This document shows positions 1 through 64,000 of a DNA stretch of 64,000 bases, piece by piece. Position 1 is the stretch's first letter. Each line of letters opens with the position of its first letter. Below the pieces are notes generated by a model. That model did not search any database, was not told the DNA's origin, and worked only from the letters and a program-made list of their open reading frames with translations. The stretch is from Ophelia neglecta (Eukaryota), in the NCBI GenBank assembly GCA_965285935.1, contig OZ260664.1, positions 12,028,001 to 12,092,000 on the forward strand. Direction: 5' to 3'. The position numbers were made by a program, and so were the translations under genes.

Positions 1-301
1 GAATAAAGAATAGGCGTCGAGGACTTGTGGAATCGTATAAAGCATTCAGTCGGGTTTAAAGTATAGTCAATATACGAACTTTGACCCTCTTTTTGAATGT
101 TCATGGGGAGGTTCTTTTTGTCATCGCTTTAGCAGGTACGCTTTAAAAAGACTCCAATGGTATTTCGCAAATGCACGTGTCCGAATGAAAGGATAGCTGG
201 TTCCCAAAATAACACCTTATTGCACTATCGATGGGTTTTAATAGTCTTTTCCTACAAAGAATGCAAAGACACTTTACGTCCTACTCTTGACTTTCGCAAA
301 A

Positions 302-482
302 TAAGTGAAACCTGTGAATTAGGACCACCACAGAGACTGGAAAATACTGGTCTGATTTCAGAGGTGGTCTGTTTAGACAGGTTATTTAACATTGAAAATA
401 TACAGCACATCCCTCATGTTAGTGCTCTGAATTGACAGGTGGTCTGCTTATGGAGGTGGTCTTTAAGGCAGGTTTTACTGTA
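302..482 (-). mobile_element. TA-flanked MITE (Tc1/mariner-pogo-type termini), family M copy 1
   Basis: Ends TAAGTGAAACCTG ... CAGGTTTTACTGTA form terminal inverted repeats. Internal GACCAC/GTGGTC motifs are reiterated. The reverse complement aligns with 27390-27552 and 33575-33756. Confidence 0.85.
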
Positions 483-503
483 GTGTGAGATCGATGAACA
501 TCG

Positions 504-619
504 TAGACTCTCCTCAGGCATAATTCATCCCTGTCCTACGTTGACCACGAACTCGTTTGTTTTGTGTCGTGACTTGCAATATGCAATATAGAAAACTGGT
601 GATTATTTGTCAAGTGATA
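504..619 (-). repeat. Family R fragment
   Basis: TAGACTCTCC...GTCCTACGTTGACCACGAACTCGTTTGTTTTGTG is the reverse-complement homolog of 15390-15465. Confidence 0.7.
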
Positions 620-3343
620 ACTTTTTCTTTTATTATATGAAGTTTCTCATGTAGACTCCGTTTGAATAATAGACATGTTCCAGCTAATTAACTCACATTG
701 CCAATTCTTTATAAAAACAATTCATGTTTCATTTATACTCAGTCTATTGATTCACTTTTTTTAAAGCAAGCTGCTCCGCGTTGTTTATAATGTGTGCTGT
801 ATTATGGCAGTTGATAATGATTTATCTGTCCCGCAGGGCCGATCAAGGGTAAATGCTGTCAATGATTTATACACTAGGCCGGCGATTAGGGATGATGTCG
901 AGCAAAATATGTATGCTGCATTACTTTTTTTGTGTGATGAAGATTTTTGCCGCTTACGCCCACTAGCTAGTAACGTTTACGAATTAGTCGATTGTACACC
1001 ATTTTTAGTTTAAAGTAAGCTCAACACATTTTCTTAGAGGTACAAACAAACTAATACTTGTTCTTACTTGACTGTAACGTATTCTCTTTAAGGAATTTCT
1101 CAGTGCAGTGTATTTTGATAAAAATCGAATACAGCCATCAGACAAGATATTATTTCATCTACTTGAGCTTCGCAAAGCCCAATTCGGGGTTATATCAGAC
1201 CGTTATTTCCTCAGCCGAGATCTTTAAAATTGTGGTCGCAAATGCGATGACCGAACTCATTGTAGAATCACAAATACATTAATGCCGTTTTAGCGTTAAT
1301 AAAACAATTTGATTTATCATTCCATTAGTTCTATATATATTAGATCAATATCTAAAGCATGAAAATCATGCGGCCCCTAGGCAGGATCCGTGAAATACAC
1401 CCAGTTCCTGGTGATTGTTGGTGAACCTAGTACATGTGGTATGAACAGAGGTGTTCTTAATGTATGGTTTTGGAGCAGCAGCTAAAGATAGTGTTTCCAA
1501 ATGGAATTTGGCTATAGTAAACAGCACGAAGTTCCTATTCAACCAGGTAACATAACAAGAGGACGTCCGCTGCCGCTATGTCACCAGCCATTCAAGGAAA
1601 CAAATCTAGATTCTTAGAGTATAGTCATAATTACTACCCAAATATATTCAATGTAACAAAAATAAAAAACGTCTATATAATACAATACGCTAAACCAAAG
1701 AGTTATACCCTAGGTAAACTTTTCCCATTGATGCAGTTGTTGCCGAAATGGCCAAGTTTGTACATGTGGTTTTAGGTTTTGGACTTGGATTAACTTATTA
1801 CCGATTTGATGAGACCACATTAATCGGTGTTTCCATTAACCAGAATTAGGTCTAAAAACAAAAATAAAGAGCAAATCCAGCTTCCACAGAGTTCGGAGTT
1901 GATAATTAAGACCGCTTTAAAAAACCAATCACGGGAGACCAAACTCAATAGAATCAATTTAATTGCAGAACATGCAAAACTGTTAACTGTTTTACTAATA
2001 GCGCAATCTGCAGCGGGCAAATACTCCTTACTTTTCAGATATTAACAATAAAGTTTTCTCGAGATTGAACTTCTTGTAAATTCGCTAAAATCACCAAATA
2101 CGCACATATGCTACTAGCGAATATTCCCTGTATGCGATGTCCTCGCTTATAGTACGATTCAGATTGGCACAAACTTTATGAACACCAACTGTAGATACAA
2201 AGGAAATATAAATCACAATTAATAACATTGTATATATGGAACAAAATAGAATCGTATGTGGGATAGGCCAGAGAGACACTTACCAACGACATGTACTTGC
2301 GGCCACAGTGAGCTAGGTTAAATTTACCTCTTTTTTAACTTGCCACTGCACATTTGAGTGTAAATCTATATAAAATTGGATAACTCAAATCCCACCACCG
2401 TGGTGTTCTGAGAAGAATAGACTTTTTAATATCCGATGTTGTTCCTTTGTGTTTAATGAACCACATTAAAAGAAAGCACTCGAGTCGTTACATTGCCAGC
2501 TAAACACGAGATACATATTTTTTCCTTTAAATGATTGAGTTCAAATAATTTCAGCAGCAAGGCCGCGGGCGTAGCTGATGGTATTATTATTATTTTACCT
2601 GGCTTCCACAATTCAGTGGGCAGACACATGAACAAACAATAAACCCAATATAGCTTCGGAGACTTTTGTTTTACTACCACTCTACCAGCAGGTACTGTAA
2701 CACAATACCTGGGTAATTGACAACGGTGGCCCTATCCACATTATATTTGTATATTAACCAAATACATTTCAATGATTTCTTTTCGGTAAAAAAAAACCCG
2801 ACTCACTATTTTATTTAGAGCTTAACCTGATTTAAGGGCCTATTTGATACAAATATTGTATACATAAAAGCTCATCTTACGTAAGGACGCCCCCACATAA
2901 ACTGAATATCAGGGAAGTGGACTAGGTACTCTTGTAACATTTCACAAATAAAAATAATAACTCGAAAGAATAGCTCCAACAAGAAAAATAACACTGTAAC
3001 TGAAACGTAATCAAATATGTGATAATGGAACAACTGACGACAAGATACCACGGAGAATTGGCCTATACCGGACTGTTAACAAATGAAGGCGTATGTGTAC
3101 AGATTAGCAGATGGGAATTGAATCAGTGCAAAAAATAGTTATTAGCCCCCCACAGGTATAAGCGTGTTTACCACCTGCCACCAACGGCTAGTTAATGGTG
3201 TAAGCTTTCATTAGACATGTGCTCATGGAGACAATCTCATCGGGTGTCTTACAGTCATCCGGTACACTAGTCCATTGTAGGCCTTTCCAGAGTAAATATA
3301 ATCATCGCCATTCATTGATAACTGACTCAATTGTTCTTTTTAT

Positions 3344-3462
3344 CCATGAATTGTTGACTACTCCTCATTGCAAGTGATCTGCTTTTTTATATTGTCTCAT
3401 TAAGCAGCTCGTATTACCAGGTGCTTCCGTACAGATTTAATAGTCTAGTCTTGATCCATGAT
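3344..3462 (-). repeat. Family R fragment
   Basis: TGTTGACTACTCCTCATTGCAAGTGAT and CCAGGTGCTTCCGTACAGATTTAATAG match the family anchors. Confidence 0.55.
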
Positions 3463-6400
3463 TTTTCTATGAACACCGGGTATAAAATCGGGTTATTTGC
3501 CATGTTCTCGAAGCACATAGTACATGCGCATTTTGTGATGATAGCACGTGTATGACTTGTTCACCTGTGACATTTGTTACATGAAATATATAAGTTGTCT
3601 ACTTTATGACTCAATTCCCATCCATTAATGATATTATTACGTCTATACAACTTTAGATAGCAGTGCGTCACATCAGCAAAATAAACCAATAAATAGGTTG
3701 ACGTTAGTGAAGATAAACGGTGTTTAGGCGTTTGCGGAAATAACAAAAATACACCTTGGATTGCAAAGCGATAACTATTGTGTGAATGGTATGTGCGTTC
3801 CAGGTTTTCCATATGCTCCATATACAATCTTTCAGTTGTCCTGCCCAACATTGGAGTAAATCAGCGGTTTTGATTTGTGGTGTTATGGCCATCAATATTC
3901 CTCGAGCTACTTTCGAATAGGTGCCAGTGGCCGCACGTTTAAGTTTATTTCTTTGACAGAGGATTTAATTTATTTTCGAAATGACACTATAATGCACTTT
4001 TCTACAATATTTGATGATTGATAAACTATTTTATATAGATCTGAGGCAGACAGGCTTTACCCTGAAATAATCAATCAAAAGAGTAGCGACAATATGTCAT
4101 CATCGGGCGGCACCCAGGAATAAGTCGTAGTTGGAATATATATTAGTTAGTATGCGAAATATGATAAAATAAATTGTTTAAACAGTTGCGCTGTTATGAG
4201 CCAAACCAACTCCGAAATGGTAGTCAATAGCCGGCAGACCAAGCAAATATAGTAAGAACATTGGTCCGTAATCATTTTAACTGTCAGTAACATAACAATA
4301 AACACCCATCCCTAGCTACCTAAAGGTAAATAAGTTGGTATTGAAATAAATGAAAAAATTCAAATAGATCCCACTGTTTCATATGCATTTATAATAAGCT
4401 AATGAGGGTATTTGTTTCGCTCAACCTCACCCCATCCGCCAAACCCCTTTTATTCCTTCCCACATATATGCAACTAGGAATACAATTTTAAGAACAGAAA
4501 CTTTTAATGCTCAGTAATATTTTGTCTCGCTGCTCGCAATTACAATTGAAAGAATGGGTAGCGGAATGAAATACACCCCAACTGTCCTTTGCCTGATACT
4601 CATATGCTTCCACCGTGATGTTAATAACGAGTAAACAGCCAACTAGAAGTTTCCTTATAGCGAACTAATTTTTTTTTGGCCACAACGGTTATAGTTTTGC
4701 GTCGCCCTTGGAAATAATCATAATATTTGGGATATGACCCAGGACATTGGTTGGTTATGTTTCCAATGAGGTGCATCGATCTTTAAAACACAACCGAACC
4801 AGAACTGTGAATTACATTCAGTGGCATAGCAAACATAACAAATCTCATGGAAGGGGGGAGACAATTTTCACACATCAAAGTTCAAGTGAATAGCATGGAA
4901 ACTGCATAACCAGCGAAATCTTGTGTGTGGGACAAACAGGAAAGGCGGTCAACTGCAAAATGAAAATTGCTCCCCTCGCAATCTATTTATCGTTCCTGTG
5001 CGTTTTTTCGATACCCCAAAGATAAAAGTATTAACACTACAAACCTATGTATATGCCTTTATGCCTACTCGAATGCATGGCATTCGAAGAAAGTCCATGG
5101 CATGCGCTTGACCGATGAAAGGAAGCTCAAGGGTTAATACAATATCTTAACTCTATTTAACCACATGTCGCCTCTGAGGTCGCTTTCATGTTGCTTTGTT
5201 GATGGAAAATGTTGTTAATTTAGTCCGGACCAAACACTTTCCAAATCAACTGTGAATACCCAAATGCCAGTTTCGAATTATAACAAATTGTATACGCCCC
5301 TTTCCGAGGGCGGGTCCATTCATCTAGATTATGTTAGCCGCGGGAAACCATCACCTTTAGACAACCCCCTTGTGGTTATGATCATAGTCTCCGGACACTG
5401 GCCTACTGCGTTGGCAACATGGAGCATAAAGGTAGTAGCGGCAACAGTGTTAGGAAATATGTTTCAACGCTTCTGTCTTTCTTACGAACGTGCGTCTTTC
5501 AATCAAGAAGGACCGTATCGTTGGCAGTGTTCGAGTGTTAAACAATGGTTTCATTTTTATATTTTTACCTATGCCCCTGTTGTGATTTTGAATTTTTCCG
5601 CTTAGAACTCATATTGACTATGAATACAATATATTTGTATCAATACATGTATTCTCCCTTAATCGAAAGGACAGGCTTGGCTGACCAATCGTGCTCATCT
5701 TCGATTCCTAGTTCTTAAGTTGTATGAGACTAAGCGAAGGCAATACAAACTGCATGCTGTGTGGAAGTTTATTATAGAAACAGTGTGACCATACATGCTG
5801 TGTAAAAATAATTTACAAATAGTAGTTGAAAACAGGCGTTTCCCATTCATGACTTCTCTATAAAAGTTCACTATATGAAACCATTATGTTATACATGTAT
5901 ATGCACTTAATGTAGTACTATATATACAATTTATTTGCAATTTCAAATTGGTTGGTTAAGATATGTTTGACGTGCTATGCTTTACCCTTACCCCATTGTT
6001 TCTCCTTGGCAACGCCTTTATATTTTATAGATAGAAAGTTATCCACTATACCCAGCAAACATAATCAGCCGCATTCCTTAGCGAAATGAAATAACACTTC
6101 CCACAAACAGAGCTTGAAATTTCGACACGTTCTTGGTGCTGAGATAACAGCTAATGTTTTAATTTAGATTGTATGGTGCAATAAGTTGTCTTGGCAACTG
6201 GTTAATATGGTCGTAAAATGTGCCAATATCCCAGCACAGAAAGTTGTTTTCGTTACGGTGTAGCTCAGAATATGGCCAGTATTACTATAAAATATTTAAG
6301 TGATATGAGTAAGCTTATTTCATCCGAGCGAGACCATTTAACGTTGTTCATGAACGTTTTACTATAGATGTTTAGGATAATTCTCTCTTCTCCTATGGTA

Positions 6401-7002
6401 ATACGCCATAGCAATGATTCATCCAGTTGTACTATGTTATTGCGGCGTTATTAAATAATTACAAAAAAAACTGACATCTATTATTTAATCTGTAGTTGTC
6501 GAAACAATTTTATGTCATATTTATGATGACCTTTTTCGCTTGTATACGCTGTAGGGCTTATTTCTTTCCCATTCTTGGTTGGCTACCTATTAGCAGGTAA
6601 CTTTAGACCTATATATATGCAACGTTTATTTTCATGAGGACTTAAACTTTCTTCTCTTAAAAGTCAATTAGCACACTGCAAGATGTGGTTTTATGATCTC
6701 ATGATATTTCATGCATTATGTCCAGTTATCACTAAACCTACTCGCTAAGTTCGCACAGTACTTTATTAACCGACAATGTTTATACTAGCATCCCAAACGA
6801 CAATATTCAACATTTTCAAGGTATTTTATACACACCGTTTTTTACAAAGCAGTTTTTTCATTGACAATACTTTTTTCGTACACATAGTCCATAAATTTTA
6901 CCAAATATGGCGATATGCGCTGGTAAAAACAACCCATCCACAGCTAGTCCGAATTCCCCCAATGCCTACCTGGCTTCACCCACATCCTATAGTTTTCTTA
7001 AA

Positions 7003-7095
7003 CTAAAAATCATTAAACAAGAAAATTCCGTTAAGCTGTTCCGAAATAATAATTGGGAACCCCCAACCACTGGCGCACATACTCCGATCCTCCCA
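7003..7095 (+). repeat. Family R fragment
   Basis: AAAATCATTAAACAAGAAAATTCCGTTAAG...GGAACCCCCAACC. Confidence 0.55.
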
Positions 7096-7967
7096 GTGAA
7101 TAAAGAATGTGGCAGCTGCCGACTGCGAATATATTTCAACATGAATGAACCAATTCAATGCCAAGGGAAATTTGCCTTTAGGCGTGGTTTGACATCTTCA
7201 GATTGTTTAGTGGTCATTTCCGATGAATGCTGAAGTATAAAAATGTGAAATTTTGCCTTCCTAATGCATTTTCCTAGTAAACCTGGGGCAAAACACCGGG
7301 ATATGACGCTTTTTATCGGATATTTCTTTCAATAAAGTAACCTTTTCATGTTTGACGCGGGAGGGCAGGACCATGCGGCCAAATAATAGTCCAGGGGTAT
7401 TACTACAAAATTGATAGCAGTGGCGTTATATCGTTTACAACTATCTAACTTGTGTTAGAATAATGCGTTCAAGGAGTTGAAATAGAGCAATGTAGCAGAA
7501 TTTGATAACTGTATTTATTATGTATTTTGTTGTATTTGAGTTGTCCCTTTCCTGTAAGGATCTCTTTTATGTAAAATGGCCAATATGGGGCAATTGGCAG
7601 AAAAGGTGGAGATAAGGTAATTTCGTCATTTCGGGCGGTATGGCTAAAGCCCTCAGACACGTGGCTTTTGGAAAATCGTTGAAAACATACGAAATAAATT
7701 AAAATCAATCAAAAGAATAAAAATGCATCAGCTACTAATGGGAGTTGAGGACCAAACCTACATTTATCCGCCTGGAAATGTGCTCTTTTTCCGTGGAAAT
7801 ACTTATTGAAGTAAAAATGAATTCATTACAGCATTCTTCTGCCACGTTGTTGAAATCATGGTAACTGTATAGAGCAATGGAATAGCATGTTTAAAGGAGA
7901 CCCATCAATGGTTCAAATTCATCATTAATGAGCAGCGACAGCACCACATGTCTCATACAATGTGATA

Positions 7968-8065
7968 AAACGGCAGTGGATACCTTATAACAAAGCAAGA
8001 TCATTAGCCAAGAATTGTCAAGTAATTTGCTCCGAAATCACCAGGAAACATCCGATGCAGGCCCA
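7968..8065 (+). repeat. Family R terminal fragment
   Basis: AAACGGCAGTGGATACC...ACAAAGCAAGATCATTAGCCAAGAAT...CGAAATCACCAGGAAAC...TGCAGGCCCA. Confidence 0.75.
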
Positions 8066-11000
8066 TTAAAATGAAACCCAAAGTTGATACTTGGTAGACA
8101 AAAATAAATCGTTAATAAATATAGTGCATTAATACGGTCAAAATTCATCAGGAGCCAGCAGCCGCAGGGCCAAAAACATATCCTCATTTCCCTAAAAGTA
8201 AATAGAATTGTAACCGAAATAATCATTAAGTTAACTGGGTGGACGGCAGCCTTTCCTCTGTAGCTCCACGTTCCACCTGCGAGATGAGTAAATAGAATAT
8301 TGCCACCTAAGGTTTGGTAATGGGTGATACTGTATCTAACCTGTGTCCGTCGTTCTTTTATTTTCCAACTCAAAGGAAATTTCTTTCAAACAAAGTATGT
8401 GTTCTCACCACACAGACCAATCCTGTTGTCAGCTCGAGAGATCAATGTTAATGTTGATAAATGACACAGAGAATTTGAACAGGATATTGGTAATAGCAGT
8501 TTTTTTTCTGGTCTATAATCCAGAGTATGATAATACATCACCCATTCTTAACTTTCATCAGATTTATTGATTAGACACGTTGTTTTGTATTCTGTCTGTT
8601 GTTGTTTCTGTTTGTTATTGATAGTCACCTAAAGGCTATAGGACAGGAAACATGATTGCAAACGGGTGGGAACACCTAGGCCCCTATTATTTGAGCCCCA
8701 TCCAGTCACGCCATGCGTAGATTTGAACAGCCTTAAATATGTGTTTGTAATATTGTTGAAAATCGTTCATTTATATTATTAGATAGGTAAATATATATTT
8801 ATATATATATTTATGTGTGTTAGCATATATGACCCGAGCCCATACTGAGTTCCCTAATTCTTAAACCACTCTTGCAGTTTGTTAAACTACTTATAAACAT
8901 TAAATAGCGAGTAATTTCAGCCCACTTCCGCACACAAGAAGGGGAGTAGTGTCCATAGCTCCAAGGATGCAATTTTATATCTATGTGATCAAAACTATCT
9001 TACTTTGATGTCAGCTCGAATGCACGTTTCCTGTCGAGTAGAAACTAGGGTCACTAATATCTGATGAATTCGTGCACGTCTCAAGTGGGTTTTTCAATCA
9101 GCCCCAGCCCTGCAGGTAGCGCCTCAGCCAGGTGTCTTCTCTTGTCTTAATGAACGCCTACTTTTAAGCAGCTGACGTAATTTGATAATAGAAACGATCA
9201 AATGAGGTAGACGTATTGTAAGTTTCAATCGCTTGCCTAGAGTTTCAAATTTGGTGTAACAAGTTAAGTTTGTTTTCATCTTGCAACAAAGCCAAGGATA
9301 TAAAGAGAACACCAATTACCACACGAGTAGCATATTGAGAAGAGAGAAAATGCTTACAGGAAAACACTGTGGTTTATTCTATTCGTTTCAGACATAATCA
9401 ATACTATCCATGATTAACAAAACTTTGTTGGCATTGCAATGGTCCAACTAGGCAATTTCGCCATACCCTGTTTCAAACTCAATTTCTATTATGGTTTGTT
9501 CGTCATTATGTTGTCAGGTTAACAACCCGGTTGTAAGATATATTCCGACAGTGCAAACTAAATCCAAATGTCGATGAGCCAAAAGCCTGTCTGTATACTC
9601 TAGGGTGTTTATTGTATACGAGGCACAAGGGCGTTAACCATCGTTAGTCTGAATGTTTGTGCCTTTTATTCCATTGCACTAGTATTATTATATTTCGTGC
9701 TGTGGGCTTATACATATTTGCTGACTGCACAAAATTTAAATCTATAAAATGACACATCATTCTATAATATTTAGAAACTATCTTACGGGAACTGATACTT
9801 GATATTCTTACCGACCATATAGTAAAAATCCATGAGAACGACAACTCTGCGGGTTTCAGATAACAGCAAATAGCTTTGTTTCTATCTCGTTTACTCAGTA
9901 TTTAGTGTGGCCTACTCGTAAATGCGATATATTGAGTAAAACACAACAAGGCAGTTAGTTTATAAATTGGAATTTAAAGACTGTTTACGACCGACCGGTG
10001 TTCCATTATTTCATAAACAAACCATTTTATTTGTTTTGAGACAATGTCTTCCTGCGTTTCATTGCTGATTATTCCAATACATCATGGTTTCTATTCCCCA
10101 AGTTTGGATAAATAGCCTAGACTTACATTGGCACTGGTCTCACTGGGTTTCTATATATCACTGTAATAGCCACGATTGTAAATCCCCAAAGTTAATGGTC
10201 TTATACATGAACCCAATAGGAAGCTTTGTTCTCATCAAACCACGCTAAACATGTTCTCGATTCATTGGCAGATTTAATCAGAGGAAACTCGCTTTAATTA
10301 CATATGCTGCCCCGTGTGGCAAGGGAAGTTCTAAAAGGGGAGTTGAACCAATGAAGATTGATACTGTTATTAAAATTATGTAATTATTAATAAGTTATAA
10401 TCAGTGCAATCAGGAGGAAATCAAGCATTCACTATTATACACAAAAGTTGAGTTTTATTAAACTGACATTAACAAAGCTGTGAATGAAAAGACCTAATAG
10501 GGATTTAGCAAATAGTGTCTTTGTTCGAAAGTGATCGTTTATGACGTCATCGAACTGATTGCCGGGCAAATCAGGCCGACATAAAAGATTATTTAACGGT
10601 GATGAAATATGACAACTGCCCCATTCCACCTTATACTCTCAATAACAAGTTATGATACTCAAGACACGGACAAATACGTATGAATAGTAGATTTATCAAT
10701 GCTTCTCTCTTAGATGAGCGTTTGCTATATTTTAGCTTCAGAATTATGTTATAGTTAATCCACAATTTTTCGTATATTAACTGACTTTTTCAGAAGAATA
10801 CCCTAAGTCCGAAGTGCTCAGGGTATTTTCGTCCTATGGAAAAGTTATTTTATACACGGAAAAGAGAAGATTTACTGACTTAAAACTTTCCCAGCATACA
10901 AGTGATTTATTTTGTCAGTCAGATGTATTTGGGCCAGCCGATATGATAAGTAGATCATGGTTATTTTGGTATACATTCTTCCAGTTCAAACCGAAGTAGG

Positions 11001-11884
11001 CTGATAAGGGTGCTTAATTCGATGAACAACACAATGACAATGCATTCATTTTCAACGAATTGGTAAATTTATACTATATCTTTTCCTTCTGCATGGCCAA
11101 CTATATATACGTGCCTTGACAGCGAATGGCTATATGCTTTCTTTCTTAACGTTAGGTCTAGATGTAAAATGCCTGTATTTGACTTGGATATTAATTTATC
11201 TGACTAGGAGTTGATAAACTGCGCTCATGATACGAACAGATCTTTGTTAAAAACAATTCCCAGTGTGTCAAAATAAGTTGCCAAGTCTACAAATTGATGA
11301 TATATGTGTGTTTAAGCCTTACTTTTTTGGGCTTTTTTACCAAAGGCTTATCCCACATGCATTCAGGCTTAATCTCCACGTTTTGTTATTTGTGGGCATG
11401 TAATGTTTTATTGTTTTGTTATTTTATGCATGCCCAGGGAGAGGGAGTGAACTTAACAGAAGCCACGTAGTAGACGACTAATGGTTTAACGGCAACTAAT
11501 CGGCAACCTAATCATGAAAATAAATACACCAAATTATTTCCCTAAACAATACTCAAATTGCCTATAACTGGGATTTTCATCAATTACAAATGGAAGATTT
11601 CCGCCCTCGTGCTCGTTCCTCAAGCACCAGTTTAAAACCTGGTATCTACATCAGACGCTCTACGTATGCCCATACACTGGGGTAAATTGGATATGGTAAA
11701 CCTTGTTTTTTATTTAGGTGTTTGGACCCATAATCGGCTGCCTCTGCATACAGACACAATGCAAGTGGTCGAGAAAAAGTAATTAAACGAGATCTATGCT
11801 GGCAAAGAAATTCATATTACGAATTATTGATTATAAACAAGTGATAATCATTCAGTTATAGTCAGCGGTTAATTAGACCGCTTT

Positions 11885-12415
11885 TGTACTTCCATAAAGA
11901 TCAAACAGCGCCATATTGATATCAATGTGACCCGATGGACATGTGTGTGTCAAAGGTAGACCATCGACTTTCTGTTCTAAAGCATAGGTCGATTTTCAAT
12001 TTTCAAAAGGACAGCCATTTAACCTGAGAATACATTAACTAATGCAATCTGCTTGATGTCCTGGTGCATAATCAATATGCGCACTACGAGAGAGGATCCA
12101 GATAATTGGTTTAAAATGATGTATTGCGACACTTGTAAACACCGTTTTCACTTCTATGATTGAGCACCCCTCTCGTTTACAAGCGCTTTGACATATAGTT
12201 TCCGAGGGGTTGCAAGTAGCCATAATTTGGAAGGATTCAGTCCAAAACAAAACAATAGCAAATGGTTTCATAGTCGTTCTATGATTTCAAATCAATCCCT
12301 TATCCTTCGAATATATTTGTAGATTACGAGACGTATTAAACACAGTGTCTAGAAAAAAAACGGTTGTGTATATTCCATATTAAGAATACGGTTCCACCAC
12401 GAGATGTCAAGCCCC
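11885..12415 (-). repeat. Dispersed diverged block B, copy 1 (contains ORF 12035-12271)
   Basis: Collinear with 47058-47565. Shared anchors are GATATCAATGTGA, GGTCGATTTTCAATTT, GATAATTGGTTTAA-ATGATGTATT, TGTAAACACC and CACGAGA-GTCAAG. Confidence 0.8.
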
Positions 12416-12914
12416 TTAACAAAAAGTCAATGCACAGCAGTTTGTCTAAAAACGACAGTCGTGATAATGGTCCATTTTGAGACTTTGAGATTTCCGTGAC
12501 ACTAAATGCCAGATTACTAGTGGGCCGAGTAAATCTGGAATATTTACGGGAAGAAAGTAATATTGTAGCAAATATATTTTCGTATGCTTATTGCAAATCT
12601 GTTAGTCCGCAGTCGAATTTTCATTTCCGATTTAAATTTAACCCACACAGATTTTTAAGCATGACGACCTTATATAGCTTAAGTATTGTTCAGCAGTTGT
12701 ATACTCTTATGGGAGCTGAAGATCCTATCTTAAGTTGGCAAAAGTGCAATTTGTGTGGCAGCAAATCTTTTAATGATATATTTACCAGATATCTACATTG
12801 CCTATTGCAAAAAAGAATCAAAATATCTTGGCTCCTCGAAAAGTGTTAATCATCAAAGGTACATTTTCGTATTCTTTTTATTTCCAGCGTTACGGTGAAA
12901 TTTTCTAGTTCCTA

Positions 12915-13356
12915 TGAAATAGTCCATCCTGATCTTTCGTTTACCACTGCTTCGTGTGTATGGTGATTTGACTCGCGTCAGGGAAACTGTTGATTTTGCC
13001 TCCATGATATCAAGGATTTTCCAGTGATATAAGTTTTTATGTTGTTTTATTTTTTCTTGTATTTGTAGTACAAGTTTATTTACATCTTGAGGGCCAGGGC
13101 TTTGTGTAAGTTGGTATGTGGCTGCTGTTTCCTGGTTATTTATGGCCGCTTTGATGGACTATTCTTAATTAACGTTTCTGCTTTGTCCACTTATGCTTTT
13201 GCAAGCGAAATCAATGTGTTGCGCAATAGCTTTATTAACAATAAGGGATTGATATTTTCTATCAGCAGCTAACGGTTTCCGATAATTTCGGAACTCATTT
13301 TATGGACTCCTCTTGATTCTTGTTTTTGATATTCCTGCCAGGTATCCGATCCCTTT
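12915..13356 (-). repeat. Family R, two adjacent fragments (about 12915-13190 and 13263-13356)
   Basis: First: TGACTCGCGTCAGGGAAACTGTTGA and TTCCTGGTTATTT...TGGACTATTCTTAATTAAC. Second: TTCCGATAATTTCG...CTGCCAGGTATCCGATCCC. Confidence 0.65.
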
Positions 13357-14321
13357 CATGCTATTGTTAAAAGCATATGACAGTTACACATGTAAGTACC
13401 AATTATATGAATGGAGGTGTTTTGTTTAGTTTTAAAATCAGCATGTTTCAATAGTCGTATCATTTTGGCTTTTTGCTTTATCTGGCAGGAGATTTCATTG
13501 ATGCGTGCAGCAACGTTTTGCTGTTATTTGATTATACTGTAATTGTGCACACTGTGAACACTTAGTACACAATGTAACCATAATTGTATTTTGGCATGCA
13601 CCAAGAGATAAACCCATTAGAGCAATTAAGATGACGATGAGCTTAAATTTTATAGTCAACATAAAAAGAGTTTTTTGTTATTATTAATTATCTCAAGGTT
13701 GATCAATTGTAGGTTGTCATGTCGATAAAAACACTACCGAAAAGTTAGATTCTGTTATCCATGTTTGTTTTAATATTCTGGCTTACATACACTGGCAAGT
13801 GGTTTTATTTAGAAAACGTATGTTCGGTCATTATGTATAATTACATAAGACGCGATCTAGTTGCCAGTGATGGGTGTGAAGGCCAAGTCAAACCAGTATT
13901 CACTTATAAGTGGTTTGGGGAACCAATTAATAATTTATGGTTTGAACTTTCACCTTATCCAAATCCATCTATGTTAAAATTCAGATACATCTAGATTGAA
14001 AACAGTATTATTGAGATACTCTTCCATTAGATGCTTCCCACTATCTTTGTTATTCAGAGGTGGTGCTTTGATATTCCCTGAACATTGATTCCTCCCTGAA
14101 ATGGTGCTCTGTCTACTGATGATTGGCGAGGGAGTTGTGATTTGTGGTCGATCAGTCACCATATTCTCTCAGTTTGCTGGTTGACCTTCATGTGGTGAAT
14201 TCACTTGGGGCTACATTCCTATTCACACAAGGTCTATCACTGAACCCCGATACATTTTTCATGCTAACAAATAATCAATCATATTGCTTTTAGGTAAAAT
14301 CAATGTTCATTTACAAGAACA

Positions 14322-14438
14322 AAACGCGGGTGGTTACGCGGCAGCCATTGCTAAGAGCTCAAGCAAGAATTGTGCATTCTATTAATTCGAAATCACCAGG
14401 ACTGTCAGCTACCAACATACGTCAATTAATCCCCAGTT
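14322..14438 (+). repeat. Family R terminal fragment
   Basis: AAACGCGGGTGGTTACGCGGCAG...CAAGAAT...TTCGAAATCACCAGGA...AATCCCCAG. Confidence 0.65.
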
Positions 14439-15292
14439 ATAAAAAACGGGGGAGTGTTAAGCGTTGAAGGAAAGTGATGGCAGCAGGTGACCTACTTTAG
14501 TTCGAAAACATATTTAAATATCGTCATGATCATGATTTAAAATGATGCTTATTTATATTGGAGTTTTAGCCATCAGTCGCAAATGAATGTATATAAAATT
14601 GCAACGCACAATCTATTTATAAAGTTTCGTCTAAGAAAGGGGTTAGCCTTAACATATCTTAACTTTATATGGACATAATCAATAGCAGCTGAATGATCGA
14701 AATACATTCAAACGAAATCAAGTTGATGTAAATGATGGTATAGTTACAAAGTTCGTATTGAGGCAGTCATCATGGGAAAATAGCCGTGTCATGTAGCCAT
14801 AGGCATGTATTTAGTGTAATGCCCCTAAAGTTGTTTCCAGTCACACGGGAATCTGGGTGATAGTTCTATACCTTGTTTCTGGGCGACCATTTCTAAAAAA
14901 CACCAATTTAACAACAAAATGGACGTGAACTATAACTGTCTTGCCGCGGTGCGTATTATGGTTCACATCAGTATGGATTTGCTTGCCAACTATAAAAGGG
15001 TGTAATGAGATATAATATAAAACCCATAAGACGCTGTGCTTGCCATACTTAAGTCTGCTCACAATGACGTAGACGGCAAAATAGGCGTATAATGGAACAA
15101 AAGGCTGTCACAAACACGTTGCCATCCCCTCAAATCATCTTACTGGGCGGGATCTTTTGTGACTCGTGCCTAGCTCCTTCAATTAATGGATACAATCAAT
15201 TATGTTTTCTAATCGACAAATAACATAATATAATAGAAACCCATTCGCAGTGATATCATAATACAAACTTCCAACATATACAACAATTACCA

Positions 15293-15512
15293 ACCCCCAG
15301 ACTGTAAATAAAATAGTAATGCAGTTAAAAAGTAAAAGCATCAAATTGATATCAATGGCACTAAGAAGTAGTAAATAGTTTTTTGATGCGAGTCAGAGCA
15401 TACACAAACGAGTATGTGGTCAACCTAGAACACAGATGAAATATGTCCAAGGAGAGTCTATGGTAGTCTAAGTAGTATCATAAATAAGATGGATATATCC
15501 AGCTTAATTTTG
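15293..15512 (+). repeat. Family R fragment
   Basis: AAAATAGTAA...AGAAGTAGTAAATAGTTTT...GATGCGAGTCAGAGCATACACAAACGAGT...GATGAAATATGTCC aligns with 29095-29300. Confidence 0.75.
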
Positions 15513-18159
15513 GAAATATTAATCACCTTTATGAAGCCATAAACCTGTCGTTTAAGTCAAATCCCACTTTGAACTAGTGAGTGAAGTATTCTAGACAACC
15601 AGGAGTTCCAACAAAACATGTTCACATCTGCATCTTTTACATTTTTATTTTCCCTACAACAACTTCAATGAACTTATTGTCTCTGGGTTTTATTCATTAT
15701 GCCACCTGGGTTCGCCAATTCTGAATAAAATGTCTTGATATTTCTATTGCGTGATGCACCTGCAGCCTGTTTCGCGTCATCGTTAGGCTTACCCTAAAGG
15801 CAAACGATATTTGTTTTAGTGGAGTACCCACAATACTACGCTTGATGATATAGTATAATAATGTATAAATCAAACGCTCTGCTAACGAAGCTATTAGTTC
15901 GTACATCACTAAATATGAATGTTGGCATTTTAATGATACAGACGATGTGTCAATCGTGTTTGTGCAAAAATCGCAGTGACAAAAATTTAAATAAGGATAG
16001 AATCTGCTAATATACCTAACCGACGATATCATGCTTTAACTGCACCCCATCGTTCACTCAGTAGTATACTGGATGCGATAAGACAGTCAACTAGAGATAC
16101 GGGTGTGCTATCACTCCCCTGCAGCTGTGGCTTCTCACCCTCACCGGTATATTAGCCTATACGTCACCGTCGCAATATCGAAAAATCACATTTAAAGATA
16201 CGTGTATATCAACTATGTATATACCCCACATGTTAAGAAACATCCAATTTAAGGCCGAGGGGCGTGTTTATATCCCTTCAGATAACCGACGTTACACACA
16301 CACACGCTAGATGAATTACAATTGTCAACAACGAGAAGTCAATGACACTCATTCTGATAAGACGCGCACTAATTTCTCTTTTATTCAGAACAAAAACAGT
16401 GGCACATGTAAACCAATGCGTTTAATTGAAAAGCTTGCTGACACCTGCACCTGCAGCATTTACAAATCTTATTGCCCTTTCTAATCATTTTCGAGACGTT
16501 ACAAGCGCCAAATTTCAAACGTATTTCTCCGCCATTCTATTAATACATTTGTTTCCTCCGTTTATTCTGTGTTGCTTGATCTTTATCGTCAAATGCCTGC
16601 AATGGGTTCAAGCTTTACAAGGTATAATAAAAGGTTACGATATATATCGAAAGTGTTGCGGAGACATAGATGTCCAGTGATAAACGTATTCATACAAAGA
16701 TAATTTACGCAAGAATGTTTTGTGTCAGAAAGCAAGAAAAATGTGTAGGAAGGTTGAATTAGAGTCTAGAGTCATGCCATGCCTTATTTAGACGATCGTA
16801 TAGCCAATCAAGACATTCATGTGTCTAATTAGCCCGTGTCATTCATTGTAATTCGAAAATAATGGGACCAGGAGAGTGATACCGGGATCGGGAGGTTGAC
16901 AAAGCCTGTCGTGTGATCGGAGAAGACCAATTATCCTTCACAATTCAAGAACTTGCAGCTGCAACAATACGCCTGAAACTAAAAGAAAATTTTAACACGT
17001 TGGGGAATGGTAATTATATTTGGCTAACTATCAGCCTTAATTCTGTTTGATATAAAGTGTCATAATATTAGTGCACATGCAATAGTGGTCACTGGACCTA
17101 GGACACGCTCGATCGACGGTGGATAATCAGAAAGATTTCAGGTAACGCCAAGCATTTAAGTTATACTTGTGTATAGTGAGTATTCCGCAGTGGTACCCAG
17201 AAGCTTTTACTCAAGCCTCATAGATATATCACCCTGTCCGAAAGTGTGACACATAAATTATTTTGCTATTATTCAACTTATTCGAGGAACCACATATCAT
17301 TTAAAAACCATAAAATATTCTCTCTGCTTCATTGATATGGTATGATGAACTGATTAATGAAAGCAAACGAGATTTTGAGGCATAGATAGGCTTCTTCCGG
17401 TCGTGGTATTGATTAATTTCCCAGGCAAGAAGACATGTGTGACTATCTAAACAGCTTGTCACCTAGCCAGCGGAAGAAATAAAAATGTTTGTGCTAAGTT
17501 CTTTGTCACATGTACGCCCCCAGGGAGTTGAAAAGAGTTAACAATCAACAAGAGATATACAGCGTCGAGTAGGTAAGCCTTTCACGAAAAAATATGTTAT
17601 AGGTTGCTTTTGGAAAACATATTTGCCATGCGTAATTTTTTCACGCTCACCTGACTTTGATATTTATCTGTTTACAATAATGTGTACTGAACCTTTTTTC
17701 GGAGGTTTTGGTATGAAATTGACAGTAACACTTTGGGCATTTCTTGCGTAATTATATGGTAGTATCTGTTAAAAACAGGTGCCATGTGTTGTGTAGGTTC
17801 AAACAAGTGTATTTGTACTTGATATATCCGATTTAGCTTCAATATGATAATGGGGTCACAAGTCTAAATTTTATCCAAAAACAAATTTACAAATTATGTA
17901 TTTAGCATAGAAATATAATCTATGTCAAAGAACAGTGAATATCACAGCTTGTTAATATCAGGAATTATAGCACTGTTTACCCAGTGACACAATATACAGC
18001 TTCGTCAATTAGTTATGCAGTTGACAGTAACATTATAGAGAACATATTGATGTTATGTAATGTATGCATCTTCATTAGCTTGAGTAGTAATCTCATGCAA
18101 TCTGAATTGAATTATCTACATAATCATAGTTGCAGGCTGTATAAGTTCTAGAGGGTCTT

Positions 18160-18432
18160 ACATGTTTAATCTTTGTCCTACGTGGATCTCGAACTCGTTT
18201 ATTTTGTGCCATAGCTCGCATCATAGAGTGCTGTTCAATACTTCCCATTGCGAGTGATATCAATTGCATTTATATATTTCTTATTTCATTACAAGTTTGT
18301 TAATGTCAGGGATATGAGGATTGGTGTCTGTGGGCCGGCAGCTGGTGGTCCCTGAAGATTTCGCCTCGATGTATTGAACTATTCTTAAATGATGAGTTCG
18401 CTTTGTCTCCCGAGTCATAACTTCCTTTCTCC
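18160..18432 (-). repeat. Family R copy
   Basis: GAACTCGTTTATTTTGTG...GCTCGCATCATAG...GTGGGCCGGCAGCTGGTGGTCCCTG...ACTATTCTT...TTCGCTTTGTCT. Confidence 0.7.
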
Positions 18433-19802
18433 AAGTCGATTTTTTTCTCCCTATACACTTTTCTGAGAAGCACACAGAGACCTTTGTTTTCTCTCAATTT
18501 ATCGGTTGACTTCTGCGCAGAATATGCCTTCACCCGAGGTATGATAAAGTTTAACGTGACATACAGAAAGATGATTTATTACCAACCCTTACAATTGATA
18601 AGAACACCCAGACAGATTTAGCTTGCAAAAGATGCCAGCCTTTAGCAGTGCACGCACGGGCCTGGGTAACAGCTGCTGCCTATTTAATGCAGTTCCCATG
18701 GGGTGCAGCTGACTTGTGCGTGAAGACAGGAGGGGGGGGGGGTTACCGTGTCTGTGTCTCCTAAGCAGTATTAAGTAATATTTTCTTCAAGGTGTCACCG
18801 ATTATTGTATAAAGGGAGATGAAAGTTATTATATTGTCACTTATGAAGGTTGTCCGACACAAACATCGCCTGCTCGTTCAGACCTGCGTTCCCAAATATT
18901 TTTGCAGTTAACTTTTTAATATATTAGGTACTTGGGATTGATGTTTTTGGGCTTGCATCCGACGGGTTCTTATGCATTCGGGCCATTTGAATGAATTATG
19001 CGTGTTTACTGATTATTCTTTTTCCGCGGGCTATTCACTCCCGTTGTTCTATCGTATTAAAATAAAGAATCTCTACAACAGCAATTTGATATCATTATGA
19101 AGACGAATGTGTTTCTTTCTATGTAATATTGAACTAGACTATTCAGTAGTAAGTTTTGATAAGTCCTATGTAGCGAAAAAGACGCTTTTCACTATAGTAA
19201 CAAAAGTTCGTAATTATCCGTTTCATGTATATCTCAAAACGGAACTCCATAATCCCTCAGGCGTTCGATGACGGACCTGAGACTTGATGGAGGGTGATTT
19301 GTGAAGTAATCAATGAGATAATCTCGCTTTTCCGTCATCTTCTGTGAGAAAACGGCATTTACTGGGAAATATCAGCCCCAGGTGAACGATATATTTTTCT
19401 CTGAATGAGCTCAATCTCGGACATCTACGTCAACGATGAAATAGTAGAAACTAAAGGCTGTCTATATATTGTAGCCGAATTACCTAATATTACTAGGCTC
19501 CCCTTTCTTTTGCCATGGTTCAATTAAACTAAAACAGAAAAAGGCTCTCTATCATTGACGATTGTAATCAATTGTGTTTTACCCGATTTAGTTTGGAGCT
19601 TTCCTTGTGAATAACCCCAAAACATCGGGACTGGGCACTTAAAAGTGTTCATCTCCGAGACGTTCCGTTTCTGTCCCTTTTCACTTCTTGCGTTGGCCAA
19701 ATTGACTTTTGATTTTAAACTAAAGCTGATACTTACCTCACAACACAAATTTTGAATGTGATCAAACTGCTTTCTTTCCATCCCTGTGGTACAAAAGAAT
19801 GC

Positions 19803-19825
19803 GGGGGGGGGGGGGGGGGAGGGGG
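19803..19825 (+). repeat. Poly-G tract (potential G-quadruplex)
   Basis: Long G run interrupted by a single A; similar G tracts at ~18732-18742 and ~54607-54620. Confidence 0.7.
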
Positions 19826-21738
19826 TAATACCCGGCACACCATGCCTAATATATGACAGTTGGCACCCCGGGCAAAGTCGTAGCTTCAACATGCTTAGTG
19901 ATGCTCGTCTGATTATCAGCGCTAAGATCTTCATGGTTTGATCTCCTGAATGCATTTTTACAAATAAAAAATAAAAGGGAAATTATATATCTTACTTAAT
20001 TTCGATTAAACCCAGTAACAAGGTATTTTGAATTGAATTGAAATTATTTTAATTTGGACGGTAGCTTATAGCCTAGGCCGTGGTCACTGGCCGCCAGTTT
20101 CGACAAGGAAGTACAATGAACTCAATATATATACATATAACATTTGTAAGATACGCGTTGATTAGGCTTAAGTTTGCACATTTAGAAAATATGTTCATGT
20201 TTGACGATTACGTACATAGCAGTTTATAGAACCACACTCTACAGTATACTGTCCTATGAGTAAGTCCTTATAATTAATAGTTTCTGTTAGTGGATCCCTA
20301 AATGTATACAAGATTAAATTGGTTGCTGTAAGTAGTGTGTGCCAAAGACACTGTTTGATGTAGTTAGTCCTGACTGGATTTCTTTTGATAACCTCCCTAA
20401 TTCTGGTATCATAAACACGTGCACCACTATCAGTCAGCTGCACTGAAAGTTTTACAAAGGCCGGACATTTGTTTCTGATCAGAGAGAGAGAGAGATATTT
20501 TTATGGAATGATAGGTGAAATGATAGGTAAGATTTGACAATTTCCTTTCTTTAGGAAAAATATGAATGACATTGACGTAAAGTTTGTAGTTTCAAATGGA
20601 ACATGGGGACTCGATGTTTATTATGTCTTATTACATCTTGCAACAGTCATGTTTAATTAATAACATGAATTATGGTAATTTCTCTACAACATTCAACAAA
20701 TATGGGCTCCCCTTAGTAGTAAATGAATGCTTATATATAAGAATTGCACATTTCCTTTATCAGAACAATTGATGTCTTGCAGGAAAAGTAATAGATTTCG
20801 AAAGTCTAAGACGAATAGCAAGGGGCTTTTCAACACGGTAAAAATCGTCGGGGGATAAAAGGTGACGTCAACCAAAATAGATTGTCTTGCTAAAGTGGTG
20901 TTCTTATTATATCCATGAAATATAGGTGAATTCCATTAGAATACTCTCATCTTCTTTTAGTTTGGCTTCCACTTTTTTTGAAAAATTAATAATTGCCTTC
21001 GTGAGTTGAATTTATCACTACATACAAGGAGTTTTATTTCAAAAATTTCAACGTAACATGGTTATCAATATATTTCAGACTTTTCCATTCCAAATACATA
21101 GATTCGTTACATCAACATTAGCTACTTTTTAGACTGATCCAATTCAATGTTTTTGATCAATGATTGTGTTTGTGCTCCCGCTACCCACTGTTCGTTATAT
21201 GCGATGGCGCATTTATCGTGTTTGTTCTGTAATCTGGGACGGTTTATCGTGATAACGTTCTACCCACACACTACATATAGGCTACGACAAGTATAACCAT
21301 TAATCACAAATTCGAGACTAAATAAATGTCATTTCCTCTGGGCCCAGACAGTTTTAACACAGATGACTTGCAACGTGTAGTTAAACTTCGACAATGAAGA
21401 CCACAGCTAATGGGCATGTGGTGTTAAGTGTGTCTGTGTCAGCTGTCATTGCAGTGTAATACCTACTGGATACAATGGTTAAAACCTAGATCAAACAGCA
21501 GACAAAATCTGGGGCTTAGTGGAATCATTTAACACATGCCAGATTTATTTGTTCATTGTATATGTTGCTTGCCGACAATTTACAAAGGGGACAGCTCTCA
21601 TGCGATAAAAGTGGTATTCTTTCCTTTTCTTCTTTGAGTCTGGACATATTAACAGTAACCCTTACTTACATTCGTTTACTCAATCAATAACCTAATAATG
21701 AACCTTGGCCATGAAGTGAAGCGCTTTTCTATTCACAA

Positions 21739-21997
21739 GAGGCAAGGTTATGACGGTTTTGTGTTCACGGCGTAAGCGAAAGCTTCGGCGACAGCAGCAT
21801 TGGTGACACAATAATCTAAAATATCAGTTATTTTATAACCCAACCCTTACCCAGACATCTCAATTTTTGTTTTTGATATAAATGGGTAAGGGAAGGGTTA
21901 TTATTGCGTTCATATTAGCTCAATTTAAGAGGCCATGCGGCTTTCGCCGAAGCTTTCGCTTCCGCCGGTAACACAAAGCCAGTTATAACCCTGTCTC
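21739..21997. mobile_element. Fold-back (long inverted repeat) MITE-like element with nested inner inverted repeat
   Basis: ~65-bp arms at 21739-21803 and 21933-21997 include a perfect 18-bp inverted match (AAGCGAAAGCTTCGGCGA 21774-21791 vs 21944-21961). Inner inverted repeat 21835-21853 vs 21883-21901 matches 17/19. Confidence 0.8.
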
Positions 21998-24900
21998 TCA
22001 TTTTCACAGTATCCTGCTGATACTGTCCGGCTTTCCTTTATGAAATAGTTTGTTGGGTGTTAGGTGTTATCTCGGAATAAGTGTTTGTTTGTCAGCATAG
22101 TGTATCTTGGTAACACATAAAAATGTTACCTATCATGTTGATCAGGCCATTTGGGTTCAAAGGAATCCAATAGTCACATGGGTTCCTTGTAGAAAGTGAG
22201 CGGAGGTCAAATGTGGCCCACAACTATATCAAAGCCTGCTTTAGTGTTTTTTCATGCACAACGAAGCCGAACACCAAAACATCGATAGATAAGTATCCAG
22301 CTCTACAGCAGTAAATAAACATGTGCGACGAAATGCAAATCCTTGGTCTCTAATTGGCAAAGGCTTGGCAGGATCAGCAGGAAATACTCCTGACGAGCAG
22401 TGTAAAAGGCCGGTTTTTGCAAAGGTGTCTTTGTGTCATGATGACAATTTTTTAACTGAAGTCTTGTTATTGAATAGGTTCACTTGGAAAACGTCTTCTT
22501 TGGTGTTCCCATGATTCATACTTGCTACTTGAAGCTAACACAGATGGACTTTTTCAGACGAGGTGGACATAAACCTTTGCTTTCATCATTAATGCCTTGA
22601 ATTAACTTCAAGTGTCGCCATTAAAAGTGGCTTGGACAGTGCCTTTAGTTTATTTATGGTATCTCTGATGACGACGTGCTCCATCATGTTATTTGTCAGT
22701 GTTTCCCCTTTCTGAAAGGTTTCCATAAACTGGTAGGCTGAGTAAATCGAGTTACCTAGTCATCGAGTCCTCACCATGTGGCTGCTTCTTTGCCCTTTTC
22801 AATTCTTTTTTTGGCAACAAATAACACTTGCTTGATCTCACATTCCAACATTACTGACACTTTTACATCTGGATTGACCGTCGTGTCAATGTAGTGTGTG
22901 ACCCGAGCCATTAATAGTACCAGTCTAACAGAGTCAAAAGAATCTCAGGCCTCTGATAGCCATCCGGTCAATTAGTGCATTCAGTGTTACTAGCCGAGCC
23001 GGAAGGACGTGTAATAAACTTTTCACCACTTCGTGGGCGTGCTGGTTCTTATCGTTATTTCTTGATAACATAGGATACTTGGTTACCACACCCTCAGCTT
23101 TATTGTCACATAACACAGCTGTACTATCGGCACCACATCAATTATCCAATGAATATCTCAATCTCAGGGTTCTTTTTCTCAGTGCATTCAACCATTAACC
23201 AGATGCAACGCCTGCTTCCGAGCAATGTTCAAAAGGATGTTCACAGTCGGTTTTATTACATTATTTCAACCTATTTCCTAAAAAGTGCTATATATTTCGG
23301 TACTAGCAATTATGCTGCAGAGGAAATGATGAATTTAATGAACTTGTTTTGATGACTCATTTTGTTTTTTTCTGCCGAGCATTCAATTAAATAGTTGTCG
23401 TTTGCAAAAAGCCCCCCTCAAAGAAGAAACAGACAAAAGAACAGTGAACGAGTAGCCAAGCGTTACCATTCACGTCATCAAAACGCCCGTTTTCCCGGCT
23501 GCTCCATATCTTAATAACACATCGCCTTGCGATTTGTTATATAACAAGGCGGAATATACTGTATGAATGAAATAGTCGCCAACTGTGCGTCTCACACCCC
23601 TGTGGATTGTGCTCAACCTGTACTCTATTCCAAACAACACAGTTCTGAAGAAAGTACAATGGTTTAAAAATCAATCTACTGGTGGTATCAAACAAGACAT
23701 GGTATACCGAAGACAGAGAATTGTGAAGAAACAAAATTGGTCACAGCATGTCAGATGTGCTGCAATATATTTCCGAGTACTTGTCCACATAATGTTCAAA
23801 GCATCCATTTATGTTAGATTCCCTCCTATTGCCAGACCAGTACCTGATATAGTGATTTATTTTGGGGTCGAGGATTGGTGTGGAATCAAGGCAGGTAAAA
23901 TAAATATATCAATCAAGGATATTCCATTCCATAATCCTTGACAATCAAAAATATTACCGGGTACATTACGAAATAGAAAAATTGAGACTAATCATTGAGA
24001 GGGTGGAGTTCACACTACATCTAGTTTGAACTCGATACATGAATATACAATGTAGCCGTATGCTGCAGGATGTATCCTATAGAAACAGTTCGGTTTCTAA
24101 AGTAAGCAACAGGTCTTAAAGAAACCGAACCAAGTAAAACAAATGAATAATAGTTTTTAATGGAAGTGGGCAACTAAGAAACCGACTTTGTACATCACGT
24201 GTATTTTTACCCGTACTAAACAGAGCAATGCACAACTGAACCAAGAGAACGTGTGGGGGAAGCCACAAGCCTGCCATGTTGTTAGTGCGATTCGCACTGC
24301 ATTTCACTACTATTATCCCTTTTATGTGTGAACAACTGTGTTTGATGGGAGTGGTGAATTCTGTAGACGTCTATTCACACCTGGATACCGCGAGGTAATG
24401 AAACCCCTACCTTCCTCAAGTCCATTGGTACCTAATTGGTGCAATAAATGGCCGTATTTCTTAAAATAGGTTACCGATAATGGTTTTGGGCGGCCATAAT
24501 GGCACCTGATTGGTTTCTAATTGGTCTATTATTCGACAAATTACTACTAATTGTTCCGCAAATAGCTTAAGTGCACTAGACACTGGGATAGTAAGAACGA
24601 GATTATTTATCCCATGTCTCCCTGTCATAACCAAGGGCAATAAATCCTTTATTGATATGTCTCCACGATTAGTCAATGTAGGAAAAAAATGACATGGGAT
24701 ACAATTTGCCCCCATTAAATGCAAATTTGCTACGCCTGTCATGATGCAAATCAGAAATAACATAAACGTTCAGGAGATAGACTGCTAAGTGTTGTATTCG
24801 TATAGAGAGGGGATTTCATCTTTCAGTGATCATAGTCCCTTAGGATTAACCTAAGTAATTTGGAACTTAATCTTAGTAATTCAAGTAAAGTATGTTGATT

Positions 24901-26754
24901 ATCCATGTTTATTAGACAAGATAGTAGTTGAGGCCGTTGATGAGGTTAAAACTTCCATTTTCTTGGTATCAATTTAATAGTCATAGATATAAAATTTGGT
25001 TAACATGAATGGAAAATAGCACGTGTTCCTACAAACGGGCCGATTGATGGGTCGTTCTCACGATTTCTTTTTACCCTATAACAACTCAGGATAAATAAAT
25101 GCGTTGAACCTAACCAAATAAGCCGAGTATAACTAATGGTTTGTGATCTAACAAATCTGAGGCCATTTGTCGCTATGTTATTCACGGTTATATGTTATTG
25201 ATGATATAACCGTTAAGTAACTAGTGCTTCATTGTGCAGGTGTTGTGGTTAAACTCAATGTACAACAAGCAAAACGCCAACTTGAGACGAGCGCAATTAT
25301 ACTAAATCCATTGAAAAACAGAAGTAAATTATTTGGAGAATTATGTGGTCAGAGGTTTCTGTACCCAACTAATAAGCCTAAAATAGTGTGCTGCATCCGT
25401 CCCAACCTATTAACATTCCAGTAATGTAATTTACAACCGGTTCTTTGCGTACTCACCCTATATTCCCCTGAAGGCCAGTGATGCTTTCGTGGGACCTTGT
25501 TCCCAATTAATGGGCTGTCTACACAGGTTTATGTTCGACTTTGTTAACTGACGCGTTCGAATGTAAACAAACTAACATCCAAGCTAGAGGACCAAAGTAA
25601 TCGATAACCCTGTCATCTATCACAGTCGTAGTCATAATTTTAGGACCTGATCACGCACATTATATAAAAACAGGCAGGCAAACTGCCTTCGCTAAATCAA
25701 CTAACACAAACCATATAGCGATACCTGCTGGTAGTTTGAGAGCCAAACGGCTGCCTAGGCACCTTATCCCGATTTGCTTTAACTACACGAATCATATATT
25801 GTTGCAAACTGTGTTGAAAAGACAACGCTGATTTATACTAGTATTTGGATAACGGAATGCATATCCTCAATATATAATTTTGATGATTTAACTTGTTTGT
25901 CGCACATGTATTTCGCGACCATGAATATATTCAACAGGTGCAACAGACAGGAGACTAAAATAGAAATGCTAAGTATCGATGAAGCCATAAAGTGCTAACA
26001 ATAAATGCAGAAAATGCAGAAAGTAAAAGCATCGGGATGGTAAATTGTTAGAATTATAAAATTTAAGTGTTACATTATATCTAAACGACGTCTCAAATTA
26101 CCTCTGCACTGAGCAATTTGACACGTGGTCTTCTCCTAGCTATCTCTTATGAGTGGTTGTCTTTATCCCGACAAAATCTGCGTTTTAACCAGCAATGAGT
26201 ACAAGCATATCAACTTGCACTATTTAAAGAGTGTGTATTAGTTTTTTTTGGCCATGTTGTTCCGGAAACTTGACGCCCAGTCGTGTGTCCATTATCCAAA
26301 CACTATCCTGTCTCGGAAACTTATTTACCAACAGGATTTCTTATACGTTTAATGTACGACTTAGACCTTTGCGTGGCTTGTCGTTTTAAATCACTTTCGC
26401 TCATGATTGTGTTATTCTATATTGTACAGGTCTGGAAAAGAACAGTGGCACACCATGATATATTCGTGTAAAAAAGGATTGTGATTGCTTCAATTCATAT
26501 GTAACCATATGCAACACGTGCGTTGAAACAGAAGTATGGCGTAGGTGGTCATAAATAGTACTTACCATGTGTGTATAGTAGTGTATACAAGAATACTGGT
26601 ACGGCGTAGGAACGTTTCAAGGTGAGTTGAAAAACAAATCATTGTTACCACTATGGTAACGTTTCTCATTATAATTAATAGATTCTTTTTTCGAATGTGT
26701 GTTTCGTTGCAAGTTTATTTACTTTTTGGGAGTTTCGAATTGATTCATTGAATT

Positions 26755-26853
26755 TTGTGGGCCAGTGGCTGCTAGTTAATGATAGTTTTGGACGTTTTGT
26801 ATTGAGTATCCCTAAATTATGGTGTTGCCCTTTCTGCCCGGTATCCACTCTTG
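26755..26853 (-). repeat. Family R terminal fragment
   Basis: TGTGGGCCAGTGGCTG...TTTCTGCCCGGTATCCACTC. Confidence 0.6.
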
Positions 26854-26986
26854 TTAATTTTGACAATAAGTTGACACATACGATATTATACCCGGATGAA
26901 CAGATGCGCTTGGATCCTATTCCTAGAATGAGTAAATGAGTAGTATAGATCAATCAAAGGTATGGCAGTCTATGTAGGTGACCATA

Positions 26987-27260
26987 GCCACCAAAGCGTG
27001 GCCGAGTGGTTAGGGCGTCCGTAAAAATAGGTACTGATAGCTCCCCTGCCAGGCGCCCGGTATCAGGGGTGGTATCAGGACTGGTCAACCAGGTGTCAGT
27101 ATAATGTGACTGGGTGGGGTTCTCTGTCTGGTGTCTACGACAGGTACTCCAGTGAGGCAGCACTCTAAAGAGGGCATTGAGCCCACTGTCACAAGTAGGC
27201 ACTGTGGCGATATGACCGATAAGTGTTGAAAGCCACGTAAAACCCCAAACAACAACAACC
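26987..27260 (+). mobile_element. tRNA-derived SINE with V-domain-like core (V-SINE/RUDI-like); B-box region missing
   Basis: A-box head GTGGCCGAGTGGTTAGGGCGTC. Core AAAAATAGGTACTGATAGCTCCCCTGCCAGGCGC resembles the V-SINE domain as I recall it. Tail GATATGACCGATAAGTGTTGAAAGCCACGTAAAACC ends in (CAA)n. Confidence 0.8.
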
Positions 27261-27327
27261 TATGGTTTTTGGCCGATTTAACAGACTATTCGGAAATAAT
27301 GTTTTTTCTTCTGCCGGGTACCCACTT
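27260..27327 (-). repeat. Family R terminal fragment abutting the SINE tail
   Basis: CCGATTTAACAGACTATTC...TCTGCCGGGTACCCACTT. Confidence 0.6.
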
Positions 27328-27389
27328 CATGAATAGATTAATCAAAGTCATTGTAGTCTTATACTGCGTAGGTGTTGAAACAGTTGTCT

Positions 27390-27552
27390 CAGTGAAACCT
27401 GCCTTAAAGACCACCTATCAATTCAGACCACTTGTGTGAAAACCCTTTAGTATACATTTAATGTTAAATAACCTGTCTAATTAGACCACTTCTATAACGA
27501 GACGACACTTTGCCAGTCCCTTGGGTGGTCTTAATTCACAGGTCTCACAGTA
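27390..27552 (+). mobile_element. MITE family M copy 2
   Basis: CAGTGAAACCTGCCTTAAAGACCACC ... GGTGGTCTTAATTCACAGGTCTCACAGTA; collinear with 33575-33756 but lacks one internal GACCAC unit. Confidence 0.85.
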
Positions 27553-28468
27553 TATCATAAACGTGAATGGTCTACGATCTACGAGAGTCATCGATCGTAT
27601 TTTGACTCTTTCAAACCTGTTGGCATCCGTTATAGGATTCCGAAAGTTCTCATGGTGTGTGTTGTACCAGGATAAATTGGTGCAATATCTATCTGTGGAT
27701 TTGGAAAATGCCCGTTTAATTTGCATACTCCATAACGCTTTGCTTGGTCAACGGCAGAATAGCAGATACCTTTACAGAGGAAGAAAGACGCACTTGAACA
27801 TCATTTTATTACACTGTAGAGAACTGGATACTGATCTTTGTGGACCTGAAAATGCTGCTTTCAGATGACGGTTTTTAGGCCACTTCTTTATCAAAACTTT
27901 TCACTTGGTCAGTCCGCCATCCACTCACGCGTAGTTTTGCGTTCCTCGTAGCTGGGACTGCTTCCACCTATGAACATTTGCTTGGTCATGATCTATTTGA
28001 TGTTATGAATGTTCTCATCAACCGTGGTATTCTTTTTTTTGTAAAATTATTAAGTTGTACCCTTATTTTCTTTTGCCTAGTAATGTATAGGTTTACCCGT
28101 TGTAATAAATTCGCGTGTTGATATTTGTGGGATAGTGTTAAGTTTAAGATGTTTGTACAAATGGCACACACGTTCACTTCATTTAAAACGTACCATTCAA
28201 GATGTGACACTTATCGCCACATGTACTTAAGTGCATATTTTGTCTAATTTGACTTTATGACCAAATGACGTATAGCCAATATTGTGGTGAATGATATATT
28301 ATCGCTGATATTGTATTGATGGGCCTATGACATATCATAGATTGCTTTATCATCAATTAAAACCCAATGGAGTGACACTGCATATCAATAACATAAACCC
28401 TGCCATTATTCGCCATACCTTTCGGATTTAGAAGGTGCAGGAGGGTGTGAACCTCTCTGCCTTTGAAC

Positions 28469-28803
28469 TTCCCTTCGTAGCAGAGTACACAGCCTGTAGC
28501 ACTCTGCCGAAATCCGTCAATATGGAATTCCCTTATCTAATTTGCATACAAGGCTACCTCAAGTGACCTCGTACTGACCCGGGATATATATTTCTGCCGC
28601 CGTCCCGCAAGCGCGCTGGCCTTCGTATCAACGAATCAGCCTTCCGCACAACTACGTCACAGCGCGTCATTTCATTTAATAGAAAAGGGCTTTCCCCATG
28701 TACGTCAAACGGCCTCTGGGTTCTCGGAAATTTCCCTCGGTTTTCGGCAGAGGGTGATGCGGAGAAGCTATGCGATAACCATTAGCCTCTGCTGCGAAGG
28801 GTA
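28469..28803. mobile_element. Non-autonomous DNA transposon with 9-bp TSD (AcademH- or MULE-like MITE)
   Basis: TIR TTCCCTTCGTAGCAGAG versus CTCTGCTGCGAAGGGTA (15/17 match). A second inverted pair is CTCTGCCGAAATCCG / CGGTTTTCGGCAGAG. The perfect direct repeat CCTTTGAAC flanks it at 28460-28468 and 28804-28812. Confidence 0.85.
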
Positions 28804-28966
28804 CCTTTGAACACGTTCATGGGGATTGTATAGTCCCAGGTGGTTGTGTGATGCTGACGCCCCTATTGGAGAGGCCACCAATCACACACGAGTGAAAGTG
28901 TACCCGTAGCTTTCCTAGATCCGCCCTTGTTAGTTCATATAACATAACAAACCAGGCACAAAGAAA

Positions 28967-29352
28967 AAACGCGAAGGAATACCGGGAATGCAAAACCAAG
29001 TCATAGATAAAAAACAGTTCATGAAATTGGTTTGAAATCACCAGGAACCAGCAGGGACAGCACCACATATACCTAGAAATCAATTTCCAGCTCCAAAATA
29101 GTAAATGGCGGTACAAAATAAAGCATTCGAAAACGAAAAAATGATAATTAGAAGTAGTCAACAGTTTTCAATGATGCGAGCCAGATCATAAAACAAACGA
29201 GTCAGTGCCCCAAAGTAAGACAGAAATGAAGTATGTCCGAAGGAATGCTATGCTGTCTCATAATAATGTACAGTCTAAAGACGAATATGTCTCGGTTAAC
29301 TCCAGGCCAAAGAGATGTGAAAAAGATCCCTGAATACTAAAAGGGAAATGGT
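28967..29352 (+). repeat. Family R decayed repeat, longest copy (strand given is the one on which the consensus reads AAACGGGAGTGGATAC...)
   Basis: Carries all anchors in order: GAATACCGGG, GAAATCACCAGGAACCA, CCAGCTCCAAAATAGTAA, GAAGTAGTCAACAGTTTT, GATGCGAGCCAGA, ACAAACGAGT, ATGAAGTATGTCC. Confidence 0.75.
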
Positions 29353-29599
29353 ATCAAATATCCTTGGTGATACTTTATTACTTACGTAAAGTGAACAGTC
29401 ACGCTATTATTTTTACTGAACACATGCATCCATCTGGGACATATGATGATATATCGGTATGAAGTAGGTGCACGTAGTGCCTAGCCCTAGAATGAGCGAC
29501 ATTGATAACTCGGCCATTGTGGTTTTGTGCAGGGTAGGTGTGAAAACAATGGGTGAGGGTGTGCTTGACTCGTATTCATGTCTCTTAAGAGACTGGAGC

Positions 29600-29937
29600 C
29601 CAATAGCATCTATTCAATTAAACCGGTCAGTAAACACCAGGAACCACCAACTACAGGCCAACGAACATTGACCCACTGTACCCTAACCATTTATAAGCTG
29701 ACTACAATTTACTAAGTCTTATCGCTTGTGCAGTGGGAAGTAAACTGGTAAGTTAATCTGTTTTATTATGCGAGTCTGAGTGCAAAACGAACGAGGCAGT
29801 GATCAACCTAGGGCAGAGATTAAATATGACCTAGAATAGACTATTATTGAACCAGCTCTCTCATAACAGTGGGACTGTAGAGCAATTGGTCTCGAAAAAC
29901 ACAATGTAAAATGTCCCTATATACAAAATAGGAAACG
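29600..29937 (+). repeat. Family R copy, in tandem with the previous copy at ~595-bp period
   Basis: ACCAGGAACCA at 29040 and 29636; ATGCGAG at 29174 and 29768; also GATCAACCTAGGGCAGAGAT. Confidence 0.65.
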
Positions 29938-32019
29938 CTACGAGTAATTTGATTTTACCCAAAATTATGTTCTTCTAACTCTTCCACTGGCCCAATGGGA
30001 CCAGCCCGTTTTCATAGCTATAGGTTGCACCGCTCGCATTGCGTATAACTTGTGTTAATACTGCTTTTCTATTGTGGTTAGCCAATTTGTCCGATGCCAG
30101 GCCTGGTAAGCAATGGAACAATTCTTCTATTGTCTAAACTATCCCGGTAAATTATAACAAGAATGTCATAATCTTTATTTGACTTATGACGAGAATGACC
30201 TCGGCATAAGACAGCCAACACTTGCGATGAGAGGTCATAAAAGGGGCTTGTGCCTAGGAAAGTTGGTAGAAACAACCATGTATGATGATAGACGCTACTG
30301 GATCGATACTGATTCGAACTGGATGTGCGAATGGCAGAGCGATATTCACACTTGATAATAACTTTTGTCGTTAAGTCGCCTTTACCGACTATTGACCGGT
30401 TTGTTCGGTGTGCGTCTTTGCGCCAAGTTTGGCAGATTTATTGGTTTGCTGAGTTTTCTGGATATGTTCATGCCCACTAAGCAAATTAGGCACATCCGAA
30501 GCAGACCAATTCACCCGTTGACTAGCTGACTCACCCGCATGAAGAACAGGCTAGCCAGAGGTCGGAATCTTAATCAAATCGCCTCCATAGATAATCTGCA
30601 AGGAGTGTGCTACCAACATTGTCCTAAAACCGCAAGCTGTAGTAAATTAAATGTAGGGCCAGCTGTTTCCCAATATCGAACTATGACTGCAAATGAAAAA
30701 TGCACTTTCATTTTGAAATAATAAATACAATTTACTGAATTAAATACATTTACATGTTGAAAACGCATGTTAGACAATGTTGGTTTTTACTCTTCTGCAG
30801 ATTAAGATTTGGAACTACATGTATTCTACGTGGGTTTTATGTTTCGGGCAGGATGGAACGGGGAGGTGGGTAAAAAGGCAATATGATAAGATGAAAGATG
30901 GGCTGTTTATACCTGATTGTATAATCTCGGTAGCTGTCCTATTAGTATTATGCATACATGGTCAAATAATATTGACCAGGGTTAGCCCATGACTTACGGT
31001 AAATCCCCTTATATCATTGATAAATATAGTTATCGTCATTATATTCTGTGTTAAGCTATTACAGTAGAATAAAAGTGATCCTTTAGCCTAGTATACCTAA
31101 AATTCCATTTACATAACAGTAAATACAATAACTGCAATGGATAGATCCCTTTTAGAGATCTCTATCGTAATGCGTTTGGCAATAAATTGAACCAAGCAAA
31201 ACCCTGTCCACTTTAATACATAACATCGATACATGCAAATGGCTAGTTGGCAGCCCCCGTTGCATTCCATAATAACGTAAGGAACAATGGTTAAGGGCCG
31301 ATTACAGAGTAGCGCAGTTTAACATCATTGTAGACTTAATTCTCACTTCCCAGGATCGTAGAGCGACCATATCTCGGTGCTTATAATATAGACATCCCAA
31401 TCTTCATATCATCCCTGTCGATGTCTCTCGACCCACTTCATCCCGGTTAGAAGATGTTGTTCACCACAGACACTAATTGTTTTTTAGGAAGGCCTTGAAT
31501 CCCACGGTTAAGGGCAAAAATTTAAGTTTATAATTTTGGAACAGGCGTCTAGGGTGATGTATTTAGATAATTTAGATTGGGCTTAGTGCTAGTCTGCACG
31601 CTAACAGGGTAAAGACTGACATGCGTGATAAAGTGTTTCCGGTAGTCAGTTGCCTTGACAAGTGGTGAGTGCAATTGTACGTTGCACTGATGCAAAAGTT
31701 ATATTAAAATGACATAACTCAAACTGTGTCAGTTTACTGCTTGTTATTCAGTTACCGATCGAAGGATGGCCTTGATTGAAATACACTTTGAGTGAATAGA
31801 CTGGTATTTTGACAAACAGACAACTGGCCTTCCTGATGTAGGAAATTGGTTTGTGCATCATTTATCGATATTTTGGTTAACAAGACTGCCCTGGTTAATT
31901 ATATTGGAAATTGGAATAAAATTAATATTGGAAATTGTCAATATTGTTTTCTCATGCACAGGAAAATTATCCCATAACCTGTGAGTTCATGATTCATGTC
32001 AAACACAGAGCAGCGTGTA

Positions 32020-32125
32020 GTAGCTGGGGATTGGTGAATAGCTGGTGGTTCTTTATGTTTTCGAACCGATTGAATGGAATATTCTTGATTAATGATGGTA
32101 TTTTGTCTGCCGGGTGTCCTCCCCA
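32020..32125 (-). repeat. Family R terminal fragment
   Basis: AGCTGGGGATTG...GCTGGTGGTTC...TTCGAACCGATTGAATGGAATATTCTTGATTAATGAT...TTTGTCTGCCGGGT. Confidence 0.75.
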
Positions 32126-32847
32126 TTACAAGTGCATTTGGAGCTGAGCTGATCATTGACCCTGCTTATTATGATATTTTAAAGGAAGCGTTGAATGCTG
32201 GGGCAGGGAGAGGGGTGATTTCCTTATCTTGCTAAAAACCTGACAAATAGCACCTTGGCTGTTCTACACTCGAATAAGAATAGAGGGATATAGGGTAAAA
32301 AAATCGATATTTAGTACCACATCATTAAAAGCCAGTTATTCAAGTCACTATTCAAAACTTTTAAATCGCAATGTACGAAATTTTCTGACTATATTGTTGA
32401 CACTGGTTTGTTCTACTGTTTGAACTGATTGGTCCACGTGCCAATAAATACGCCGTGGGAATCACGATGGAAAGCGCCTTCCAGCATCGTCATTTAGATT
32501 TATGTCTATCGCTATTTCATGAGAGCCTTCAACTTTTAATTATATTTAAATTGGAGCAAATTGCCAATGTAAAAACTATAACAATACCAACACCCTGAGC
32601 CTAAAAAATCCACTTTTGCAATGCGAGGGTGGCTGACATGGCCCAGAGTGTGATAACAAAGGTTCAGTGCATTGACTAGGAAAGGCAAAGACTGATGGTA
32701 AATACTGAAATCCCTTAGACACAGCATGCAAATACTGTGCTGGTAATGGACCGCACAGCTTGTTCGCGGATCGCAGGTCATTAAAGCTAAACATGGAGAT
32801 TATACAGCAGATGTACTTTACCATTTAGACCTTTAAATCCTATATAT

Positions 32848-32890
32848 AAACGGGAGTGGATACCTGCATGCATGAATCACCAACAGAATC
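32848..32890 (+). repeat. Family R terminus
   Basis: AAACGGGAGTGGATACCTGCA. Confidence 0.55.
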
Positions 32891-33574
32891 TTGAACTTTG
32901 ACTTTAAAAGTGATGAATACTAACGTTTGGCGATGTAAATCTTAGATGCATTTATGCAGAATGTTGTTGAGTAATATGAATGTATTCAAATTTAAAATTG
33001 ATATCTACGGTGCTAAAGGATAATTTTAAACCGTTTGTGTGCGTTTCCCAGACACAATTAAACATTTTCCAGCAATTTAAGAAAACATCTGGGGCATCTA
33101 ATTGATTAATGCTACTTGGTAAAAGCCAAGTTTTACTTGGATATAGAATTTTATTTACATATTACTTTAGTGCAGTTGTATATGAAGTTCACCCGTTGTT
33201 TAACATGCTTCTAGCAAGGTGAGTGTTTATTCAACAATATAAACTGACTACTAATTAAGCCAACTCTCAGCTTCTCGGCACCGGCGGTATTAAGGAAAGC
33301 AGCGTTTTTGACAGTCGAATGCAGTCAGACGTGTCAGAAATTGAAAGGAAAATCAGGTTTTGCAATTTTTAAGTAGTGCCCACCCTAGTTTATGCACTTG
33401 GTGTTTCAACTTTTAGCATATTTGTGTGCATATGGCAGATGCGCATTAGGCTAAATCCAAAATCCGGAGTTGTTTACCGGACGGCTGCGTTAACAAATGA
33501 CGGTGTCCGAAGTACGAAATAGTTCTCTTATAACGAAATTCAGGTATGACACTCGTCGATTACTTCGCGGCTAG

Positions 33575-33756
33575 TACAGTGAAGCCTGCCTTAAAGACCA
33601 CCTCTATATTCAGACCACCTCCCAATTCAGACCACTAGTATGAAAACCACACTGCACACTTTTAATTTAAATTAACCTGTCTAAACAGACAACCTCCATA
33701 ATCAGACCAGTTTTTACCAGGCCCTTGGGTGGTCTCAATTCACAGGTTTCATTGTA
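33575..33756 (+). mobile_element. MITE family M copy 3 (TA on both sides)
   Basis: TA|CAGTGAAGCCTG ... CAGGTTTCATTG|TA; ~12-bp TIRs, TA dinucleotide at both ends, repeated internal AGACCAC motifs. Confidence 0.9.
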
Positions 33757-34095
33757 CTATTGCAAACCTTAAATTATGATCATACATACAGAATGTAGTC
33801 CACATATATAACAATTAAAACTGATTGCCTTTAAAATAACTATATTCTGATATGAGCAGTAAATTAACGATCTAACTTATTCTTTAAGTTGAGAAATTAG
33901 AAACTCCAATTTTGATTTCGACCTGCAAAAGCTTGTTTTTATTCTTTTTAGGTGATCAATTTGTTATCGCTGAATTTGTTGTGAGCCATATCTTTTCAAA
34001 TATTGAGACGAACGAATAATAACAACAGCCATATTAACCTGACACCAAACGTATCTTGAATATGAACTGAAAATGTTGAAGTTCTTGCCTGATAT

Positions 34096-34138
34096 CTGTT
34101 AACGTGTTCGCTTTGTCTGCGGAATACCCACTCCCATT
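34096..34138 (-). repeat. Family R terminus
   Basis: TTCGCTTTGTCTGCGGAATACCCACTCCC. Confidence 0.55.
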
Positions 34139-34699
34139 CTCCGCAATGTCTCCAGGAAGTGCTAGAAGTGGTTTGGTAAATGAGGTTAATATCGATGGAA
34201 TTACCGGACAATTATCCCCAACATGGCAGTTACTTTGTGTCGTATACCCGATGAGTGGGGAAAATTGAATAGAATAATTGAGTGTGAGGTATTTTTCCCA
34301 CACCAGGTCACTTAATTCGGCTTCTAAATGAGGGCATTGTCATGCCGCTGTGACATGAGTGTCCCCTTGAATCGCTCTCACAGCATATTCATGTGACTCG
34401 CCACCCTATTTCTGCGGCTTAAGTCTTTTATTCAAGCAGCTTTGCTAATGCGCATTTCACAGAAATGTCACCGGGTTCGGTTTCCCCTGCGGATTTATTC
34501 GTGCGACTGTAAACTGACCATTCAATGTGACAATTACGAGACCTTTTATGATAAAAATCCTTTATATTAGGCAGAGCAGTGCAACTAATGCGATGAGATG
34601 AAATATGAAAGAAGGTTAAATCAGGGCAGCTTAAATTCAGTAAGTAATGCTATGGGGCTAGTAGAGTTAGTTAGGCTAGTGCGGCTGTCCTCCGTTAAC

Positions 34700-34947
34700 C
34701 ACGAGTTAGTTTGATGTGTGCTTTGATTCGCGTCATAAACAACTGCTGATCACTTCTCAATGCAAGTATAATCATGTTCTGCAGGATTTCTTATTATTTT
34801 CATATAAGGTTTATTCAGCATTGGGATGCTTGATGTGTGTGGACCTGCATGTAGAGCAGGTGGTTTCTGATAATTTCGAACAGATTTAAAGCACTATTAT
34901 TATGATTAGCGACTTTGCTTTGCCAGCCGGGCACCACTCCCGTTTTT
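34700..34947 (-). repeat. Family R copy
   Basis: TGATTCGCGTCATAAACAACTGCTGATCACTTCT...GGTGGTTTCTGATAATTTCGAACAGATTTAA...TTTGCTTTGCCAGCCGGGCACCACTCCCGTTT. Confidence 0.75.
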
Positions 34948-35819
34948 TTAACTGTTGTAAGCATTTAAATGGTCCTGAACTGGTTCACAATATTTCATTC
35001 GAGATTCCATTTTCAGTATATGTTAAAATCAGTAAAGAAGAGTTAATCTTAATACCTCCAACTTTAATCACTTTAGTTATTGTATTCCTAGTTCGGCTTC
35101 GTGTCAGTCAGACATTCCTGAAAAAAGTGTAATTTATCATGTAGGTTCCTTTTTACCTTTTAAAATAAGTCATTGATGTTTACCTTCATAAATTGGCTCA
35201 CCTTTTGATTTTACTATGTATGACTTAGATAAAGTAGTTTTTTTTAAGGAAATATAGGGTCACATTGGCATATTTGTCTTATCATTACACTTTAATCAAT
35301 CTTAACATGAACATGTTTCAGGTTTTACGAAATAACAATTGTCCTAGTTTTAACGCTTACCTGATTTCAAAAGTGAATACAAATATTTCGGGCTTCCAGA
35401 CATAAGCTTGGGTTTTCCATTGATATGAACAACATAATCATATGGCCAATTTCCTCCGATGCAAAACGAATAAGCAAACCTGAACAGTATTAAGGGTCAC
35501 CTGGTTTTAACATCCTCGGTACTATACGGGTGATAAGGTTCCCGTGACCAAACATACCAGTGCTTTGGGACTAGGGGGCGTTAGTTACCCAGCTTCCGAT
35601 ACATTGTCCCTAACATACTACTATTTTTAGACAGAAGGTTTTAGAATACTAGTGTTTCAAGGCCAGGGAACTCCCCAGGTTAGAATATGGCTAGTGAAAG
35701 AGTCAAACGCATGCAAAGTCTGTAGAGTATTTCAAACATTACTCATTCATATAACGACTATCTGCACACTAAAATACTAAACAGTATGAGTGTGGGACAC
35801 GAGAGATTAAATGTTCCCT

Positions 35820-36007
35820 ATTTGTCCTATCTGCAACTCACTGCCTCTTCTCCCGAGTGTTAGTCCGTGCAGCCCAGCGGTCAGCAGCCAACGAAATCCC
35901 GACTCCGCAACCATCCAAGCCACATTTGCTCATCGGGCCGGCGTTTGGCAGCGCAGCGCTCATTTTCCGCCTTTTAACATGGCCACACCTCGCTAAAACT
36001 CGGCACC
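35820..36007 (+). promoter_or_regulatory. Candidate core promoter / 5' UTR (GC- and CpG-enriched patch)
   Basis: GC and CpG are clearly higher than in the flanks. Inr-like TTAGTC at 35860, YY1-like AACATGGC at ~35976, and a short uORF ATG GCC ACA CCT CGC TAA at 35979-35996. Confidence 0.4.
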
Positions 36008-36050
36008 ATGCTTCATAACCTGCAGTATGTAATGGCCTGTGCTATACGGG
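36008..36050 (+). CDS. Candidate first coding exon (MLHNLQYVMACAIR plus 1 nt, phase 1) of an unidentified spliced gene
   Basis: Kozak-like GCACCATG, 14 open codons, then consensus donor G|GTGAGT at 36051, directly after the GC-rich patch. The protein is not recognised. Confidence 0.4.
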
Positions 36051-37482
36051 GTGAGTACCACTGTGGTTAAGTTCACAGACCTGTATAGGCTTTAGATAAG
36101 CCTAATGCTCTCAGCGCAGCATAGCGGTATTGCATGTCACCAGTTGCAATGCGGTGGTCTTCCCATATAATATTGTTGTTAGTAACAGGGCATGATAGGC
36201 AACCAATGGAGTTCATATATTTGAAACCAATATGGTTTTCTAACAACATTTTGAATTCCTATTTATACCATATTTTTAATTCTAGATTGCGAACCAAGCA
36301 AAAACTGATACAGGAGAACCGTTTGTTTCCCGGACTGTAAATAACAAACAATTCGAGCGAAATGACTTGGCATATAGTATAGGCAGCAGAGTTGAGATAT
36401 CCTGAAAGCTATTGTCGTCTGAAAAAAGGGGAACGTCGTCGCAAATACGATATTCAATTCAAGCGATTCAGAACATTTTATTATAACGGCGGATAACGGC
36501 TGAAGGTAGGCCATTGTAATTCTTAAAAAAAACTATTGCATAATCTACGAATACATTCTTATTATCATTAAGATTGCTCCTATTTATAAAATGTTATTTT
36601 TGTTAGCATTCGCATAAACATTCTGTCTTCAATGTGAGATAAACTTCGGATTGAGGTATCAATTAACAGATTTCAAACATTCTTTATGACGAAAGGAAGT
36701 AAGACATGTAGGCAGATTATCTGCTAATAGGTTTCTAATACAGATCTATTGCTTTAAATCAATTGAGATTCAAAAGATGTCACAGGCCAAGACTGTTTTA
36801 TTAATTACTTGGGCTCAATTGTTGATGACCTAAAATACGTTAAAAAATGTTAGCGCCATTACGTTCTGATCCTGGAGTTACCTCATGGTCTCTCCTGCAA
36901 GTTAAAACACGGTTTGTGGTCCTGCGATTGAACACTTTCTGCTAAGTTCACAAAATCCTCCTGTTATTAATGCATCTAGGTAATGCCAAGTTGCAAATTT
37001 ATTCAAGAGATCCTCAACTAATAAGCGTTTACTTTACTGAAACTATAATGCTTCATAGTCACTTTTTTTCCTGTTGTTAAATATTGCAACATTTTGAACT
37101 GGAATACATACTTGCAATGTTTAGTGAATGCTATTATCTGTCAAGTGGCAATCATACCATACTAATCGGCCGATAACGTCATTACCTCACAAGTCTGCCA
37201 CTTGGTTTGCTCAATTTCCTCCCACCTTTGGGTTGTGGTTGTCAAACCTATGGCCTGCTGCTCTGCCCTATTTCCGCTTCAGGGACCAGTCTCATTTGAC
37301 ATTAACTTTTTCCAACCAGAATTTATTTTTACATTCATTGCGCATGTTCTCTCCTTCCTTATGAGCTGTCAATAAGTTTCATTTGGATATATCACACAAT
37401 TGAATGCTATTCAGTTTGACCGTGAACAAATATGCTTTCAGATGTGCAATGCGATTTAAGAATCCAGGTTGAAAAACACAGC

Positions 37483-37666
37483 TACAGTGAAACCTGTGTT
37501 TGTGGTCACCTTTGTAATACGGTCACCTGCCCACTAAGGTCACTATATTATAGCCCAACCACCATTTTTGCCTGTCTTACTTGACCTGCCTATTAAGGTC
37601 ACCTGTAAAATGTGGTCAGTTTATTTCCAGTCCCTAGACTGACCTGATTAGCCAAGTTTCATTGTA
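37483..37666 (+). mobile_element. MITE, divergent relative of family M (GGTCACC subfamily)
   Basis: TA|CAGTGAAACCTG ... CAAGTTTCATTG|TA; same size (~184 bp) and termini as family M, but the internal repeated motif is GGTCAC(C). Confidence 0.8.
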
Positions 37667-37809
37667 ATTAAGAGTAAAACAAGGTAGCTTGTGTGGTCGT
37701 TACCTAGCCAATACCTGTCTCACAATTGAGACAGACCTAGTTGTCCATTCACTCTCCTATGACATATTGGATCTCTGTCGAAGTTTATTAAATGACGGAT
37801 CCTAAATAT

Positions 37810-37872
37810 TGTATAGATTCAATAGACCATTCCTGATTAAGGATTTTGCTTTGTCTTCTGGTTATCCACTAC
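37810..37872 (-). repeat. Family R terminal fragment
   Basis: GATTCAATAGACCATTCCTGATTAAGGATTTTGCTTTGTCTTCTGGTTATCCACT. Confidence 0.7.
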
Positions 37873-38304
37873 TATTGTTTCTCCAAGTAAATGGGGAATG
37901 GCTATGCGCATATATATGTAAGAATTCACTGTCAACTTTTTTGTCCCCACTGATCAGGCAAACCAATTTAACGATCGGCATTTCAAGGTAGTTTCATTCT
38001 ATTTTGTTCTAAAACCGTTCTTTGAGTTAGAAATATAAAGGATATTATTATATTTGTATTTGAAAGTGTCATGGGTTAGAATCAATTCAATTTTTATATG
38101 CAGCATGTCCCTGAACATTCCCCTGACGTCGGGCCACGTGGTTCAACTTAACTGTTGTTAGGCAGCCTAAATTAACAATCGCGTAATATCTAAACCGAAG
38201 GCTTTATTTGAACTGTGTAAGCGAGTCCAAAGTATATAGTAATCTAAATGTATTATAGATATGTCTGGTGAGACGTCTTTCAAGTCGCCATGTGCGTTGG
38301 TTGA

Positions 38305-38360
38305 TGGCGATATGACCATATAAGTGTTGAAAGCTACGGAAAAACCGAATACAACAACAG
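38305..38360 (+). mobile_element. 5'-truncated SINE/LINE 3' tail fragment
   Basis: TGGCGATATGACCATATAAGTGTTGAAAGCTACGGAAAAACCGAATACAACAAC matches the 3' end of the SINE at ~27205-27260, including the CAA tail. Confidence 0.75.
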
Positions 38361-39740
38361 CATTATTGGTTGAATTTGTTTTGTTCGTAAAATACCAATA
38401 GATATGCTTACTTATATCATCATATGCGCTTGTACAGTGGTTGGTATATAATGTAGGCAATTGCTATTCATTCAATATTATAGCCATGCCTACATTTGAG
38501 GAAACTTATTTAGAAAACAGTCAGGTAAATTTAAAAAATCATATGTGTAATTAAGAGGGCTCTTATAAAATAACTACGGCTGTTTACCTGTGGTAAAAAA
38601 CTTTAACTCACGAATAACTTAATGTTCGTCAGTTTATTCAGGTTGACAGCCGACATTCTAAGAGGTAGACGAGCCATTCTGCTATCGACCGATTCTTTTT
38701 TCGGCCTATGTCCCAACAGACGGAGGTCATAATTTTCTAAGGCAATATGTCAAATGCGCATAAAAGCTTCCTATACATTGGCGTTTGTTTTTCTGATGTG
38801 AAAGATGTTTAATACCGACAGTCTTAGTTTACTTGCGAGAGATGGCCAGCAGTGAATTTGAGATAACTATGTTATCAGCCCATCCCGATATAAAACATAA
38901 TTTTCAGAATCCGAATACTTAAATTGGAATATTTTTTCCGAGACTAAGTATCTTAAGCATTTGGCAGATTTTACATAAAATAAATTGTCATGTAATATTA
39001 GTAGTTGTCTAGGAAATATTGGTCAGATTTTGCTTAATCGTTTTATCGGAATAACAACGCCAGACAATGCGGGATCATAAGCACGTTTAAGTGGATTGTT
39101 TCCAATCGTTTTCATGCAGATCTCAGTGTCAGAACAGACTCGATAAAGGAACAACATATCGTGCGATCGATGTATTGATTGACATGTATGGTAAGAGGCA
39201 GTTTAAACAAGGCGATACTTCATGTAAATCTGCGTAGTTAGAAACCGAAGAATGATAAGCACCGGGAAGGGTTCTTGACCGAATTAGACAATGTCACTCA
39301 CTTCCCTGAGAGCTATCATATGTGTGTGCCTTGCCTGGATTTAATGATTCTGAGGCATCAGAACAGATTATGAAATATGTGACAGATGGTGTCAAAGCAA
39401 TATGATGTTAGAATGCCATCTAATGTCACAAAGCTCTTGGCCAGCCAGATAAATGGAAGCTTCAGACGATACGGGCGATCCAGGCCACAACGGCAACCTG
39501 TCAAGTTAATGCAATTGATATACATGTAAGAATGTCACTTCTCTGGTCAAATGTTCATTACGACCACGCTAGGGACTGTTGTGTCTGGCTATGGATATCT
39601 GACTAACAAGATAATGTCGGGTGTCTGGGAGAATGATCTATTTGAATCAGATATTATGTGGCACTTGCAGCATGATCCAATAACCGGTTTCGTTAATTCT
39701 TGTGGTCACTATCCTGCACAGCTTCCATTTAATTGTAAGA

Positions 39741-40775
39741 GTGAGAGGAATTCATTATGAAGGTAGTTTTAGGGCGAATGAGTATGGACAGAATTGACTA
39801 TTGTAAAATGGTCTAGGTAAAGATAGTACGGATGAAGTGAGGGAGGTAGGGGGATTATGGACAGAGAGAGGAATTGACTGCGGAAAACGGGATAGGGAGG
39901 TTGAGTACGGACAGAGAGGGATGAATTGACTATGAATGTAGTTTTAGGTAGAATGAGTACGGACAGAGAGATGACTTGACTATTGAAAAGTCGGCTAGGT
40001 AAAGATAGTACGGATGAATAGGGGGAGTATGAACAGGGAGAGGACTTGACTGAAAAAATGGGCTATGTAAGAAGAGTTCGGATGACGAGAAGGAACGGCT
40101 ATGGAGACTAGCGCCAAGTAGGAAGAGTACGGACAGAGAGAGGATTTAACTACCGAAAACGGGATAGGTGGAGTGAGTACGGACAGAGAGAGGTATTGAC
40201 TTTGAATATGGTTCTAGGTAGGATGAGTACGGACAGAGAGAGGAATTGACTACAGTGAAAAGGGCTAGGTAAGGACAGCACGGATAGAGAGATTGACTAT
40301 GGAAAATAGGGTAAGATAGAGTTTGTAAGGACATAGAGAGGAATTAACTATAAAAATATTTCTAGGTAGACTGAGTACGGACAGGGAGAGGAATTGACTA
40401 TAAATATAGTTCTAGGTAGAATGAATACGGACATAGAGAGGAATTAACTGTAAATATATTTCTAGTAAGAATGAGTACGGACAGAGAGAGCAATTGACTA
40501 TAAATATATTTCTAGGTAGAATGAGTACGGACAGAGAGAGGAATTGACTATGATAACATAGGACTAGGCAGGGTGGATACGTACATAGGGCGGAATAAAG
40601 TATGGAAATAGTGTTCGGTAGAGTTCTTACGCTCAGAGAGTGGAATAAACAATAAATATAGTTCAAGATAGGATGATTACGGTAAGAGAGAGGGCTTGAC
40701 TTTGGTTAATAGGGTATGTTGGGTGAGTACGGACAGAGAAAGAGATTGACGAGGACAACTAGCGCTACGTAGGGA
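39741..40775 (+). repeat. Purine-rich 50-bp minisatellite, about 20 units
   Basis: Unit GAGTACGGACAGAGAGAGGAATTGACTATAAATATATTTCTAGGTAGAAT, with exact 50-bp spacing at 40373, 40423, 40473 and 40523. It degenerates toward both ends. Confidence 0.95.
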
Positions 40776-41949
40776 AATTGATCTTAGTAAACTTTCGCAA
40801 CATTGTCATATTCGCGAATTTCGAGATATCTAAGGAATTTGCGAGATAACGATGAAGGACAGGAATGGTCATAGATTGTAAAAATCCTATCTCAAAAACA
40901 AAATATCTACTACGAGTAGGCACTTTTATAAATTCAAGAAAAGGACAATGTGTCCGAGTCCATTTTATTATTACTTGCGATGAAAAATACAACTTCCATC
41001 ATTAAGTGGTCAATATGCTTTGGAGTCGCCGGTTCCGTGAACGTTCACATGTTAACAAAATCTTACCTGACTAAGCACGGACCGCAATGAGTTTAAACTT
41101 CTGTATATTTCAGTAAATCTAGCGGGAATTATTTGTCGAGAATATACTTTTGGATTATACTGTCGACTTCTCCTACGAAGTTCCTCAATTCCTGCTTTTT
41201 TCAAGAAGGATCCATTACGCAAACCTAACATCTCCGCTTTGATGATGGATAGAACTCGGGTCGCAGGCTCATCTTTGCACTCTGTGCTAAGATTCAATAC
41301 CACAAACAATGTGTTTTTTTCTATCGGTATCAGGCACCTCTTGCCCTTATTGATCAATATTTAACTCCGGAGGTAAACGTAGTGGTAAAAGATGTTTGCA
41401 TTTGTTACGTTAAGTGGGGTTACAACGTTAACATTTATCGACATGAAAAATTGATAAGCGGGACTTCAAAACATAAGACTGTTCAACATCAAACCATGTG
41501 CTGATGTAATAATTGGGCACAGGTGTTTATAACTCGTAGCACTTAAGCTGGTATGGTTCATACAAGTCATTTGCTGATCCACTTTGGTGCTATTAAACAT
41601 GCAAAGGGTACTTTGAGTGAGTATCTTTATTCGGCGCTGTGGCGTTGCGATATATGTTTTGGCTCTTATGCTTTGTGAGCACAGGGATCTGGCTGTGAAG
41701 CCGGATAAGATTTGGCTATTATATTATGTCTCTTGCACCGAATACAGGAAGCCTTTTTTTCATGCGCTAATGAAATTACAATCGGGACTTTTGGTGAAAA
41801 CAGGAGATAAGTGCAGTTTGTTGTAAGGCGATTGAAATGATCACATTCAGATAAGCAAATATAATTTATCACATTCTAGCATCCCTTAGTTATCTATTAT
41901 TTAGCTAATATATTATGAAACCCAACTCCGTCAACCACGAACTAAAATG

Positions 41950-41995
41950 AAGTATGGATACCTGCCAGAAGAAAGCAAAATCATAAATGGAGAAT
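41950..41995 (+). repeat. Family R terminus
   Basis: TGGATACCTGCCAGAAGAAAGCAAAATCAT. Confidence 0.6.
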
Positions 41996-44748
41996 TTTCC
42001 ATTATTTCATCATCAACTGGCACATATTACGACATGGGAAAACTTATTTAAGTACTGTTTTGGTGTATGTACTAGCAGAGCTAGCTAGGGTCATTTTAGC
42101 TATATATAAGCAACATTATGAACTGTTAGTTGATTAGAATAGAAAAAAAAGTTGAAAATAATCTATCAATTAAAGCAGAAATGCAAGATTATTAGACTTA
42201 AGTATTTTGATTAAAGTTACTTATCAAACGATTGTCGGACTACCCTTTTATCCAAATTTGAATATGGACTTGATCACTAGTGAAATGAAAGAACTATTGA
42301 CATAATGTGGATCTTCCACGCCAGCAGTTGAATCCGCATTCACGATATCATATTGTCATTGTAATATGCTCCAGTTTGTATTACGCCATTGTGAACGAAA
42401 GAAAAGTCGTTATGTCATTTGATCTGTATCGCCTGTACTGTGCGTTACCGACATCATTATGGTGCAGAGATGTTTTATAGACTATTTACACACCTCTGTT
42501 CGGTCATTATCATCGCTTTGGTCAGAGGTTTAGTCTTGTAGAACAGAAGATAATGGCACCTTTCCCCTAATTATCAGTTTAATTCGAACAGTTAAGGTAC
42601 TTTACATCGTACAGATTCCTAAACTATGCCTTCCAGGTACAAAGACATATACGGTCACCAACAGTAAACTGCACGGCCACTGTTCCTTTTCTTTGCATTC
42701 TGGCCTTTAACGCGGGGTTTTCTTCTAAACATCTAAATGTAGAGTGGAACATTTAATGTTTCGCTGAGAACAGAGACTGACGGAATGCTCAGAATCTCTG
42801 CAAAAGACCTGGCTGACGGTCATATATATTGATAAAAACTGCCTTCATGACAATGTCCGTAGCGTGCCGTACGGTCGTCGGAAACTGCAACGTGGTTATG
42901 TACTGTATAAATAAGATATACGTCGTGAATGGCCTCGACTTGTGGAACAAAAATATATATATATATGCTGTTTTATATTTCCTTTTCTCTTGAATATCTA
43001 GTAGTTGGTGCAGATGTGAAAAAATGGAAATTTCAACATTGAATTAAAAAAAAATTGCTTTTAGTTTAATCAATCCATTTGGTACCCGGAAAACCGGAAA
43101 AAGTTCTCAGTCAAAGGGGCCCAAGAAGGCAATGACACTGCTACATAAAACGTGTATATTAAATACCCAGCCGCGTCGGTGTCCCTGAAACAATTTATGG
43201 TTTGGCAGCATCAAGGGTGCTTACATGTAGGCCCCTACGGTAGAATCACACCAATTATGCATTTGACTTGCACCAGATGATTCAACTCATCTGTAGGGGT
43301 ATACAGTAAAGAAAGCCGATATGGGCCTCATTATGCATTCTACAATCTGACGCGACTTGCGGGAAATCTCAGGTTCAGGGCCATGCCGGGTTTCCATTAA
43401 TTTCCATATCTCGAGTGAGGAAACAAATTGATTATGTGCATGTGGTTGACCTCTGGCATATATAAAGTCAATAGATGTCTCTATAGGAGAAGCACTGTGA
43501 AACGGGCCGTGCACGTACACTATTATTGCCGATGTAGTATTTGTAGCTAACAATGCCCAATACATGCCCTGTCAGTCTACGTTTAGAAGTATTAAACTGC
43601 TCTTATACGGAAAGGAAGTATAAAAGGTCTTGATAAACAAAACCTAATTATAACCTGCATAAGAAACACGTCACCAAAAAAATAATGTCCATGAAGAATT
43701 TGAAAAAAACACATCACTGCATACAACGACCTGGTATGTCTGATAAAGAGATAAGTTCATATGCCCTATACTGGTAGTGCGGGGTCGTCGTTGTTAAGAA
43801 TATTTAAAATTTCCGGTTCAATAAAAGGAGGCTCTGTATGAGACCTGGGCTTGTTGACTTATCAATGCATATTGTTCTTTTCTGAAAGTTTAACCTACTT
43901 GATGGTTTATTATCAATTACTTGAGGTTTTTCAGATGCGATACTTTTTTCTTATATAATCGATGCTATAAGGTTTTTCTTAGTAATGAAGAAAGACAGTT
44001 TGCTTGTAACCTAATTTGATTGTAAGTAGAGAGTTTTATTGTTTCCATTTACCAAACTGTTGGTGTCGTCTGAGAATAAAACTCGTAATCCAATAGATAA
44101 TTCATTAACAATGCCATGTTCATGCAATCATTGAATAGGACAAAATGTTTACGTTAAAAATGTAATACCCCAACCAGTAATGAGTATCATCTCTTCATCT
44201 CTCTCTAAACATATGTCTTGATAATATATTTCAGTCCATGCATCATACAAACATGAATATAGTTCAATGCCATTTATTTATTAAGGGTGCGACACCTAAA
44301 GACTAATTATTATTTTAGAAAAGATATGAGGCAGCACTTGAAATAAATATAACTTTCAGGCCTGACTAGTTAAGAGTGTCTAAAGCTGATTGGTACCCAC
44401 GACCTGCTCATTTCCGTATCCATTGAAAGCACTGGAGATCTTGTCCATAACTAGAGATGAAAATGACAGTTGCTGACAATGCAGGTTTCCTGTTTTTCTT
44501 GTGGTTGGCAAAGGACTCGGGAATTTCTAAGCAAGTCTCGTCTTTAAGCACCGATGGAAATATTCACATTGCTTCAATAGTCACTTTCATTAACTGACCA
44601 TGGATCGAAATCGTCGTTGATGGTTTAATGTAATATTGCTGTACACCTGAGGCACAACACCGGGTTATGAAGCGTTTCATCAGATATGTCGTTCAGTGAA
44701 TAAATAGGTCAAAATAACGACGTGGGAGGGCCGGGAATGACGGTTTAC

Positions 44749-45010
44749 ACAGTTTTGGATATTTAAACCCTATGAAAACTTCTCCAGTAGTTTTTCCGAA
44801 CTATAGGGTAAGGACTGTACAATAAGTAGAGAATCCCACTACTCTGTACCCCAAATAAGTCCATCAAATGAAAATAGTGATTTAAAATAACTGTCACTTA
44901 TACTATCTGCTGTTCCTTTATTCTTATTCGGAAAGTTTTATTGAGAATTTGGCTGAAAGATACCTGCCTGGCTTAGATTAAACGTTAATATCCTCATTTT
45001 TAAATAATGT
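44749..45010 (+). repeat. Direct repeat, copy A (~260 bp)
   Basis: ACAGTTTTGGATATTTAAACCC ... TTTAAATAATGT; highly similar to 45129-45397, with reciprocal ~20-bp indels. Confidence 0.9.
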
Positions 45011-45128
45011 ACCAATGACATGATTTTGCAGGGCGTTATGCTATAGCAGTGGCCCGACATAAATTATTAGCAGCCCGCCATAGTCATAGCGCCCGAGGCA
45101 TAGCCGAGAATCATGGGATTTTATGGGA

Positions 45129-45397
45129 ACAGTTTTGGATATTTAAACCCCCCCGGAAACTGCTCCAGTAGTTTTTTCCGAAATATAGGGTAAGAACTTT
45201 ACTATAAGTAGAGATTGCCTTAGCTGATTTTTTACACTACTCTTTACCCCAAATCAGTTAATCAAATGAAAATAGTGATTTAAAATAACTGACATTTATA
45301 CTATCTGCTGTTCCTTTATTCTTTTTCTGGCTGAAAGATACCTGCCTGGGTTAAATTAAACGTAAATATCCGCTGTAGGGTCATCTTTAAATAATGT
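45129..45397 (+). repeat. Direct repeat, copy B (~270 bp)
   Basis: Shares long exact stretches with copy A, e.g. ATCAAATGAAAATAGTGATTTAAAATAACTG and TATACTATCTGCTGTTCCTTTATTCTT. Confidence 0.9.
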
Positions 45398-47057
45398 GCA
45401 TTATTTCGGTTAGACGGCTATTGGGAATTAAGTGCCTTTTTATAGCCCAACTTTTTTTGACTATTGCTATTGATAAAGTGAATAGACTGATCGATCACAA
45501 AATAAGAATGAAAATGTGATTAGGGGGATAAAAGTGACCTGGGATTCCATAAATAACTTCACATGGAAGGAAATTCCCATTTCAGGTCATCATGTGATAT
45601 TTTTGGCTGCAACTAGCTATTTGTCATCCCAGTTCTGTAAACGTAATAACATTGAGTCCAAAACCCATTCATCACACACCGCAGCTGACATGTGGAGGTA
45701 ACTTGACCTTCCGACCAGCAGTCGGATTCATCATGGGTGATAATGATGCCTTTAAAGCTTTAAGGCATATTTGAATGTTCAATGCCTCTAACTTTGACTT
45801 GAACTGTGCGTGCGAAGTCTTGGTATTGTACCACAGTACATACTTGACTACATTCGTTTCTATGTCCTGGTCCCTATATAGACTTTCTTGGCGTCTTAAC
45901 CTTAGTTTGAACTCGGATATTTCATAACCAGGAGCCAACATTGGTTTCTGCACGCATCCCAAACTAAAGCGTTAAGTGCGGGCAACACCCCAAGGGATCA
46001 TTAAATGAGGTTCTACATCTATTTGATTAAATCTCCTGGCTTTGATGCATGCTTGGGTGCACGGTACATGTGGAGTAGAAGTAATAGAAAGTTAACACAC
46101 GATGACCTCCATGTGCCTCATATCTTCTACATCAATTTCGGATATCCCCTGATATCAAACCCCTTTATATTGAACGCGTGTATCCTGTAGGCCAGGGCAT
46201 TGACTAGATATTGGTTGTGCTTCTAAATCTTTTCAGACCTAGTTAAAACTTCAGTGAATGACTTTACGCTCATTTGTATAATAACATTTGACAGATATTT
46301 CACACTGGTTTTAGAGGTCAAACATTTACATTAACAACATATCTTTTATCTTTTGACGTTACGAATGCAAAATATAACGATGCCATTAAACTAATCGGCA
46401 ATACCCTAAAACAGGAAAATATGCCCTTTTTTAGACTCAACAATAAGGTTAATAAAATTAGAACTGCTGATAGGGAGCCCGCTATAGGATCATTGAAATT
46501 CCGAACGAAAACCATTGCAAAGGTGAAACTGCTTAAAAATTTGAAAATAGTTTCGATGAAGCAGAGAATAAGTGCCCTGGTTATTGGGGGATTTAGGTTC
46601 GTGAAAGAATTTCAAGTGCTAGAACAATTAAGTATACTTTGGTAATCAATAAATTGAACCCACTTTTAAGATACCTATTCAAACATATTAAGAGACACGG
46701 ACCATGATTGGCCGATATGTAGTCAGATGGCATGCACTCTGCCAGTCTATAATTGGGATACTGTTTTCGGGGATCATGATCCCAGGGTACAGTATAACCT
46801 ACTTGGGAAATATTCCGAGTTACTATAGTGCACTGAAAATATTTCTATATTAACGGGACAGCCGGCATAACCTGTTCTTCGGGACACGAAGCAAAGTTTT
46901 AAGTAAAGGGCGTTTAGTGGTGTATTGGAACAGGGATGTAAGTAGTTATTTATTGTGTTTCTTGGACCTTATGTCTTATTGCACCATGTATAAGTTGGCA
47001 TTCATTGAATACCTATGAGCCAAGGCAATTCGTGGTTAGGAGTTCATTTAGCGGGTG

Positions 47058-47565
47058 TTGCACTTCTTTTGTGTTCAGACATCAGCCCATCGATATCAAT
47101 GTGATCATTTATATGGTTGTCATATGTCGACATGGTGTTCTTTTGTTAAAACAACGGTCGATTTTCAATTTGGAAAAGGGGAACTTTTGAACCTAAGAAT
47201 ACATTTACAGATACATAGATTTCCCATCTGGTTGATGTACTGATGGATAATCAATATTCGCACTTAAAGAGAGAAAAGGGATAATTGGTTTAACATGATG
47301 TATTACGACACATGTAAACACCCGATTCAACCCGATGATTGAAAACCCTTTGCTTTTACAGATGTAGTGACATTTGGTTTCCTCCGGGTCAGAATCGGAC
47401 ATCATCGGTGCAATGCAAAAGAGTACAATGACAAATCGTTTTATTTCCGTTCTTCTTGTTTCTGACACTCATTTATCGTCTGCTGCGTTTAATGTTATAG
47501 AAGGGTTTGAACTATATAAGCCCTTGTCCATTAGCGTAGATTCTTGGTCACGAGAAGTCAAGACG
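47058..47565 (-). repeat. Dispersed diverged block B, copy 2 (contains ORF 47205-47468)
   Basis: Same anchors and orientation as 11885-12415. Confidence 0.8.
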
Positions 47566-48442
47566 AAAAATGACCACTGCCTTGTAACACGCGGTATTGC
47601 TGTCGTTCTTCCCACCCGTATTAACCGCCAACAATAGGTCACAATTACTCAAAACCTCATGTTAATACTTCCAGCTTCAGTGGTCCGCTATTCTGGCCGT
47701 GTGCAGTTCATGCGCTGACACGATCACTGGAAAAGATCAGGGTGGATACGAATATATAACTAAAATGAGGCACGCCGAAAGACAAAACAGTTATCTTTTT
47801 CCAGAAATGCTTAATAAATTACATCTTTTTCAATACCTTGTAAGATTAAGGATAACCTACTTATGAAGATAATTTAATACACTAAATATATTAGACCGGT
47901 TGAAAAATACGGCAAACAAAAGAACCATTGATCGAGAAGAGTGCATCCAGCGGTCCAAAGTCATCAGGAGCCTCCAGACACAGGACCATGTACAACACCC
48001 AGCTCCCTAACAGTAAAAACATGTAAAGCAAATAAAAGAAAGGCAAACATAAAGTTGATATGGGAAGTTTTAAACAGTTTTCCATGGTGCCAGTCAGAGC
48101 ACAGAGAAAAGAGAAAAAATGTGCAGCAGGAGAGTCACGCTTTTATGGTGCTAGAACCCGTGCATCTGCATAAAAAAGGAATTATATAAGTATGATGCCA
48201 AGGCACATGGTTCCTAGCCTTAAGATGAGCTGAGATTTGTTGTTGATCTGACACTATATTTGTCCAGAAAGCTGGGTTCTCCTTACAGGCACATTACGAT
48301 GAAGTTACATTCCTTTCCCGGGGAGGCAAATTCGCAAACATTACTCAACCTAACGGTGAACCAATGCGTTTGTTTTAGTGCTAGTGAATGTTAATTGTTA
48401 GCTGGCCAAATGAATGACGTACCATCCTCTATTGAAGTTTTT

Positions 48443-48541
48443 GAGCCTGCAGCTGGTAGTTCCTGATGACAAATACCAATTTAATTGACATTTTATTTTA
48501 TTAATTTTTGCATTTGACCGCTGGATATACACTTCCGTTTT
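48443..48541 (-). repeat. Family R terminal fragment
   Basis: GCCTGCAGCTGGTAGTTCCTGATGA...CCAATTTAATTGAC...GCTGGATATACACTTCCGTTT. Confidence 0.7.
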
Positions 48542-51500
48542 TTTAGATTGACTGTTATTTGATTATGTTTGTTCTACTAATTCACTTATTCAGACCGTTA
48601 GTTGACTAAAAACCAACGACAACCAAGCTAATACTGATCTAATGCCATACCACGTATTGAAGCAATTGTCGTAGACAAATAGTGGTGTCATGAATGTATG
48701 GCAGCATTCTTAGTGTGATTCTTTAAATACATCTTTTGCAATAGTGTCCTGTTCACCTTGAATATGGTTTTACAATCCTACATCAACTTTGTGAAAGTGG
48801 AAAGCGGCCAACCCCGAGACCCCTATTTAACGATCACAATGGACGCAGGCGATTATTCGTCTGCTGCGATGCACATAATGTTTCCCATAACTATTAATTT
48901 CTTGCCAACTAGAAAAGAAGTAATGAAATTTTGTCAGTAAGGCCAAAAAAACTGTGCTTGACATACTAAACCGAGTTAACAATTCCCTAGAGGTCAACTA
49001 AGTGTCAATATAATTAATGAAGTGCCAAACTCATCTTCCCCTCCACTCGAATAGTCTACCATGTTGCATTTTCATAGACTTGTGAAGATCCGCGAATATT
49101 GAATTAGTGGTAAACATTCACCCGTTTGTCCTTGTTGCCTCCGTCTCATCCTGTAATTGATCAATGGAAAATGGGGGAAAGGAAATCATGTTCCTCAATT
49201 CGATTTCTATTATTAAATAGCTTGATTAATTGATATTGCATGTCAATACAAAACTCTATTATCAATAGTTTAAGAGTTCCACGGTAGAGCATTCGAAGTT
49301 GCCACTATATAGCATTTGATTATACATGTAGCTCCTGCAGAGTAAAGCCGGCAAAATGGCCACATTATATCATGGCAATTCATAATGAATTCGACCCTGT
49401 GACATATTTTTCAGTTCTCAAACAATTCGCTCCGGACAACTTTACAGTCACAGAAGTATTTCAGTGTCGGAGACACGAATGAATCATCTGTTGTTCATCT
49501 CCAACTTTTGTATCGAAGATTAATCAATATAGTGTTTTCCTATTGTTTAAATAGGGCCGGTTATTATTCGGGCCTTGTTAACGTAGTCGTGATGTTCGCA
49601 CAGAACAATAATTATCCTGACCATCCCTAACAGCCATTGCCACAACGGAGACAGCTGAAAACGACAAGCAAAGTACCTTTGATGAAGAGTGGAGTGAAGA
49701 CAAAACAAGCCTTAGTCGTTTGTCCTTGGGCAAGGACATGGACGCCACCTAGGCACTATTCGACCTTTAAGACTCCTGCACCAGACAACGCCAATGGCAC
49801 ATAATAAAGTTGGTATTTCTAGATCGTTGGCCTAGCAAGAGCGCAGATTTCCGGGACATTGTCTGTAATTATCTTAGCTGTAAGAATGAGCACCCGATGT
49901 CGGGTTTTGTACAAGCGGTATTAACTCTTAACTCGATTAAAGTCAGAATGAAACTGCTAAATCTGTCTTGACTTAATAATTGGGGTTTCTGTAAGCTGGA
50001 TTCGGTCTTAAATCTGGTCATTTTGGTCTTAAAATTTATCTGTCCAATGGAAACATTGATTCACGCAGTCTCATCTAATAACCTAATATGATCACTAAAC
50101 CTACGACCTCTTCGAAAAACCGGGCCCTGCAGACTATCTATGCCAAACCTTAGTTTGGAACGTATCCTGGGTCATGCTCTGGCGTGTTCATTTGGTCCGT
50201 TTCATGAGTTTTACTTTAGAAGAATGTGTATTGAGAATATATATAGAGACGTCGCAAATATAGTGTAAAGATCCGCTAAAATAGAAACCCTGAACATATA
50301 TAGACTGGCATCTTACGATGAACTTTGATGACACAGTCCGGTCCTACCCAGGGCCGTCCACCATTCCAAATGATTTAATTTGTTTTAAAGATGTAGCAGG
50401 ACTATTATGACTTTAATGTTAAATTAGACTAAACTTGGTATGCTTATATTCTAATGATAACCCACATACATCATTTGACTCCCTTATGTATTAGAGCTGC
50501 ATTGAACAAAATGCGGCCAATCAAACGACATGCTTTCAGTTAAATACGTCATCTTCTACGAGTGCTTGGAATATTACTTGAGTACTTGGAATATCAAAGC
50601 CAATATTAATAAATAATGCAGTATAGTAAAGTATGAAAAATGATCCCATCGACCCCTATCGCCTTGTATCTGCGGTTCATTAGTAGTATCACTGCTTTAG
50701 GTAGAAGCTTCACGTGTTGTTAGAGTTACTTGTTATGCACATATGTTTAGCCCTGAGGCAAAGTGAGAAAGCAACTCGTGTATGTGGTTATTAACTATCA
50801 AAATCAATATACCTTTGCAACCATATACAAGTAAGCAGCTAATGAACGAACAAAATGTAACGGTTGCTATGTCCTTCTCATTAGCCACTTCTGGTTACTT
50901 ATTCAAATTTATTTAAATTTAACGCATGGCCTCAGGACTAGTAAAAGGCTAGCAGAATGCAACTAGCCTTATGCAAAATCTTATGTTATCAGTAAATATA
51001 TTTCTGGAGTGTTAACCTCCAAGTAAATATGCCATAGTTTTAACATGTTCGCAGTAAAAGCCGCCATGGATTTGGGTAATACCAGAAAGGGACCATAGTT
51101 TGCCTTAGGCTAATCACCTGACATATGTTATAATGTAATGTATCCTGATGGAGTCCTTAGTTCATAATACCTTGTTTCTTCCCGTCAATAAGGAGGAGAG
51201 GAAGAAGAGAGACTATAATTATGTATAAAATTTGGTCTGTCCTATATTGAGGGCCTTTTGGGTATTTGTGTCGATGTATTTTCCTCCAGCTTATGATCCC
51301 ATCTGCTTTAAATACTGACAATTGCAGTTTATTTTTATTCTGGTAGGTCATAATTCACTGTGGTTCCGTAATGGCAAGTATCTTTCGCCAAATGTTGCAC
51401 CCAGTGGGTTAGTTAGTTATCCAGAGGCAAGTTCATTTAGTAATGTAATTGTTAACGAGATTAATTTCTTGTATCTTTAAAAACATAATGCGGTTTCACT

Positions 51501-53248
51501 ATTCGTCATTCCCTTTTCAACCTCAGATCGCCCCATCCATCCTTCAAAACAATGCACCTGCTTCACTGAAACTCCACCGCCCCCCACCCCCACCCGCCCA
51601 ATCGCCCATCCCCTTTCCCTCTGGCTCTCGTTGTAGTGCATATATGCCGATGTGGAAACAAAGTTATTCGTGACCGTGTCACGGTAATATTTCACTCCTA
51701 TCCCGTTGCTACCTCATGCGAGTGTTATAGAGCCTTTTGTAAGCGCAAATATGCAGTGGTGACATATGACAGGTGACTATCCTATCACCGGGAAAGACCC
51801 GAAAGCACCAATTCCTCAGACAAGGTATTAATGTTAAAATCCTATTACTGTAAGAATACAAATATGGCGAGCGTACATATCATGTCTGGTCCGGGATTTA
51901 ACATACGACTGCGTTGGAAATAAGATTGAATCTCCGGCTGTTGGAAAAAAACCTATTTTTTATATATATAATGCTCTACCAGCGGAAGGTATGAGCATGT
52001 TAAACCGGCAGACAAACCCAACCATGAGGTCGAGAACGGTTAATTACTGTTCACCATTAAACAAATATGAGCAACTTTCACCGCTCCCTGACCAACCAGA
52101 TCAATACCTCCAAATACAAATACATAAAACAATAACGAAGGGACCATTTATTTCGCAAAATCACAAATCTAAAAACCGGGACGATACACGGGAGACTAAG
52201 CAAATTATTTAATCGAGATTGCCCATTAAATAGAAGCGAAATCATCAAGAACAGTCCCGTGCAGGCCAATAAACACAAACTTCAGCCAACAGCCCTTTCC
52301 ACCCCCACCCATGCGTTTCTTCCACACAGTGCTCATCACCAGTGTCAAGTTAGCAACATTACTTTAGATAAGTGGTTCTCCAAACGGCCGGAGTGTTATG
52401 AAACCTTTTTCTGGACTCCATTGGATATTTGTTAATTGACTCTAAAGACCCTCCGAACCTTTTCAGTTACGTCTTTTGGTTACGTCTTTATTATACACCG
52501 ACTTTCGGTTTTCACACCTTTTCAGTTGTCTGCTCCAGACCCCTCACATTTTTTGTAAAAAAAAATCTATTGTATTTTTATAGCGGTTCGTAATATAGTT
52601 CTCACTGATTGCGTTTCCCTTTTATGGACCTTATTATAAATATGACACTGGTACATTAATGTTATTCATGAAAATCGTCGATATTTGGATAGGCTTGATG
52701 TGTTGACCTCAGACTAATATTCTCTAGAATGGCAGTTTATCCATCGCCTGTATATCAAGAGACCTAGAGAGAGAATTGCTGTCTTTCTGGCAAATGTGAA
52801 AAGCTATGGCAGAAAATAGAACGTTTTTAGCTGTAATCATTTGGTCTTTTGGTGGAACAGAGAACGGTGTGTGTTGACTGTCTAAATATAGAGTGCTGCC
52901 ACCTGCCCTGACTGTGTCATGCCCGTGGGTGAAATGTTGCTCATTACGACAGCTGATCTCCCCTTTTGTAGTACCTGCTTTAACTAGTTATGGTGCCACA
53001 CAGCCAAATGTAGCCTAAAGACTAGCAAGACTAGAGAGGTCTACAAACCTGACTGCATTCCCCCATACTGATTTGAATCAGGACATCATCTTTTTCCTGT
53101 TAAGTAACGGTCATTTCTGCTCAGGCAGTCTGTAAGCACACACACGCCGTTGGCAAAAGGCTTGTACATTATATAAAGATCACTAAACTAATGTTTTCAC
53201 CCAACGCCCAATCGTTTACGCATAGTATTTAAAGAAGAAAAATACGAG

Positions 53249-53291
53249 ATTCGATACCCGGCAGAGAAAGGAACTTCTTTAAGCAAGAATG
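53249..53291 (+). repeat. Family R terminus
   Basis: GATACCCGGCAGAGAAAGGAA...CAAGAAT. Confidence 0.55.
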
Positions 53292-56200
53292 TTAGAATAT
53301 ATCTGTCAGGAATGACATTGAATCATGGATTCACATATCATGAGCCTAAAGGTTGCTAACTCTGATTCACTTGAATGGTTTTAGCAGTGTTTTGTTAAAC
53401 ACCGAGTGATTGGTTGGTCTGTCGTGTGTCCTCTCAAAACGTTCAATCGATGTTCCCTGATCTCCTATAGTTCCCCGGCTTTCTGTGTTAGACTACCATT
53501 TAATATTTCTTAGTGATCTGGCGTATAACTCCGCGATCCATCAAACAACAGTGCATTCAATGTAGCCGCGCACCTGGACTGCGCAGTCATTGGAGAACTT
53601 GTGAGCAGAAATCTTAAAAATCTATTATTATAGGCCAAGATTACTAGTTTGAGGTACCTGGATACTGAAAATTGATTGATAAAGATAAAAAAGTGGATCA
53701 TATATTGTTCTTTTTTTAAATTAGAGTATGACTTCATCTACAATGTTTTCTCAAATAAGTCCAAGGCGAAGCAAACTGCCAAAATTCAAAGTGTGAACAA
53801 AATTACAATTTGCATATTTATTACGAAAAAATGGCTAAAACCAAATTCGCCGTTAAGTCCCATAGGCTGATTATGACGTAGGTGCGTCGCAATAGAGGGG
53901 GATCTGTGTGGTAATCAATGGGAAGATCGCCCTTTTCTGTCATTTTCTCAAATAAAATGTTCTCCAACGGCAGTAACTGCGAGTTATCAGCTCCAGGTGA
54001 ACGATATGTCTTTCTCTGAAGAAACATTATCATTGGCAAATACGTCTAAGGGAAAATAATCAGAAAGAAGAGATACATTTATTGCCTGCGGAATTTACCT
54101 AAAGGTCAGAACAATGATAAAATGGCTCAATGTATTTGATAATAAGATGCTGACGTGTGCCTTTTATTCAAGACCTAATATTGTGCGAACAGTTATCGGA
54201 CTTCCCATAAAAACTATTGTTCCTAAAATATGACAAATATTAATTGGCAAAAAAATCCATCGGTCTAGCTGATATGCCAATTGAGTGTGAAATCCAACAA
54301 CCGCAGATCTGACAAGTGCCGACGGATGGAGTTTCTTCGTATACACTATGGTTTAACATGGTTTGCCGGTCAGTCTACGCTTCACGTTCCATTGTCATCG
54401 CTAAGACGGGCATCCAAACAATGCTTTTTCCAAATGTCTCATGAATAGAAGGCTCGGTAGGAAGATTAAGAGGGGAAAAGATCGGAAAAATTCAACTGTC
54501 ATGGTTGATTTCGGCGTTTTGAATAGAAAATACATGTACTTTCGGTGAGCAAAATGCATACGATATTTAATAGTAAGAGCTGTACAAATGCCATATAAAC
54601 TAGGAAGGGGGGGGGGGGGGTGTATTTAAAACTAAATGTCATACTTATGGTGCATAGCAAAGTCCAATTGTGTGTTATTATTCAATACAAGTAACTTTTA
54701 CCACATGTTAAAACTGTTTGCTCTTAACCCCTCTACAGATAACATGACTCCCCACTTTCAATGTCCTTAACAGCAAGTGTTAGACGTAAACATCAACTTG
54801 CTGGAAGTACAGTGACAGCCATTTGTTTCTGTCATAATCGAGATGACAACTAGTTATAAAATGTAGAGGTTTCATACGCAGCTTGTAAATCATAAAACTG
54901 CAGTATGTGACATTCGGTCTTTGGAGCCGACTTAAACCTGTACTTGTGCTTGTTTCACATTATTTATGGCTTCGACTGTCGTTGCTACCCATAAATCACA
55001 ATCGACCACGTTGACCTGTCACTAGTTATAGATGGTTTAGTCATTCCTTGATAAGGCATAGCTACCAAATAGTGTCATAAACCTCCTACTCATGTACGTA
55101 TGCAAATCACAGCCAAATAAAATCTGAGTAGTGCCACAAGAAATGATTATATAATAAGACTATCTTGCCTGGTATGTGGCCACTGGGACTCGGTGAATGA
55201 GGTACTTGACACCCTTGTTTCACCCTTTGTGTTTGATCTGAAGCAATAAATACGCTGCACCGTGCGAATGTCGTGTTATTTGGCATTCAGAGCCCAACCC
55301 TAATAAGCGAGCGCGAGATACCAGAACAATCTCATAACCATAAAAACAGAAGCATGTTAGAATTATCTAATATTTTGATAATATGGTGAGCTATGAATAT
55401 TGAGTGACAATGAGTGATACAGAGAATGAATAGCGAACTGGGACATCTGCGGTATTATTGATTACCCTGAATGAATATGAATTCATGCTGATCGAAAAGT
55501 GTATGTCACATATGAAAGATGCCCGTCAAGCACTTACAAAGCATTGATTGTATTTGTGAAGGCCATCGTGTGGAAATGTGAGAAATGGTACTTAGGCGGT
55601 GATCCCTTGATAATCTTTAGCCCGTTGATTGAGTGCCAGTTCAGTGTGTGCCAAACACTTTTTAGCCACAAATGCATTATGGTTCCAAACGTTTTTATCG
55701 AACAATATAGAGGAAACAGTGTAAATGATTAATGGATAATTCGTCACCGACGATTAGCTATTCTCCACTACTCGCGTACTTTATGCGCACGTGTGGGGAA
55801 ACTTGGAGCGCTACCTACCTTATAGCCTAACAAATGTCTGCTTAATTTGCTCGGATAGTCTTCGTCCACAGATCGCCAACGTATCCTAGTATCGCATGCT
55901 AGCCTGATATAAAGAGCATGGCAGCTATTTTCGTGGTGGCACGTGGTTAGTTTTAATCAGTTTTTATCCTTAGTGAACCGGTGCGGTCAGGTCGCGCGAG
56001 TGTGTTGTAGTCAAGCACTATACTCATGTTTCTTTAAGGACAGATCTGCCTGACAGAGCTACTCGATCACTCTACGACAATGCCGGCTGTTCCACTTGCA
56101 CCGAACGATCAAACAAAACAATATAAAACGACCGCAAATAGGATTAGGTGTATAAACTCTTGAAAAAAGGGACCTATCTTTTAATCTAAGTCATGTAAAT

Positions 56201-59200
56201 TACAAAGTCTGAAAAAAAAATCATAATTAGATTGAAATTGCCCTAATCATTTGATTACATTGTAAGTGGCTCTACTCATGAACAGTGCTTTGTGACTAGT
56301 TTACCAATACGTTACTAGCCTGAAGTTGGCCTGACACTATTGTTGCAATTCGCTTCAAGCGATAAAATAAATGACAATGTGTTCTATCAAACGTTTCCTG
56401 GTATTCCTTGACAAAACGCCAAATAAGGCACTACCCGCCAAACCGTAAGCCACACCCTCTAAATCCAGCTTAATATGCTGCAATAGACTTTAAATGTCAA
56501 CCGCAGCTGTAATCTCATTCTCCAGACGTCGTGCACTTTGTGTCCTTGATTTGTACAGGAATCGCCAACATTTGTCATATTTCGCTATAGACCAGAACGA
56601 ACTTTGATAAATGTGGCCATATAAAAAGATCAGGCTTTTTTTAGTAAAAGGTAGCTGAAAGACTTTTTGGAACAATTGGAGTACCCTTAATCCGATTTTG
56701 CTGCCTCCCTGTTATTTTTATGCCCTTGGCCTTCAAAATCCGTGGTACACAAGAAATATCTTAGACAAACTATCGCATACGAAAGAGGATGACACCATAA
56801 AGTCTTAAAAAGAGTCTTATATCCATGATGATTACTTTAATAATTATCGCTGCCAGTAGGACAAAATAGAGTTACCCCTGACCTCCATACTCGCATAGCC
56901 TCCGCCTTTCCGCGTTTAATCATAAGTCCCGTTTTTTCTCGAAATACCTACTACCCTGTTTTTTTAAGGCAATCAGAAAAATTGAGCAAAATTCCACCTC
57001 GATAGAATATCCTTCATACACTTTTCTTACTTTTATTAGGATTGTCTATGCGTTCTTTGTCAGGGACGAAATTGTATATGTCGAAAACTTCTAGGTTTAC
57101 AGTTGTTGGTGTTGTCATTTGTTAGTTTTTCTATAACACGTTCTTTCGTTCCCTTCCAAGGTGAAATAGGACTGTTGTAAGCCTCCGTTTGATTCGTACT
57201 TATTAATCCTTAATTCCATGGAATTGCTTACATAAAGAGAAAGTATTTGATTGATTTGATTTCTATAAATGTATGATTTTAGCAAAATAGTCTCTAATGA
57301 AGGTAGTTATATCGCTGAAATACAAGTTTGTGTGGCAGTGAAGCGAAATGTCTCTTCTTGATGTTTTTTCTCGATATATATTTATAACATCATAAGCATC
57401 TTGTTATAGACTTGTCAGGTACATAAATGTACCAGTTATAAGAAAAGTGGGTCATCTTGATGTATATTGAGTCTAAAAACAAACCCAGGGACGATTTACA
57501 CCAGTATGTGGAAAACAAGGGACATTTAATACCAGGAAATTAATGCCGGCTCCCTAATATACTAGAATATCTAAACCGATGGACGTAAAATCATGGTGTT
57601 TTAATCCAGTTGGCCCCCAAGTGGGGTTACGTCGAGTAAAGACCCCGGGAGACCCTTTCTAATATGCTGACGGACATTGCTAATACACCGTCCAACCACT
57701 GCCAAAATTCACCATATACAGGTGCAGGTATAAGCTTTGGCCAACCAGTCCCAAGAAATCAGTATAATTAGATTACCAAACCAACCAAGAGCTCCTCAGT
57801 GTTATTCTGCTCTTCTATGATCGAAGTCCTTGGCCTGGCGCCTGGGGATATCTTCAGTTTTGACCACCTGAGACCTTATTGTCATGGTAAAAACTTGGGA
57901 AGGTTGACACTGATCTGGCTATCATACTGATGTGTAAACAAGGCTTTGCTTCCCAGTTACATTACAATATTTCGTTTATACTTAGTTTAATCAAGTCATG
58001 ACGTCACTTTTAATCTTCAAATTTCAAGTTGAGTTGTAAATAGCTGCTGATTTGGTAATTTGGATTAGTTCTTCTCTATGCTGATCACCTTGTAAAATCA
58101 CAGAGTTTAAAAGTTGTCAATACGCCATACAGATGCTGTGGAACCCTAACAAACCTACGGAGTGTAACTGTGTCAGTACGGGCACAACATATTACCATCC
58201 CGCAGTTTACCCCTTTGGCTCGCTAATACAGCCCTAACCTTCTGCCTGAATTTCAATTGGATTCAATATTCCGCTTAACTTGAGTCGCTGGGCAGCTAAA
58301 ATGTTCTATTCGGTTGTGTTAGCTTGGCAATTGGCTCTCGTATCAGAGGTACTGGCAAACAGATATGTTTCGCGAGCTGCAAATGCTTTGCGAATTTTGC
58401 GAACATGCAGGAATTTGCCAAAAAGTCCCAGCTCGCCAAAAATGTCCAATGGGCAATTGACTGTATGTATCTCTTTTTTCATAGGTCACTAGCCTTATAC
58501 AGAAACAGGATGACGTGTCGAATACATTGCAAAAATGGTTGGCGTTATTTCCCTGCTCGTAAAAATGTTTTATTCTACAGTGTATCGATCTCCTCCTTGC
58601 ACCATGAAGGCATTCACATCATTAGTGTTTGAAGCGTGTAGGCAGGTGGACCTCAAGAGTCTGAAGAATCTCTGTGGAAATCGATGCCACATCGACCAAT
58701 GTAAATTAGCATCTCAATGTGTTGAGGTGATAACATGGGCTTTTCTTCAGGCAAATATTAATTAAAGTTGTGTATTTTAGCTGTGATATTTATAGGCGTT
58801 ACCTTGCACTTACGCGGTTGACATTCCACATTCGATCACACGGAGACTGCTTTTATCCCCTTAAAAGGTGCTTAGGAGGAACATCTCCTGAGATTAATGA
58901 TTAAGTCTAACTAGCCTGAGGGGTCTTGAGAAACATCAGAATGATTCCGGTATTGTGAATATAAGACCATCCATAATGTTGCCATATATTTGATGTTAAC
59001 ATTTCAAATGACGTCAAGGAAAAATCAATAGTGGAAACAATTTTTTCGTGATACGGGAGATATAGATTTTGTGTTGTTTTTTTAGAAAAAAAATTTATTT
59101 CGGTGGCTGAGATGAAAGTCGTGTTTGTTTCGTATTTATTTTCACAATATTGAGTTTAAATCATTTTAAGTATGCAATGATAATAAATGCTTTTGAACAC

Positions 59201-61675
59201 AATAATACGCCCTTTTTTCGTAAACTGGAGATATTTTTTACTTTCCGGATGTTTGCAAAGCTCTCTCATACGAGGTAGCTCAACGCAGCACCGGCAAGGG
59301 CAGGGGCGAGGGTGGCTCTTTCTTTATTTTTGGTCGTAAAGATGTTTCTTTTAACGGTAAATATATACGATTTTACTAGGCAGAATGCATGAACGTAGCT
59401 CCCATCTATAACATGATATCCGTATTACGAGTCAAAAAAGCCAGATTCTAGATAACCAATCGCTTATATTGTACACTGAAACATCAAAGCAAGTAATTGA
59501 GCCCAATATTGTCCGAAAAACTAAACCTAATCATTATTTTCTCATTCAAAGACACCTTCCGGCATGCCGAAGCTAGTCTAAATCCTTAATACTGACGTAG
59601 ATTTCGATTTAAACCTGTTTGAACGGTTTAAATAAAGATGTTATACCTTCTAAGGTTTTCTCATTCATGCAAGGGCAAAACCTGACTTTAGTGTGTTATT
59701 TAAAAGGAGTACCTATGCCAGTTATTTTTGTATCATTCTTGGTTCGGCTTGCGACTCAGCTAATTGGCTTTTATTTATATTTCAGTTGGAATACTCTATT
59801 GAAAATCGCACAGATATTTTCCGATTTCTACCAAACAAACAGCAACCCACATAGCACCCTAACAAGACGAGTGAGTACCAGTGAATTTCATGATAAGTTA
59901 GTACAGTCTTGCTCATATTTGATTTCTCATTAACGCAGCATATGAGGAATCAGGTGTAATACGCAACTAGTTCCAACTCGAGTTGTTTATTTCTGTTCTA
60001 TTCGCTTTATACATACACATCATAAACCCAGTGAACAATATTGACTATTACAAATATAGATCAATACTAGTGATCGGATATAGGTACATAGTAGTATCCG
60101 AAGATGACGATTTGTAGAATTATCTGCAGTGAAACTTACAAAAGACCAGTAAACGGCGTGAATACTGCTGTCCAACTTAATATTAATATATAGTAGCAAC
60201 CGCGCTTATTAGTTTCCTGAAAAGATTCATTTAATTACAATTTATTTAATTATTCCTTGTAATGACAAGGTTAGACTATTTGCTAGTTTAGATATCTGCC
60301 TATCATCAGTGCCTTACAATCAGGTTCTGTGATATATGAGCAGCTGCTATTGGTTTAATAGGTTTAATGTGCAGCTGAAGGCAATCGGATAAGATTAGTG
60401 TCAACATTAAAATGTATCATTTTCAGTTCGACAGCCGCCGGGAACTGTCTATTCTCGACGATATTTTATAGATTAATAGAATATTCTTCAGGAACATTTT
60501 TGCTTAGCCTGTACGGAATCCAGCCCCACGTTTTTTCAATATGTCTGAAGCAGTATTTGATATTCAATTGAACGAAAATATTGATAGATACGGGTGCCTA
60601 TTGCATACTTGACCTTGGGTACATTCCACCACCTGCCTACCTTGACCGAACATATCAATTTGTTTGGTAGGTCCACTCACATCAGAAGAAGATTTCACTA
60701 ATGATATATTTTTTCTCAATCAATTTCTATCTAACTCATTAGTAATTATAAAATCGGGAATTGATTTCTTCTAATGTCTGCGCCTGACAGTAGTGATGAT
60801 TTAGTATAAGTTTTAAATAATTATGAAGATTTTTTCCTTGGTATTGATTTCGGCTTGTCTGACAGGTTTTTTCTACTATTAACGTGTTTACATGTTATAT
60901 TCAATTCAAAGAGGATATATTTTCCATTTTCTAATTTCTTGGCGGCAAGAATTATATGTTATCCTGATATAGTTAAATAGTCACATGTTTATAGTGATTG
61001 AATTTGTCCGTCTACTGCATATAAATATATGATATCACGGAGTAGGCGCCCATGCCCCCTTTGGATTGGCGAAAGTGATCGCTCTGAATCAGCGCAGTCT
61101 TTCTATTAATGCGATGATATTAAATGAAATTTATCCGAACTAGTCTTAGAGCAAAAACGACCAAATAATACCTCATCGCGGGTATGGTGACTCCCTCTTA
61201 AGTTAATAGTCTGTGCAATTGATATCCATTTGGAGAATTCTGACTGACCCATGTCTTATATGTACCAAGGCATGTTCAGCTGCAGCTGGCCTGTGGATAT
61301 TAAATATTCAAGAAACCAATATCTATATACGTGACAAGTATTCGGGATCTAAATGTGTTTTATGCAATGCTTTTTATCACTAATATGAGTGAAGCAGGCG
61401 GTGATTCATTCAAAAACTATGGCATTAGATTTGTAAGTAATGCCAAGATGGTTTGAAAAGCAAATTCTTCCAGGTCAAATAACACCCGCCAAACCAATTT
61501 AACAACAAACCCTTTGGGTACTTGAATCCCCAATGCTTTATGTGAACCTCGCTCAATTCTATCCCGATAGATATATTAATCATGTTTTGTTCACGGAATA
61601 TCATTATTTACAATCGACTTCATGCTGAGAATAAATAGATAACATTAAGACCGGCTACCTATCTCCATCAAACAC

Positions 61676-61769
61676 AAGCGACTGGATACATGGCTTACAA
61701 AGAATAATCGTTAATCAAGAAAGGTTTATACAAATCGGTCAAAAATCATAGGAACGTCAGTGGCAAGCA
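61676..61769 (+). repeat. Family R terminal fragment
   Basis: TGGATACATGGC...ACAAAG...AATCGTTAATCAAGAA...AAATCGGTCAAAAATCATAGGAAC. Confidence 0.65.
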
Positions 61770-64000
61770 CACAAATATCACCTGCCAATTTGCTAACGGT
61801 TAATAAGTTTGTAGACAATGTAGAAATCCATACGTAAAATTGGATGGCCTTTATTCTGGGATACTTTGGTAGACGTAGACAGACAAATCATTATAGTATC
61901 AGCCTAGTTGGCTGTGCCTGTCACCGTTATCACCTTAATTATGTACCTATCGCAAATCTGATATTCACTAACCACGTTCCAAAGAAATTGTGTCCTAGTG
62001 AAATTATGGCTGAAAAAATGCGCAGCACCTAACACAATGTTTGACAGTTAGAAGTATAAGGATTTTCCCATAAAATCAATTAAATGGCAAATAATGTAAA
62101 TATTATGTTTTAATAATAAATAATATGTTTGTAAATTCCCCATGGCCCCACTTCAACTTCTACATATGTGCGCCCACGGTCACTTTTAATATCAATAATA
62201 TATAGGTAAGAGCCAAGAAAGTTTTGGAAAACTTTTGATTGAACATAACTTCTGTTCTTCCCTAGTGACCGATTTTTTTCCGCCGAATATAAGCGATACT
62301 TTTAAGTTGAATTAAGACCAATGGTTTTTCCAATTACTAGGAATACCAATCACTAAAGGTGAAAAATAAAAAGTGGTTTGATTATATTAAAACGTCAAAG
62401 GACGATCTACTTCCGAACCACAGAGCCATATTTATGCTACTCTTCTGTACATTCCAATCGTTTGTATCTGCAAGAGGTACTACGATTAACCATTATGTAT
62501 GTTTAATTGATTTGACAAAATAACCGCAACCATTCAAATATATAATTTTTATGAAATGAAATTGTGTACACCCCAAAAACGGAGCAATGCGTCAAGGGAT
62601 ATAGAGAATGAATAGGTTCTCCAAAATGAACATATTACGCTAGTCTATTCGCCTGTCTGCTACACTTGTCTTTCTTTGTTTTGGACCAAGGCAGCTTTGC
62701 CCCAGGACAAACTAGAACTCAAGCTATGTAAAAACTGTCACCTTTAATGGGGTGTGATTTCTTGTCATCAAACCATGCAATTGCGTCACAATGTACACAC
62801 ATCGTGTGAACTGTTTAACACCATCGAATAGCAGAAAAAGTGTCATCCTGATTACGCCATCTATTGTGTGCTTCATGTATTGTAGACCTGGCGTTTCTTA
62901 GGCCATTTTTTCAGACTGCATATGTCAGTTACCTTCATGTGGACTTCTCAATCACATTGCCTCAGTCCACACAAGGACAATCGGAAATAATACTTCACCT
63001 TTCTCTCGTGTTCGTAATTAATGCGCACAAATGTGATATAACATTACACATTAAACAAATTGCAGCTATGGACCTATCTTATTTTATCTAGCAAACAGGT
63101 GATTTCCCTAGAGAACATGGACCACCGGGTCTTTGTCTGCGAACTATATACCTCAGTTATATCGCCAACTTGAGGGCGATTAGCCTTGATTTGTGAGTAA
63201 TATGGACTAGATTTGGTAGTATCTAAGGAATCCACTAGTCTAGAGCTAGTTTATTGGAAGTGTAGCTGTGGCCAAACCAATTTGCCAAGACACCTAAGGA
63301 GTGGGTAAATCAGACATAGATAATTAGTTTGGGTGTTTTGTGTCTCCCGGCAAGTGCTCCGTACTTAATCTTAATCAATTTACATGTACATGGATGACAA
63401 AGTACGAGTCATATAAAGCGCTCGCAGTTGCATTTCAACATAGAAGAACATAGCCACGTCGGATAAAACATGATCTATGTCCTTCGCCTAGCATTAGAAA
63501 GGCATCGCTCGATACGTTGTACAAATGGGACTTGGTTGTTGATCTTGTAGATATTTTGCAGATGTATGGTGGGAATCGTGAAAACAACCTTTAGTTTAGT
63601 TTCGACATCATTGATTTGTTTCATCGGACACTCATGTAGTATGTGTGTTTTCCTTATTGCAACCGATGCCACACAAACACTTAACCGGGAAATCATGCTC
63701 GAGAAGGAAACAAACAAAGCATTAGTTCTTGTATAATCTCAGTATTCAACACACGTGTTTTGGCTGACATGCTTTCCAGTATGATTTCTTTGTGCTTATC
63801 CGTGAGGTGATTTATGATTGGCCATAGCCAAAGGTGTCGTTTTTAATAGATCACTGAACATGATTAAACAAACCAGCTCTGGTAATTGGTGTCTGTCAAC
63901 CAATCACTGGGAAATTAAAATTGCGTTGTTATAAAGAGCACGAGGCTCTTGCTTCTGTCAACCGTAGCGAAGCATGCACTGCGCACGTTTTATTATTATT

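What the first reader, a model, noticed from the sequence alone, without database searches (positions are those of the whole stretch)
504..61769. Dense, unassigned decayed repeat (family R): at least 22 copies in 64 kb with a shared sharp terminus
Seen in sequence: the same anchors recur in the same order on both strands at ~0.5, 3.4, 7.0, 8.0, 12.9, 13.3, 14.3, 15.3, 18.2, 26.8, 27.3, 29.0, 29.6, 32.0, 32.8, 34.1, 34.7, 37.8, 42.0, 48.4, 53.2 and 61.7 kb. By-eye consensus: AAACGGGAGTGGATACCYGGCAGACAAAGCAAAATCATTAATCAAGAATAGTCCATTAAATCGGTTCGAAATCACCAGGAACCACCAGCTGCAGGCCCAC ... GAAGTAGTCAACAGTTTT-ATGATGCGAGTCAGAGCAYAAAACAAACGAGT-GTGGTCAACCTAGGACAGAGATGAAATATGTCC. Most copies keep the GGGAGTGGATAC end, and sequence beyond it is unrelated between copies, while the other end is ragged. 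I see no TIR, TSD, poly-A or microsatellite tail. Inference: one-sided truncation suggests a retroposed or rolling-circle element, or a local expansion, that I cannot assign to a named family.
Basis: partly seen in the sequence, partly recalled or inferred. Interest (0 to 1): 0.75.

Follow-up and report, generated by a model that had tools for sequence, protein, structure and literature searches.

The report
Ancient one-ended Penelope-like repeat family
About 30 old, broken copies of one 540-base mobile element fill up to 8% of this animal-like DNA stretch and nearly all keep the same end; it looks like a non-coding leftover of a Penelope-type retrotransposon, which would make it a fossil clue to how those poorly understood elements copy themselves.

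Summary
The family is real. 28 of 32 candidate pieces score E<0.01 against models that never saw them; the best hit in 20 shuffled windows is 6.7 bits. 26 of 35 pieces start within 13 nt of one end, against 25 of 232 simulated two-sided fragments. Copies are about 74% like the consensus, form a star tree, lie on both strands in unrelated flanks, and show no codon constraint: one old dispersed burst from a non-coding master, not a local duplication. Pooled over copies, the master carries, in order, motifs of the thumb, linker and first half of the GIY-YIG nuclease of Neptune-type Penelope-like elements (0 of 300 and 0 of 200 controls reach the score). That signal rests on a few anchors, and every protein database search was blank. 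Best reading: a non-autonomous Penelope-like derivative whose fixed end, unusually, is at the 5' side of the old reading frame. No Helentron, SINE-promoter or hammerhead marks were found. Dfam, Repbase and genome-wide density stayed unchecked.

The parts
28965..29504 (+). Only full-length copy (consensus 2-542): terminus, thumb/linker-like part, middle part, nuclease-like end
   Evidence: held-out 103 bits over 6-283; end part held-out 33.6 bits
29611..29959 (+). Copy, consensus 52-412, about 100 nt behind the full copy; has the K-C-P-Y-I stretch in frame
18158..18428 (-). Copy, consensus 5-276
   Evidence: (123 bits held out)
34685..34948 (-). Copy, consensus 1-261
   Evidence: (85 bits)
12910..13356 (-). 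Head-to-tail pair: consensus 5-185 (13356-13200) followed by 23-281 (13190-12910)
   Evidence: (34 and 76 bits)
7967..8226 (+). Head-to-tail pair: consensus 3-115, then 11-158; a weak third piece lies at 7879-7949 (E=0.035)
   Evidence: (40 and 73 bits)
47910..48230 (+). Copy with internal deletion: consensus 21-230 joined to 427-535
26663..26856 (-). Left arm of a head-to-head junction: consensus 4-192, fixed terminus facing the junction
   Evidence: (49 bits)
26872..26935 (+). Right arm of that junction: consensus 473-537
   Evidence: (16.9 bits held out, E=1.6e-4)
60613..60866 (-). Weak, heavily decayed copy (consensus 19-280), left arm of a second head-to-head junction
   Evidence: 6.7 bits, E=0.031; not in the training set
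60971..61075 (+). Right arm of the second junction: consensus 427-540
   Evidence: E=0.06 from the single full copy; 9.5 bits held out, E=0.014
15275..15464 (+). Copy lacking the fixed end, consensus 101-292
   Evidence: (90 bits)
498..600 (-). Copy lacking the fixed end, consensus about 199-294; another repeat lies next to it at 305-482
   Evidence: (71 bits)
3213..3497 (-). Copy with internal gap: consensus 2-95, then 157-346
   Evidence: (28 bits)
4216..4376 (+).
   Evidence: (45 bits)
7006..7105 (+). Copy, consensus 34-139
   Evidence: (25 bits)
14320..14460 (+). Copy, consensus 2-126, followed at about 14441 by what looks by eye like a second terminal stub
   Evidence: (46 bits); stub read
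18901..19047 (-).
   Evidence: (53 bits)
27262..27326 (-). Copy, consensus 11-78, ending where a SINE-like element begins
   Evidence: (20 bits)
27792..27929 (-). Copy, consensus 7-151
   Evidence: (15 bits)
32020..32124 (-). Copy, consensus 9-123
   Evidence: (52 bits)
32847..32867 (+). Terminal stub only, consensus 3-23; not significant on its own
   Evidence: (E=0.65)
34095..34139 (-). Short copy, consensus 4-48
   Evidence: (E=8.6e-4)
37726..37878 (-). Copy with internal gap: consensus 3-90, then a weak piece 256-301
   Evidence: (25 bits)
41954..42007 (+). Short copy, consensus 12-64 (borderline)
   Evidence: (E=0.016)
48431..48542 (-). Copy, consensus 2-113
   Evidence: (25 bits)
52174..52285 (+).
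   Evidence: (32 bits)
53240..53324 (+). Copy, consensus 2-86
   Evidence: (21 bits)
60437..60528 (-). Copy, consensus 7-99
   Evidence: (E=0.002)
61673..61861 (+). Copy, consensus 3-191
   Evidence: (59 bits)
23330..23386 (-). Short copy, consensus 12-67
   Evidence: (E=0.005)
21128..21189 (-). Short copy, consensus 11-73 (borderline)
   Evidence: (E=0.012)
23877..23932 (+). Short copy, consensus 9-64 (borderline)
   Evidence: (E=0.048)

Best explanation
An ancient, non-autonomous retroposed family whose single master was a ~540-nt, already frameshifted internal piece of a Neptune-type Penelope-like element (PLE): end of the RT thumb, linker with zinc-knuckle remnant, first half of the GIY-YIG nuclease. 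Shown here: one master, one old burst, independent dispersed insertions, neutral decay, one fixed end with length falling off from it. Inferred: the PLE ancestry (motif test only) and mobilisation in trans by a PLE reverse transcriptase and nuclease. For the polarity I commit to target-primed reverse transcription of an RNA antisense to the old reading frame. Its 3' end is the fixed terminus (ending in a U-run), synthesis stops early at random points, and re-priming on a second RNA's 3' end gives the head-to-tail pairs. I put that sub-step at about even odds given the PLE origin.
For: Star tree, no subfamily signal (p=0.95 and 0.64), mean pair identity 0.58, 18 plus and 17 minus pieces. Mismatch by codon position 0.26/0.23/0.27, so no coding constraint after insertion. 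Unrelated flanks. Coverage per 20 nt falls 28, 28, 22, 20, 17, 14, 11, 10, 8 from the fixed end. An 11-motif chain read off the Neptune (and, for the nuclease, also Naiad) rows of Craig et al. Figs S2 and S7 scores 14.0 on the pooled copies against -8.4 +/- 3.9 (0 of 300 column shuffles; reverse strand -11.3), while a Hydra-clade chain gives 26 of 300 (7 of 300 with the element's own base composition). With motif positions permuted 0 of 300 and with 6-column block shuffles 0 of 200 reach it. In the full copy the G-Y-P part, the knuckle remnant and the stretch before Y-I-G share one frame over about 160 codons. Head-to-head junctions and partial tandems match PLE insertion structures (PMC8557442 passages). 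An antisense template has been argued for PLEs (PMC3846280 Discussion).
Against: No database support: Pfam blank or spurious; three word-index protein searches blank at E<=10; the scan of 1.84 billion proteins gave one hit, a bacterial repeat protein; PDB no hit below E=0.08. The motif signal leans on anchors: without the two terminal motifs 3 of 300 and 10 of 200 controls reach it; without those and Y-I-G, 48 of 300 and 54 of 200. Gap ranges were set after I had seen the consensus. Blind scans of single copies do not put the family first: nuclease-only chain not significant; with all 11 motifs three copies rank 8th, 9th and 11th among the window's sites. Several motifs match poorly, most cysteines are lost, and many small indels must be assumed. 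No hammerhead core. Ordinary PLE copies are cut at the 5' side, the opposite of this pattern. The two inverted junctions fit a sense template more simply.
Confidence: 0.62

Rival explanations
1. Same PLE-derived master, but copied from a sense RNA with a fixed 5' end (start site or cleavage site). Reverse transcription starts at variable internal points and runs to the 5' end, as in tailless retropseudogenes or twin priming. This rival shares the PLE origin with the best explanation; the confidence is for PLE origin plus this polarity and is carved out of the 0.62.
For: In both head-to-head junctions (26856/26872 and 60866/60971) the fixed end faces the junction, and position 537-540 and the ragged end face the flanks; one sense RNA primed from both DNA strands gives exactly that. 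A purified PLE starts reverse transcription inside its RNA and extends both strands (PMC11167929 parts 1-2).
Against: Only two junctions, one weak (E=0.031). Uniform internal priming predicts a roughly linear fall in coverage, but coverage halves within about 140 nt. No promoter box at the fixed end.
Confidence: 0.25
2. An old SINE or LINE-tail family with no PLE ancestry; the peptide motifs are chance. The strand opposite to the first reader's consensus is the transcript, ending in a hairpin and a T-run like a polymerase III terminator.
For: One-sided truncation is the normal mark of target-primed retroposition; T-run at that end; all protein searches blank.
Against: No A box, and no A/B pair, on either strand of the consensus; no tRNA or Rfam hit; motif chain above all controls.
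Confidence: 0.2
3. A non-autonomous rolling-circle element (Helentron/HINE or Helitron type) that starts at the fixed end and stops early; it may have captured a PLE fragment.
For: Fixed end with a 4-bp stem and a T-run on the opposite strand; head-to-tail pairs; no TSD. Helentrons carry T strings and a 3' stem-loop (PMC4067079 passages).
Against: No subterminal inverted repeat: best inverted matches of the first and last 40 nt score 7 and 9 against 95% shuffle levels of 9 and 10. Terminal folds z = -1.85 to +1.5 in 6 of 6 copies. The terminus itself is the K-K-R/G-Y-P motif, which leaves no room for a dedicated end.
Confidence: 0.1
4. Local expansion by segmental or tandem duplication in this window.
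For: High density (up to 8.4% of the window) and a few tandem pairs.
Against: Unrelated flanks, mixed strands, star tree, no link between identity and distance.
Confidence: 0.03

Closest known systems
Neptune clade of Penelope-like elements (Neptune1_Ap, Neptune1_Ac, DreriNep1 rows in Craig et al. 2021, PMC8557442, Figs S2 and S7)
   Same: Order and rough spacing of thumb G-Y-P motif, linker, C-x-x-C-P knuckle remnant, Y-I-G and R-x-x-x-H on one strand; head-to-head inverted junctions and partial tandems.
   Different: Only ~540 nt of an internal segment; no RT core; nuclease cut off after its first half; master already frameshifted; copies share the 5' side and are ragged at the 3' side, the opposite of the usual 5' truncation.
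Non-autonomous PLE derivatives: non-LTR retrozymes (bioRxiv 10.64898/2026.07.22.740005, part 1 of 5 read) and non-autonomous Chlamys such as MRC1 (PMC8557442 passage)
   Same: Short, non-coding, PLE-derived, high copy, some tandem copies.
   Different: Those derive from the pLTR or 3' end, and retrozymes carry a hammerhead in tandem arrays. This family has no hammerhead and maps to the thumb-to-nuclease coding segment.
Tailless retropseudogenes (PMC5322556, search listing only; their features are recalled)
   Same: Fixed 5' end, ragged 3' end, no tail.
   Different: Recalled as LINE-1 products of abundant small RNAs in mammals; no small-RNA source is found here.
Helentron-derived HINE / DINE-1 elements (PMC4067079 passages)
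   Same: Very high copy number, non-coding, T-run and small stem at one end.
   Different: No subTIR pair, no microsatellite or central tandem repeat, terminal stem not above shuffles.

Membership tests
Penelope-like element, Neptune type (as ancestor) | Telomerase-like RT core | tested here: not met
   The unit begins at the end of the thumb; upstream flanks are unrelated; no RT Pfam hit in the 100 longest of 176 stop-free stretches. Expected for a non-autonomous piece.
Penelope-like element, Neptune type (as ancestor) | Thumb and linker motifs in order | tested here: met
   Pooled chain: 1 of 300 shuffles reaches the score under both backgrounds; depends on the terminal motifs; no database hit confirms it.
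Penelope-like element, Neptune type (as ancestor) | CX2-5CxxC linker knuckle and GIY-YIG nuclease with CCHH motif | tested here: inconclusive
   Nuclease chain 16 of 300 (window background) and 1 of 300 (element background); 22 of 400; single copies not significant; most cysteines are decayed and the second half of the domain is absent.
Penelope-like element, Neptune type (as ancestor) | Partial tandems and an adjacent inverted 5'-truncated copy | tested here: met
   Two clear head-to-tail pairs and two head-to-head junctions, one of them weak; feature from PMC8557442.
Penelope-like element, Neptune type (as ancestor) | Hammerhead ribozyme in the pLTR | tested here: not met
   No Rfam hit at gathering score; one CTGATGA on the antisense strand with no GAAAY partner on that strand.
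Penelope-like element, Neptune type (as ancestor) | Copies truncated at the 5' side | tested here: not met
   26 of 35 pieces keep the 5' side of the reading frame.
Penelope-like element, Neptune type (as ancestor) | Placement in an RT or nuclease phylogeny, or match to a Repbase/Dfam PLE entry | not testable with these tools
   No PLE protein could be obtained; no repeat library is available.
Helentron / HINE | 11-15 bp subterminal inverted repeats | tested here: not met
   inverted matches of both terminal 40-mers within shuffle range; feature from PMC4067079
Helentron / HINE | Short palindrome near the 3' end with T string | tested here: inconclusive
   A 4-bp stem and T-run are present in the consensus, but folds of 6 copies are within shuffle range.
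Helentron / HINE | Insertion into TT without duplication, shown by empty sites | not testable with these tools
   No genome or second allele available.
tRNA-derived SINE | tRNA-like head with A and B boxes | tested here: not met
   (box patterns recalled)
tRNA-derived SINE | Known conserved core domain (CORE, V, Deu, Meta; names recalled) | tested here: inconclusive
   Five 12-nt motifs of this family and one control motif from the window's SINE-like element were all absent from the 8 readable supplements of PMC11481361; its FASTA library could not be read.
tRNA-derived SINE | A-rich or microsatellite 3' tail and TSD | tested here: not met
   No tandem repeat at any copy; no TSD signal, with low power at this divergence.

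The most novel reading that the evidence does not exclude
A very abundant, ancient non-autonomous family built not from a pLTR but from the internal thumb-to-nuclease segment of a Neptune-type PLE, without a hammerhead, and copied from an antisense RNA. If the density here holds genome-wide, many thousands of copies would give a fossil record able to decide whether PLEs reverse-transcribe antisense or internally primed templates, a question left open in PMC3846280 and PMC11167929.
Probability: 0.3. Interest if true: 0.68.

Novelty: new variant of a known kind. Interest (0 to 1): 0.42.

Why it matters
Unclassified old repeats are common in invertebrate genomes, so the family alone is ordinary. 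What raises it is the combination of probable PLE ancestry and reversed truncation polarity. How PLEs prime reverse transcription, and on which strand, is unsettled: one paper argues for antisense templates (PMC3846280) and one shows internal initiation in vitro (PMC11167929). A single-master family with a fixed end, tandem pairs and inverted junctions lets those models be tested by counting junction types across a genome. It would also move a sizeable share of 'unknown' repeat DNA into a named class. Five literature searches on non-autonomous or solo PLE pieces and PLE motifs listed no such family, but most hits were seen as listings only and repeat libraries were not searchable, so it may already have a Dfam or Repbase name.

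Tried and rejected
Rfam at gathering score and ARAGORN: 0 hits. Pfam on three frames of the full copy: 0 families; on the 15 rows of alignment A3: three single-row hits below cut-off; on the 100 longest of 176 stop-free stretches of the window: five hits at E 0.005-0.008, all below cut-off, so no gene was found. Word-index protein searches with alignments A2, A1 and A3, longer proteins only: none at E<=10. Full HMMER scan with A3: one hit, a 4071-aa Halomonas repeat protein with no single significant stretch, rejected as spurious. PDB sequence search: best E 0.08-0.22, rejected. A 20-nt pattern in prokaryotic genomes: 2 loci, neither matches the family model. The idea that the nuclease-like end part is an upstream extension of the fixed end was rejected: 1 of 26 upstream flanks matches it. 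The idea that copies ending near position 290 run on into that end part was rejected: 0 of 6 flanks tested. Hydra-clade PLE ancestry scores far lower than Neptune. No CpG excess in the decay (0.31 against 0.28). A weak inverted likeness between positions ~250-290 and ~400-435 (score 11 against a 95% level of 10) was left as probable chance. The language-model atlas gave no result, so that comparison is open. The viral and metagenome collections stayed unchecked.
Full report
Setting. The window is 38% G+C with CpG at 0.79 of expectation. Its longest stop-free stretch is 152 codons. It has no tRNA or Rfam hit and no Pfam hit above cut-off in the 100 longest of 176 stop-free stretches. It reads as intergenic or intronic DNA of a eukaryote. 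A mollusc-like host is my guess from a recalled likeness of the SINE-like element at about 26960-27259; no call tests that.

Is the family real? Plain self-BLAST sees only a few pairs, but iterated nhmmer from one window copy recovers it. Because iterated models score their own members, I tested 32 pieces held out: 20 by leave-one-out and 12 never in training. 28 of 32 score E<0.01 and 31 of 32 score E<0.05; the best hit in 20 shuffled windows is 6.7 bits. The final model used 35 pieces whose ranges sum to 5,391 nt, at most 8.4% of the window since the ranges carry some padding; 18 are on plus and 17 on minus.

Anatomy. The unit is about 540 nt. A middle part (290-423) is seen in the copies at 28965 and 29611 (pair score 40, reached by 1.4% of random pairs) and weakly at 3213-3397. 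An end part (424-542) occurs four times, and each of the four scores when held out (33.6, 26.2, 16.9 and 9.5 bits). All four are tied to the family: two follow the first part on the same strand, and two sit inverted next to a fixed terminus. All four stop at 535-542, so the element has a second defined end.

Polarity. 26 of 35 pieces start at position 13 or less. Simulated fragments of the same lengths, placed at random along the core and decayed alike, do so in 25 of 232 detected cases. Coverage falls from 28 to 14 within about 140 nt and to 5 by 280 nt. The terminus fades through a run of about seven A (A share 0.76 to 0.45). Beyond it, 325 flank pairs score like random pairs, apart from one overlapping tandem pair. 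In the head-to-tail pairs at 7967/8082 and 13356/13190 the upstream copy is cut short and the downstream copy restarts at or near the terminus. At 26856/26872 and, weakly, 60866/60971 a copy's terminus faces a forward piece that runs to position 537-540.

History. Copies average 74% identity to the consensus (training copies helped build it) and 58% to each other (190 pairs among 20 copies). The tree is a star: 0 of 17 inner branches are supported, shared non-consensus bases are not in excess, and identity is unrelated to distance. Mismatch rates do not differ by codon position, and CpG sites decay little faster than other C and G. So one master spread in one old burst and the copies then decayed without constraint. 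This rules out local duplication as the source.

Ancestry. Translating the consensus gave a lead from memory: G-Y-P at the terminus, a C-x-x-C-P-Y-I remnant in the middle part, and Y-I-G followed by R-M-S near the far end, as in Penelope-like elements. Database tests all failed: Pfam, three word-index searches, the scan of 1.84 billion representatives, whose only hit was a bacterial repeat protein, and PDB. These had low power, since the queries were short, 27% decayed and partly out of frame, but they give no support. I then read residue patterns off published alignments (PMC8557442 supplement, Figs S2 and S7) and scored them as an ordered chain on base likelihoods pooled over copies, allowing frameshifts between motifs. 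The 11-motif Neptune chain scores 14.0 against -8.4 +/- 3.9 (0 of 300 column shuffles) and -11.3 on the reverse strand. The thumb/linker part alone gives 1 of 300; the nuclease part gives 16 of 300 or 1 of 300 depending on background; a Hydra-clade chain gives 26 or 7 of 300. With the element's own base composition the chain scores 11.5, reached by 0 of 300 motif permutations and 0 of 200 block shuffles. An earlier run with five recalled linker patterns gave 2 of 400.

Limits of that test. Dropping the two terminal motifs leaves 3 of 300 and 10 of 200; dropping Y-I-G as well leaves 48 of 300 and 54 of 200. Gap ranges were chosen with the consensus in view, including room for a 4-nt insertion between K-K-R and G-Y-P. 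On single copies a blind nuclease-only scan was not significant. The 11-motif scan put three copies at ranks 8, 9 and 11 in the window and 9 of 22 termini in the top 5%, but copies share one master and are not independent. I therefore hold PLE ancestry at about 0.6, as 'derived from', not as membership of an intact clade: there is no RT core, no hammerhead, and the truncation side is reversed.

Other classes. Helentron-type elements need subterminal inverted repeats and a 3' stem-loop (PMC4067079 passages). No such repeat stands above shuffles, and the terminal stem folds no better than shuffles in 6 of 6 copies. A tRNA SINE needs A and B boxes; no pair was found on either strand. No TSD signal was found, with little power at this age.

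Mechanism. A fixed end with steeply falling length is what target-primed reverse transcription leaves when it starts at the RNA's 3' end and stops early (established for non-LTR elements; recalled). That would make the template antisense to the old reading frame, ending in a U-run. Arkhipova et al. argue for antisense templates in PLEs from head-to-head junctions and intron retention, and leave it open (PMC3846280 Discussion). The alternative is a sense RNA with a fixed 5' end and internal starts. A purified Poseidon element does start internally and extends both strands (PMC11167929), and the two inverted junctions here fit that geometry more simply, since positions 540 and the ragged end face the host DNA. 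Two junctions, one weak, do not outweigh the length distribution, so I favour the antisense model only narrowly. Either way the enzyme must have come in trans; that step is inferred.

What I read. PMC8557442: passages, and supplement parts 1, 4, 8, 54 and 58 of 59 plus two searches. PMC11167929: parts 1-2 of 4, and a supplement search with no hit. PMC3846280: passages and the Discussion. PMC4067079: passages. bioRxiv 10.64898/2026.07.22.740005: part 1 of 5; its supplements are closed. PMC11481361: listing and supplement search only. PMC5322556: listing only.

Verdict. The family is most likely a non-autonomous Penelope-like derivative with unusual polarity: a new variant of a known kind, pending a Dfam/Repbase check that could make it already known. 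Interest 0.42.

Noticed in passing
window 26960-27259 (+); 3' part again at 38305-38359: A less decayed SINE-like element ending in (CAA)n sits between two family pieces. From recall it resembles mollusc SINEs with a conserved core; no call confirms this. It would be the best host clue in the window.
   Followed up: partly
window 39738-40750: A decayed minisatellite with a 50-nt unit, about 12 copies by Tandem Repeats Finder over 40118-40701 and about 1 kb by self-BLAST.
   Followed up: no
window 305-482, 27390-27548, 33575-33751, weakly 37481-37680: A second dispersed family of about 180 nt with internal GACCACC-type repeats, 75-79% alike; two copies lie right beside family R pieces.
   Followed up: no
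window 21738-21998, 44749-45010, 45129-45397: A ~265-nt family; the copy at 21735-22000 looks by eye to have long terminal inverted repeats, so MITE-like.
   Followed up: no
window 11915-12203 and 47089-47382; 19287-19405 and 53892-54020; 14900-15052 and 48819-48970; 7277-7331 and 44641-44695: Four further two-copy repeat families at 71-82% identity.
   Followed up: no
window 28965-29504 and 26663-26856: These two copies share an 8-nt insertion near consensus position 120 and pair weakly in the tree (83/63); both are linked to the end part, so they may be a longer, older form.
   Followed up: partly
window 15430-15461, 500-530, 29815-29850: Near consensus 255-285 there is an imperfect inverted repeat of about 9 bp around an 11-nt loop, and four copies end within about 20 nt of position 290; a minor second truncation point is possible.
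   Followed up: partly
window 47910-48230, 3213-3497, 37726-37878: Internal deletions inside copies; the one at 48.1 kb removes about 195 nt. Such deletions could be RT skips or later repair events.
   Followed up: no
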